Positions 1 to 32,000 of a stretch of DNA of 32,000 bases are shown piece after piece. The DNA is from Phycisphaera mikurensis NBRC 102666 (GTDB lineage: Bacteria; Planctomycetota; Phycisphaerae; Phycisphaerales; Phycisphaeraceae). The notes beneath the pieces are model-generated. The model had not been told where the DNA came from. It ran no database searches and was given only the letters and a program-made list of their open reading frames with translations. The position numbers and the translations under genes were made by a program. The DNA is taken from NCBI RefSeq assembly GCF_000284115.1, contig NC_017080.1:1500001-1532000 (forward strand), written 5' to 3'. How positions within the stretch are numbered: the first letter of the stretch is position 1; each line of letters begins with the position of its first letter.

Positions 1-41
1 CCGCCCGCCGGCCCGCCCGCGCGCCGGCGGGCCCGTCGTCG

Positions 42-728
42 GTGCTCCCGCCCACCCCGGCCGACGGCGTGGCCGCTCGCGCCCCGCGCCAGCGCTTGCC
101 GCCGACTCCCGCGACCGACACCGGCCGCGTCGCGGCGGCCCCCGCGGCGCCCGGCACCGCCGCGGCGACGCCCGCGTCCGCGGCGCCCGCCCCGGTGGCC
201 GTTCCCGCGCCCGCGACGCCGGAGCCGACGCCCGCGTCCGCGGCGCCCGCGACGGGCACCCCCGCGAGCGGGACCCTCTCAGGAGCGTCCCGGGCCGCGG
301 ACTCGGCGGCGTCATCGCCGGAGCCGCAGCCGGAGGCGGGCGACGCCGGAGCCGTGCCCGGCCGCTTCGCGGAGCTGATGGGCCGGTTGGGCTACACCCG
401 GGGCGAGGACCTCCAGCGGCTCTTCCGGGCGCGGGTCGAGCCGCGCAGCGTCCGCGACTTCGTCGACGCGGGCCACAACCCCACCGTCGACGAGCTGGTC
501 GCCGCCCGCGCCCTCGGCATCGACGGCTCCACCGCGCTGCGGGTGTCGCGTGCCGGCTACCGCTTCAGCGTCGCCGACCTGATCGAGCTCTCCGAGGCGG
601 GCGCCGACGCGGACTACGCCGTCGCCCTCGCCGATCCCCGCTTCCCGCCGCTCTCCAAGGATCAGCTGCTCGATCTGAAGAGCCGCGGCGTCACGCCGGA
701 GCAGGTGCAGGCGATCCGCAACCGCTGA
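42..728 (+). CDS. Hypothetical protein: Ala/Pro-rich low-complexity N-terminal half plus four ~27-30 aa helical-looking repeats; possibly 5'-truncated by the window edge
   Basis: ORF track 42..728. The frame has no stop back to position 3, so the start may lie upstream. The C-terminal half reads as repeated [DE]-L-x-x-L-x-x-x-G units (GEDLQRLFRARV, TVDELVAARALGI, SVADLIELSEAGA, SKDQLLDLKSRGV). A 24-nt exact duplication at 168-191 and 228-251 encodes TPASAAPA. No family recognised. Confidence 0.5.
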   Translation: MLPPTPADGVAARAPRQRLPPTPATDTGRVAAAPAAPGTAAATPASAAPAPVAVPAPATPEPTPASAAPATGTPASGTLSGASRAADSAASSPEPQPEAGDAGAVPGRFAELMGRLGYTRGEDLQRLFRARVEPRSVRDFVDAGHNPTVDELVAARALGIDGSTALRVSRAGYRFSVADLIELSEAGADADYAVALADPRFPPLSKDQLLDLKSRGVTPEQVQAIRNR

Positions 729-824
729 CGCGCGGCCCGCGGCCCGTCGCCCAGGCCGAGCGACGCGGACGCGGCGTTGCGCCCGCACGTCCGGCGGAGG
801 CGGAGGCGCAGACGGGAACTCCGC

Positions 825-870
825 CCGCGGACCGGCGGGCGTTCCGGCGCTTGGGACCCGCGGTCCGCGG
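825..870. repeat. 46-bp palindromic element, copy E (CCGCGGACCG-N26-CGGTCCGCGG); possible bidirectional terminator
   Basis: Both 10-bp arms are exact (825-834, 861-870) with a 26-nt interior. It lies between convergent ORF 42..728 (+) and tRNA-Pro (-), 12 nt past the tRNA 3' end. The interior shares CGGGCGTTCCG with the 22117 copy. Confidence 0.8.
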
Positions 871-882
871 AACCGGGCATCA

Positions 883-956
<74 letters not shown>

Positions 957-995
957 CGGGGTGCCGCAGCGTAGCTGCGGCCCGGCGTGGCGGGG

Positions 996-2075
996 TCATC
1001 CCGGTGCGGACGGGACCGCTTCCGCCAGGAACAGCGCGAGCAGGTCCCGGCACGCCTCCAGGTCCGCCTTGTGGCAGGCCTCGGTCACGGAGTGGATGTT
1101 GCGGGTGGGCACCGAGAGCGTGAAGGTGCGGGCACCGACGCCGGCGCGCTGGAGGCTGCCGGCATCGGTGCCGCCCCGCATCAGGATGCTGCGCTGGGTG
1201 GGCACGCCGTTCGCCTCGCCGAGCCGCTCGAACGCCTGGAGGATCCCCACGTCGGCGATGCTGGCGGAGTCCATCACGGTGAGGGCGACGCCCTTGCCGA
1301 AGGCGGTCGTCTGCTGGTGCGGGACGCCGCCGGGGGTGTCGACGCAGAGGGTGGTGTCCACGGCGATGCCGACGTGCGGCCGGGCGGTGTAGGCGCTGGT
1401 GAGGGCGCCACGCAGGCCGACCTCCTCCTGGACGGTGAACACGCAGTGCAGCTCGCAGGGGTGCGGCGTGGCGTCGGCCTCCAGCTTCCGGACGGCTTCC
1501 ACCAGCGCCCAGCAGGCGACGCGGTTGTCCATCGCCTGGCCCGCGACGGCGGGGCCCAGGTCCACGAAGGGCTGATCGAGGACGACCATGTCGCCGATTT
1601 TCACGCGCTTCTTGACCTCCTCCGCCGGGAGCGTGGTGTCGATCACCAGGTCGGTGAGGTCGGGCAGCTTCTTGCGGTCTTCCTCGGTCGCGAGGTGCAC
1701 CGGCTTCACGCCGGGGTTCATGAGACCGCGGAGGTCCCGTGACGGATCCGCGGGATCGGGGCAGATCGTCACGACCCGGGCGAAGAGGTTGCGGATGTCG
1801 AAGCCGCCCACCGGTTGCACGCGGAGGAAGCCGTCGTCGTCGATGAAGCGGACGAGGAAGCCGATCTGGTCCATGTGGGCGGCGACCATCACCCGCTGCG
1901 GCGGCTCCGCAGCCGGCCCCCGCGCCGAGCGCACGCACACAAGCGAGCCCAGCGGGTCCGTCGTGACCGTGTCGAAGAGGCCGGCCGCCTCCTCCTCCAG
2001 CAGCGCCCGCACGCGGTGCTCGCGGCCGGGCACGGCGGCGGTCTCGGAGAGTCGCTTCAACAGATCGAGGTTCAT
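996..2075 (-). CDS. M42-family metallo-aminopeptidase (FrvX/PepA-like)
   Basis: ORF track 996..2396 (-) trimmed to the internal ATG at 2075 (MNLDLLKRLSETAAVPGREHRV...). The upstream part of that ORF runs through the tandem repeat and is not protein-like. Motifs AAHMDQIGF, DNRVACW and QEEVGLRGA are typical of M42 peptidases. Confidence 0.88.
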   Translation of the reverse strand: MNLDLLKRLSETAAVPGREHRVRALLEEEAAGLFDTVTTDPLGSLVCVRSARGPAAEPPQRVMVAAHMDQIGFLVRFIDDDGFLRVQPVGGFDIRNLFARVVTICPDPADPSRDLRGLMNPGVKPVHLATEEDRKKLPDLTDLVIDTTLPAEEVKKRVKIGDMVVLDQPFVDLGPAVAGQAMDNRVACWALVEAVRKLEADATPHPCELHCVFTVQEEVGLRGALTSAYTARPHVGIAVDTTLCVDTPGGVPHQQTTAFGKGVALTVMDSASIADVGILQAFERLGEANGVPTQRSILMRGGTDAGSLQRAGVGARTFTLSVPTRNIHSVTEACHKADLEACRDLLALFLAEAVPSAPG

Positions 2076-2113
2076 AGGGCGGAAACCTACAGGCTCAAGC
2101 CCTCGACCCTCGA

Positions 2114-2384
2114 CACCTCGTCCAGAATCGGCCGATGCCCGGATGCCACGCCGCTGGCGGGGTGGGGTGTCCGCAAACACGCGGCCGATCGGTGACTCCG
2201 CCGGCGTCGCCTCCGCGGAAGCGGTGCGGCACCGACGGTAGACAAGCCCCAAACTCTCGCCACCTCGTCCAGAATCGGCCGATGCCCGGATGCCACGCCG
2301 CTGGCGGGGTGGGGTGTCCGCAGGACACGCGGCCGATCGGCGACCCCGCCGGCTTCGCCCCCGCGAAAGCGGTGCGGCACCGAC
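2114..2384. repeat. Tandem direct repeat: two ~123-bp units about 147-148 bp apart, in the divergent intergenic region
   Basis: Unit 1 is 2114-2236 and unit 2 is 2261-2384. The first 62 nt are identical (cacctcgtccagaatcggccgatgcccggatgccacgccgctggcggggtggggtgtccgca). The rest is roughly 85-90% identical with a 1-nt indel. Each unit carries CCGGATGCCACGCC...GGGGTGG, related to the arm of the 30625 inverted repeat. Confidence 0.9.
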
Positions 2385-2425
2385 TGTCCCGAGCATCGGA
2401 TTCTTTCGAAGAGACGTGTCGAAGG

Positions 2426-4648
2426 TTGGAGGCTCAAGCCGCTGGACCCCGCGGGCGGCGGGGCTTTACCCTCGCCGGCTTGACGCGACGCCGGACCGCT
2501 GCGACGGGAGCCTTCGCGGCGGCCACGGGTTTGCTCCTCCTGGCCGCGGGCGCGGGCGGTACGCCCTCCGGCGCGGCCGGCGTGGGCGCGGCGGTCGGCT
2601 GGCTGGGCGTGCTCGAGGCGGTGCTGCGGTCCAGCGGGCTGCTGGCGGGTTTCTGGCTGTCGGCTTGGGGGTTGGGCGGCCTGCTCGGCCCCCGCGTCGG
2701 GACCGGGCAGCGGCTCGCGGTCGGCGCCGCGGCGCTCCTGCTCGCGGGCTGGCTCGCGGCGTGGCTTCTGGGTGTCTCGCGGGGCGTCGCGGTGGGGGTC
2801 GCGGCGCCCGGCTGGCTGCTGCTGATCCGCGAGGCGCGGCGTCGGCCGGTGCGGCGGGTCCGCGTGGCCCGGCGGCCGGGCTCCCTCGCCCCGCTGCTGC
2901 TCGCGCCCGGGCTCGCCTTGCTGCTGCTGGCGGCCTGCCTGCCGCCGGGCGCGGTCTGGGGCGTCGAGGCCTTCGGCTACGACGCGCTGTCGTACCACCT
3001 GCAGATCCCGCGGGAGTGGCTCGCGGCGGGGCGGATGGCCTTCCTCCCCCACAACGTCTACGCGTCGCTGCCGGGCCTGATGGAGGCGGCGTACGCGCTG
3101 GCGATGGCCGCGCTGGGCGTGGACCCCGCCGCCGGGCCGCTCGCGGCCGACCGGGCTGCGCTCGCCGCGGTGCCCTGCCAGCTGCTGCACGCCGGCTTCG
3201 CGGTCGTCGCGGCGCTGTGCATCCGCGAGGCCACCGACCGCCGCGGCGTCGCCGGCTGGGCGGCGGGGGGCGCCTTCCTCGCGTTGCCCTGGGTCGTCGT
3301 CACCGGCTCCTCGGCGTACAACGAGGCGGCGGCGATCGCTTTGGGCGCGGCGGCGTTGGGGCTGGTCGCCGCGGACGGCGGGCCGCGCGGCCCGGTTCCG
3401 CCGGCGGTCCGCGGCGCGCTGATCGGCCTCTTGCTCGGTGCGGCCTGCCTCGCCAAGCCGACCGCCGGGTTCATGCTCGCGCTGCCGCTGGGTGGCTGGA
3501 TGCTCGGCCGCGCGCTGCTGGATCCCCGCAACCGCGTCGGCTCGCCGTGCGTGCCGGGCTTGATCGCGAGGCGGCGGAGGTCCGCTGCGCTGCGCAGCGT
3601 CGCGGTGGCGACCGCCGTGGGCTCGGCGGTCCTGTCGCCGTGGCTCCTGCGGAACGCGCTGTGGACCGGCAACCCGGTCCACCCCTTCGCCACCTCCACC
3701 CTCGGCCTGGGCCACTGGACGCCCGAGCTCGCCGCCCGCTGGGCCGAAGCGCACGCACGCCCCGCCGGCGCGGGCCTCGGCGTGCTCTGGCGGCAGTGGC
3801 TGGGCAACCTCGGCTTCGCCGCCGTCGGCGGTACGCCCGTCGCGGCTTCGGTCACCGACGTCGCACGCTTCGGCCGCGAGGGCGGCTTCCCGATCCTCTG
3901 GCTGCTCGCCGCATTGGGCGCCGGCTTCGCGTTCTCCCGCCGCCGAACCCGCGGGCTGGCCGCGGGCCTCGTGGGCCTGCTCGCGTTCCAGCTCGCCGCT
4001 TGGTGGCTGCTCACCCACCACCAGAGCCGCTTCCTCGTCTTCACCGCGCTGCCGGGAGCGGTGGCGGTGGGCCTGCTCGTCGCCCGGCCCGCCCGCTCGT
4101 GTCGCCGCGGCCCCGGCGTCGCGCTCGCCGGGCTGCTCGCGGTGCTCGCCGTGGCGGTGCCCGCCGCCGCCGGCTTCGCCGTGCTCTGGGGCCAGACCCG
4201 CGCGTTCCTGGATCCGGCGACGGGCCGGCCGGTCCGCGCCGCGCCCTGGGAGCTGGTCGGCGCCCTCGCCGCCCCCGGCGTCGAGGGGCTCGACACGCAC
4301 CCGCTGGACGCGCTGCCGCCGGGGAGCCGCGTCCTCGTCGTCGCCGACAACGGCGGCCTCTTCTACGCCGACACGCCGATCGTCTACGCCAGCGCCTTCG
4401 ACGAGAACCCGCTCGCCCCGCTCATGGACCGGGCCGCGGGCGATCCGGCCCTCCTCGCCGCAGATCTCCGCGCCGCCGGCATCACGCACGTCTGGATCGG
4501 CTGGAGCGAGCTCGCCCGGTTGGGCGCCACCTACGGCGTCGACCCGCGGCTGGACCCGGCCGCCCTCGGACGCATCACCGGCGGCTGGCCCGGCGAACGC
4601 ACGCCGACCCGTGCGCTGCTCCGCGTGCCGCCCGCGACCACCCGCTGA
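2426..4648 (+). CDS. Polytopic membrane protein, candidate GT-C-type (ArnT/PMT_2-like) glycosyltransferase; start uncertain
   Basis: This is the only frame with membrane-protein-like translation across 2.4-4.6 kb. It has many hydrophobic segments and an FGYDALSYHLQIPREW loop. The first in-frame ATG (MAFLPHNV) would delete several TM segments, so TTG 2426 or a downstream GTG is assumed. Function rests on general resemblance only. Confidence 0.55.
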   Translation: MEAQAAGPRGRRGFTLAGLTRRRTAATGAFAAATGLLLLAAGAGGTPSGAAGVGAAVGWLGVLEAVLRSSGLLAGFWLSAWGLGGLLGPRVGTGQRLAVGAAALLLAGWLAAWLLGVSRGVAVGVAAPGWLLLIREARRRPVRRVRVARRPGSLAPLLLAPGLALLLLAACLPPGAVWGVEAFGYDALSYHLQIPREWLAAGRMAFLPHNVYASLPGLMEAAYALAMAALGVDPAAGPLAADRAALAAVPCQLLHAGFAVVAALCIREATDRRGVAGWAAGGAFLALPWVVVTGSSAYNEAAAIALGAAALGLVAADGGPRGPVPPAVRGALIGLLLGAACLAKPTAGFMLALPLGGWMLGRALLDPRNRVGSPCVPGLIARRRRSAALRSVAVATAVGSAVLSPWLLRNALWTGNPVHPFATSTLGLGHWTPELAARWAEAHARPAGAGLGVLWRQWLGNLGFAAVGGTPVAASVTDVARFGREGGFPILWLLAALGAGFAFSRRRTRGLAAGLVGLLAFQLAAWWLLTHHQSRFLVFTALPGAVAVGLLVARPARSCRRGPGVALAGLLAVLAVAVPAAAGFAVLWGQTRAFLDPATGRPVRAAPWELVGALAAPGVEGLDTHPLDALPPGSRVLVVADNGGLFYADTPIVYASAFDENPLAPLMDRAAGDPALLAADLRAAGITHVWIGWSELARLGATYGVDPRLDPAALGRITGGWPGERTPTRALLRVPPATTR
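3369..3414. repeat. 46-bp palindromic element, variant copy F, inside a CDS
   Basis: Left arm CCGCGGACGG (9/10) at 3369-3378, right arm CGGTCCGCGG exact at 3405-3414, interior 26 nt. It is read as xCC GCG GAC ... GTC CGC GGx and encodes AADGGPRGPVPPAVRGA in the membrane protein. Confidence 0.6.
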
Positions 4649-4701
4649 CCCTTCGCCCGGGCGCCTCGCCCACGCGGTGGGCCCTCCGCGCTCCGGGAGG
4701 C

Positions 4702-5229
4702 TCAGAAGGTGAAGCCGGCGAGGTCCAGCGGGGCGGTCGCGTCCCAACCCGACTCCCCGAGCGGGTGGACCATGAGGTGCTCCGCCTCCTCGCGGACGAT
4801 CTCGCCCGTCCGGACGCCGCGCATGTCGATCCGCGTGATCGGGTTCTTCACGGCGACGAAGCCGGCTCGCGCGTAGATGCTCTCGACGCCGAAGAGCAGC
4901 ACCGCGTCCACACCCGCCGCGCGTCCCTCCCGCAGCGCCGCCTCCACCAGCGCCACGCCGATGCCGCGTCGGCGGAAGGCCGGATCCACCGCGACCTCCG
5001 CGATGCCGAGCACGTCGAGCACGCGGTAACCCAGCCGGACCGCCCGGTGGCACACCGCGAGGTGGCCGGCGAGCGTGCCGCCGACGCGGACGAGAAAGCG
5101 GGCGTGGTGCCGGTTCTGGAAGAAGCTTCGCCCGCCGAAGTCGGTGGGGAAGACGCGGCCGATCAACTCGGCGATCTCGCGGTCGAGGGCGGGTGCGAGG
5201 CGCAGCTCTTCGTGGCGTTCGACGTTCAT
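4702..5229 (-). CDS. GNAT-family N-acetyltransferase
   Basis: ORF track 175 aa. It has the acetyl-CoA-binding motif RRRGIGVALVEAAL (R-x-x-G-x-G/A) preceded by beta-strand IAEVAVDPAF. The size is typical of GNAT proteins. Confidence 0.85.
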   Translation of the reverse strand: MNVERHEELRLAPALDREIAELIGRVFPTDFGGRSFFQNRHHARFLVRVGGTLAGHLAVCHRAVRLGYRVLDVLGIAEVAVDPAFRRRGIGVALVEAALREGRAAGVDAVLLFGVESIYARAGFVAVKNPITRIDMRGVRTGEIVREEAEHLMVHPLGESGWDATAPLDLAGFTF

Positions 5230-5234
5230 GGTCC

Positions 5235-5291
5235 GCGGAGCTCCGCCACCGCGTGCCGCGGCGGCACGCTTCCGAGAGAACCTTCTATAAC
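5235..5291. promoter_or_regulatory. Divergent control region: two perfect palindromes plus an AT-rich -10-like box
   Basis: The 71-bp gap between the GNAT ATG (5229, -) and the oxidoreductase ATG (5301, +) holds three elements. They are GCGGAGCTCCGC (5235-5246, 12-bp palindrome), CGTGCCGC-G-GCGGCACG (5252-5268, 8+1+8 palindrome) and TATAAC (5286-5291), only 9 nt before the ATG. Confidence 0.4.
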
Positions 5292-5300
5292 TTATCGCGC

Positions 5301-6323
5301 ATGGTCAACGTCGGCGTCATCGGGCTCGGCAGCATGGGCAACACCCACCTGGCCGCCTACGGCAGCGTGCCGGGCTGCAGGGTCGTCGCGGTGGCCGACG
5401 CCGACGAGGGCCGCCGCACCGGCCGCACCGGGGCCGGCGGGAACATCGAGGGACAGGGCTCCGGCGGCGGCTTCGACTTCGCCAGCGTGAGGGCCTACGC
5501 CGACGCTTCGGAGCTGATCGCCGATCCCGAGGTCCACCTCGTCGACGTGTGCCTGCCCACGCCCCTGCACGCCCGCTTCGCCGTGGCCGCGCTCCGAGCC
5601 GGCAAGCACCTGATGGTCGAGAAGCCGCTCGCCCGGACCGCGGCCGAGGCGGACACCATCGTCGCCGCCGCGGAGGAGGCGTCCGCCGGCGGGCAGATCG
5701 CGATGTGCGGGATGTGCATGCGCTTCTGGCCGGGCTGGGTGTGGCTCAAGGAGGCGATCGACGACGGCCGTTTCGGGAGGGTGCTCCACGCCCGGTTCCG
5801 CCGCGTGACCTCGCACCCGCCGGGCTCCTTCTACGCCGACGGCGACGCCTGCGGCGGGGCGCTGCTGGACCTTCACGTCCACGACACCGACTTCGTGCGG
5901 CACGCCTTCGGCGCCCCCGAGGCCGTGTTCAGCCGCGGCTACGCGAAGCACACGTCGCGCCCGGACCACGTCTGCACGCAGTATCTCTTCGGGGACGGCG
6001 GCCCGGTGGTGACCGCCGAGGGCGGCTGGGCGATGCACGAGGGCTTCGGCTTCGAGATGCAGTACGCGGTGAATTTCGAGCGGGCCACGGCCGTCTTTGA
6101 CATCCACCAGGACCCGGTGCTCACGCTGATCGACGGCGAGGGCAAGCGGGCCGTCGACATCCCCGGCGGCATGGGCTACCAGCCCGAGCTCGCCTACCTC
6201 ATCGGCTGCGTGGAGCGGGGCGAAGCGCCTTCGACTGTCACGCTGGCGGACGCGGCGAACGCGCTGCGGATCGTCGAGGCCGAGGGCCGGAGCATCGCCA
6301 GCGGCCGGATCGAGGCGCTCTGA
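5301..6323 (+). CDS. Gfo/Idh/MocA-family NAD(P)-dependent oxidoreductase
   Basis: ORF 5193..6323 trimmed to ATG 5301 (MVNVGVIGLGSMGNTHL, a Rossmann GxGxxG). The EKPLA motif is followed by the typical C-terminal alpha/beta domain. Confidence 0.88.
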   Translation: MVNVGVIGLGSMGNTHLAAYGSVPGCRVVAVADADEGRRTGRTGAGGNIEGQGSGGGFDFASVRAYADASELIADPEVHLVDVCLPTPLHARFAVAALRAGKHLMVEKPLARTAAEADTIVAAAEEASAGGQIAMCGMCMRFWPGWVWLKEAIDDGRFGRVLHARFRRVTSHPPGSFYADGDACGGALLDLHVHDTDFVRHAFGAPEAVFSRGYAKHTSRPDHVCTQYLFGDGGPVVTAEGGWAMHEGFGFEMQYAVNFERATAVFDIHQDPVLTLIDGEGKRAVDIPGGMGYQPELAYLIGCVERGEAPSTVTLADAANALRIVEAEGRSIASGRIEAL

Positions 6324-6523
6324 TGCGCGTCCGCATCGCTCCGACGCACCATTGAGGCGCGTGCCGCGGCGCTCGCGGGATGCACGAGGGCGAGCAACGC
6401 CGCGACGCCGCCACCCCCACTGGATGTGGCACCCAGACCGCAGCACGCGGCGAGCCCGCATCCCCGACCGTGCGATGAAGACCTCATCGGCATGATGAAC
6501 GACCCCGCAGCCGACCACCGAGC

Positions 6524-8452
6524 ATGAGCACCACCACCCACCCCGTCGCCGCCACCGAACGCATCCCGGTGGAGATCCATCCGTCCTCCGCGGAGGCTTC
6601 CGCCGCGGTGGCCGCCGAGATCGCGCAGCTGATCCGCACCAAGCGGGCGGCGGGGGGCAACGCGGTGCTCGGCCTGGCCACCGGCTCGACGCCCACCGGC
6701 GTCTACGACGAGCTCATCCGGCTGCACCGCGAGGAAGGCCTCTCCTTCAAGGGCGTCAAGACCTTCAACCTCGACGAGTACGTGCCGATGGCGCCCGACG
6801 CGCTGCAGAGCTACCGGCGCTTCATGGACGAGCACCTCTTCGACCACGTCGACTTCGACGAGGGCGACACCCATGTCCCCGACGGCCTGCTCCCGGTGGA
6901 GGACACCGCGGCCGGCTGCGCCCGCTACGAGGAGCAGATCCAGGAGGCCGGCGGGCTCGATCTCCAGCTGCTGGGCATCGGCCGCACCGGGCACATCGGC
7001 TTCAACGAGCCCGGCTCGGGCAAGGACTCGCGGACGCGGCTGATCTGGCTCGACCGGCTGACCCGCGCCGACGCCGCGAGCGACTTCTTCGGCGCCGAGA
7101 ACGTCCCGCGCCGGGCGATCACGATGGGCGTGGGGACGATCATGGAGGCGAAGCGGATCGTCCTCATGGCCTGGGGCGAGGGGAAGGCGCCGGTGGTGGC
7201 GGCGGCGGTGGAGGGGCCGGAAACGCCCGCGGTCGCGGCGAGCTACCTGCAGACCCACCCCAACGCCACCTTCGTGCTCGACGAGGCGGCCTCGGCGGGG
7301 CTGACGCGGACGCGGTGCCCCTGGCTGGTGGGGAGCGTGGACTGGACGCCCCGGCGGCAGCGGTCCGCGGCGGTCTGGCTGGCCCAGCGTGCGGGCAAGC
7401 CGCTCCTGAAGCTCACCGACGAGGACTACAACGAGAGCGGGCTCCAGGAGCTCGTCGCCGAGCACGGCCCGGCGTACGACGTGAACCTGCGGGTGTTCCG
7501 GGAGCTGCAGCGGACGATCACCGGCTGGCCCGGCGGCAAGCCCAGCGAGCGGCGGCGGGCGGGGGACGTCCAGCGCGAGGGCGACGACGTGTTCCCCAAG
7601 CGGATCCTGATCTTCTCGCCGCACCCCGACGACGACGTGATCTCGATGGGCGGCACGCTGATCCGCCTGGTCGATCAGGGCCACGAGGTCCACGTGGCGT
7701 ACCAGGTCTCGGGCAACATCGCCGTCTTCGACGCCGACGCCGTCCGCTTCGCGGACTTCTACAGCGAGCTCGCCGGCACGCGGGGCTCCAGCCAGGAGGG
7801 CGTGCTGAAGGAGGTCGTCGACGAGGTCGACGCGAAGGAGCCCGGCGCCGTCGACGGCGAGCTGCTCAAGAGCATCAAGCAGATCATCCGCCGCGGCGAG
7901 TGCCGCGCGGCCGCGCGGCTGTGCGGGCTGCCCACCGACCGGCTGCACTTCCTCGACCTGCCCTTCTACGAGACCGGCAAGGTTCGCAAGAAGCCGCTCT
8001 CGCGGGAGGACGTCGACCTCACCGCGGCGTTGCTCGAGCGGATCAAGCCGCACCAGGTCTACGCCGCCGGCGACCTCTCCGACCCGCACGGCACGCACCG
8101 CGTGTGCCTCGCGGCGGTCATGCAGGCGTGCGAGCGGCTGAAGGACGAGGACTGGTTCGAGCAGACCGCGGTCTGGCTCTACCGCGGCGCCTGGCAGGAG
8201 TGGCTGCCCGAGCAGGTGGACATGGCGGTGCCGCTCTCGCCCGCGGAGCTGCTCAAGAAGCGTCAGGCGATCTTCAAGCACGAGAGCCAGAAGGACCGGG
8301 CGCCGTACCCCGGGACCGACGAGCGGGAGTTCTGGGAGCGTGCCGAGGAGCGCAACCGCAACACCGCCCGGCTGTACGACCGGCTGGGCCTGGCGGAGTA
8401 CGAGGCGATCGAAGCCTTCGTGCAGTGGAGCCCGGGGCAGGAGATCGGCTGA
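6524..8452 (+). CDS. nagB: Bifunctional-type glucosamine-6-phosphate deaminase (NagB) fused to an LmbE/PIG-L-family deacetylase domain
   Basis: The N-terminal ~260 aa carry NagB motifs (LGLATGSTP, FNLDEY, LGIGRTGHIGFNEPGS). The C-terminal ~270 aa carry LmbE/PIG-L motifs (ILIFSPHPDDDVISMGGT, DPHGTH). This long NagB form is known in Bacteroidota and Planctomycetota. Confidence 0.9.
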   Translation: MSTTTHPVAATERIPVEIHPSSAEASAAVAAEIAQLIRTKRAAGGNAVLGLATGSTPTGVYDELIRLHREEGLSFKGVKTFNLDEYVPMAPDALQSYRRFMDEHLFDHVDFDEGDTHVPDGLLPVEDTAAGCARYEEQIQEAGGLDLQLLGIGRTGHIGFNEPGSGKDSRTRLIWLDRLTRADAASDFFGAENVPRRAITMGVGTIMEAKRIVLMAWGEGKAPVVAAAVEGPETPAVAASYLQTHPNATFVLDEAASAGLTRTRCPWLVGSVDWTPRRQRSAAVWLAQRAGKPLLKLTDEDYNESGLQELVAEHGPAYDVNLRVFRELQRTITGWPGGKPSERRRAGDVQREGDDVFPKRILIFSPHPDDDVISMGGTLIRLVDQGHEVHVAYQVSGNIAVFDADAVRFADFYSELAGTRGSSQEGVLKEVVDEVDAKEPGAVDGELLKSIKQIIRRGECRAAARLCGLPTDRLHFLDLPFYETGKVRKKPLSREDVDLTAALLERIKPHQVYAAGDLSDPHGTHRVCLAAVMQACERLKDEDWFEQTAVWLYRGAWQEWLPEQVDMAVPLSPAELLKKRQAIFKHESQKDRAPYPGTDEREFWERAEERNRNTARLYDRLGLAEYEAIEAFVQWSPGQEIG

Positions 8453-8458
8453 CCGAAG

Positions 8459-8504
8459 CCGCGGACCGTCGGCGGTTTCAGCGCGAAACCTCCACGGTCC
8501 GCGG
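8459..8504. repeat. 46-bp palindromic element, copy A; likely nagB terminator hairpin
   Basis: The arms are exact and extend to 11 bp (CCGCGGACCGT / ACGGTCCGCGG). The interior has its own stem GGTTTC-agcgc-GAAACC. It starts 6 nt after the nagB stop codon. Confidence 0.85.
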
Positions 8505-8560
8505 TCTCCAGCCGAAGCCCGCCGGGGCGGCGCGAGCGCAACTCGCGAACCCGAGGAGGC

Positions 8561-10549
8561 TCAGCGCAGCGGATCCAGCGGCCGCAGCGTTGCTTCGAGG
8601 CGGAGCGTGCCGTCGGGGGCGGCGGAAGTGGTCCAGCGGAGTCGGGTGACGCCGGGCAGCGGGGGGCCGAGCAGGCCGGCGGGCGGGGCGGCCGGCTCGG
8701 CGTGCCAGCGGCCCGCCCGGCTGGAGGTCATCTCGACGCGGAGCATCTTCCCGTCGCGGCGGAGCGTGGCGCTGTCGCCATCGACCTCCACGGCGGCCTC
8801 GGTCATGAGCGTCCAGGCGACGGGCTCCTCGCGGGCGGCGGGGGCGAGGCCGGTGAGCTCGTCGGTGACGGTCACGCCGCGGTCGGGTCCGGGATCGAAC
8901 ACGAAGCGGCGGGTGGCGGTGGCGACCGACGCGCCGAGCGGCGCGGCGAGATCGAGGGCGGCAACGCCCGGGAGGTTCTCGCCGGGCGGAGCCAGCGGCT
9001 CGACGGCGATCAGCGGAGCGAAGCCGTCCACGCGGTGGAGCGCTCCGCCGATCGTCAGCGTGTTGTGCGCCTCGTTGCGGTGGTGGTAGACCCGCCAGCG
9101 GTCGCTGCCCTGGGCCCGGTCCCAAAGGTCGATCCCCTGGCTCTCGATGCTCTCGTAGTCCACCTTCCCCGGGTCCATCGCCCAGCGGACCCCGTCGGCG
9201 TCGAGCACGAAGGAGCCGGCGTCGAGGTGGCCGTGGCTGACCGAGCCGCGGCCGCCCTTGATGGCGAGGTACATCGCACCGGGGTCGCTCCATCGCTCGC
9301 GGAAGAAGGCCACCGGGTTGGGGCCGCCGCCGGACCAGCTCCGGGGCGCGTCCTCGCCGAGGGCCGTCGGGTCCAGCCGCAACCACCACAGCGGCGTGAA
9401 GACCCGGAAGCGTCCGTCGGCGGCGGTGGCTTCCTCCCAGCCGCCCGCCCGCCAGGCCGCGAGCCACCCGGGGGCGTTTGCTTCTTCCGCCACCCAGAGG
9501 AAGGCGGGGGTGAAGCTCACGCGCTCGCGGGAATCCGAGAAGTTGAAGGATCGGCCGGTGGGGCCGCGGGCGTGGGCCATGAACCCGCCGCTGGCGAGGA
9601 AGCCCGGCTCCTGCGCGAGGCCGAGATCGGTCCCCAGCGCCGTCCGCAATGCATCGAGCAGGAGGCACTGGTACGTGGTTCCATAGCTCCAGTAGGCCGG
9701 CCCCTCGGGGTGGACGCCGTCGGGAGCCATCGCCTGCAGGGCCCGGGGGTTGTGCTCCCGCACCGCGGCCAGCAGCTCGGCGAGGGCTGCGGGGTCGTCC
9801 TCGGCGATGGCCAGCGCCGCGAGGGTCAGGCCGCCGAAGCCCACGGGGTTCCAGTTGTGGGTGGCGAGCTGCCAGTGCCAGCCGTGCCGGCTGGCGGTCC
9901 GCTGGCGGAGCGCCTTGGTCTGCAACGCTCCGCGGAGGGCGACGCGGGTGTCGTCGGACAATGTGTCGAAGAGCCAGTCGTAGCCGAGGCCCACGGCGGC
10001 GGCCATCTCGGCGGTGTCCAGGAAGTGCGTGGGGTTCCAGTCGGTGAAGCCGGCGACGGCCAGCAGCTCCTCCTCGGCGCGGCGGGCGAAGCGGCCGTCG
10101 CCGGTGGTGTGGAAGGCCAGGGCACAGGCGGTGATCCGCTCCAGCGCCTCCCGGGAGACGCGCAGCAGCCGCCTCCCGACCTGCTCCCGCTGGAGGGTGG
10201 GCTGGTCGAGGCAGGCGCGGGCGCGGGCCTCCACGTTCCGCAGCAGCGCGTCCAGCACCGCGTCGCCGGCGCGCTGCGCCCGCAGGGCCGCGAGACGCTC
10301 GGGGGTGGCGATGACCCGCGGGTGACCGGCGCGAACCTCCGGCATCGACGCCAGCGGCGGGGACGGCGGCGGCGGGCCGGGGGCGGCGGGGTCCGCGGAG
10401 GTGGGCATGGCCGGAGCAGCGAGGGTCAGGCAGAGAGTGGCGGCCACGCGCAGTCGACCGCGGCGGCGAGGAGTCAGCGCTCCCCGGGCGGCGGGCCGCG
10501 GGCCACGAGCGGGCGCCCGGTGTCGGCGGCAAGAGGCCGATTGGCGCAT
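8561..10549 (-). CDS. Heparinase II/III-family protein (polysaccharide lyase-like), secreted
   Basis: ORF track 662 aa. Motifs THNWNPVGFGGL, HPEGPAYWSYGT, SHGHLDAGSFVLDADGVRWAMDPG and HNTLTIGG are typical of the heparinase II/III / DUF4962 architecture. The Arg-rich N-terminus (PRRRGRLRVAATLCL) may be a Tat-type signal. Confidence 0.82.
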   Translation of the reverse strand: MRQSASCRRHRAPARGPRPAARGALTPRRRGRLRVAATLCLTLAAPAMPTSADPAAPGPPPPSPPLASMPEVRAGHPRVIATPERLAALRAQRAGDAVLDALLRNVEARARACLDQPTLQREQVGRRLLRVSREALERITACALAFHTTGDGRFARRAEEELLAVAGFTDWNPTHFLDTAEMAAAVGLGYDWLFDTLSDDTRVALRGALQTKALRQRTASRHGWHWQLATHNWNPVGFGGLTLAALAIAEDDPAALAELLAAVREHNPRALQAMAPDGVHPEGPAYWSYGTTYQCLLLDALRTALGTDLGLAQEPGFLASGGFMAHARGPTGRSFNFSDSRERVSFTPAFLWVAEEANAPGWLAAWRAGGWEEATAADGRFRVFTPLWWLRLDPTALGEDAPRSWSGGGPNPVAFFRERWSDPGAMYLAIKGGRGSVSHGHLDAGSFVLDADGVRWAMDPGKVDYESIESQGIDLWDRAQGSDRWRVYHHRNEAHNTLTIGGALHRVDGFAPLIAVEPLAPPGENLPGVAALDLAAPLGASVATATRRFVFDPGPDRGVTVTDELTGLAPAAREEPVAWTLMTEAAVEVDGDSATLRRDGKMLRVEMTSSRAGRWHAEPAAPPAGLLGPPLPGVTRLRWTTSAAPDGTLRLEATLRPLDPLR

Positions 10550-10684
10550 CCGCCGAGGTTAGCGGGCTTCCCCACCGAGCCGGCCCGGCCGCGCCCGCTG
10601 CGTGCGTTGAAGCGCTCGACGGAGCCGCCGAGCGAGAACCCGCCGGGAACCGAAGAAAGCGACGCGGCTCCCTGCGGCGCCGAA

Positions 10685-11004
10685 GCACGCACCGGGCCTG
10701 CCTCGCGGCGGTCTGCCAAGCCTGCGAGCGGCTGAGGGGCGAGGACGGGTTCGAGCAGACCGGGGTCTGGCTGTACCGCGGTGCCGCTCTCGCCCGCGGA
10801 GCTGCTCAGGAAGCGTCAGGCGATCTTCAAGCACGAGAGCCAGAAGGACCGGCCCCGTACCCCGGGACCGACGAGCGGGCGTTCTGGGAGCGTGCCGAGG
10901 AGCGGAACCGCAACACCGCCCGGCTCTACGACCGCCTCGGCCTCGCCGAGTACGAAGCCATCGAAGCCTTCGTGCGGTGGGCCCCCGGCGAAGAGGTCGG
11001 CTGG
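10685..11004 (+). pseudogene. Decayed duplicate of the nagB-LmbE 3' end (corresponds to 8091-8452)
   Basis: Hand alignment gives roughly 85-90% identity to 8091-8452. A 41-nt block (8188-8228) is missing, there is a 1-nt deletion near gaccgg|ccccgtacc, and the stop TGA has become TGG. ORF 10781..11206 begins MPLSPAELLRKRQAIFKHESQKDR, copying the nagB C-terminus, then frameshifts. Confidence 0.85.
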
Positions 11005-11010
11005 CCGAAG

Positions 11011-11056
11011 CCGCGGACCGCCGGCCGTTCGGGCCCCACAGGCCCGCGGTCCGCGG
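11011..11056. repeat. 46-bp palindromic element, copy B
   Basis: Both arms are exact and the interior is 26 nt with an inner stem GGGCC-ccaca-GGCCC. It sits at the end of the nagB pseudogene fragment, 152 nt upstream of the GHL10 start. Homology between the two nagB 3' copies ends just inside this element, a few nt beyond its left arm. Confidence 0.85.
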
Positions 11057-11207
11057 ATCCACGCACGAGGCGCCGCGTCGGGTTCCCCAACCGGAGTTGC
11101 CGTCCGCCGCCGCGGACCGCATCCCCCTTGCGGCCGCCCGGCGGACCCCCGTCGATGCCGGCCGCGGGAAGACCGCGATCCGCCGGCACCGCCCGGCGGT
11201 CGCTAGG

Positions 11208-12506
11208 ATGGCGAGTCTTATGCAAGACCTCCCGCTCTGCGGCTTCCTCCTCGCCTGCCTCACGCTTGGGATCGGCTCCGCCGCGGCGGCGCCCGCCGGC
11301 TCGTCCGCCGACAACCCGGCGCTGGCCGTGCGGTCGGCGGAGACCCGCCAAGACCGGGGCACGGAGGCCCCCGAGGAGTTCCGCGCCGCCTGGGTCGCGA
11401 CGGTGGCGAACATCGACTGGCCTTCCAAGCCCGGCCTCGCCACGCGGCGTCAGAAGGAGGAGCTGCTCGACCTCCTCGATGACGCCCAGGAGATCGGCCT
11501 CAACGCGCTCATCTTCCAGATCCGCCCGCACGCCGATGCGCTCTACCCCAGCGAGCTGGAGCCGTGGTCGCCGTACCTCTCGGGCACGATGGGCGAGGCG
11601 CCGCGGCCGGCGTGGGACCCGCTCGCTCTCGCGATCGAGGAGGCGCACGCCCGCGGCATCGAGCTGCACGTCTGGCTGAACCCGTACCGGGCCGGGCACC
11701 CCGACTACGAGGGCGGCTACCCCGAGAACCACGTCAGCAAGACGATGCCCGATGCGGTGCACAAGCTCGGCGACTCGGGCATGTGGTGGATCGACCCCTC
11801 CCACCCCGGGGCGAAGGCCCACACGCTCGCGGTGATCGAGGACGTGCTGACCCGCTACGACGTCGACGGGCTGCACCTCGACGACTACTTCTACCCCTAT
11901 CCCTCCTACCTGAAGGGCTTCCCGGGCGGGCAGTTCCCCGACGAGAAGAACCACGCCGCGTACCGCAAGCGCGGCGGCGAGCTCTCGCGGGACGACTGGC
12001 GGCGCGACCAGGTGAACACGCTGGTCCGCGAGATCTCCGAGCTCGTCGGGCGCGTGAAGCCCGACGCCCGCTTCGGCATCAGCCCCTTCGGGCTGCCCCG
12101 CGAGGGGAGCGTCCCGTTCATCCGAGGCTTCGACCAGTACGAGAAGCTCTACGCCGACGTGGCGCTGTGGCTCCGCGAGGGCTGGGTCGACTACCTCGCC
12201 CCGCAGCTGTACTGGCCGATCGAGAAGCCCGAGCAGTCGTTCACCGAGCTGCTCCGCTGGTGGCACGCGAACAACCCCAAGGGCAAGGACGTCTACGCCG
12301 GGCTCTACACCTCGCGCCTGCTCGGCGACGAACCGGGCTACCGCGACACCGAGATCCCGCTGCAGGTTCGCTGGAGCCGGCTGCTGACACCCGAGGGCCT
12401 CCAGCCCGGCCACATCCACTTCTCGATGACCGCGCTGCAGCAGAACCCCCGCGGGTTGGTCGAGAAGCTCCGGCCGCTGTACGACGAGCCTGCGCGGAAG
12501 GATTGA
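11208..12506 (+). CDS. Glycoside hydrolase-like family 10 (GHL10/DUF187, YngK-like) protein, secreted
   Basis: ORF 10977..12506 trimmed to ATG 11208 (MASLMQDLPLCGFLLACLTLGIGSAAAAP, a signal peptide); an alternative ATG is at 11220. Motifs AAWVATVANIDWPS, LNALIFQIRPHADALYPS, HVWLNPYR and DGLHLDDYFYP. Confidence 0.85.
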   Translation: MASLMQDLPLCGFLLACLTLGIGSAAAAPAGSSADNPALAVRSAETRQDRGTEAPEEFRAAWVATVANIDWPSKPGLATRRQKEELLDLLDDAQEIGLNALIFQIRPHADALYPSELEPWSPYLSGTMGEAPRPAWDPLALAIEEAHARGIELHVWLNPYRAGHPDYEGGYPENHVSKTMPDAVHKLGDSGMWWIDPSHPGAKAHTLAVIEDVLTRYDVDGLHLDDYFYPYPSYLKGFPGGQFPDEKNHAAYRKRGGELSRDDWRRDQVNTLVREISELVGRVKPDARFGISPFGLPREGSVPFIRGFDQYEKLYADVALWLREGWVDYLAPQLYWPIEKPEQSFTELLRWWHANNPKGKDVYAGLYTSRLLGDEPGYRDTEIPLQVRWSRLLTPEGLQPGHIHFSMTALQQNPRGLVEKLRPLYDEPARKD

Positions 12507-12508
12507 CG

Positions 12509-13204
12509 ATGCCCGACGCCCCCGCCCGCTGGTTGCTCCCGGCGCTCCTGCTCGTCGCCCCCGCCGTGCTCGCCGAGCCGGCGCCCGCGCCGTCGATCGT
12601 GATGCGGGAACGGTGGGGCGGCGAGGAGGTCGAGTACCCCGAGGCGCTCCGTCACGAGCCGGCCACGGTGCTGCTCCACCACGCGGGCGTGGCGTGGAGA
12701 GCGGGCGCCGACCCCGCCGCCTCAATGCGGGGCCTCCTCCGCTTCAGCCGCGAGGAGAAGGGCTGGCCGGACGTGCCGTACCACTTCGTGGTCGCGCCCG
12801 ATGGCCGGATCTTCGAGGGGCGGGATCTGCGGTACGCCCCGGACACGAACACGAGCTTCGACCCGACCGGGTACGTGAACGTGGAGCTGCTCGGCAACTT
12901 CGAGGAGCAACGCGTGAACGCGACGCAGCTCGACGCCGCGGTCCGCGTGGTCGCCTGGCTGGCCGACCGGCTGGAGATGCCGACCGCCGACCTCGCCACC
13001 CACGCCGGCGTCGCCCCCGGGCAGACCTCCTGCCCGGGCGCCGACTTCCTGCGCTACCTCGACGGCGGGAGCTTCCACGCCGCCGTCGACGCCGCCCGGG
13101 CGGGCGAGCCGGTGGAGATCGAGGTGCTCCCGCCGCTGCCGGACGGGCCGCAGGCCTTCGCGGAGGCGGAGGAACCGGCGGTTCCGAAGCGCAGCGCGAA
13201 TTGA
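12509..13204 (+). CDS. N-acetylmuramoyl-L-alanine amidase (Amidase_2 / PGRP-AmpD fold), secreted
   Basis: The ATG at 12509 lies 2 nt after the GHL10 stop. It has a signal peptide (WLLPALLLVAPAVLA) and motifs VLLHHAG, VPYHFVVAPDGRIFEGR, GYVNVELLGNF and QTSCPG. Confidence 0.85.
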   Translation: MPDAPARWLLPALLLVAPAVLAEPAPAPSIVMRERWGGEEVEYPEALRHEPATVLLHHAGVAWRAGADPAASMRGLLRFSREEKGWPDVPYHFVVAPDGRIFEGRDLRYAPDTNTSFDPTGYVNVELLGNFEEQRVNATQLDAAVRVVAWLADRLEMPTADLATHAGVAPGQTSCPGADFLRYLDGGSFHAAVDAARAGEPVEIEVLPPLPDGPQAFAEAEEPAVPKRSAN

Positions 13205-13279
13205 CGCTTGCCGTCGCCCGGGTCGCTCGCGACTGCTGCGCCGCTTGGCCCGCGGCGGCCTTCAGCCTGCGCGAAGCCT

Positions 13280-14074
13280 TCAGCCCGCGCGGCGGCGGCC
13301 CAGGAGGCCGAATCCGGCGAGGCCGAGGGCCAGGAGGCCGACGGGCTCGGGCACGACGTTGACCAGCGGGCCGGTGTTGTCGGCGACGACGTAAGCGAGG
13401 TTGAAGTCGCTGGTGGAGCCATCCTCGGCCCCGAGGTCGTAGAAGACGATCGAGTCGATGGTGTACGTGGTGCCGTCCAGCTCGCCGTTGCTCGCGCCGA
13501 ACAGCGGGTTCCACTGCGCGGCGTCGGCGAGGCTCCACTGGTAGAGGTGGTACTCGCCGTCGGCGATGACGTCCTGCGCCACGCTGCCCTCGGTGCCGCC
13601 GGAGCCGCCGGTCTCGTCGAGCGCGATGCGCACGCTCAGGTCCGGGGACGTCGTCTGCAGGTAGAAGCCCACGGAGCCCACGCCGCCCGCCGCGGAGACC
13701 AGGTTCGCCGCGGACGGGGCGCCGCCGTTGGCGATGTGGCGGAGCGTCCAGGCGGTGGGGACGCCGTAGTTCAGGCCGCCGCCAAAGAGGTTGTCGTCGG
13801 TGATCGACAGATTGTTCACGTAGGAGGTGCCGCCGCCGGGCGTGAAGTCCCACGGCGTCGAGCTGATCGCGGTGGTGCCGGAGACGGCGCCGCCGTTGGA
13901 GCCCGATCCCGCCGGGCCGACGCCGCTGCGGAAGATCCCGAAGCTTGGATCCACCACCTGGGTGGTCGGGTTGAACTCGGCGAAGTCCTCGATGACCACC
14001 GGGGCCGCGGTGGCCGGTGCGGCCGCGAGTGCTGCGGGCGTGGCGACACAGAAAGCGAAGCGAAAGAGAGACAT
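13280..14074 (-). CDS. PEP-CTERM sorting-domain surface protein (PC1)
   Basis: It has an N-terminal signal peptide and the C-terminal sequence VPEPVGLLALGLAGFGLLGRRRAG (PEP motif, TM helix, Arg cluster). A strong SD (GAGGAGG, complement of 14082-14088) lies 7 nt upstream of the ATG. The ~120 aa before the anchor resemble the C-terminal module of the 15262 protein. Confidence 0.85.
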   Translation of the reverse strand: MSLFRFAFCVATPAALAAAPATAAPVVIEDFAEFNPTTQVVDPSFGIFRSGVGPAGSGSNGGAVSGTTAISSTPWDFTPGGGTSYVNNLSITDDNLFGGGLNYGVPTAWTLRHIANGGAPSAANLVSAAGGVGSVGFYLQTTSPDLSVRIALDETGGSGGTEGSVAQDVIADGEYHLYQWSLADAAQWNPLFGASNGELDGTTYTIDSIVFYDLGAEDGSTSDFNLAYVVADNTGPLVNVVPEPVGLLALGLAGFGLLGRRRAG

Positions 14075-14151
14075 CCGAAAACCTCCTCGTGGGGGAGGAG
14101 CCGCAACCCGGCTCCCTGGAGTTCGCCGGCAGCGTGCGCGGCGGTGCCAAA

Positions 14152-14180
14152 ATGGTACTAGAAGATCGGGATCGGATCAA
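14152..14180 (-). promoter_or_regulatory. Candidate sigma70-type promoter for the PC1 gene
   Basis: On the minus strand the AT-rich island reads TTGATC (14180-14175), a 17-nt spacer, then TACCAT (14157-14152), about 75 nt upstream of ATG 14074. The spacer contains GATCGG-GATCGG-ATC. Confidence 0.35.
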
Positions 14181-14254
14181 GAACCTCCGTGAGCGACCCG
14201 TAAATAGGACGCGCCGCGGCCGCTCCCGTCGCATTATTGCCTGCGAAGAAGGCA

Positions 14255-14292
14255 GGGCTTGCGACGGGCTTGCGGATCTTATAGCATCATCG
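14255..14292 (+). promoter_or_regulatory. Candidate promoter/operator of the pseudopilin-SpoIID operon
   Basis: A direct repeat GGGCTTGCG occurs twice (14255-14263, 14266-14274; 11-bp period). It is followed by the AT-rich 16-mer TCTTATAGCATCATCG (14277-14292), which contains the -10-like TATAGC, 30 nt before ATG 14322. The 16-mer recurs on the other strand at 19982-19997 (15/16). Confidence 0.5.
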
Positions 14293-14321
14293 CGGTCGCC
14301 CCCCTCTCATCCCCCATCGTC

Positions 14322-15152
14322 ATGAAGCCAGCCACGCCCCTCCGCTCCGCCCCGATGGGCTTCACGCTCATCGAACTCCTCGTGGTGATCTCGATCATCG
14401 CGCTGCTCATCGGGATCCTGCTGCCGGCGCTCGGGGCGGCGCGGAGCAGCGCGAGGGACATGCAGTGCCTCAGCAACACGCGGCAGGTCGCCATCGCGGC
14501 CACCGCCTACGCCACCGACAACAAGGACTACAGCGTCCGCGCGACTTCGAACGGCGCCTTCACCGCGGACAACATCACCGAGTACTGGTCCGGCAAGCTG
14601 GTGATCGGTGAGTACGGCGCGACCGTCGAGATGTACCAGTGTCCGGTCTTCGAGCCGGACCCCAGCTTCACGTTCGACCCCTACGACGGGTCGGCGCTGG
14701 GGGCGATGCTGGCCAACCCCGGCCACATCAACTGGCGGATGATCGACTACGGCACCAATTGGTACACGGTCTCGGGTCGACGGAGCTACGCGCGCCCCGG
14801 GGAGACGGGCCAGCAGGCCGCCGCCCGCAGCATCCAGACCTACAACCTCGCCGACGCGAGCAACACGATTTTCGTGGCGGATTCCTGGTACGAGGCCTTC
14901 GCCGGCGCAGCCAACCAGCGCGGGATCTACGTGATCGGCGGCATCCCCACCAACGGTGGCGGCGTGCACGCGCGGCACGGGAACCAGACGATCAACATCG
15001 GGTACATGGACGGCCACGCCTCCGCCTTCGGCGTCGAGGACATCCGCTTCAACCAGCCCGGCGGTCCTTGGGACCCCGACAACCTCGGAGCCCTCTACAT
15101 CCCCGCGACGAGCGCCGCGACCACGCCCCAGAACCAGTGGGACGAGGAATAG
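14322..15152 (+). CDS. Prepilin-type N-terminal cleavage/methylation-domain protein (planctomycete DUF1559-like pseudopilin), copy 1
   Basis: ORF 14259..15152 trimmed to ATG 14322. The N-terminus is [31 protein letters not shown]-terminal [18 protein letters not shown] segment matches the H-x9-DG-type motif. Confidence 0.9.
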
Positions 15153-15162
15153 GCGGATGCTC

Positions 15163-15208
15163 CCGCGGACCATGATGCGCGGGCGGCCCCGAGCCGCACG
15201 ATCCGCGG
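15163..15208. repeat. 46-bp palindromic element, degenerate copy J
   Basis: Arms CCGCGGACCA (15163-15172) and CGATCCGCGG (15199-15208) each match 9/10, and the interior is exactly 26 nt. It is intercistronic, between stop 15152 and start 15262. Confidence 0.5.
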
Positions 15209-15261
15209 CTGCAAGGCCTTTCCGCCGCCGCGGTTGAACCCCAGCCCCCACACACCCGACC

Positions 15262-16731
15262 ATGTTCTCGCGATCCGCCTCCCCGACGCCGCTGATCCTC
15301 GGCCTCGTGTGCCTCGCCTCCGCTTCCGCCGCCGCGGTCGAAGCCGTCGAGTCCGTCACCATCCGCGACGACAACGGCAACGGGTCGTTCTTCTCGGTCG
15401 ACTTCGAGAACAACTACCTCCCCAACGTGGTGCTCCGCGAGAACGGGGCGGCTTCCTTCGAGGCGCTCAAGGCGCAGGCGGTCGCGGCCCGGACCTTCGC
15501 GTACTACAAGCTGGAGACCGGGAGTTCCTTCATCCGCAACAGCCAGGCGGACCAGGTCTACAGCCTCGGCGGTGCGCGGAGCAACCCCGGCGGGCGGTGG
15601 GACGCGGCCGTGGCCGAAACCGAGGGCGAGTTCCTCAGCTTCGACGGGATCACCACCGCGAGCTTCTACGTGGCGGGGGCGATCCCCTCCTCGCCGACCG
15701 GCTTCGCGAGCCCCTCCGACCCCGACCCGACGAACACGCAGCGGTTCGTGACCTACCCGCGCGCCGACAACCTCGCCGGCCCGAACAACCGGGGGTCGAG
15801 CCTGGGCTTCCGCGGCACGGTCAGCAATCCCAACTACCCCAACCGCGGGGCGATGAGCCAGAACGGGGCGGACGTGCTCTCCGACGAGGGGGTGCACTAC
15901 GCGGACATCCTCAAGACCTTCTACGGCGGCGACATCCAGCTGGGCGTGGCGAGCCAGACCCGCGGGCAGACGCCCTTCGGCGAGAAGAAGCTGGCGACCT
16001 TCGAGCGCAACGACGAGACCTTCGTCCGCCCGCTCACCTTCGCGGGCCAGGCCCGCAACCTCGGGGGCGGCACCTCCGTCGCCCGCACCGCCGCGCGGGC
16101 GACGACCCCCGGGGGGATCTCCCAGGAGCTGGTGATCGACTACGACCCGGTGGCGGACGCGGCCGACGGCGGCGTGGACGGGTTCTTCGTCCGTCACCTC
16201 TCGGGCGCGTCGCTGAGCCAGCGGCTGACGGCGCTGACCAGCGGGACGGTCATCAACCCCGCGGCGGACCCGGTGGGCAACGTGATCCTGCCCACCACCG
16301 GCACGATCGGCTTCTCGCTGCTGGCGGAGCCGGACCCCGCCGCCCTCCCGGGGGCGGCGGCGGGCTTGGAGGTCGCCCTCGCGATCGACGACTTCGGCGA
16401 CGACTCGATCCTGGGCTCGACCACGGAGCAGTCGTTCTTCCAGCCGGTGGTCGCCGACGGGACCTGGCGCCGCTACGAGTGGTCGCTCGAAGACGCGGCC
16501 TTCGCCTCCGCCTTCGGGGCGGCCGGCGACGGGGTGCTGGGCTCCCGCTTCACGCTCGACTCGATCCTCCTCCGCGGCTTCGGCGACGCGACGGTGTACC
16601 TCGACGACGTGTTCTTCGACGCCACGGGCGTGGTCATCCCCGAGCCGACGGCGCTGGTGGCGCTCCTGCTGGCGGGCGCGGCGGCGGGGTCCCGCCGGCG
16701 GCGGAGGGGCTTGATCTCCCCGGCGGGGTGA
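15262..16731 (+). CDS. SpoIID/LytB-domain protein (peptidoglycan lytic transglycosylase-like) with C-terminal PEP-CTERM anchor
   Basis: Signal peptide, then the SpoIID hallmark NNYLPNVVLRENGAASFEALKAQAVAARTFAYYKL. The C-terminus is VIPEPTALVALLLAGAAAGSRRRRRG (PEP-CTERM). Confidence 0.82.
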   Translation: MFSRSASPTPLILGLVCLASASAAAVEAVESVTIRDDNGNGSFFSVDFENNYLPNVVLRENGAASFEALKAQAVAARTFAYYKLETGSSFIRNSQADQVYSLGGARSNPGGRWDAAVAETEGEFLSFDGITTASFYVAGAIPSSPTGFASPSDPDPTNTQRFVTYPRADNLAGPNNRGSSLGFRGTVSNPNYPNRGAMSQNGADVLSDEGVHYADILKTFYGGDIQLGVASQTRGQTPFGEKKLATFERNDETFVRPLTFAGQARNLGGGTSVARTAARATTPGGISQELVIDYDPVADAADGGVDGFFVRHLSGASLSQRLTALTSGTVINPAADPVGNVILPTTGTIGFSLLAEPDPAALPGAAAGLEVALAIDDFGDDSILGSTTEQSFFQPVVADGTWRRYEWSLEDAAFASAFGAAGDGVLGSRFTLDSILLRGFGDATVYLDDVFFDATGVVIPEPTALVALLLAGAAAGSRRRRRGLISPAG

Positions 16732-16845
16732 ACCCCGGCGGGACCCCACGCGGACGTGGATGCCGGGCCATCGCCCGCTCCTCCGCGCGACCCGGGCGGT
16801 GGCACCCGGCTCGGAAAGCTTCCCTCCTCCCGCGCACGCACGCGC

Positions 16846-18495
16846 TCACGCCGCGGGAGAGCGGCGGATCACCAGGGCGACCGGGGAGGGCGGCTCCTCG
16901 CCTGCGGGCCAGGCGTCGACCTCGGCCTGGGCGGCGAACAGGCGCTCGGCGGCCTCCTCGTAGGGGAGGCCGAGTTGGTCGACCAGCAGGCGGATGCCGC
17001 GGTCGATCAGCTTCTTGTTGCTGGCGCGGACGTGGACCATCCAGTTGCCGGAGAGGCGGCCCATCGCCGCCATGGTCGCGGTGGAGACGGTGTTGAAGGC
17101 GAGCTTCGCCAGGAGGTGGTGGGAGAGGTTCAGCCCCGGCCTCGGGGGAGCGCCGAGGTCGATCTCCAAGAGCGTGTCGCCGGCGTACCGGACGGCGAGC
17201 CCGCGTCCGCCGCGGCCGTCGACGGTGAAGCGCTCGCGGGGGCCGTCGGTGGCCGAGCCGGAGACGTCGAAGGCCTCGATCGCGGCGGTGTCCAGCGGAG
17301 GCGGGGCGGCGGCGAGGGCGGGGGCCCCCAGCGCGGCGTAGTCGTCGGCGGTCCAGCCGATCCCGCGGACCGGCCGCCCCAACAGCGGAAACCACCCGCG
17401 GTCCGCGGGGGCGTCGGGGTGCGAGGCGTTCGCCCAGGGGCGCGGGGACGCCGCGTCGTGCCGCGGCCGGAAGGGCGGCAGGCTGAAGGTGGGCGAGCGC
17501 TCGGTGGTGTCGGTGACCACGTCGAGGAGGAGGTCGTCGGCGAGGTAGCGGACGCGGGAGCCGGCTTCGTAGAGCCGACGCTCGGCGTCGGCCCAGCGGG
17601 CGAGGCCCGCGACGGCCTCCGGCGCTTCGAGCCGGTCGAGCACGGCGCCAAACGCCGCCACCCGCTCGTCGGCGGGCACGCGGGGCCGGCCCTCCAGCGC
17701 CAGGAGCGCGTCCTCCAGGGCGGCCCCGACCGCCGCGAGCTCGATCGTGGTCGCCTGCATCCGCGTGGACCCGGCGACGCCCATCGGCCCCGAGCACAGG
17801 TCGATCGCGGTCACCCGCGGGTCGTCGAGCAGCTCGCGGCTCCGCCGCACCCGCTCGCGGAGCAGGGCCGCGGGGTTGTTGAAGACGAAGAAGGCGGCCA
17901 TCCCGCGGGAGAGCGCCTCCCACGCGGTGCCGATCACGAAGGGCGTCTCGCCGCCCTCGGTGACGGCAATCAGCACGTCGTCGGGGGTCGGGCCCGCGTC
18001 GGCGAGCTGGCGGCGGCCGAAGGAGGGATGGTCCTCGAAGCCTTCCACGCTCTTGATGAGGGCGTAGTCGCCGCCGGCCATGAAGCCGAACAAGCGCTCG
18101 CGGAGGTGGGCCCGGCCGGGGTCCGCGCACGCCCGCCGCCAGAGCGACTCGAGCAGCAGCGCCAGCCGGCCGGTGGCCCCGCAGCCGGAGACGAAGACGC
18201 GGTGGCCGCCGCGGAGGGCGGCGGTGAGCGAGGCGACGAGCGTCGCGTGCGGCTCGCCCGCGAGCGTGCGGGCGAGCACCGGCGGGAGGTCCCGGTCGAC
18301 CGACTGCAGCTGGCGGACGGCGGCGGCGAGGTCCCGCTCGGCGGTCGCCGAGAGCGTGGCCGTCTTGGGGTGGCTGCTCTCGGTGACGAGGGCGCCCAGG
18401 CGGAAGGCGGTCTCCTCGCGGCAGAAGGCGGCGGCGCGGGCGGCGGGATCGAGCCCGGGCCCGGGGGCGTCTTCGGGGGCGGGTGCGCCGGTCAT
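16846..18495 (-). CDS. MurQ/GCKR-family SIS-domain protein (MurNAc-6-phosphate etherase-like, long form)
   Basis: This is the lower part of ORF 16846..19914. ATG 18495 overlaps the upstream stop (ATGA). Motifs LVTESSHPKT, VSGCGATGRL and GSTRMQATTIEL match MurQ, as does the MurQ-like C-terminus LAFNTVSTATMAAMGRLSGNWMVHVRASNKKLIDRGIRLL. At 549 aa it is far longer than the typical ~300-aa MurQ. Confidence 0.75.
   Translation of the reverse strand: MTGAPAPEDAPGPGLDPAARAAAFCREETAFRLGALVTESSHPKTATLSATAERDLAAAVRQLQSVDRDLPPVLARTLAGEPHATLVASLTAALRGGHRVFVSGCGATGRLALLLESLWRRACADPGRAHLRERLFGFMAGGDYALIKSVEGFEDHPSFGRRQLADAGPTPDDVLIAVTEGGETPFVIGTAWEALSRGMAAFFVFNNPAALLRERVRRSRELLDDPRVTAIDLCSGPMGVAGSTRMQATTIELAAVGAALEDALLALEGRPRVPADERVAAFGAVLDRLEAPEAVAGLARWADAERRLYEAGSRVRYLADDLLLDVVTDTTERSPTFSLPPFRPRHDAASPRPWANASHPDAPADRGWFPLLGRPVRGIGWTADDYAALGAPALAAAPPPLDTAAIEAFDVSGSATDGPRERFTVDGRGGRGLAVRYAGDTLLEIDLGAPPRPGLNLSHHLLAKLAFNTVSTATMAAMGRLSGNWMVHVRASNKKLIDRGIRLLVDQLGLPYEEAAERLFAAQAEVDAWPAGEEPPSPVALVIRRSPAA
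17363..17408. repeat. 46-bp palindromic element, copy I, inside a CDS
   Basis: Both arms are exact with a 26-nt interior. On the gene strand it reads xCC GCG GAC CGC ... GTC CGC GGG and encodes PADRGWFPLLGRPVRGI, in the poorly conserved middle of the MurQ-like protein. The interior (CGGGTGGTTTCCG...) resembles the intergenic copies. Confidence 0.75.
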
Positions 18496-19910
18496 GGCCG
18501 CCGCGGGGCTCGGCGGCGGTCGACGAGCAGCTCGACGGCCTCGGCGTCGGCGGGCGCGTCGAGTTCGTGCGTGCCCGCTCCGAGGCGGGCGGTGTCCACC
18601 ACGCTCCACACGTCGCCGCGGCGGGCGATCACGCGGAAGTCGCCGGCCTCGGCCACGTCGGCGTGCCAGGCCCCGCCGCTTCGCTCGGCGACGACCGGGG
18701 CGGGCCGCCAATCCGCGGGCAGCATCGGGCTGGCGGCGTGGCCGGCGTTCTCCACGTCGTAGTAGGCGGTCAGCTCGGCGGGGTAGGTCTCCAGCACGCC
18801 GCGGCTGAACCAGTGGACGTGCCCGCCGCCGCCCCGGCGGCGCACGAGGTCGAGCTTCTTCTCGTACTCGGCCCACGGCGTGTCGGGCCCGTCGCCGTTG
18901 ATCCGGAAGCCGCCGATCAGGTCGTCGGTGCGGCGTGAGCCGACGGCCCGCAGCTGCACGGGCCAGTCCTCGCTCACCCGCTTGAAGGTCGTGCGGTAAA
19001 CCTGCGGCACGTACTCGTCCATGAGCCCGCGCCGCGACCAGTCCCGCCAGTCGCAGGCGTAGTTCTCCAGCGACCAGGGGTACACGGCGGGGCTGATCGA
19101 CACGATCAGGTTCGGCCGCTTCGCCTTGAGCTCCTCGTGGAAACGCTCGGCGAACTCGCCGACCTTCTCCGCCCGCCAGGCGACCCAGGCCGGGTCGCGG
19201 GCGTCGGCGGGCGGGGCCTTCCCGCCGTGCTCCTCCTTGTAGGCCGCGACGGTGTAGTCGTCGTAGCCCATGGTCACCGGCCAGGCGATGCGGTCGTCGA
19301 GCTGCACGCCGTCGAGGTCGTAGCGGTCCACCGCGTCGAGCACGATCCCCATCAGGAGGTCCCGGCACTCCGGCCGCAGCGGGTTCATCCACACGAAGGG
19401 GTTCTGGTCGCTCACCAGCGACCCGTCGGCGGTGGTGGTCATCCACCCGGGGTGCTGCTCCCGCAGGTCGTTCATCGTGTCCTTGAACGCGGCCATGAAG
19501 CCGTACTCGAACCAGCCGATGTAGAGCAGCTGGTTGCGGTGCGCCGCGATCAGCGTCTCCTCGAGCAGGTCCCGCGGGCCGTCGAGGCCGGGGGCGTCGC
19601 CGGGGTGGTTGGCGTGGCCCGGCATGAGGTCCGGCCGGCGCGCGACGCCGATCGCCGCCTCCATCGTCTCGGAGGGGAACTGCGTGTAGCCGTTCTTCCA
19701 GACCTCGACGTAGACGGTGTTGAGGCCGATCGCGCGGAGCCGCTCCATCGCCTCGGCCGTGTTCCCGGGCGTGGCCAGGGCGTCGTTGGCGGTGGTGGTC
19801 ATCCACGTGCCTCGGACCTCCGGCGGCGCGGCCGCCGCGGGCGTGGCGAGGAGCGGGACGGCCGCGGCGGCCGCGGCGGCGGCCCGGTGGAGGAGGCGGA
19901 GGCGGTGCAT
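18492..19910 (-). CDS. Glycoside hydrolase-like family 10 (GHL10/DUF187) protein, secreted, paralog 2
   Basis: ORF track 472 aa. Signal peptide (AVPLLATPAAAAP), then RGTWMTTTANDAL, LNTVYVEVWKNGYTQFPS and DGVQLDDRIAWP. The stop overlaps the downstream ATG (ATGA at 18492-18495). Confidence 0.85.
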   Translation of the reverse strand: MHRLRLLHRAAAAAAAAVPLLATPAAAAPPEVRGTWMTTTANDALATPGNTAEAMERLRAIGLNTVYVEVWKNGYTQFPSETMEAAIGVARRPDLMPGHANHPGDAPGLDGPRDLLEETLIAAHRNQLLYIGWFEYGFMAAFKDTMNDLREQHPGWMTTTADGSLVSDQNPFVWMNPLRPECRDLLMGIVLDAVDRYDLDGVQLDDRIAWPVTMGYDDYTVAAYKEEHGGKAPPADARDPAWVAWRAEKVGEFAERFHEELKAKRPNLIVSISPAVYPWSLENYACDWRDWSRRGLMDEYVPQVYRTTFKRVSEDWPVQLRAVGSRRTDDLIGGFRINGDGPDTPWAEYEKKLDLVRRRGGGGHVHWFSRGVLETYPAELTAYYDVENAGHAASPMLPADWRPAPVVAERSGGAWHADVAEAGDFRVIARRGDVWSVVDTARLGAGTHELDAPADAEAVELLVDRRRAPRRP

Positions 19911-19964
19911 GCAACTCCCTGAAAGCTAAAACGTCTGGAGGAGGAGGGGAGATCCCCGATGTCG

Positions 19965-19997
19965 GTGGCCGCGGCCACGCTCGATGATACTATAAGA
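19965..19997 (-). promoter_or_regulatory. Candidate promoter/operator of the GHL10-MurQ-like operon
   Basis: The minus strand reads TCTTATAGTATCATCG (19997-19982, containing TATAGT). Downstream lies the perfect 14-bp palindrome GTGGCCGCGGCCAC (19965-19978). The element ends 71 nt upstream of ATG 19910 (gap 19911-19981). Confidence 0.5.
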
Positions 19998-20000
19998 CTC

Positions 20001-21176
20001 ATGAGCCAACGCACCGTCACCCGCCTCGCGCTCGTCGGCGCCGGCAACATCGCCCGGGCCCACGCGGCGGCCGCGGCCTCGCTGCCCGACGCCGTCGAGC
20101 TCGTCGCCGTCGTGGACACCCGCCGCGAGGCGGCCGAGGCGCTCGCGGAGGCCAGCGGCGCCGCGGCCTTCGGCTCGGTGGAGGAGATGCTCGCCGCGCT
20201 GGGCGGCACGCCCGCGGGCGTGCCCGACGCCGCGGTGGTCTGCACCCCGCCCTCGGCCCGCGTGGAGGCGGCCCGGCGGCTGCTGGCCGCCGGCTGCTCC
20301 CTGCTGCTGGAGAAGCCGCTGGCCCACACCGTGGCCGACGCCGAGGCGCTGGTGCGGCTTGCCGACGCGTACCCCGCCGCCGTGGCCGTCACCGGCTTCT
20401 GCCACCGCTTCACGCCGGCGGTCGGGGCCATGATCGGCCTGGTCGCCGAGGGCCGCATCGGCGAGGTCGTCCGCTGCGAGAACACCTTCGCGGCCGACCT
20501 GCCGCACCTCCGCGGCCACTGGATGAGCGACTCGGCGGTCGCCGGCGGCGGCTCGCTCATCGACACCGGCCTGCACAGCCTGGACCTCTTCGCGTACCTC
20601 TTCGGCCCCGCGACGGTGGAGGGCGCGGTGTTCCGCTGCGGCTGGGAGGGGCGCTCCGAGAGCAACGCGACCGTGCTGCTGCGGGCGGGCGGCGCGCACG
20701 CCGCCGCCGCCGCAGGAGGTGCCCGGATCGAGACCGTGTACCCCGTCGCCGGGGTCGTCGCCTGCGGCTGGGCGGAGAACAGCCGTTTCGACCTCCGGCT
20801 GGTCGGCACCGCCGGCTCGCTCCTCTACGACTTCGAGAAGCCCGAGGCGGTGTTCCTGACGACGCCCGCGGGCACCGAGACGCTGGCCGTGGAGACCCAC
20901 GAGGTCCGCTTCGACCGCCAGCTCGCCGCCTTCGCCGCCCGCGTCGCCGGCGGGCCCGGCGACGCCCCGCTGTGCGGCTTCGCCGGCGGGCTCGAGGCCC
21001 TGCGGCGGGTGGCCGAGGCCGCGATGCTCGACGCCGCTTCGCGGCCCGAAGCGCCGGCGTCGGCACCGGCGTCGGCACCGGCGTCGACGCCCGCGCCGCT
21101 CCGCAACGGCAACGGCAACGGCGTCCACCTGGCGGCGACCGCCGCGAGCGAAGCCTTCGCCGAGGCCGGGCGTTGA
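20001..21176 (+). CDS. Gfo/Idh/MocA-family oxidoreductase with a low-complexity C-terminal tail
   Basis: ORF 19959..21176 trimmed to ATG 20001 (MSQRTVTRLALVGAGNIARAH, Rossmann motif). It has the EKPLA motif. The tail PASAPASAPAST...NGNGNG is encoded by 12-bp (21054-21089) and 6-bp (21104-21122) tandem repeats. Confidence 0.85.
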   Translation: MSQRTVTRLALVGAGNIARAHAAAAASLPDAVELVAVVDTRREAAEALAEASGAAAFGSVEEMLAALGGTPAGVPDAAVVCTPPSARVEAARRLLAAGCSLLLEKPLAHTVADAEALVRLADAYPAAVAVTGFCHRFTPAVGAMIGLVAEGRIGEVVRCENTFAADLPHLRGHWMSDSAVAGGGSLIDTGLHSLDLFAYLFGPATVEGAVFRCGWEGRSESNATVLLRAGGAHAAAAAGGARIETVYPVAGVVACGWAENSRFDLRLVGTAGSLLYDFEKPEAVFLTTPAGTETLAVETHEVRFDRQLAAFAARVAGGPGDAPLCGFAGGLEALRRVAEAAMLDAASRPEAPASAPASAPASTPAPLRNGNGNGVHLAATAASEAFAEAGR

Positions 21177-21196
21177 TCGGCCCGCACACCGGCGGC

Positions 21197-22087
21197 ATGC
21201 GCCTGGGCGTGCTCGGCGTCGACAGCTCGCACCTTCCCGAGTTCACGCGTCGCATCGCGGGCTTGAACGAGGCCGGGGCCACCCGCTGCCGCGTGGTGTC
21301 GATGTTCGACGCGGGCGACCACCAGCTGCCCGCGGCGGACGTCGCCGGCTGGGTGGCCGAAGCGAAGGCCATGGGCGTGCAGGAGCGTGGCTCGGTCGAG
21401 GAGCTGCTCGGCGGCGTCGACGGCGTGCTGGTGCTCGCCGTCGCCGGCGGCCGCCACCTGGAGCTGGCGGAGCCGGCGCTGCAGCGTGGCTTGCCGACCT
21501 ACGTCGACAAGCCGCTGGCCTGCACCGCCGCGGACGCCCGGCGGCTCGCCGCCCTCGCGGAGGAGCACGCCGCCCCGTGCTACTCCGCCTCGAGCCTCCG
21601 CTTCGCGGCCGAGCCGGTCGCCGCCGCGGCGGACGCGTCGCTGGGCGACATCGTCGCCGTCGACGCCTTCGGGCCCGGCGAGCTGCTCGACGCGAACCCC
21701 GGCGTGCTGCACTACGGCGTGCACGCGGTGGAGATGGTCGACGCGGTGCTGGGCCCCGGCGTCGCGGAGGTCGCGGCGGAGTCGACCGCGGACCGCGACC
21801 TGGTCCGCCTCCGGTACGCCGACGGCCGGGCCGCCACGCTCCGGCTGGAGCGCAGGGGCAGCTACGACTTCGGCGCCGCCGTTCACGGCACCGCGGGAGC
21901 GTCCTTCTTCAAGGTCGACTTCGCCACCGTGTACGACCGCCTCGTGGAAGCGATGGTCGGCTTCTTCCGGGGCGGCCAGGCCCCGGTCCCGCTGTCGCGC
22001 ATCGTCGAGAACGTCGCCGTGATGGAAGCCGCGAACCGCTCGCGGGAGACCGGCGGCGGGTGGGTGAAGCCGGACGGCGCGCCGTGA
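21197..22087 (+). CDS. Gfo/Idh/MocA-like oxidoreductase, variant N-terminal motif (GVLGVDSSH)
   Basis: ORF 20972..22087 trimmed to ATG 21197 (MRLGVLGVDSSHLPEF). It has a VDKPLA motif. It belongs to the G-x-D-x-S-H subgroup I recall from Planctomycetota and Verrucomicrobiota. Confidence 0.72.
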   Translation: MRLGVLGVDSSHLPEFTRRIAGLNEAGATRCRVVSMFDAGDHQLPAADVAGWVAEAKAMGVQERGSVEELLGGVDGVLVLAVAGGRHLELAEPALQRGLPTYVDKPLACTAADARRLAALAEEHAAPCYSASSLRFAAEPVAAAADASLGDIVAVDAFGPGELLDANPGVLHYGVHAVEMVDAVLGPGVAEVAAESTADRDLVRLRYADGRAATLRLERRGSYDFGAAVHGTAGASFFKVDFATVYDRLVEAMVGFFRGGQAPVPLSRIVENVAVMEAANRSRETGGGWVKPDGAP

Positions 22088-23052
22088 GCGACGGCGACCC
22101 GCCCTGGGCCCGGCTGCCGCGGACCGCGGGCGTTCCGATGCTCAAAGACGCGCGGTCCGCGGATTCCGCGTTGCTCGACGGCCTCTTCGAGCTGCCCGCG
22201 GGCTCGGCGCTCACGGTCGCCGAGGTCGCCGCCGACGGCTCCCTCGTCGCCGCCCGCTGGCGCGGCACCGGCGAGACGCTTTTCTACCCCGCCAGCACGA
22301 TCAAGTGGACGACCGGGGCGCTCGCGGTCGCGCTCATGGACGAGCACGATCTCCCGCCCGAGGCGGTGTTGGCCGTTGGCGACCGGCCCGCCGCGACGCT
22401 GCGCGACCTGGTGCTCTCGATGCTGCAGGCCAGCGACAACGACGCCTTCAACGCGCTGCACGAGTGGGTGGGCACCGCCGAGACCCACGCCGCCATGCGA
22501 TCCTGGGGCTGCACCCACGCGATCGTCCGCCGGCACTTCATGAACCCGCGGTTCACCGGCAGCCCCGCCTGCGTCGCCCGCCGGCCCGACGGCAGCGAGG
22601 TCGTCTTCGAGGCGAAGCCCGAGGTCGACATGCCGCTCTCGACCGACCGGCCGCCGCCGGACGGCAACCCCGAGGCCAACGCCTTCACCACCGACGACCT
22701 CGTCCGCGTGGGCGCCGCCACGCTGATGGGCCCGATCCGCGACGCCGCGGCCTTCGGCCTGTTCGCCTGCGGGCTGTCGTGGACCTGCCAGGCCTACGTC
22801 CGCGCCGGCCTCGCCCGGCTCACCGCCGGCCGGCCGGACCGCCCGGGCTTCGTCGTACTCAACAAGCCCGGCTGGTGGCCACCCGACGGCGCCAACAGCG
22901 AGTTGAACTACGTGCACGACGTGGCGCACGGCCGGCACCTCTTCCTGGCGGTGTACGCGCAGGGCACCGAGGCCGAGGCGGAGGCGGGCGTGTCGGCGGC
23001 GGCCGAGGCCGTCGGGGCGGCGCTGCTGGCGGGCCGTCTTCGGCTCGCCTGA
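22084..23052 (+). CDS. Class-A beta-lactamase-like serine hydrolase (S-x-x-K, S-D-N); start uncertain
   Basis: Motifs ASTIKW (SxxK), QASDNDAFN (SDN) and NKPG (KTG-like). GTG 22084 overlaps the upstream stop (GTGA), but a 46-bp palindromic element occupies 22117-22162. Alternative starts are ATG 22138 (in the element loop) and TTG 22171. Confidence 0.72.
   Translation: MSDGDPPWARLPRTAGVPMLKDARSADSALLDGLFELPAGSALTVAEVAADGSLVAARWRGTGETLFYPASTIKWTTGALAVALMDEHDLPPEAVLAVGDRPAATLRDLVLSMLQASDNDAFNALHEWVGTAETHAAMRSWGCTHAIVRRHFMNPRFTGSPACVARRPDGSEVVFEAKPEVDMPLSTDRPPPDGNPEANAFTTDDLVRVGAATLMGPIRDAAAFGLFACGLSWTCQAYVRAGLARLTAGRPDRPGFVVLNKPGWWPPDGANSELNYVHDVAHGRHLFLAVYAQGTEAEAEAGVSAAAEAVGAALLAGRLRLA
22117..22162. 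repeat. 46-bp palindromic element, copy D
   Basis: The arms are exact and extend to 12 bp (CCGCGGACCGCG / CGCGGTCCGCGG). The 26-nt interior contains ATG 22138. It starts 29 nt after the stop of the preceding gene. Confidence 0.85.
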
Positions 23053-23082
23053 GGAAAGCCCCGGAGGGGGAGCCGTCTTATG

Positions 23083-23098
23083 GTAAATTGTTTACAAT
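23083..23098. promoter_or_regulatory. AT-rich overlapping dyads, candidate operator (GntR/AraR-type) or promoter
   Basis: GTAAA-ttg-TTTAC (23083-23095) overlaps ATTGT-tt-ACAAT (23087-23098). TACAAT (23093-23098) could also serve as a -10 box. It lies 78-93 nt upstream of ATG 23176, heading the glycosidase-regulator pair. Confidence 0.4.
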
Positions 23099-23175
23099 GC
23101 TGTCCTGTCCGCCGCCACCGCGCCGGGGCGGGCTCCTCCCAAGCGAAGCCGCGGGCGCATCCCTCTTATGCACTT

Positions 23176-24099
23176 ATGCTTCGTTGCGTGTCCCTGATCC
23201 GCCCGCTGCTCGCCGCCCTGGTCCTCGCCCCGGGGCCTTGCGCCGCGGCTGCGGGTGCCGCGGAGTCGCCCTGGGTGCTCGTTGCGGCCGCGGACACGCC
23301 CGCGCAGGACGGGCCGGTGGCGGTGCAGGAGGCCCGCCTGGAGACGCCCGCGGGCCCGGTGCGCGGCCTCCTCGCGCAGGTCGATCTGACCGACCCCCGC
23401 GTGGAGGTGGTGGTCACGGAGCGGCCCGCGGAGGTCCCGCCGCCGCCCGCGGAGGTGCCCCGGGTGGGCGTGGCGGGCTTCGCCGCCGAGCGCGGCCTCG
23501 CGGTCGCCGTCAACGCCAACTACTTCGCGACGCTGGGCCCCGATGCCGACGTCCTGGGCCTGTGCGTCGCCGACGGCGTCGTGGTCTCGCCGGCGCGCTT
23601 CTTCGCCGGCACCGGCGACCCGGTCCTCGCCTTCGCCGCCGACGGCACCGCCGCCGCCTTCGTGCCCGACACGCCGGAGGACCCGCGGCTGGCCGCCTTC
23701 GACGCCGTCGCGGGCATCGGCGCCTCCCCCACCGACCCCGACCGCGGCGGCCTGCTCGTCGAGGGCGGCGTCTCCCGGGGCGGATCCGCCCGCGTCGAGC
23801 CGCTGGCCCGGCACCCCCGCACCGTCGCGGGCGTCGACGCCGGCGGCGGCGTGCTCACGCTGGCCGTGATCGACGGGCGGGAGGCGGGCGGCTCCGCCGG
23901 CGCCACGCTGCCCGAGGCCGCGGCGCTGCTCCTGCAGGCGGGCGTGAGCGACGGCGTGAACCTCGACGGCGGCGGATCCAGCGTCATGTACGTCGGCCCG
24001 GGGGTCGCGGGCGCCGAAGCGTTCACCAGTTCGCCTTCGGAGGACCGGCCGGTGGCCGCCATCCTGGGCGTCCGCCTCCGGGAGAGCTCCAGCCGATGA
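23176..24099 (+). CDS. Phosphodiester glycosidase-family protein (NAGPA/DUF2233-like), secreted
   Basis: ORF 23080..24099 trimmed to ATG 23176 (MLRCVSLIRPLLAALVLAPGPCAAAAG, a signal peptide). Motifs VAVNANYF and GVNLDGGGSSVMYV. Confidence 0.78.
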   Translation: MLRCVSLIRPLLAALVLAPGPCAAAAGAAESPWVLVAAADTPAQDGPVAVQEARLETPAGPVRGLLAQVDLTDPRVEVVVTERPAEVPPPPAEVPRVGVAGFAAERGLAVAVNANYFATLGPDADVLGLCVADGVVVSPARFFAGTGDPVLAFAADGTAAAFVPDTPEDPRLAAFDAVAGIGASPTDPDRGGLLVEGGVSRGGSARVEPLARHPRTVAGVDAGGGVLTLAVIDGREAGGSAGATLPEAAALLLQAGVSDGVNLDGGGSSVMYVGPGVAGAEAFTSSPSEDRPVAAILGVRLRESSSR

Positions 24100-25235
24100 T
24101 CGGTCGCCCCGCCACGCCCCCCGAACGCCCCCGCGACGCCGCCGCCGGCCCGCTGCGGCCGGTCCGCCCGCGCGCGGGGGCGCTGCTCTACGTCACCGTC
24201 CGCGACGCGCTGCACGACGCGATCCGCGACGGCCGCTTCGCGCCGGGCGAGCGGCTGCCCAGCACCAAGGACCTCGCCGCCATGTTCGAGGTCTCGCTGG
24301 TGACGACCCACCGGGCGATGCAGTCGCTGGAGGCCCGGGGCGTGCTCGACCGGGTGCAGGGCCGCGGCACCTTCGTCACCGAGCGCTCGGAGCGTCGCGT
24401 CCGCCGGCTCGCCGTGGTGCTCCAGCCGCAGGCGTCCCTCGCCGACTACTACTACGGCGACCTGCTCGACGGCATGAACCGGGCCGCGCGGGAGCTCGGC
24501 GCCGACCTGCTCATCCGCCACGCGACCGAGCCGGTGCGCCGCGTGGTGCCCGCCAGCAACGGCTCCTCGCCCGAGCGCGTGTGGGGCGGCTGCGACGCCC
24601 ATCTGCTCGTGAACCCGCTGCCCGAGGCCGCCGAGGCCTTCGCGGTCACCCTCGAGGACGGCGTGCCCTCGGTGCTGGTCGGGGCCCGCCACGGCGACAT
24701 GCCCCACGTGGACGTGGACAACGCCGACCTGATCGAGCAGGCGGTCACGCACCTCCACGACCGCGGCCACCGCCGCATCCTCTTCGTCGGCGGTGCCGGC
24801 AACCTCTCCAACAGCCGCGACCGGCTGGACGCCTTCGCCACGACCTGCGAGGCCTTCAAGGTGGCGGCGGCGCCGCGGCTGGTGGCGTCCAGCTGGCGGC
24901 TGCACGACGGCGAGAAGCGGGAGCTGGGCGACCTGCTCGGCTCCAGCGGCGGGCCCACGGCCGTCGTCGCCGCCGGCTACTACCTCGCGTTGGACGTTTA
25001 CGACGTCGCGGGTCGCCGCGGCCTGGAGATCCCCAAGCACCTCTCGGTCGTGGGCGTCGGCGACCCGATGAGCGCCCCGCACCTCTCGCCGCCGCTGACC
25101 ACGATGCGCCAGCCGCTCGTGGAGCTCGGCCACGCCGCCGTGGAGGCGGCCATCCACCTCATCGAGGGCGAGCCGCAGCCGAGCATCAACCTCCGGGCCC
25201 GGCTGGTGCCCCGCGCTTCCTGCCGCGCCATCTAG
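24096..25235 (+). CDS. AraR-type transcriptional regulator: GntR-family wHTH fused to a LacI/PBP1 sugar-binding domain
   Basis: ATG 24096 overlaps the upstream stop (ATGA). The N-terminus LPSTKDLAAMFEVSLVTTHRAMQSLEARGVLDRVQGRGTFV is a GntR HTH. The rest resembles a LacI-type ligand-binding domain (RRILFVGG, AVVAAGYYLALDVYD, LSVVGVGD, LTTMRQP). Confidence 0.85.
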   Translation: MIGRPATPPERPRDAAAGPLRPVRPRAGALLYVTVRDALHDAIRDGRFAPGERLPSTKDLAAMFEVSLVTTHRAMQSLEARGVLDRVQGRGTFVTERSERRVRRLAVVLQPQASLADYYYGDLLDGMNRAARELGADLLIRHATEPVRRVVPASNGSSPERVWGGCDAHLLVNPLPEAAEAFAVTLEDGVPSVLVGARHGDMPHVDVDNADLIEQAVTHLHDRGHRRILFVGGAGNLSNSRDRLDAFATTCEAFKVAAAPRLVASSWRLHDGEKRELGDLLGSSGGPTAVVAAGYYLALDVYDVAGRRGLEIPKHLSVVGVGDPMSAPHLSPPLTTMRQPLVELGHAAVEAAIHLIEGEPQPSINLRARLVPRASCRAI

Positions 25236-25332
25236 GCGACGCCGCCGGGGGGCGATCGAGGCCCTGCACCCGCCGGGCGGGCCGGGCGAGCCGGACATGA
25301 ATCGGGTGCCGCGACCGCCTCGGGTGGCGACT

Positions 25333-25378
25333 CCGCGGACCGTCGGCGTTTACGCTGCGCCGGCTCCACGGTCCGCGG
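25333..25378. repeat. 46-bp palindromic element, copy C, in a 5' leader
   Basis: The arms are exact and extend to 12 bp (TCCGCGGACCGT 25332-25343 / ACGGTCCGCGGA 25368-25379). The interior has an inner stem CGGCG-tttacgctg-CGCCG. It ends 10 nt before ATG 25389. The interior starts and ends like copy A. Confidence 0.85.
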
Positions 25379-25388
25379 ATCCACCGGC

Positions 25389-27056
25389 ATGCCCGACACC
25401 CTCCAGACGCCCATCCTCATCGTCGGCGCCGGCTGCGGCGGCTTCGCCGCCGCGCTCGCGGTTGCCCGCGCCGGCGGCTCCTGCGTCCTCACCGAGCCCA
25501 CCGATTGGGTGGGCGGGCAGCTGACCAGCCAGGCGGTGCCGCCGGACGAGAACGCCTGGATCGAGCCGGACGTCGGCGACGCGCAAGCGGCGACGGCGTC
25601 GTACCTCGCCTTCCGCGAGGCGGTCCGCAGCCGCTACCGGCGGGCGGAGTGCCTGACCGCCGCCGCCGCCGCCCGGCCGCGGCTCAACCCCGGCGACGGC
25701 TGGGTCAGCCGCCTGTGCTTCTCGCCCCGCATCGGCCAGGAGGTGCTCCGGGAGACGATCCGCCCGCACGTGGAGGCGGGGCGGATCCGCCTGCTCCTCG
25801 AGCACGAGCCGGTTTCCGCGGACGGCGCCGCCAACCGCGTGCGGAGCGTCACGGTCCGCGGCGGCGACGGCCGCGAGACCCGCATCGCCGCCGACTACGT
25901 GCTCGACGCCACCGAGGCGGGCGACCTGTACCCGCTGACCGGCTGCGAGCACGCCGTGGGCGCCGAGTGCCGCGACGCCTACGGCGAGCTGCACGCGCCC
26001 GCCGGCCGCGGCGACGGCCCCGGCGGCAGCCACCCGCGCGACCAGCAGGCCGTCTCGTGGTGCTTCGCGATGGAGCACCGGCCCGGGAGGAACCACGTCG
26101 GTCCCGAGCCCGAGGGCTACGCCCGCTGGCGCTCCTTCGTGCCGGACCTCGACCCGCCCTGGTGCGGGCCCCTGTTCTCGTGGCTGTCCCCCGGGGTCGA
26201 CGAGAGGCCCCGCGAGATGGGCATGGTCCCGTGGCCGGACCGGCCCGCCGACGGCGTCTGGGAGCTGTGGCGGTACCGGCGGATCGTCGACGCCTCCGCG
26301 CACACCGACGGCCGGCCCGACGTGTGCCTGGTGAACTGGGTGCAGATGGACCAGTTCGTCGAGCCGGTGCTGGGCGTGAGCCCCGATGCCGCCCGGGCCG
26401 CGCTTAAGCTCGCGAAGCAGCAGGCGCGCTGCCTCTTCCACTGGATGCAGACCGAGGCCCCGCGGCACGACGGCGGGCGCGGCTACCCGGGCTTGAAGCT
26501 CCGCGGCGACGAGCTTGGGACCGACTCGGGCTTCGCGAAGGCGGCCTACATCCGCGAGCCCCGCCGGCTGCTCGCGCGGACGATCATCCACGAGGGGCAC
26601 CTCGGCGCTGCGCAGCGTCGGGCCGCCGGCGAGCCGGAGGTCCCCGAGCTCGCCACGACCCTCGGCGAGTCCGTCCCCGCCGCCGAGCCCTTCGCCGACG
26701 CGGTCGGCGTCGGCCACTACCGCCTCGACCTGCACCCCAGCTGCGCCGGCCGCAACAGCGTCTACGTCGAGGCCGCGCCGTACCGCATCCCGCTCGGCTC
26801 GCTCATCCCCGTCCGCGTGGAGAACCTGCTCGCCGCCGGCAAGGGCTTCGGCGTCAGCCACGTGGTCAACGGCTGCACCCGGCTTCACCCGGTCGAGTGG
26901 ACCGTGGGGGAGGCGGCCGGCGAGCTCGCCGCGTGGTGCCTGGAGCACGGCCGCACGCCCGCCGAGGTGCACGCCGACGCCGCGCAGACCCGTCGCTTCC
27001 AGGACCGGCTGCGGGCCCGCGGCTTTGCGCTGGCCTGGCCTTGGGAGAAATCCTGA
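25389..27056 (+). CDS. FAD-dependent oxidoreductase (FAD_oxidored/PF12831-like)
   Basis: ORF track 555 aa. The N-terminus is ILIVGAGCGGFAAALAVARAG....TEPTDWVGGQLTSQAVPPDE (dinucleotide-binding fold), followed by a DATEAGDL motif. Confidence 0.85.
   Translation: MPDTLQTPILIVGAGCGGFAAALAVARAGGSCVLTEPTDWVGGQLTSQAVPPDENAWIEPDVGDAQAATASYLAFREAVRSRYRRAECLTAAAAARPRLNPGDGWVSRLCFSPRIGQEVLRETIRPHVEAGRIRLLLEHEPVSADGAANRVRSVTVRGGDGRETRIAADYVLDATEAGDLYPLTGCEHAVGAECRDAYGELHAPAGRGDGPGGSHPRDQQAVSWCFAMEHRPGRNHVGPEPEGYARWRSFVPDLDPPWCGPLFSWLSPGVDERPREMGMVPWPDRPADGVWELWRYRRIVDASAHTDGRPDVCLVNWVQMDQFVEPVLGVSPDAARAALKLAKQQARCLFHWMQTEAPRHDGGRGYPGLKLRGDELGTDSGFAKAAYIREPRRLLARTIIHEGHLGAAQRRAAGEPEVPELATTLGESVPAAEPFADAVGVGHYRLDLHPSCAGRNSVYVEAAPYRIPLGSLIPVRVENLLAAGKGFGVSHVVNGCTRLHPVEWTVGEAAGELAAWCLEHGRTPAEVHADAAQTRRFQDRLRARGFALAWPWEKS
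25816..25861. repeat. 46-bp palindromic element, variant copy G, inside a CDS
   Basis: Left arm CCGCGGACGG (9/10), right arm exact, interior 26 nt. Same codon phase as the other coding copies; it encodes SADGAANRVRSVTVRGG. This segment looks like a native part of the FAD fold, so its origin is unclear. Confidence 0.5.
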
Positions 27057-27072
27057 ATCCGTCGCAGAGGGG

Positions 27073-27128
27073 GTGATCCCCCGTGATCCGCCCTTGACAC
27101 GGGCGTGCCGCGGGGTATCTTCTATAAG
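27073..27128 (+). promoter_or_regulatory. Candidate promoter of the PC2-pseudopilin-ABC operon
   Basis: A direct repeat GTGATCC occurs twice (27073-27079, 27083-27089; 10-bp period). It abuts a consensus -35 TTGACA (27094-27099), followed by 16 nt and TATCTT (27116-27121), then TATAAG (27123-27128). ATG 27212 lies about 85 nt downstream with a GGAGA SD. Confidence 0.5.
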
Positions 27129-27211
27129 TCCGCACGGGGCTCTTCTGCTCCCGGCGGGCACGGCGACCGCTCGCCCGCGGTGCCGGACCCGCATTCCCTG
27201 GAGAACGATCC

Positions 27212-28363
27212 ATGACCGCCACCCCCGCCTGCAAGGGCCTCCTCGCCATCGCCGCCGCCGCCTTCGGCGGGTCGGCTTTCGCCGCGCCGAGCACGAGCGT
27301 CGACTTCTACAACCTCGGCGGCTTCAGCCTCGTCGGCTCATCGCCCACGGGCTCGATCGGTTCCGCCGCGTCGCTGGCCTACGACGGCAGCACGCTCTAC
27401 CTCGGGCAGGGGGCCGGACCGGCGACGTCGGCCGCTCCCTTCACCTTCGTGGACGATGCCTTCGGCGCCAACAACATCGGCACCAGCTTCGGCTCGGCGG
27501 TCGGCGGCAACGGTGTGACCGGGCTTGACGTCGCCGACGGCATCCTCGTGGGCGTCTCCACCAACGGCGGGGCCAACGACACGCTGCAGGTCTTCAACGT
27601 GGCCACCACGCCCACGGCCACCGCTGCCGGCGTGGTCTCCCCCGGCGACGTGGGCATGACCCGCTTCGACGCGGTCGCCCTCGACCCCGGCTTCGTCGCC
27701 GGCACACAGGGCGGTGCCGGTGTCTCCGCCGTGCAGTTCGGCAGCGGCAACCGTCGCCTCATCGATCCCGCCACCGGCAACCTTCTGAACACCGGTCCGG
27801 GCTACTTCAACGGCGCCGGCGGCAGCGGCTTCCGCGGCCTCGACTACGACCCGGCCACCGGCGACGTGTACGCCCGCACCGTCAACGGCATCCAGGTCGG
27901 CGTCCGCTCCGGCGACAATGGCGTGCAGACCGTCGGCGGCGCCGCGGGCACCAGCCAGGTCGTTGCCGATCCCAGCGGCTTCGCGGTGGGCCTGAACGTC
28001 GCCTACCTCGGCGACTTCGGAGGCAACGCCGACGACGCGTTGTTCATCTACAACGACCTGTCGGACGTCACCAGCACGTCCAGCTTCGACGCGTTGAACC
28101 TCGCGCAGCAGGACGGCGCCGCGGTCGCGGTCAACTTCCTCAACGCCGACGGCAGCGCCGCCTTCGCCGAGGTGCTGCAGACCTCGAACCAGACCGGCGT
28201 CTTCGACTTCAGCTTCGACCCCGGCACCGGGCAGCTGGCCGTTCTGGACGTCGCCAACGCCTACGTCTACCTCTTCGACGGCGAGCCGATCCCCGAGCCC
28301 GCCACCGCGGCGGTCGTCGCCCTCGGCGGCCTGGCCCTCCTGGGCCGCCGCCGCACCGCCTGA
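27212..28363 (+). CDS. PEP-CTERM sorting-domain surface protein (PC2)
   Basis: ORF track 383 aa. Signal peptide (LLAIAAAAFGGSAFA) and C-terminal IPEPATAAVVALGGLALLGRRRTA. Confidence 0.85.
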   Translation: MTATPACKGLLAIAAAAFGGSAFAAPSTSVDFYNLGGFSLVGSSPTGSIGSAASLAYDGSTLYLGQGAGPATSAAPFTFVDDAFGANNIGTSFGSAVGGNGVTGLDVADGILVGVSTNGGANDTLQVFNVATTPTATAAGVVSPGDVGMTRFDAVALDPGFVAGTQGGAGVSAVQFGSGNRRLIDPATGNLLNTGPGYFNGAGGSGFRGLDYDPATGDVYARTVNGIQVGVRSGDNGVQTVGGAAGTSQVVADPSGFAVGLNVAYLGDFGGNADDALFIYNDLSDVTSTSSFDALNLAQQDGAAVAVNFLNADGSAAFAEVLQTSNQTGVFDFSFDPGTGQLAVLDVANAYVYLFDGEPIPEPATAAVVALGGLALLGRRRTA

Positions 28364-28390
28364 GCCTCCGGCTCGATCGGACCGACCTTC

Positions 28391-28422
28391 GGCGTCCCGC
28401 GGCCCACCGGCCGCGGGACGCC
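28391..28422 (+). terminator. Perfect GC-rich hairpin (14-bp stem, 4-nt loop) after the PC2 gene
   Basis: GGCGTCCCGCGGCC-cacc-GGCCGCGGGACGCC followed by TTCT. It starts 28 nt after stop 28363 and lies 65 nt before ATG 28487. Confidence 0.65.
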
Positions 28423-28486
28423 TTCTCCCGGAGGAGACCCCACCACAAAGCCGCCCCGAAGACGCCGACGCGTCGAAAGATCCCGC

Positions 28487-29299
28487 ATGAACGCCTCCTC
28501 CCCCCGCCGTTCCGGTTTCACCCTGATCGAGCTGCTGGTCGTGATCAGCATCATCGCCCTGCTCATCGGGATCCTGCTGCCGGCGCTGGGCGCGGCCCGT
28601 GCGAGCGCCCGCACCCTCTCTTGCCTCAGCAACATCCGACAGATGACGATCGCGACGCTCAACTACGCGACCGACAACAAAGACGAGCTGCCCACGACGT
28701 TCGTGACGGACAACAACAACGACGGCACGAACGACCTCTGGTTCGACAAGCACATGATCGGGTACTACCTCCCCGACAGCGGCGTCTCCAGCTCGGCCTC
28801 GATCGATGGCTTCGCGTTCATCTGCCCCTCCGACGAGGGGAGCGTTCGCACCTACTCCATGAACGCCCGCGCGGCCAGCGACGCCAAGGAAGTCGGCATC
28901 AACAACGAGCGGAACAGCTCCTTCGACCTCAACGCGGGCGCAGGCACGCAGCTGATCCTCTTCGGAGAGGGGTGGGGGCGGTTCGGCACCGAAGCGCAGC
29001 ACTTCTCCAACGCCACGATCGGCGCCGAGGCCGGAACCACCCCCGGCGGACGCTTCGGCGGCACAGCGACGACGTTCAACAACCTCGCCTTCTACGGAGC
29101 CGCGAACGCCGCTCAAGCCAACACCAACTACCTCCTCCACGGCGGTGACGACATCAACCGTGCCGACGGTGCGAGCAACTGGACCTTCCTGGACGGGCAC
29201 GGCGAGACGGCGCAGCAGGAGACGCTCTACGATGCGTCCACGGGGCTCTCGACGTACAAGTTTCTGTGGTCGGAAACCGACCGGCAGTCCGAGCCGTGA
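28487..29299 (+). CDS. Prepilin-type N-terminal cleavage/methylation-domain protein (DUF1559-like pseudopilin), copy 2
   Basis: The N-terminus [33 protein letters not shown] is nearly identical to copy 1 and includes a 29-nt identical DNA stretch. The C-terminus is [10 protein letters not shown]. The stop lies 6 nt before the binding-protein GTG. Confidence 0.9.
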
Positions 29300-29305
29300 G
29301 CTCGT

Positions 29306-30739
29306 GTGGTCGCTCGCTTCCTCCTGATCGCCGTGCTCGCGGGCTTGCCGCTGCTCAATGCGTGCGACCGCCGGAGCTCCGACGCGAAGCGCCTGGAGGT
29401 CTGGACCCTCGCCCTCTCCCCCTACTTCGACGACTACCTCACCGGCGTGTTCGGCGCCTTCGAGGCGGAGCATCCCGGCACCGAGGTCGTCTGGGTGGAC
29501 GTGCCCTTCGACGCGATCAACCGCAAGCTGGTCGCGGCCGCGGCGGCGGGGCGGGCGCCGGACGTGGTGAATCTCTCCGACCGTGATTTCGCTCGCGTGG
29601 CGGCGCTCGGCGGCCTGGCGGACCTCGACCCGTTGCTCGCGGACGGCGTGGTCGAGCGGTACCTGCCGGGCGCGGTCCGCGGGTTGCGGCTGAACGGCGG
29701 CCTGCGGGCGCTGCCGTGGTACCTGACGACGCAGGTGCGGATGGCCAACGCGGCGACGCTCGCCCGCGGCGGGCTCACGCCCGACACGCTCGCCAACGAC
29801 TGGACCGGGCTGCGCGACCAGGCGCGGGCCTACCACGAGGAAACCGGCGGCTTCCTCTTCTCGGTGCCGCTGGGCGAGACCTCCGAGCTGCCGATGATGC
29901 TGCTCAGCGAGGGCATCCGGCCGTTCCGCGAGACGCCGGATGGCTTGGTCGCCGACCTCACGCGTGAAGAAGTCGCCGGCTACGTCTCCGCCTGGGTCGA
30001 CCTCTACCGCGAGGGCGCCCTGCCCCGCGCCGCGGCCACCCGCGACCACACGCACCTGGTCGAGGGCTACCAGAAGGGCGAGATCGCGCTGATCCAAACC
30101 GGCAGCAACATGCTCGGCCGCATCCGCGACGCCGCGCCCGACGTGTACGGCGAAACCGTCGTGAAGCCCGGCGTCACCGGCCGCCTGCAGCGCTCGCACA
30201 TCGCCGCCATGGTGGTCGGCGTGAGCGGCAGAAGCGAACACCCCGAGGAGGCGGCCGCGCTCGCCGCCTTCCTCACGAGCCCCGCCAGCCAGACCGGCCT
30301 CTCCAAGCAAAGCGGCGTGCTGCCCTCGACGCCCGCCAGCCTCGACGACCCGTACTTCGCCTTCCCGGAGGGCGCGTCCGATGATCCGGAGGCCCGGCTC
30401 ACGGAGGCCCGCGCCACCAGCGCCGCCTCGCTGCGCACCGCCGTGGCGTTCACCCCCGCGATGGAGACCTGGCCCGAGCTGCGCCGCGCCTTCAACGAGG
30501 GCATCAAGCGCGCCCTGCTCGGCGGCGAGCCGACCGCCGGCGTCCTCGCCTCCATCGAGGCCGAGTGGAACCGCATCCTCGCCGCCGCCCGCCCCGTCGG
30601 CCCCGACGCCCTCCCGCCGGCGTCCCGGGTGCCACGCCCCTTGGGGGGTGGCGTTGGAAGTTCGGTGAGCGTCCCCACCCCCCAAGGGGCGTGGCACCCG
30701 GTTCCGGCCGCGGGCCTCGTCCTGCCGGAGGCCGCGTGA
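29306..30739 (+). CDS. ABC transporter extracellular solute-binding protein (family 1/CUT1-like), lipoprotein
   Basis: GTG 29306. Lipobox LPLLNAC. Motifs PDVVNLSD, YLPGAVRGLRLNGGLRALPWYL and GEIALIQTGSNM are typical of sugar-binding proteins. The last ~45 codons run through the 30625 inverted repeat and look non-native. Confidence 0.82.
   Translation: MVARFLLIAVLAGLPLLNACDRRSSDAKRLEVWTLALSPYFDDYLTGVFGAFEAEHPGTEVVWVDVPFDAINRKLVAAAAAGRAPDVVNLSDRDFARVAALGGLADLDPLLADGVVERYLPGAVRGLRLNGGLRALPWYLTTQVRMANAATLARGGLTPDTLANDWTGLRDQARAYHEETGGFLFSVPLGETSELPMMLLSEGIRPFRETPDGLVADLTREEVAGYVSAWVDLYREGALPRAAATRDHTHLVEGYQKGEIALIQTGSNMLGRIRDAAPDVYGETVVKPGVTGRLQRSHIAAMVVGVSGRSEHPEEAAALAAFLTSPASQTGLSKQSGVLPSTPASLDDPYFAFPEGASDDPEARLTEARATSAASLRTAVAFTPAMETWPELRRAFNEGIKRALLGGEPTAGVLASIEAEWNRILAAARPVGPDALPPASRVPRPLGGGVGSSVSVPTPQGAWHPVPAAGLVLPEAA
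29637..29682. repeat. 46-bp palindromic element, variant copy K, inside a CDS
   Basis: Left arm TCGCGGACGG (8/10 to consensus), right arm exact, interior 26 nt. Same codon phase as the other coding copies; it encodes LADGVVERYLPGAVRGL, which looks like a native binding-protein segment. Confidence 0.45.
30625..30701. repeat. Perfect 27-bp inverted repeat with a 23-nt loop (REP-like hairpin) at the binding-protein/permease junction
   Basis: The left arm CCGGGTGCCACGCCCCTTGGGGGGTGG (30625-30651) is the exact reverse complement of 30675-30701. I verified this base by base. It lies within the last 115 nt of the 29306 ORF. Confidence 0.92.
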
Positions 30740-31581
30740 AGCGAATCACCCCGTGGCTGTTCCTGTTCCCGGCGCTCCTGGTCCTGGGCGTGTTCGTCGT
30801 CGCGACCTTCGTGCAGGTCCTCTGGTACTCCTTCACCGACTTCAACGCCTTCAACGACGGCCGCTTCGTGGGCCTCGCCAACTACCGCCGCCTGCTCGCC
30901 GACGAGAAGTTCTGGTTCTGCCTCGGCAACAGCTTCCTCTACCTGCTCGTGACGCCGGTGCTGATGGCGCTCGCCCTCGCCGCCGCGCTGCTCGTCCACG
31001 CCGGGCTCCGCGGCCTCTGGGGCCTGCGGGCGTGGCTCTTCCTCCCGGTCGTCACGCCGACGATCGTCGCGGCGATCGCCTGGCGGCTGCTGCTCGACGA
31101 GGACGGCGGGCTCTTCAACCAGGTGCTGGCGTGGCTGGGCTCGGGCCCGGTCTACTGGCTCAGCGAGCGGCCCTGGAGCCTGATGTCGGCGATGATGGTG
31201 ACGGTGTGGAAGGGCTTCGGCTACTTCATGATGGTCTTCCTCGCCGGCCTGGTCGGCATCCCGCGCGAGCTGCACGAGGCCGCCGAGATCGACGGCGCCG
31301 GCCGCTGGTCGTCCTTCCTGCACGTCACGCTCCCGGGCTTGCGTCCGGTGCTGGTGCTGGTCGCGCTGATCTCCTCGATCTCGGCGCTCAAGGTCTTCGA
31401 AGAGCTCTACGTCACCATCAAGGGCGCCCCCGTCAGCCAGCAGACCGCCGTGCCGCTGATCTTCGACACCGCCTTCGAGCAAGGCGACTTCGGCCGGGCC
31501 TGCGCCATCGGCGTCGTGCTCTTCGCGGTCGTTCTCGTGTTCTCGCTGGTGCAGCTGCGGGTGGTCCGGGACCAGGCATGA
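30736..31581 (+). CDS. ABC transporter permease (MalF/UgpA-like, binding-protein-dependent transport TM component)
   Basis: ORF 30565..31581 trimmed to GTG 30736, which overlaps the upstream stop (GTGA). It shows multiple TM segments and the EAA loop ELHEAAEIDGAGRWSSFLHVTLPGLRP. Confidence 0.88.
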   Translation: MKRITPWLFLFPALLVLGVFVVATFVQVLWYSFTDFNAFNDGRFVGLANYRRLLADEKFWFCLGNSFLYLLVTPVLMALALAAALLVHAGLRGLWGLRAWLFLPVVTPTIVAAIAWRLLLDEDGGLFNQVLAWLGSGPVYWLSERPWSLMSAMMVTVWKGFGYFMMVFLAGLVGIPRELHEAAEIDGAGRWSSFLHVTLPGLRPVLVLVALISSISALKVFEELYVTIKGAPVSQQTAVPLIFDTAFEQGDFGRACAIGVVLFAVVLVFSLVQLRVVRDQA

Positions 31582-32000
31582 GCGGACTCTCCCCCACCGC
31601 CCGCCCGCTGCCGCTGCTGGTCGCCATGTACCTGGGAGCGCTCGCGCTCATGCTGCTGGCGGTGGGGCCGGCGATCTGGCTGGTGGGGGTGGCGCTCTCG
31701 CCGCCGAGCGTGCCGCTGTCGCGGCTGCCCGGGCCGAGCGAGATGACGCTGGGCAACTTCGAGGGCGCTTGGAACGAGGCGCAGCTGGGGCGGGCGCTCG
31801 CCAACTCGGTGATCGTCACCGCCGCGCAGACGCTGCTCAACGTGCTGCTTGCCGCGATGGCCGCCTACCCGCTGGCCCGCATGCGCTTCCGCGGCCGCGG
31901 GCTGGTCTTCGTGCTCGTGCTCGCGACGATCATGGTGCCCGAGCAGGTGATCCTCGTGCCGCTGTTCCGCACCGTCGTCGGCCTGGGCCTCTACGATACG
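31578..32000 (+). CDS. ABC transporter permease 2 (MalG/UgpE-like), 3'-truncated by the window end
   Basis: ATG 31578 overlaps the upstream stop (ATGA), and the frame is open to the window end. My translation is MSGLSPTARPLPLLVAMYLGALALMLLAVGPAIWLVGVALSPP...AAYPLARMRFRGRG. It is not in the ORF track because no stop is reached. Confidence 0.82.
   Translation, partial: MSGLSPTARPLPLLVAMYLGALALMLLAVGPAIWLVGVALSPPSVPLSRLPGPSEMTLGNFEGAWNEAQLGRALANSVIVTAAQTLLNVLLAAMAAYPLARMRFRGRGLVFVLVLATIMVPEQVILVPLFRTVVGLGLYDT

Follow-up and report, generated by a model that had tools for sequence, protein, structure and literature searches.

A 46-bp two-armed palindrome, built within genes by substitution and then kept invariant as DNA, suggests a possible genome-wide recognition site in Phycisphaera mikurensis

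Results

Ten copies of one palindrome in the window

The window, a 32-kb stretch of the Phycisphaera mikurensis NBRC 102666 genome, carries ten copies of a 46-bp element, named below by their first positions. Five of the ten lie inside ORFs, four of these in genes called in GCA_014207395.1.

825..870, unstranded: perfect copy, CCGCGGACCG-N26-CGGTCCGCGG; non-coding, between an ORF (42-728, +) and tRNA-Pro (883-956, -)
3369..3414, + strand: one mismatch (C9G); coding, in a membrane-protein ORF, peptide AADGGPRGPVPPAVRGA
8459..8504, unstranded: perfect copy; 7 nt past the stop codon of a NagB/PIG-L gene (6524-8452, +)
11011..11056, unstranded: perfect copy; upstream of a GHL10 gene
15163..15208, unstranded: two mismatches; 11 nt past the stop codon of a DUF1559/N_methyl gene (14259-15152)
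17363..17408, - strand: perfect copy; coding, in a GKRP/MurQ-like two-SIS-domain gene (16846-18495, -), peptide PADRGWFPLLGRPVRGI
22117..22162, + strand: perfect copy; coding, codons 12-27 of a beta-lactamase2-like gene (22084-23052)
25333..25378, unstranded: perfect copy; 10 nt upstream of the ATG of an FAD oxidoreductase gene
25816..25861, + strand: one mismatch; coding, in the FAD oxidoreductase gene (25389-27056), peptide SADGAANRVRSVTVRGG
29637..29682, + strand: two mismatches; coding, in an ABC solute-binding protein gene (29306-30739), peptide LADGVVERYLPGAVRGL

An earlier note on this DNA had placed copies 3369, 17363, 25816 and 29637 and given their peptides correctly. Copy 22117, which it had treated as intergenic, in fact lies within a gene, and copy 15163, which is conserved in a relative, was added as the tenth. 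The membrane-protein ORF around copy 3369 matched no Pfam family, and its status as an ORF rests on the GC3 of the flanks (0.97/0.95). The NagB/PIG-L gene converges with a heparinase-like gene (8561-10549, -), and a duplicated fragment (10685-11010, equivalent to 8091-8458) ends at copy 11011. Several non-coding copies recur in relatives: L097 has one (16707) at the place orthologous to copy 11011 and a one-mismatch copy (12745) upstream of its own SpoIID gene, as copy 15163 also lies upstream of SpoIID (15262-16731), and copy 25333 is kept in L001 (1075) and L002 (1724).

A search of the window with the pattern CGCGGAC-N{20,45}-GTCCGCG returned nine matches, all with N=30, against 0.33 expected for CGCGGAC-N30-GTCCGCG; none of 100 dinucleotide shuffles attained nine. 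The right arm is CGGTCCGCGG in all nine, and the left arm is CCGCGGACCG in six, CCGCGGACGG in two and TCGCGGACGG in one. Written as CCGCGGACCG(Y)-N24-(R)CGGTCCGCGG, the 46-bp site is symmetric, and AT frequently stands immediately outside one arm; its arms form perfect terminal inverted repeats of 10-11 bp, or up to 14 bp when a GAAT/ATTC flank is counted. The spacer measures 26 in 20 of the 21 arm pairs found over 82 kb, and spacers of 25 or 27 were never seen. At spacer 26, the mismatch histogram of the window is bimodal, with six, two and two copies at 0, 1 and 2 mismatches, none at 3-4, and then the background; the absence of 3-4-mismatch copies is a mark of strong maintenance.

Unpaired arms are not enriched in the window (7-mer, 35 versus 36 expected; 8-mer, 12 versus 11). 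Single arms of 7-10 nt all occur near chance frequency; a mild excess, measured at synonymous sites, is confined to the CCGCGG core (116 versus 84.5). Coding copies number five against 1.0 expected when synonymous codons are shuffled with the proteins kept fixed, a count attained by none of 300 shuffles. The interiors are unrelated to one another (on average 11.2 of 26 positions identical), and those of the coding copies encode unrelated peptides that have only A-D and V-R-G in common.

The arms are conserved at the DNA level

In five loci of relatives at 70-85% amino-acid identity, the arms are exact at orthologous codons. Those of copy 17363 are perfect in L097 (10129) and L099 (8444), copy 25816 has exact arms and a diverged interior in L001 and L002, and the arms of copy 29637 are the same in these two. 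Synonymous codons are identical in 21/21 cases within the arms versus 992/1368 (72.5%) elsewhere (p=0.002), and in 11/23 within the interior. These comparisons show that both arms, once formed, are kept unchanged as DNA whereas the 26 bp between them drift, and they support one of the two alternatives of the earlier note, that the arms are selected as DNA or RNA.

Rare codons (GAA, TTT, GGA, TTG, AAA, GAT) were used in extending the motif; demands at the DNA level altered residues in conserved enzymes and forced codons that make up 1-10% of the synonymous alternatives. Copy 3369 is read as xCC GCG GAC...GTC CGC GGx, and this A-D...V-R-G phase is common to the four coding copies singled out earlier, for which element start minus CDS start gives 1 mod 3 (805, 427 and 331 for the three + strand copies and, in the gene at 16846-18495, 1087 when counted along the - strand). 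The shared phase is real for these four but is no rule, since two other coding copies use phase 0: one in a relative, and copy 22117 (CCG CGG ACC...CGG TCC GCG, peptide P-R-T...R-S-A-D). Eight independent coding sites distribute 6/2/0 over the phases, matching the 84.7/14.6/0.7% predicted from codon usage, so that the phase bias reflects coding cost and gives no evidence for a mobile element that carries its own reading frame. That the A-D...V-R-G phase predominates is shown to be an effect of cost, the arms being spelled in it with preferred codons for common residues.

Copies within genes arose in place

Alignments of 20-28 sequences each were examined for the FAD oxidoreductase, the GKRP/MurQ-like protein and the ABC-binding protein. 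No indel was found across element 25816 in 28 FAD oxidoreductase orthologues (alignment A1), across element 17363 in 28 GKRP/MurQ-like orthologues (A2), or within element 29637 in 21 more distant homologues of the solute-binding protein (SBP; A4). For copy 22117, the motif-free orthologue of L097 is equal in length with four arm mismatches, and L099 has the copy. By these alignments, the copies at 17363, 22117, 25816 and 29637 are shown to be native coding sequence and not insertions.

The earlier idea of an old in-frame insertion is accordingly refuted at 17363, 25816 and 29637. At 17363, where an insertion resembling the Rickettsia palindromic elements (RPEs) in a poorly conserved linker had been proposed, the element segment matches its 28 orthologues residue for residue and includes four invariant columns (W368, L372, R374 and W381). 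The likeness of its interior to the intergenic copies, also claimed there, comes down to a GGTTTCCG stretch and does not extend to the remainder. At 25816 the interior is native, as had been suspected, and encodes the strand before the DATE motif.

Comparison with relatives shows how such copies form: they arose in place through point substitutions, some of which altered amino acids or forced rare codons. In the GKRP/MurQ-like alignment, outgroup DTAEAWRAMLGRPIRG corresponds to ingroup PADRGWFPLLGRPVRG. A second copy in the SBP gene of L001 and L002 (TESADGLVANLTSPAVRGY) faces RETPDGLVADLTREEVAGY in the window at equal length; about half of the arm-plus-flank bases differ at this site, versus 3/21 in the unchanged part of the interior. 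At the copies that are polymorphic between relatives (22117 and this second SBP site), substitutions account for every difference, and relatives gained or lost additional copies through clustered substitutions and rare codons with length unchanged. One copy in L001 (6416) falls where the binding protein has extra length, in its hypervariable C-terminal tail.

The motif is confined to one clade

Within the sequences compared, the motif is specific to P. mikurensis and to relatives whose proteins are at least about 70% identical. Where identity falls to 55-60%, syntenic loci contained neither copies nor an analogous repeat, and outside the clade only singleton chance matches were found. Copy-bearing metagenome contigs encode LeuRS, MreB, a V-ATPase subunit, OMP decarboxylase and others, a diversity that argues for a genome-wide motif rather than a regulon. 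The window holds about one copy per 3.4 kb, a density that may not hold everywhere, as extra copies in the metagenome contigs are sparse (3 in 71 kb).

Discussion

A putative recognition site in double-stranded DNA

The reading that best fits these sequence data, to which we give about an even chance, is a clade-specific, bipartite recognition site in double-stranded DNA for a putative binder. By analogy, it is best read as a counterpart of HIP1 or of uptake sequences with a new architecture. The arms would be two half-sites read in the duplex by a putative symmetric (dimeric) sequence-specific protein, which would measure the fixed distance between them. A and T predominate at positions 18-19 and 28-29, which nevertheless do not complement each other (18 AA/TT versus 11 AT/TA at pair 19-28), and these patches, one helical turn apart around the dyad, could ease bending between the half-sites. 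Either selection or a recognition-driven molecular drive would maintain the sites, at about one per 3-4 kb, wherever the surrounding sequence tolerates them, a pattern that resembles HIP1 (cyanobacteria) or uptake sequences (Pasteurellaceae, Neisseria); the sequence evidence is compatible with both forces. Candidate roles for the binding factor include nucleoid structure, a self-marker and DNA processing.

A hairpin formed by single strands, in RNA or in DNA exposed at replication, as in REP elements, is unlikely in our judgement. Such a structure could stabilize or process mRNA, pause or terminate transcription, or serve as substrate for an enzyme that binds hairpins, for instance a REP-associated tyrosine transposase. 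In its favour, the arms, as perfect inverted repeats, are able to form a 10-11 bp stem, predicted folds reach about -30 kcal/mol, pair 11-36 covaries (Fisher p=0.003), and the palindrome extends to 13-17 bp in some copies (L099 8444, L001 1557). The intergenic copies also lie where REP-like RNA hairpins usually do, past stop codons and shortly before start codons: three lie 7-13 nt after a stop codon or a tRNA 3′ end (825, 8459, 15163), and 25333 stands 10 nt before a start codon. About nine independent arm mismatches, however, by our reading of the listed copies, are all uncompensated, even where a synonymous change would suffice; for C9G, GCG>GCC would restore pairing and was never seen. No interior pair other than 11-36 covaries, the interior halves have no within-copy complementarity beyond the common consensus, and real copies fold no better than left/right chimeras (-30.3 versus -29.7 kcal/mol, z=-0.9). 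The spacer is constantly 26, although a loop has no reason to be of fixed length. Together, the rigid spacer, the uncompensated mismatches and the lack of further interior covariation and of any folding gain argue for reading as duplex rather than as hairpin. Nor do the copies look like intrinsic terminators, in which a T-run comes directly after a short-looped, G+C-rich hairpin: none is followed by a T-run, and a terminator scan of positions 1-20000 found none at the copies. The only match to Rfam 15 at gathering score was tRNA-Pro. Moreover, five ORFs would each have to be translated through a stable 10-bp GC stem, at some cost, and REP elements are extragenic by definition.

The recognition site could instead be a signal for DNA uptake or transfer spread by molecular drive, with a surface or transfer machinery that prefers motif-bearing fragments and recombination that fixes motif-improving mutations, genes included; we consider this quite improbable. 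It shares the evolutionary signature described for uptake sequences (USS of Pasteurellaceae, DUS of Neisseria), namely accumulation in coding DNA by substitution, in the frame of preferred codons, at tolerant residues, and restriction to close relatives (PMC2817400). Against it, single arms of our motif are not enriched at all, and the near-consensus tail of copies with 3-4 mismatches is not seen. Known uptake sequences are single 9-12-bp motifs that act alone, with proven uptake machinery, whereas the motif here is bipartite with fixed spacing. To our knowledge, a 46-bp bipartite uptake signal would be unprecedented, and we know of no report of competence in Planctomycetota.

Very improbable is the view that a small, mobile, palindromic element of the MITE or RPE kind inserted in frame to give the coding copies and was later domesticated. 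Its terminal inverted repeats, the many dispersed copies, the segmental duplication ending at a copy and the extra length at the L001 binding-protein tail would suit such an element. We reject it for 17363, 22117, 25816 and 29637, all four of the testable coding copies in the window, since none shows an indel against its orthologues, and neither does the polymorphic second SBP site. A 46-bp unit is also not a multiple of 3, the flanks inspected showed no target-site duplication, at the second SBP site and at 22117 presence or absence of a copy does not appear as an element-length indel, no copies in intermediate decay are seen, and the interiors are unrelated.

That the coding matches are a by-product of chance, or of codon usage and common A-D and V-R-G peptides in a 74% G+C genome, has a negligible probability and was rejected: the favoured phase is indeed the one predicted by codon usage and A-D-like and x-R-G residues were present beforehand at these sites of the native proteins, but about 1e-5 perfect copies per 10,000 codons would be expected, the dinucleotide (0/100) and synonymous (0/300) shuffles never attain the observed counts, and the arms are conserved at synonymous sites in relatives.

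Comparison with known repeats

One close likeness of the proposed recognition site is to HIP1 (GCGATCGC) of cyanobacteria, found to be neither a peptide nor an RNA motif and suggested to have a chromosomal function (PMC5861425; PMC4390886). Each is a palindrome of a single lineage, occurs far more often than expected both inside ORFs and between them, and is conserved among related genomes beyond neutral turnover; the enrichment of the CCGCGG core at synonymous sites is a further likeness. HIP1, however, is a single 8-bp word enriched on its own and present up to more than once per gene, whereas here two 10-11-bp arms, each at chance frequency alone, stand at a rigid 26-bp distance about once per 3-4 kb. 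HIP1 has known cognate orphan methyltransferases.

REP and BIME units of enterobacteria and pseudomonads are also palindromic, of about 35-50 nt, dispersed in many copies, and found downstream of genes or in the gaps of co-directional gene pairs. In BIMEs, two REPs face each other across a fixed linker, and gyrase and IHF bind the pair. REPs never lie inside genes, owe their spread to transposase-like RAYTs and occur in graded states of decay, whereas half of the copies in the window lie inside ORFs, were made in place, and include no decayed ones. With RPEs and intragenic MITEs the motif shares the occurrence of palindromic repeats in frame within unrelated genes. In Rickettsia, the insertion of an RPE brings in about 150 bp and, with it, a conserved peptide (PMC10969869). 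In contrast, our 46-bp unit falls short of the RPE length of about 100-150 bp, encodes no conserved peptide and adds nothing; the residues at 17363, 22117, 25816 and 29637 are native, with none extra relative to element-free orthologues. The motif thus shows that a repeat can lie in frame inside genes without having been inserted there, which matters when repeats are annotated.

Iterated genomic words that override coding constraints, such as HIP1, uptake sequences and Chi, are rare windows onto chromosome-level functions, and HIP1 is incompletely understood even after three decades. A long, bipartite and rigidly spaced motif would narrow down its reader much further than an 8-mer can, and a 54-bp duplex with arm and spacing mutants would be a ready bait for the reader protein. 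As a tentative and more specific proposal, the motif could be the genome-wide landing site of a putative dedicated, clade-specific dimeric protein that binds or processes DNA, reading half-sites 36 bp apart and bending the DNA between them, a requirement strong enough to rewrite protein sequences and codon choice across the genome. If so, it would be a new type of chromosomal punctuation, neither a single word like HIP1 nor mobile and extragenic like REPs. The motif also offers a sequence signature for spotting DNA of the Phycisphaera clade in metagenomes.

Anatomy and abundance of the element

In the window, whose G+C content is 73.8%, the pattern CGCGGAC-N{20,45}-GTCCGCG was matched nine times with exactly 30 bases separating the two 7-mers in each case, against 0.33 matches expected, and none of 100 shuffles attained nine. 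The shared sequence extends past the search pattern, with CGGTCCGCGG found in 9/9 copies and CCGCGGACCG in six of them, the three that depart from it all being coding copies, in which ACGG or an initial T is found. The 46-bp element thus consists of two inverted 10-nt arms and an interior, or spacer, of 26 nt. Scoring all sites at this spacer by mismatch to the 20 arm bases gave six with none, two with one and two with two; there were no sites with three or four mismatches in the window, beyond which the background begins. The absence of this intermediate class indicates that the tenth copy, at 15163 with two mismatches, is real. Unpaired arms occur in the window at chance-level frequency, so the pair is the unit. 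When codons were shuffled with the proteins kept fixed, 1.0 copy was expected within genes and five were seen, a number attained in 0/300 shuffles; this test is conservative because the motif has shaped the proteins themselves.

Solitary perfect 10-nt arms, with no partner at a 26-nt distance, lie at 7361-7370, 11110-11119 (just 54 nt downstream of the copy at 11011) and 21786-21795, again a chance-level number. Flank and interior statistics were drawn from 58-59 copies in the window and in loci L001-L102. Among 59 copies, AT stood immediately outside the arm (GAAT|CCGCGG or CCGCGG|ATTC) 17 times on the left and 11 times on the right, and on both sides only three times; in the cases inspected by eye, this extension was on the side closer to the next gene start.

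Coding copies compared with orthologues

Positions and peptides reported earlier for four coding copies were confirmed, and a fifth copy, placed between genes by the earlier note, proved to occupy codons 12-27 of a beta-lactamase-like gene. The coding copies are:

3369, membrane protein gene
17363, minus strand, GKRP/MurQ-like gene (16846-18495)
22117, beta-lactamase-like gene (22084-23052, called in GCA_014207395.1)
25816, FAD oxidoreductase gene
29637, ABC solute-binding protein (SBP) gene

One of the two readings first proposed, an old in-frame insertion of the RPE type, was contradicted by the alignments of the FAD oxidoreductase, the GKRP/MurQ-like protein and the SBP, none of which contains a gap spanning the element. 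In the FAD oxidoreductase, HEPVSADGAANRVRSVTVRG is gap-free across the element against 28 orthologues of 55-84% identity, with the sole exception of P0103, which has a small insertion in the interior and a deletion just past the element; the consensus over the aligned segment is HEPVAADVxGDRVxSVTxRD. The GKRP/MurQ-like protein carries a GKRP_SIS_N domain and is matched at both ends by MurQ structures. Its segment PADRGWFPLLGRPVRGIGW aligned to DTAEAWRAMLGRPIRGLDW in 28 orthologues, with W368, L372, R374 and W381 as invariant columns. The SBP segment LLADG-VVERYLPGAVRGLR aligned to LLPGD-PxxxYLPGALRLGR in 21 more distant homologues, gap-free inside the element. For the copy at 22117, the orthologue in the syntenic contig L097 is of equal length with perfect third-position G+C and lacks the motif, its arms differing at four positions; conservation of the N-terminus of this protein reaches as far as relatives at 55-60% identity. 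The membrane protein with the copy at 3369 matched no Pfam family. Judged from these alignments, the coding copies are not insertions in any gene that could be tested (FAD oxidoreductase, GKRP/MurQ-like, SBP and the gene at 22117). With nothing inserted, identity with an RPE (PMC10969869) or a MITE was rejected; identity with REP was rejected as well, half of the window copies being intragenic and none decayed.

Conservation and in-place formation of the arms

The second reading, selection on the arms at the DNA or RNA level, was borne out by comparison with syntenic contigs of uncultured relatives (L001, L002, L097, L098 and L099; 70-85% protein identity). In all three genes tested, the arms are exact at orthologous codons while the interior and the remaining gene have diverged. 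Where the residue is the same, the codon is identical in 21/21 cases within the arms against 992/1368 (72.5%) in the remaining gene (Fisher p=0.002), and in 11/23 cases in the interior. Interiors of orthologous intergenic copies are alike at 15-16/26 positions, compared with a mean of 11.2 for unrelated copies, a low similarity that fits a free interior flanked by constrained arms.

Gains and losses of copies between genomes leave the length unchanged. A second SBP copy in L001 and L002 reads ACC GAA TCC GCG GAC GGC ... CCC GCG GTC CGC GGC, where the window has CGC GAG ACG CCG GAT GGC ... GAA GAA GTC GCC GGC; about one base in two differs across the arms and their flanks, compared with 3/21 over the unchanged stretch of interior. 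Codons rare in the genome appear in copies where they extend the motif (GAA 39 vs GAG 376; TTT 8 vs TTC 283; AAA 3 vs AAG 102; GGA 30 vs GGC 596), as in the L099 copy at 8444, whose sense strand, GAA TCC GCG GAC CGT GCA TGG TTT TCG ... GCA CGG TCC..., forms a perfect inverted repeat of 16-17 bp within an ORF. The coding copies are very probably native to their genes and moulded by constraint on the DNA itself.

Codon phase

From the codon usage of the window, the 20 arm bases are predicted to fall in the three phases with probabilities of 84.7% (xCC GCG GAC CGx ... xCG GTC CGC GGx), 14.6% (CCG CGG ACC ... CGG TCC GCG) and 0.7%. Eight independent coding sites were scored, namely the four copies first noted, 22117, the second SBP site, L033 and a DEAD-box helicase in L099, and their tally was 6, 2 and 0. 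The bias towards one phase, which the earlier note had described, is therefore real, yet it is what coding cost predicts; it is not a fixed rule, since two of the eight sites use another phase. Uptake sequences show a reading-frame bias that likewise follows coding cost (PMC2817400). A recurrent mismatch at arm position 9 (C9G) also reflects this cost, since a perfect left arm requires Arg after the Ala-Asp of the peptide signature, and Gly (GGC) is one mismatch away.

Duplex site or hairpin

Two half-sites recognized in duplex DNA are favored over a hairpin, a bipartite-site mechanism having in our estimation roughly an even chance of being correct. The spacer is 26 in 20/21 arm pairs over 82 kb (each arm with at most one mismatch), 25 or 27 never being seen, and is constant despite the independent in-place origin of the coding copies. 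Copies read individually gave no compensated arm mismatch in about nine independent cases. In four independent genes, C9G leaves two G bases facing each other, although pairing could be restored by GCG>GCC, a change that is synonymous and gives the commoner codon. Real copies (46 non-coding) folded no better than chimeras of left and right halves (z=-0.9), and interior covariation beyond column composition was restricted, among 58 copies, to pair 11-36. Template-switch correction of quasi-palindromes is a known mutational process; it may have produced both this covariation and the occasional perfect arms of 13-17 bp.

Positions 18-19 and 28-29 are 50-76% A/T against a 72% G+C background and are not complementary. 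These patches would be spaced by one helical turn and lie roughly a turn away from the GGWCC arm centres, with all four on the same face of the helix; such an arrangement would suit a DNA-bending protein. The copies matched no Rfam family. An intrinsic terminator was rejected, as the T-run after the copies is absent and the terminator scan of 1-20000 was blank at the copies, and so were, on anatomy, a CRISPR repeat or integron attC, the copies being dispersed rather than arrayed and their interiors native coding sequence.

In evolutionary behavior, the element resembles HIP1, over-represented and conserved both inside and between ORFs, and uptake sequences (PMC2817400). HIP1 is neither a peptide nor an RNA motif, and a chromosomal role has been suggested for it (PMC5861425). 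Both are single short words acting alone, however, and the paired arms match neither.

Distribution across genomes

Among 185,579 reference genomes, the exact 20-base pattern gave only 26 singleton matches, in unrelated high-G+C genomes, with no Phycisphaera among the genomes matched; viral contigs gave singletons only, and in the search directed at plasmids, blastn with a consensus copy gave only chance Streptomyces matches. The pattern was found in 53 metagenome contigs; a single marine assembly (ORXU01) contributed about 35 of them and Ga0115029 another two. The contigs encode LeuRS, an MreB-like protein, a V-ATPase subunit, OMP decarboxylase and an IS481 transposase, among others, a diversity indicating that the motif is not a local regulon. 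An operator for a GntR/LacI-type regulator of this amino-sugar cluster was rejected, given that metagenome copies accompany unrelated housekeeping genes. The syntenic loci of more distant relatives (L100 and L101; 55-60% identity, 65-67% G+C) contain neither a copy nor another recurrent inverted repeat. Density is 11 copies per 37 kb of P. mikurensis and three per 19-kb locus in two relatives, and may not hold genome-wide, as metagenome contigs showed only three extra copies over 71 kb. No description of the motif turned up in the literature, whether looked for by arm sequence or among accounts of palindromes in P. mikurensis.

Other features of the locus

The final ~370 nt of a NagB/PIG-L gene recur 2552 nt downstream (8091-8504 and 10685-11056; 85-99% identity, one 41-nt deletion). 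Homology ends at the element, with identical arms and interiors alike at 14/26 positions, the level of unrelated copies, so that the rearrangement junction coincides with a copy. The SpoIID gene and its adjacent upstream copy (window 15163-16731, L097 12745-14315) have an altered position and orientation in L097, the cluster being otherwise syntenic. At the permease-gene junction, the non-conserved C-terminal tail of the SBP holds a distinct hairpin-like sequence in each genome: CCCCTTGGGGGGTGG...CCACCCCCCAAGGGG in the window (30640-30700), the 46-bp element in L001 (6416-6461), and a different ~65-nt repeat, occurring twice, in L002 (~6810-6960).

Relative to synonymous-codon shuffles of all window genes, CCGCGG is enriched (116 vs 84.5, z=4.3) and GCGCGC strongly avoided (13 vs 47, z=-5.6); GGCGCC and CTCGAG are avoided too. 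This pattern hints at methylation or restriction pressures. Tandem units of ~147 bp (2096-2239 and 2243-2387, 90-94% identical) separate the peptidase M42 and membrane-protein genes, and two paralogous genes for DUF1559/prepilin-type N-terminal methylation proteins share 76-81% DNA identity at their 5′ ends (14358-14528 and 28514-28684).

Follow-up and report, generated by a model that had tools for sequence, protein, structure and literature searches.

A truncated nagB relic beside a PL35-type lyase gene in Phycisphaera mikurensis: a possible case of 3'-end displacement

Displaced and duplicated 3' ends at other bacterial genes

At Rhs, CDI and T6SS effector loci, displacement of gene 3' ends has been proposed to proceed via homology-facilitated illegitimate recombination (Kirchberger et al. 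2017, PMC5361080), a study that cites Jackson et al. 2009 (PMC2935791) for C-terminal displacement of the Rhs/CDI type. The gene icd and its partial copy icdC, located at the cryptic e14 prophage in E. coli K-12, are described in PMC13626634, which cites Hill et al.

Here we describe a related arrangement in a 32-kb stretch of the Phycisphaera mikurensis NBRC 102666 genome (the window). As at Rhs/T6SS loci, an intact gene is followed by a same-orientation, 5'-truncated orphan 3' fragment, the repeat begins within the gene's conserved portion, a newly linked gene, missing at this site in relatives, lies downstream of the new 3' end, and one apparently homologous and one non-homologous junction occur without an integrase. 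The orphan also appears to have once been part of a functional gene, as in Rhs/T6SS displacement (omega 0.12 in its last 32 codons). Unlike the Rhs/T6SS toxins, however, nagB is a housekeeping amino-sugar enzyme to which the selection logic of toxin diversification does not extend. Furthermore, the two 3' ends share about 90% identity instead of encoding different toxin domains, and the cargo is an opposite-strand lyase gene rather than an immunity gene, with a single relic and no array. We regard this likeness as an analogy of mechanism only. In common with icd/icdC, the 3' end of a metabolic gene is duplicated as a direct repeat at both ends of an insert and the copies differ mostly at synonymous sites. 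In contrast to e14, a prophage of 15 kb that brings its own system of site-specific recombination, the insert described here measures 2.2 kb and carries one lyase gene and no recombinase; its repeat shows mosaic divergence, a pattern not predicted by site-specific integration.

An intact nagB, a lyase gene and a broken nagB 3' end

The live gene (nagB-LmbE, 6524..8452, plus strand) encodes an intact 642-aa fusion protein with predicted glucosamine-6-phosphate deaminase and PIG-L/LmbE deacetylase domains (Pfam Glucosamine_iso and PIG-L), and is matched by solved NagB structures. Its GC3 is 0.97-0.98, and homologs in relatives share 86-91% amino acid (aa) identity. Among the matches listed for the contig of the source genome, it is the only close fusion-type nagB, and a further complete copy is therefore not indicated. 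A 522-aa protein ending at the repeat start (P0010) was discarded as a late start-codon or frameshift call, its DNA being full-length.

Positions 8091-8504 and 10685-11056 form a direct repeat, identified by repeat search, gapped pairwise alignment and blastn (E=1.8e-110), and no third copy was found in the window by blastn. Copy 1 (8091..8504, plus strand) comprises the final 120 nagB codons, followed by the stop codon and, after 6 nt, by a palindrome, REP_A. Identity between the copies is 89.9-91.3% across 317-345 aligned columns, or 79% with gaps counted. The second copy, psi-nagB (hereafter psi; 10685..11004, plus strand), matches codons 523-642 of nagB and thus begins at codon 523 of 642, without the 5' part. 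Relative to copy 1, psi has lost 41 nt between 10777 and 10778 through a slippage deletion; the missing block corresponds to either 8184-8224 or 8188-8228, as its placement is ambiguous because of flanking 8-bp near-repeats (GCGGCGCC and GCGGTGCC). A further 1-nt deletion lies at about 8298 (copy 1 numbering), which brings the loss to 42 nt, so that only the 73 nt between the deletions are out of frame. Two tight -1/+1 pairs in the alignment, at 8120/10716 and 8429/10990, might be no more than substitutions that lie close together. The nagB stop codon TGA (8450-8452) reads TGG in psi (11002-11004), substitutions in psi are biased from AT to GC, and coding GC3 periodicity is absent across 10685-11004. 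Specific homology stops at the palindromes (8459-8504 and 11011-11056), and none was detected between copy 1 and psi beyond the right palindrome arm. An identical repeat-lyase arrangement was found in a locus of assembly GCA_014207395.1 (L081). Taken together, these features support the view of psi as a dead, 5'-truncated relic of the nagB 3' end. The sequence-only reading of this DNA had already claimed a second copy of the nagB-LmbE 3' end, broken by the 41-nt loss, the 1-nt deletion and the TGA to TGG change; the pairwise alignment it suggested and the blastn search bear this out, and extend the repeat to 8504/11056.

The two copies flank, as had also been correctly recognized, an oppositely oriented gene (8561..10549, minus strand; Pfam Hepar_II_III_C) encoding a putative PL35-type (heparinase II/III-like) glycosaminoglycan lyase homolog. 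Its longest ORF spans 662 aa with a signal-like N-terminus, and the NCBI start at 10408 yields 615 aa. The protein keeps the family-invariant residues and matches PDB entries 8khv (E=3.6e-114, residues 26-597), 8khw (E=9e-101) and 9o3q, a 'PL35 chondroitinase' (E=2e-64); the PL35 glycosaminoglycan lyase family is described in PMC12088678 and PMC11262172. The lyase ORF is the sole gene of the 2.2-kb insert (8505-10684), which further consists of a 56-nt and a 135-nt spacer. The longer spacer (10550..10684), upstream of the lyase ORF, matches neither nagB nor any fetched locus, and its right end is a non-homologous (illegitimate) junction with psi. No integrase or recombinase was identified in the insert, in which Pfam yields lyase domains only, and no plasmid or phage match beyond short coding similarity was obtained. 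Rfam and tRNA searches at the junctions gave no match, and no tRNA lies nearby. The earlier claim that the lyase was acquired as foreign DNA finds no support: plasmid and phage links are missing, composition, GC3 and codon usage of the lyase block are typical for the source genome, and the closest homolog of the lyase (P0135) is encoded in a related organism at an unrelated locus and groups with it in the tree. A scan of JGI metagenomes with the lyase protein recovered no relatives. The window gene at 2135-4648, considered as kin of the BNR protein adjoining P0135, proved unrelated.

REP elements are repetitive extragenic palindromes, and REP-associated rearrangements are known. REP_A (8459..8504; 46 bp, CCGCGGACCG-N26-CGGTCCGCGG) lies between the convergent nagB and lyase genes and, on either strand, folds into a near-perfect hairpin (z -4.8 and -6.2). 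Its counterpart REP_B (11011..11056), attached to psi and located 164 nt upstream of the GHL10 gene, has intact arms, a degraded inner stem and a weaker fold (z -2.0 and -2.4). The arms of the two are identical and their 26-nt interiors 54% alike, which is not above unrelated family members and agrees with the earlier observation that homology ends at palindromes with differing interiors. At least seven clean copies are present in the 32 kb (825, 8459, 11011, 15163, 17363, 22117 and 25333; the hairpin at 25333 has z -4.3, that at 22117 is weaker), and dozens occur in the relatives' loci. The arm motif (at most one mismatch) was observed 50 times versus 31 +/- 5 expected, a count reached by 0 of 100 shuffles. 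The palindromes measure 46-54 bp, have conserved arms and are mainly extragenic, directly 3' of stop codons; Rfam returned no match for them. They constitute a dispersed, REP-like, Phycisphaera-specific sequence family. Like REP elements, they are short palindromes with many dispersed copies, mostly post-stop, and stable hairpins; unlike known REP elements, they have a Phycisphaera-specific sequence and one copy lies in frame within a conserved protein-coding gene, and the likeness is one of general description. Palindromes also occur at the edges of synteny blocks in several relatives and at another rearrangement edge, that of a SpoIID move. In copy 1, psi and a relative's locus (L082) the palindrome begins 6 nt past the stop and therefore belongs to the nagB 3' repeat unit; past the palindrome, homology to the L082 flank was not above shuffled controls. 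Of the earlier proposal that the palindrome marked or mediated the junction, the first part is too narrow, as the family is dispersed and marks more than these junctions, and mediation is conceivable.

The interval in relatives and the mosaic divergence of the copies

The GHL10 gene (11220..12506, plus strand; Pfam) opens a conserved GHL10-Amidase_2...SIS-GHL10-GFO block and shares 89% aa identity with its homolog on contig L088, which keeps this block downstream. The locus of the closest relative, species X, consists of L088 and a second k=141 contig of the same sample, L091, joined by an exact and unique 141-nt overlap, and has the order GFO-nagB-258 nt-SSF-palindrome-GHL10-Amidase_2.... Neither the lyase gene nor psi is present at this nagB-GHL10 position, and the window yielded no remnant of an SSF gene. 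The prediction that nagB would be followed directly by GHL10 thus holds insofar as the two are neighbours in the closest relative, but one SSF gene separates them; since this relative does not have a bare nagB-palindrome-GHL10 order, the assumed ancestral state is itself a reconstruction. L082 has neither lyase nor SSF at the nagB-adjacent position, and L083 encodes a nagB-adjacent lyase of a different subfamily on the opposite strand (46-49% identical, on another tree branch). With lyase and psi missing in species X and a different lyase in L083, the block is lineage-specific. Among the relatives, nagB occurs in at least two contexts, GFO-nagB (L083, L084 and L091) and GH20/SSF...nagB-palindrome (L082), and two fusion-type nagB genes at one locus were seen in no relative. 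No candidate donor, with the order nagB-palindrome-lyase(-), was detected. The only match to a psi/L082-type 29-mer in JGI metagenomes was a distant nagB (48% aa), and GTDB species representatives were too distant for comparison (best 68% aa). Similarity by tblastx at contig ends was rejected as high-GC noise.

The divergence analysis covers about 320 aligned nt and reveals a mosaic with a breakpoint at 8374-8383 (permutation P=0.015-0.02). Segment A, the first ~285 nt (10685..10927 of psi, plus strand, matching 8091 to ~8375), has a dS of 0.14 and an omega of 0.46 and is the closest pair in the entire data set; segment B, the last ~75 nt (10928..11004, plus strand, matching ~8375-8452; 32 codons), has a dS of 0.62 and an omega of 0.12. 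The third-position difference is 10% left of the breakpoint, under every ortholog pair (16-26%), and 33-38% right of it, with no such step in orthologs. All four psi-private changes in segment B are at third positions, compared with 4 of 9 in segment A. Segment A thus looks like a recent copy in neutral decay, and the coding-type divergence observed in segment B points to old divergence under purifying selection. Across the whole repeat, omega is 0.17-0.23 versus about 0.5-0.6 expected for a duplicate dead from birth, a test whose P value (0.004-0.065) depends on the alignment; codon-position counts alone (3:7:16) do not separate the models. As the 3' part of psi differs mostly by synonymous changes, psi was at one time part of a functional nagB, and the mosaic calls either for an additional event, namely gene conversion, or for a crossover within the repeat. 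The sequence-only reading had not anticipated this mosaic.

Only 2 sites carry a shared-derived state uniting copy 1 and psi against four relatives. Five-lineage trees recover (copy 1, psi) with 60% and (copy 1, L083) with 25% bootstrap support, and segment B of copy 1 leans to L083 (38% bootstrap, 88.7% identity); whole-repeat quartets and NJ bootstraps did not settle the position of psi among the lineages. The C-terminal state 'VQW vs VRW' was rejected as a psi/copy 1 synapomorphy; it is homoplastic, because third positions pair L091 (VQW) most closely with L084 (VRW). In the live nagB, a max-chi2 breakpoint scan gave a best permutation P of 0.065 (versus L083, at 7834) and no signal against the remaining relatives, and a private-change test on its 3' end was not significant, with L091 dropping likewise. 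With the trees inconclusive as well, the claim that the live 3' end was imported and psi is the original is not sustained.

Origin of the relic and its significance

We tentatively propose, with somewhat less than even confidence, that psi represents the 3' end displaced from a once-working nagB, stranded without the action of an integrase. An ancestor of the Phycisphaera lineage would have had nagB with its terminal palindrome adjoining the GHL10 block. A segment with a nagB 3' end, a palindrome and a convergent PL35-type lyase gene would then have integrated, joined by homology within nagB on one side and non-homologously at the equivalent of codon 522/523 (10684|10685) on the other. One nagB would have been kept complete and the lyase gained, and the other 3' end would have been left between lyase and GHL10 without promoter or 5' part, where it would have decayed through the 41-nt slippage deletion, the 1-nt deletion, stop loss and AT-to-GC-biased substitutions. 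The mosaic could reflect a homologous crossover inside the repeat near 8375, in which case resident DNA would have been genuinely duplicated across 8091-8375; alternatively, the initial ~285 nt of psi could have been replaced later, through gene conversion by the live gene. The structure, the lack of the block in relatives, the mosaic and the coding-type divergence of the final ~75 nt are direct observations, and what we infer is the use of homology on one side only, the sequence of the steps and the identity of the resident copy. Displacement is supported by one complete and one 5'-truncated repeat copy flanking a single cargo gene. It is weakened by the extra step or unusual crossover geometry that the mosaic demands, by the lack of a significant breakpoint in the live nagB and the unsettled placement of psi, and by a lyase block of typical composition with neither mobile-element signature nor donor. 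Hence, of the original suggestion that the block was acquired by recombination in nagB, the relic and the lineage-specific position of the lyase stand, and the direction of import and the foreignness find no support in the tests.

An ancestor with two tandemly oriented genes (nagB1-palindrome-lyase(-)-...-nagB2-palindrome-GHL10), in which a deletion from upstream of the lyase to codon 522 of nagB2 removed the 5' 1.57 kb and gene conversion from nagB1 finally renewed the relic's initial ~285 nt, would account equally well for the non-homologous junction at the left end of psi and for the coding-type divergence seen in segment B. That relatives have nagB in two or more genomic contexts fits this history, which we nevertheless consider unlikely, as it needs duplication or acquisition, then deletion, then conversion, while no relative has two fusion-type nagB genes at one locus and only one close fusion-type nagB is among the matches listed on the source genome's contig; on its own, it also leaves the presence of the lyase here versus its absence in species X unexplained. 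Similarly improbable is that the lyase moved within the genome, through a replication-based or illegitimate event in which the 3' end of the resident nagB was duplicated along with the palindrome, and that psi was dead from the start. About 80% of the repeat, segment A, does act as a born-dead recent duplicate (dS 0.14, omega 0.46), (copy 1, psi) is the best-supported pairing (60%), and the lyase is native-like in composition with its nearest homolog at another locus of a related organism. The last ~75 nt would then require later excess divergence, for instance by replacement of the live extreme 3' end with a relative's allele, which is in line with the leaning of copy 1 to L083 in segment B (38% bootstrap; 88.7% identity). 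However, segment B (dS 0.62, omega 0.12) has psi-private changes that are all of synonymous type and therefore place extra divergence on the psi lineage while it was coding, not only on copy 1, and copy 1 and psi are united by only the 2 shared-derived sites.

The architecture also equals that of icd/icdC, where the live gene runs into the insert and a C-terminal pseudogene lies on the far side (PMC13626634), and over the 73 nt from 8225 to 8297 the copies reach 99% identity. Both points would favour a site-specific integrative element that brought a replacement 3' end to nagB and later lost everything but the lyase gene. We consider this very improbable, given a 2.2-kb insert with the lyase only, no integrase or recombinase, no phage or plasmid similarity and no nearby tRNA, and a Campbell-type integration that predicts uniform divergence instead of a mosaic.

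It is doubtful that the palindromes act as portable recombination joints rather than as passive terminators. If they did, single-gene cassettes would be swapped between nagB and the GHL10 block without an integrase (the PL35 lyase here, an SSF transporter in species X and another lyase in L083), and psi would be the footprint of such an exchange.

Whatever its exact course, an old rearrangement of the DNA has left in psi a scar of an ordinary type, like those known at other bacterial genes. The locus provides a clean, datable footprint of the placement of a single catabolic gene beside an amino-sugar pathway gene without mobile-element machinery, in a phylum that is little studied. Although 3'-end displacement is mainly familiar from toxin loci and from the attachment sites of prophages, its relics can be left at ordinary metabolic genes too. 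In addition, psi constitutes a small neutral marker whose AT-to-GC bias bears on the upkeep of a 74% GC genome. Current understanding is unchanged by this locus, which adds a well-documented example and no new principle.

Organization of the nagB neighbourhood

The window has a GC content of 74%, and its coding frames were called by third-position GC and Pfam. The nagB neighbourhood is a cluster for amino-sugar and cell-wall salvage. A GFO/IDH/MocA oxidoreductase gene (5193-6323, plus strand) precedes a nagB-LmbE fusion gene (6524-8452, plus strand) with Glucosamine_iso and PIG-L domains, which is followed by a 46-bp palindrome (REP_A, 8459-8504), a Hepar_II_III_C gene (8561-10549, minus strand; hereafter the lyase gene), a 135-nt spacer, a second copy of the nagB 3' end (psi, 10685-11004), a further palindrome (REP_B, 11011-11056) and a GHL10 gene (11220-12506, plus strand). 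Genes for Amidase_2, SpoIID, a MurQ-like SIS protein, a second GHL10, further GFO proteins and NAGPA lie 3' of GHL10, and DUF1559/N_methyl proteins, a kind typical of Planctomycetota, also occur in this neighbourhood. With three GFO-type oxidoreductases, two GHL10 genes, a beta-lactamase-like gene and a GntR/PBP regulator, the large cluster at 11220-25235 looks like a planctomycete peptidoglycan/amino-sugar recycling locus.

The duplicated nagB 3' end described in the sequence-only reading is real (blastn E=1.8e-110 between copy 1, 8091-8504, and 10685-11056), with 90-91% identity over aligned columns only and no third copy detected by blastn in the window. The 1-nt deletion and the TGA to TGG stop loss in psi were likewise as that reading had stated. 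The 41-nt gap of psi is flanked by the near-repeats GCGGCGCC and GCGGTGCC, and this deletion is thus attributed to slippage. The same locus was found in assembly GCA_014207395.1. Substitutions private to psi, a small sample, are GC-biased (AT-to-GC at 6/95 AT sites vs GC-to-AT at 3/222 GC sites; Fisher P=0.023). The GC content expected at equilibrium from these rates is ~0.82, and 10/20 of the psi-private changes are G-to-C or C-to-G swaps.

Divergence of the two nagB 3' ends

Over the whole repeat, copy 1 and psi differ with a dS of 0.26-0.28, a dN of 0.044-0.065 and an omega of 0.17-0.23 (NG86). For a fragment that was truncated and hence dead from birth, a pairwise omega near 0.5-0.6 is expected, which was rejected at P=0.004-0.065, the range being set by the scoring of indel-adjacent mismatches. 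A max-chi-square scan placed a breakpoint at 8374-8383 (permutation P=0.015-0.02). To its left, third positions differ by 10%, with a dS of 0.14, an omega of 0.46 and 2/3/4 psi-private changes at codon positions 1/2/3; to its right, the corresponding values are 33-38%, 0.62, 0.12 and 0/0/4. The left-hand difference is below that of every ortholog pair over the same columns (16-26%), and ortholog pairs have no comparable step between the two segments. This contrast indicates different histories for the first ~285 nt and the last ~75 nt of psi. Judged from these substitution patterns, the last ~75 nt derive from a nagB kept functional over a long independent history, as probably does the adjoining palindrome. 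The first ~285 nt split from the live gene very recently, and their decay from then on has been neutral.

None of three comparisons singled out either copy as native. The live nagB shows only a weak breakpoint at 7834 against its 91% identical relative (P=0.065), lineage-private changes are scarcer in its 3' end (1.1 against 2.8 per 100 nt), a drop also seen in the 90% relative L091, and bootstrap trees on 317 shared columns gave no resolved placement.

Relatives and the palindrome family

The best nagB match among GTDB species representatives reaches only 68% amino acid identity; closer relatives (91, 90, 87 and 86%) came from the protein collection. Their loci read GFO-nagB-lyase'(+)-Rieske (L083, 91%), unknown-GFO-nagB up to the contig end (L084, 87%) and nagB-palindrome in a different context (L082, 86%). 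In L082, nagB (9652-11621) falls into two tblastn pieces split at ~10042 by a frameshift or long-read indel error, which accounts for a 522-aa gene call. In L091 (90%), GFO-nagB is followed by a contig end 181 nt further; L088, from the same sample (GHL10 89%), reads SSF-palindrome-GHL10-Amidase_2...SIS-GHL10-GFO. Since both are k=141 contigs and the end of L091 is identical to the start of L088 over exactly 141 nt, unique within each contig, joining the two gives GFO-nagB-258 nt-SSF-palindrome-GHL10... as the most likely order in the closest relative (species X). The blocks linked by psi in the window would thus be neighbours in species X as well, with a transporter gene (SSF) where the window has REP_A, the lyase gene and psi; no trace of SSF was found in the window. 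The nagB-SSF spacer of species X (L091 2388-2568 / L088 1-218) carries its own direct repeat with ~117-nt spacing and another palindrome type, GCTGCACCGCAACGCGGTGCTGC, which probably caused the assembly break. The window and species X differ by a second rearrangement as well (13280-16731 vs L088 4342-7845), in which SpoIID was inverted and moved across an unknown gene and a DUF1559 gene; a palindrome copy adjoins SpoIID in both genomes.

The palindrome, CCGCGGACCG-N26-CGGTCCGCGG (extended consensus GAAnCC...GGATTC), is predicted by folding to form a strong hairpin and belongs to a dispersed, REP-like family with no Rfam match. Besides REP_A and REP_B, copies lie at 825-870, 15163-15208, 17363-17408, 22117-22162 and 25333-25378, with weaker ones at 3369, 25816 and 29637, and the element is frequent in all close relatives' loci, mostly directly 3' of stop codons. 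A tRNA-Pro gene (TGG; 883-956, minus strand) directly adjoins the first copy. The copy at 17363-17408 lies in frame within a minus-strand gene (16846-18450) for a conserved SIS/MurQ-like protein of 535 aa, at codon 347, and occupies the same codon in L088 (8483-8528), with arms conserved in nucleotides, a different interior and conserved protein on both sides. In copy 1, psi and L082 the palindrome starts 6 nt past the nagB stop, and this constant offset makes it part of the nagB 3' unit and of the duplicated DNA; no homology between the copies extends beyond its right arm. Loci L088, L089 and L090 each have one palindrome 80-173 nt upstream of GHL10 with a different upstream gene every time, so that the elements coincide with synteny-block edges, which fits a role in rearrangement, short of proof.

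The lyase gene and the origin of psi

The lyase gene encodes a PL35-family homolog (8khv, E=3.6e-114; further match 9o3q, 'PL35 chondroitinase'). PL35 enzymes are glycosaminoglycan lyases of broad spectrum (PMC12088678, PMC11262172), whose amino-sugar products plausibly feed a deacetylase/deaminase like nagB-LmbE, a link we infer. The top database relatives of the window lyase share only 55-57% identity with it. The nagB-adjacent lyase of L083 (46-49% identity) lies on the opposite strand and on another tree branch, while the window lyase clusters with P0135, a homolog at an unrelated locus of the L082 organism; two subfamily members were thus placed beside nagB independently. PL35-type lyases of two subfamilies adjoin nagB-LmbE in two related genomes (window 8561-10549; L083 3661-5652), and a Botrimarina homolog (P0133) forms a fusion with an M14 carboxypeptidase that carries the annotation murein peptide amidase A, which hints that the family may be functionally tied to amino-sugar or cell-wall salvage.

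The sequence-only reading took the repeat as the trace of a block carrying a nagB 3' end and the lyase gene, acquired by recombination within nagB, with the original end left to decay; its observation stands, and this interpretation is partly supported. The mosaic of psi could reflect a homologous crossover near 8375, whereby 8091-8375 would be duplicated resident DNA and all that lies between 8375 and the far end of the lyase gene would have come in from outside, or post-event gene conversion that would have replaced the first ~285 nt of psi. There are three rival explanations. A deletion may have truncated a second nagB paralog, or part of nagB may have been duplicated in situ, with the extreme 3' end of the gene later undergoing allelic replacement; the least likely of the three is an integrative element that has been stripped down. 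GC3 and codon usage of the lyase block are ordinary, and no plasmid, phage, tRNA or recombinase link was found for it.

At this locus, a cargo gene lies between a complete gene and a directly oriented, 5'-truncated orphan 3' end, and one junction is homologous, the other non-homologous. In these four features the locus matches the 3'-end displacement via homology-facilitated illegitimate recombination that has been put forward for T6SS effector loci and Rhs loci (PMC5361080), and it resembles icd/icdC at prophage e14 (PMC13626634), but it belongs to neither system: a recombinase is absent, as is any toxin/immunity logic. Lying beside a lineage-specific lyase gene, psi is the scar of a rearrangement and a fresh example of an already known type of event.

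Follow-up and report, generated by a model that had tools for sequence, protein, structure and literature searches.

Why is a gene for a type IV pilin-like protein joined directly to the genes of a sugar importer? The question is raised by the window, the whole stretch of 32,000 nucleotides from Phycisphaera mikurensis NBRC 102666 that was analysed here, which codes throughout for genes of amino-sugar and peptidoglycan catabolism. DUF1559-type pilin-like genes are hugely expanded, and their function is unknown (PMC5394234, PMC12078418, PMC10632474). They form the largest planctomycete paralogue family, with 68 members in one model species, two of them essential (PMC10632474). Moreover, the players in planctomycete glycan uptake without Sus/TonB systems are still unknown (PMC12673574). 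The initial annotation had linked a pseudopilin, an ABC importer and a PEP-CTERM protein in function; its coordinates, the 6-nt gap, the GTGA/ATGA overlaps, the hairpin and the 29-nt identity were all verified. No description of this operon was found in the literature on DUF1559, H-X9-DG, or prepilin and PEP-CTERM proteins in Planctomycetota.

Gene organization of the importer operon

The importer region lies on the forward strand. Upstream are the genes of a sugar-responsive regulator with GntR-HTH and Peripla_BP_3 domains in Pfam (24150..25235, start approximate) and of an FAD-dependent oxidoreductase (25389..27056; PF12831, E = 1e-78), which is a conserved locus member. A promoter-like element, CTTGACA-N16-TATCTTCTATAAGTC (27093..27130), comes next; no other sigma-70-like match was seen in 24000-32000, against a chance expectation of 0.1. 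The next gene, PC2 (27212..28363), codes for a secreted protein that bears a C-terminal sorting tag of the PEP-CTERM type. The PC2 tail, IPEPATAAVVALGGLALLGRRRTA, shows IPEP, a hydrophobic stretch and RRR; this motif is visible, with a Pfam PEP-CTERM score of 16.4 bits, under the cut-off of 20.7, and no NCBIfam match. The PC2 body gave no Pfam or NCBIfam family and no sequence relative in the PDB.

PC2 is separated from the pseudopilin gene pp2 (28487..29299) by a double hairpin (28391..28436). The first hairpin is a perfect 14-bp GC stem with a 4-nt loop (28391-28422); the second, UCUCC-CGGA-GGAGA, is small and ends at 28436. The intergenic fold has an energy of -56.7 kcal/mol (z = -3.15). 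The double hairpin has no second copy in the window; in the related locus L081 it is identical bar one loop base, and the flanking intergenic sequence has diverged. It is a candidate intra-operon attenuator or mRNA-stability element, and a known RNA family was rejected for lack of a match in Rfam.

The gene of a lipoprotein solute-binding protein (29306..30739) starts with GTG at 29306, 6 nt past the TGA of pp2. Its lipobox (LLNAC) has a Cys that is conserved in at least 90% of orthologues. The protein matches SBP_bac_8 and SBP_bac_1 (E about 1e-24) and falls into the 'putative chitobiose' family K17244 of KEGG; its homologues are labelled chitobiose binding proteins by JGI. The nearest solved structure is 6WPM, MsBP (E = 4.6e-56, full length), and the ligand of this binding-protein family has not been validated (PMC8938411). 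Two permease genes follow with overlapping stop and start codons. Permease 1 (30736..31581; UgpA/MalF-like, with BPD_transp_1 and UgpA-like matches) starts within the stop codon region of the binding-protein gene (GTGA at 30736-30739). Permease 2 (31578..32000; MalG/UgpE/GlcU-like, with NCBIfam GlcU, UgpE and MalG matches) overlaps permease 1 in the same way (ATGA at 31578-31581) and runs off the window. A cluster B/CUT1 solute-binding protein together with two MalF/MalG-type permease genes identifies a CUT1-type sugar importer. The window breaks off within permease 2 and contains no ATPase subunit gene; the genes 3' of permease 2 in relatives are either the FAD oxidoreductase gene or small ORFs with a zeta-toxin gene. 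As is common among CUT1 systems, the importer presumably draws on a shared ATPase whose gene lies at another site.

In L081 the promoter-like element is perfectly conserved in front of the PEP-CTERM gene; L087 lacks a PEP-CTERM gene, and there the element stands directly 5' of the pilin-like gene. This conservation and the position in L087 support the view that PC2, pp2, the binding protein and the two permeases form one putative transcription unit. The extended AT-rich part of the element may double as an operator. Read-through of the pp2 stop codon, which would fuse pp2 to the binding protein, was also considered; the two genes share a frame in the window but in only ~16/63 loci, a share not above the one-third that chance would give, and the candidate was rejected.

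A constant pilin stalk and a variable head

The N-terminus of pp2 is a short basic leader of 10 residues that ends in Gly/Ala (-1), followed by FTLIELL... with Phe at +1. The protein scored 33.7 bits against N_methyl (cut-off 21.2) and 27.6 bits against TIGR02532 (cut-off 16.3). Pilin or pseudopilin N-terminal models also matched all 50 of 50 pp2 homologues, which have an overall identity to pp2 of 36-82%. Of the first 28 mature residues, 23 are the same in all of these homologues, including the glutamate at mature position +5 (E15 of pp2), and position -1 in orthologues is G or A, with Ala in about half. [quoted passage not shown] Its N-terminus shows similarity of the GspG, GspH and GspI types; the GspG equivalog model (TIGR01710) reached only 31.3 bits against a cut-off of 88.85, over model positions 1-61 of 134.

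The DUF1559 label given to pp2 holds for the helix and not for the head. The DUF1559/SBP_bac_10 model (PF07596) matched pp2 with 31.4 bits (gathering score 23.3), but only over model positions 2-47 of 268, and the same partial alignment was found in 49/50 relatives. The aligned stretch corresponds to the end of the predicted pilin helix and leaves the head uncovered. TIGR04294 (H-X9-DG) gave no match to pp2 at E <= 0.01 and weak matches to 13/50 relatives (best E = 6e-4). A C-terminal His...Asp-Gly-His signature is present in pp2, with 17 residues from H218 to D236-G237, and several homologues are named H-X9-DG proteins by JGI.

The head has ~210 residues. AF2 models had a pLDDT of 88.3 for full-length pp2 and 88.8 for the head alone, a confident value, with a predicted helix at 13-63 followed by beta strands. 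Foldseek searches of the PDB with both models gave nothing below E = 3, neither a pilin nor another fold, and no recognisable carbohydrate-binding fold; a PDB profile search matched the helix only. The head is thus a structural unknown for which no solved fold was matched. A periplasmic-binding-protein fold, as the name SBP_bac_10 implies, was rejected for the head because the secondary structure is mostly beta and coil. C46, W85, Y94, R121, H218, D236 and H238 are also invariant in the 50 homologues. The head family is small: a head-only search returned 175 cluster representatives among 1.84 billion sequences, and, truncated entries excepted, these always carry the head together with a pilin N-terminus of ~60-100 residues.

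A second pseudopilin gene, pp1 (14322..15152, forward strand), lies amid peptidoglycan-degrading genes of the window. It is paired with the divergent gene of the PEP-CTERM protein PC1 (13280..14074, reverse strand; TIGR02595 17.3 bits, cut-off 16) and followed by a SpoIID-domain protein with a PEP-CTERM tag (15262..16731, forward strand; SpoIID 43.9 bits, TIGR02595 21.8 bits), a layout that agrees with the initial annotation. The further proposal that one module occurs twice stands for the architecture alone: PC1 and PC2 show no similarity beyond the sorting tag of ~22 residues, pp1 and pp2 have different head types, and module 1 has no transporter link. The N-termini of pp1 and pp2 had been described as near-identical over ~55 residues; 29 residues are in fact identical and the identity then falls to 81% over 58 residues, with no detectable similarity past this shared N-terminus, as had been claimed for the C-terminal domains. 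The identical run of 29 nt between the two genes exists; gene conversion was rejected, since amino-acid identity and codon bias explain the run (codon-usage simulation, P = 0.06).

Conservation of the pilin-importer linkage

The sample included 80 species-level Phycisphaerae genomes with a binding-protein orthologue, of which 73 loci were evaluable for the upstream ORF. A prepilin-type ORF was located directly 5' of the binding-protein gene, on the same strand, in 60/73 loci, a number that counts conservation and not 60 independent events because the 80 loci share ancestry. That ORF is usually the sole prepilin ORF in the ~21 kb fetched per locus, and the loci, about 1.3 Mb in sum, have no more than 8 further ORFs of the prepilin type; the adjacency is therefore far beyond chance. 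A pp2 homologue is present in 70/80 loci, and in rearranged gene orders it remains within the locus. The pilin-like gene abuts the binding-protein gene in 63 loci, with a median gap of at most 25 nt to the binding-protein start and a possible 4-nt overlap in 14 loci. Throughout Phycisphaerales and Tepidisphaerales, the importer operon or locus has the pilin-like gene as a conserved member.

The other neighbours are also largely retained. In 58/64 loci the 2.5 kb 5' of the pilin-like gene hold a PEP/PAP/PTP-CTERM (PEP-CTERM-type) ORF. Comparative genomics strongly backs the functional link between pseudopilin, importer and PEP-CTERM protein. A GntR regulator is found in 59/80 loci, in most relatives immediately 5' of the pilin-like gene; the usual order is PC2-like, GntR, pilin-like and binding-protein gene. 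The FAD oxidoreductase is found in 50/80 loci, either 5' of the pilin-like gene or 3' of permease 2. The tight link to a binding-protein gene was observed in this importer family only. Two pilin-like paralogues of Poriferisphaera corsica do not adjoin transporters. Paralogues adjoin GH20, GH125 or NamZ genes. The genes of module 1 (pp1, PC1 and the SpoIID protein) are not conserved in the importer loci, and module 1 was rejected as a conserved part of them. The gene pp1 has its own orthologues in other contexts, one of which adjoins NamZ, S66, S13 and beta-lactamase-type peptidoglycan-recycling genes. In L084 a PC1 orthologue (75% identical) is again paired with a pp1 orthologue in a different neighbourhood; PC1-pp1 is a separate pair that moves as a unit in this close relative, with no transporter linkage.

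The heads are hypervariable beside a highly conserved transporter. Clustering at 50% identity of the same 67 loci gave 19 clusters of heads, 2 of the binding protein and 1 of permease 1, which is 95% identical in L081 and L087. The head is replaced between close relatives in which the transporter is still 78-95% identical; discrete head swaps occur among loci with binding proteins 68-83% identical, and the swapped heads are 41-45% identical. PC2 is likewise a variable, optional cassette: PC2-like genes were found in 27 loci by tblastn; the body is replaced in L081, L088 and L089, and PC2 is absent in L087. Such swapping of head and PEP-body cassettes points to surface exposure or to substrate retargeting. 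The two cassettes were considered as a specific co-varying pair and rejected, since their types assort independently. For example, L088 and L089 have the head type of the window together with the L081-type PEP protein, and the PC proteins of L015 and L019 are 88% identical, whereas their heads are only 41% identical.

Possible roles of pp2 and comparison with known systems

The locus is best read as an amino-sugar/peptidoglycan-type glycan utilisation locus of Phycisphaerae, with the pp2 gene leading the importer operon. Tentatively, and with a chance that we place a little short of even, pp2 might be a type IV filament subunit specific to this locus, which takes part with the importer in the acquisition of an amino-sugar glycan. 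The steps inferred for this role are processing, incorporation into the filament, binding of the glycan and its transfer to the binding protein. The protein would be inserted in the inner membrane, cut by a prepilin peptidase, and joined to a type IV filament (pseudopilus or pilus) through the N-terminal helix common to all paralogues. The assembly machinery would be encoded elsewhere; the window and the ~21-kb loci contain no gene for an assembly ATPase, platform protein, secretin or prepilin peptidase. The variable head would be the locus-specific module, which captures the glycan or guides it toward the membrane-tethered binding protein and the permease, and the PEP-CTERM protein might be the surface partner of pp2. 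The adaptor mechanism of the initial annotation, a type II or pilus-like fibre that passes glycans to the importer, is consistent with these data; it fits the invariant pilin N-terminus, the hypervariable and swappable head, and the published 'fishing-rod' hypothesis (PMC5394234, PMC12078418). A purely periplasmic, non-polymerised pp2 fits the operon data equally well, as the binding protein itself is membrane-tethered.

The filament reading draws on the conserved linkage, the shared promoter-like element, the constraint on the pilin N-terminus, the surface-like variability of the heads and the setting among amino-sugar, peptidoglycan, GH20, GH125 or NamZ genes, as well as on published dextran-binding fibres (PMC5394234) and lectin-bearing pilin-like proteins (PMC6497953). 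Several points were counted against a filament. These are the lack of machinery genes nearby, the Ala(-1) in about half of the orthologues, and the lack of a recognisable carbohydrate-binding fold; also the lack of crateriform structures in described Phycisphaeraceae, the shared ancestry of the 80 loci, and some paralogues with no transporter nearby.

If pp2 stays unpolymerised, its class III signal and helix might serve only to anchor the head in the inner membrane beside the permeases, where the head would assist the importer from the periplasm, for instance to dock the lipoprotein binding protein or to pre-bind or trim the substrate. This alternative seems rather unlikely. It would suit the tight operon coupling with junctions of the translational-coupling type, the placement of pp2 and the lipoprotein on the same membrane face, and the absence of filament machinery genes nearby; by analogy, archaeal sugar-binding proteins have class III signals without long pili (PMC3047682). 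However, a plain anchor should tolerate conservative changes, whereas the 23 of 28 helix residues, with Glu5, are invariant across paralogues and orders. Moreover, a docking partner is not expected to swap heads down to 41-45% identity while the binding protein stays at 68-83%.

It is improbable that pp2 is a cargo-specific minor pseudopilin of a shared type II secretion system, which would carry exoproteins of the locus, namely the PEP-CTERM protein and enzymes of glycan degradation, through the outer membrane and would be linked to the importer by co-regulation only. The upstream PEP-CTERM-type gene in 58/64 loci, the PC1-pp1 pair that moves as a unit, and the GspG-, GspH- and GspI-type similarity point in this direction, as do the rearranged loci, which keep the pilin-like gene flanked by PEP-CTERM genes rather than the binding-protein gene. 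The independent assortment of PEP-CTERM bodies and heads (L088 and L089; L015 and L019) argues against it. L087 retains the pair of pilin-like and binding-protein genes with no PEP gene between the promoter-like element and the pilin-like gene, and the gene abutted in the 63 loci is that of the binding protein, not of an enzyme.

A role of the pilin-like and PEP-CTERM genes in exopolysaccharide or matrix secretion and sorting, like that of the hormogonium-polysaccharide pseudopilins and with the importer merely as a neighbour, is very improbable: PEP-CTERM/exosortase systems are associated with producers of exopolysaccharide (PMC10957091, citing Haft 2006), the matrix formed by Phycisphaerae is dense (PMC8882080) and HpsB pseudopilin matches occur, weakly, in 3/50 family members, but the window has no glycosyltransferase, Wzx/Wzy or exosortase gene, all neighbours are catabolic or import-related, and the pilin-like gene is tied to the importer by a promoter in common and by gaps that do not exceed 25 nt.

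The preferred reading, pp2 as a subunit of a type IV filament, could be extended further. Phycisphaerae might use one shared filament as a general organelle for nutrient acquisition, whose subunits combine an unchanging stalk with heads that are exchangeable and specific for a substrate; the gene of each head would lie, under common regulation, with the transporter or catabolic locus that it serves; heads and PEP-CTERM surface proteins would be exchanged as cassettes by recombination at conserved joints (PEP tail, hairpin and pilin 5' end); and the scheme would extend to other PVC bacteria with large DUF1559-type expansions. Taken jointly, these propositions are doubtful. If true, the shared filament would be the equivalent in bacteria of the archaeal bindosome and would capture glycans in place of a Sus-like system, without TonB.

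In competence type IV pili, a minor pilin binds DNA, which then passes to ComEA and to ComEC. The logic proposed here is similar, from a filament subunit that would capture the polymer to a periplasmic or membrane-tethered binding protein and an inner-membrane channel. The competence pili differ in their DNA substrate, in having pilin genes in pilus operons and not in a transporter operon, and in having no ABC importer. The type II secretion pseudopilins (GspG-K) share with pp2 the class III signal, Glu5 and the N-terminal helix similarity; whereas pp2 scores far under their equivalog cut-offs, has an unrelated head, and is encoded in an importer operon instead of a gsp cluster. The DUF1559/SBP_bac_10 and TIGR04294 pilin-like proteins of the PVC superphylum resemble pp2 in N-terminal architecture and in the C-terminal His...Asp-Gly-His; the limited PF07596 match and the missing TIGR04294 match set it apart.

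PilC of Streptococcus sanguinis is a pilin-like minor subunit of type IV pili with a ConA-like lectin module (PMC6497953). As in pp2, a pilin N-terminus carries a head, which in PilC can bind carbohydrate (PMC6497953). The genes of such modular pilins are located in a pilus locus, their role is adhesion and their head folds are recognisable; whereas the pp2 head matches none.

According to the planctomycete 'fishing-rod' pili hypothesis (Boedeker et al. 2017), pilin-like proteins bind polysaccharide and bring it to the periplasm (PMC5394234, PMC12078418); the pili-like fibres of planctomycetes bind dextran (PMC5394234). That hypothesis came from microscopy in Planctomycetia and named no genes, whereas here a pilin-like family is tied genetically to a specific importer. 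The described Phycisphaeraceae reportedly have no crateriform structures, and fimbriae were reported (PMC8882080). Tests of the 'fishing-rod' idea now have a first concrete set of genes, namely those of the pilin-like protein, the binding protein, the permeases, the PEP-CTERM partner and the regulator, together with the promoter; the set is present in cultivated organisms.

In the archaeal bindosome, the sugar-binding proteins of Sulfolobus solfataricus have class III signal peptides and are assembled by the Bas system (PMC3047682). Both systems have pilin-type signal peptides on proteins that serve sugar ABC importers. The type IV-filament-like assembly of the bindosome places substrate-capturing proteins at the envelope (PMC3047682), which for pp2 is proposed only. 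The system here is bacterial and diderm and has no Bas-like genes in the locus; moreover, its class III signal is on the separate pp2 with an unrelated head, whereas the binding protein has a lipoprotein signal. Across the class Phycisphaerae, the operon of this sugar ABC importer opens with a conserved pilin-like gene.

Gene layout and surroundings of the importer operon

The pilin-like gene pp2 (28487-29299, plus strand) is predicted to encode a protein with a class III signal and a head whose fold is unsolved, and to be a conserved, co-transcribed part of a CUT1 sugar importer operon. The ORF coordinates of the initial annotation, heuristic calls like those of the motifs, were all borne out by ORF listing and direct reading of the window. 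The solute-binding-protein gene SBP (29306-30739, plus strand) starts with GTG at 29306, 6 nt past the pp2 stop. Stop and start codons overlap as GTGA between SBP and the permease gene perm1 (30736-31581, plus strand), and as ATGA between perm1 and perm2 (31578-32000, plus strand, running past the window end); the direct reading agreed with the gap and the overlaps described earlier. In family scans, SBP matched SBP_bac_1 and SBP_bac_8, and both permeases were of the MalF/MalG type. SBP is a member of the K17244 'chitobiose' family, whose ligand assignment is putative. Among solved structures the nearest to SBP is MsBP (6WPM), which has a preference for phosphorylated sugars with zinc (PMC8938411). 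The prepilin N-terminal models N_methyl and TIGR02532 were passed by pp2 and by a second pilin-like gene, pp1 (14322-15152, plus strand). The PEP-CTERM-type protein PC2 (27212-28363, plus strand) ends with IPEP, a hydrophobic stretch and RRR, and scores slightly under the Pfam cut-off for PEP-CTERM. The NCBIfam PEP-CTERM model was passed by PC1 (13280-14074, minus strand), which is divergent from pp1, and by the SpoIID protein (15262-16731).

The PEP-CTERM/pilin-like module had been proposed to occur twice. This holds for the architecture; however, PC1 and PC2 are unrelated outside the sorting tag and the similarity of pp1 and pp2 is N-terminal only, and therefore the duplication is not one of sequence. 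The N-termini, described as near-identical, agree fully in 29 mature residues and are 81% identical over 58, with no detectable similarity beyond. The reported 29-nt identical DNA stretch is also present in both genes; a codon-usage simulation indicated that it is expected from amino-acid identity and codon bias (P = 0.06).

The entire window (G+C 73.8%) is, judging from its predicted gene functions, a glycan-utilisation island around amino sugars and peptidoglycan-type substrates. Family scans of 6479-24099 revealed a NagB and PIG-L fusion, two GHL10 proteins, an Amidase_2 protein (N-acetylmuramoyl-L-alanine amidase), a GKRP/SIS (MurQ-like) protein, a NAGPA phosphodiester glycosidase, a class-A beta-lactamase-like protein, a heparinase II/III-like protein, four GFO/IDH/MocA oxidoreductases, and the SpoIID protein with its PEP-CTERM tag (15262-16731). 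An FAD oxidoreductase (FADox) and a GntR and Peripla_BP_3 regulator were also found in the window. The region 6479-24099 looks like a peptidoglycan/amino-sugar catabolic island, and its oxidoreductases hint at an oxidative route of glycoside cleavage. The SpoIID domain and PEP-CTERM tag in one protein would imply a surface-displayed cell-wall-degrading enzyme, possibly used to scavenge foreign peptidoglycan; its gene is not kept in the importer loci of other genomes. A long ORF at about 2470-4648 (plus strand) has coding-type GC3 (0.91), no Pfam match and no counterpart in related loci.

Conservation of the importer locus and its predicted transcription unit

Alignment of SBP homologues from species-representative genomes gave 80 loci, all from Phycisphaerae (Phycisphaerales and Tepidisphaerales), with an SBP identity of 42-59%. 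The prepilin motif scan used [GA]FTLIELLVV..., in same-strand ORFs whose end lies fewer than 400 nt before the SBP match. The tight linkage claimed for the two genes was conserved: of 73 loci whose upstream sequence was long enough, 60 have a prepilin-type ORF directly before SBP. This ORF is usually the sole one of its kind in about 21 kb per locus, and other prepilin ORFs number only 8 in about 1.3 Mb. A full-length pp2 homologue was found by tblastn in 70/80 loci. Between the pilin-like stop and the earliest possible SBP start, the median gap is 25 nt (63 loci), and a 4-nt overlap is possible in 14 of these. The commonest order is GFO, NagB/PIG-L, x, GFO, GFO, (NAGPA), PC2-like, GntR, pp, SBP, perm1, perm2, FADox. 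The linkage persists while other genes are rearranged; five loci with the order FADox-SBP-perm-perm-GntR-PEP-PEP-pp-PEP still contain the pilin-like gene. Since the loci share descent, these counts represent conservation and not independent recurrence.

In 58/64 loci, a PEP-CTERM-type ORF, defined by a PEP, PAP or PTP variant followed by a hydrophobic stretch and RR, ends no more than 2.5 kb before the pilin-like gene. The sorting motifs of the PC2-like proteins were 24 PAP, 18 PEP, 15 PTP and 1 PSP. Many of these proteins (e.g. L024, 6586-7746) carry VPAP or VPTP in place of VPEP ahead of their terminal hydrophobic stretch and Arg cluster, and such variants escape the standard PEP-CTERM models.

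Within 24000-32000, a sigma-70-like site occurs only once, as TTGACA-16-TATCTT at 27094-27121, where chance would give 0.1. In its extended form, CTTGACA-N16-TATCTTCTATAAGTC, the element is kept without any change in two close relatives, the loci L081 and L087. It precedes a PEP-CTERM gene with a body unrelated to PC2 in L081, and stands directly before the pilin-like gene, with no PEP-CTERM gene between, in L087. The hairpin reported between PC2 and pp2 was located at 28391-28422 as a perfect 14-bp GC stem, followed by a small second hairpin ending at 28436. This double hairpin has no match in Rfam; it is kept in L081 save one loop base, and the adjoining intergenic sequence has diverged. The simplest reading of the predicted unit is promoter, optional PEP-CTERM cassette with hairpin, pp, SBP, perm, perm, and the hairpin (28391-28436) might be an internal attenuator or stabiliser. 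The AT-rich run TATCTTCTATAAGTC (27116-27130) is invariant in three relatives and reaches well beyond the -10 hexamer in a 74% G+C genome; it may therefore be a candidate operator for the GntR/Peripla_BP_3 regulator. L081 and L087 are two versions of one importer locus in one assembly (sample ERZ25039505), and may be co-existing strains or paralogous loci. The former has a PEP-CTERM gene and a head 44% identical to that of pp2; the latter has no PEP gene and a head 66% identical. Small ORFs and a zeta-toxin/AAA_33 gene lie 3' of permease 2 in both.

The pp1 gene has orthologues of its own, separate from those of pp2. The divergent pair PC1 (75%) and pp1 (73%) is kept in a close relative in a different neighbourhood. 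Another pp1-type gene adjoins NamZ, S66, S13 and beta-lactamase-type peptidoglycan-recycling genes. Two paralogues in Poriferisphaera corsica, beside a GntR regulator and a GH20 gene or in tandem, have no transporter nearby. From these neighbourhoods, such pilin-like genes tend to occupy predicted glycan loci and are frequently accompanied by a PEP-CTERM gene; close coupling to a transporter was seen in the pp2 family only. Two tandem paralogues of P. corsica (L083, 8001-10052) lie near mreB, mreC and mreD. MsBP of Synechococcus is encoded by an orphan gene within an mreBCD operon (PMC8938411); the shared mre proximity may be a coincidence.

The pp2 protein and the exchange of its head

Among 50 homologues of pp2, no substitution was seen at 23 of the first 28 mature positions, Glu5 among them. 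Other (nearly) invariant positions are W85, Y94, R121, Y123, N126, E161, H218, D236-G237-H238, W261 and D265; C46 and C113 are also invariant or nearly so, and probably form a disulfide. Confident AlphaFold2 models of the full-length protein (pLDDT 88.3, pTM 0.84) and the head alone (pLDDT 88.8, pTM 0.88) showed a helix of about 50 residues, then a head mainly of beta strands and coil. A Foldseek search of the PDB gave no match below E = 3, and a PDB profile search matched the helix alone, to type IV pilins and GspG. The Pfam DUF1559 match spans only model positions 2-47 of 268. TIGR04294 (H-X9-DG) was not matched by pp2, and weakly by 13/50 relatives. The head as query found just 175 cluster representatives among 1.84 billion, and every untruncated match was preceded by an N-terminal region of about 60-100 residues.

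Pilin-like identity usually follows SBP identity across the loci, with discrete swaps. For example, the window and L081 share 81-83% identity in SBP, 95% in the permease and 76% in FADox, and 42% in the pilin-like protein; the same pattern occurs in L015/L019, L053/L070, L010/L012 and others. Clustering of 67 loci at 50% identity gave 19 head clusters, 2 for SBP and 1 for the permease. DNA similarity between the window and L081 is gone in the PC body and pilin head; the PEP tail, hairpin and pilin 5' end are kept (28288-28686 versus 3887-4306), as a mosaic. Recombination could use these kept joints as arms to exchange cassettes. An exposed module that determines specificity or is under antigenic selection would be expected to show such head variability beside a highly conserved transporter.

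Possible roles of pp2 and comparison with known systems

We tentatively favour, at slightly below an even chance, a type IV filament subunit specific to its locus, which would assist glycan acquisition. The near-absolutely kept helix, set against the hypervariable head, argues for contact with shared machinery or co-assembly with paralogues. An unpolymerised inner-membrane accessory of the importer appears unlikely, as a passive membrane anchor would not need so invariant a helix. Still less probable is a cargo-specific pseudopilin exporting the PEP-CTERM protein or the locus enzymes, which is weakened because head types and PEP-body types assort independently. For example, L088 and L089 pair a head of the window's type with an L081-type PEP protein, and L015 and L019 have PC proteins 88% identical and heads 41% identical. 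A role in exopolysaccharide secretion is very improbable.

P. mikurensis itself is tabulated as having fimbriae and no crateriform structures (PMC8882080). In published work, DUF1559 figures only as a large set of paralogues of unknown function or as a family presumed to be 'solute-binding'. In the literature searched, no bacterial ABC importer operon was described as having a pilin-like gene among its conserved members. Competence pili are one of the closest functional precedents. The fishing-rod model of planctomycetes is based on microscopy, without named genes (PMC5394234). Other closest functional precedents are the archaeal bindosome (PMC3047682), lectin-bearing pilin-like proteins (PMC6497953), and ZepA, a PEP-CTERM exoprotein that serves zinc uptake.
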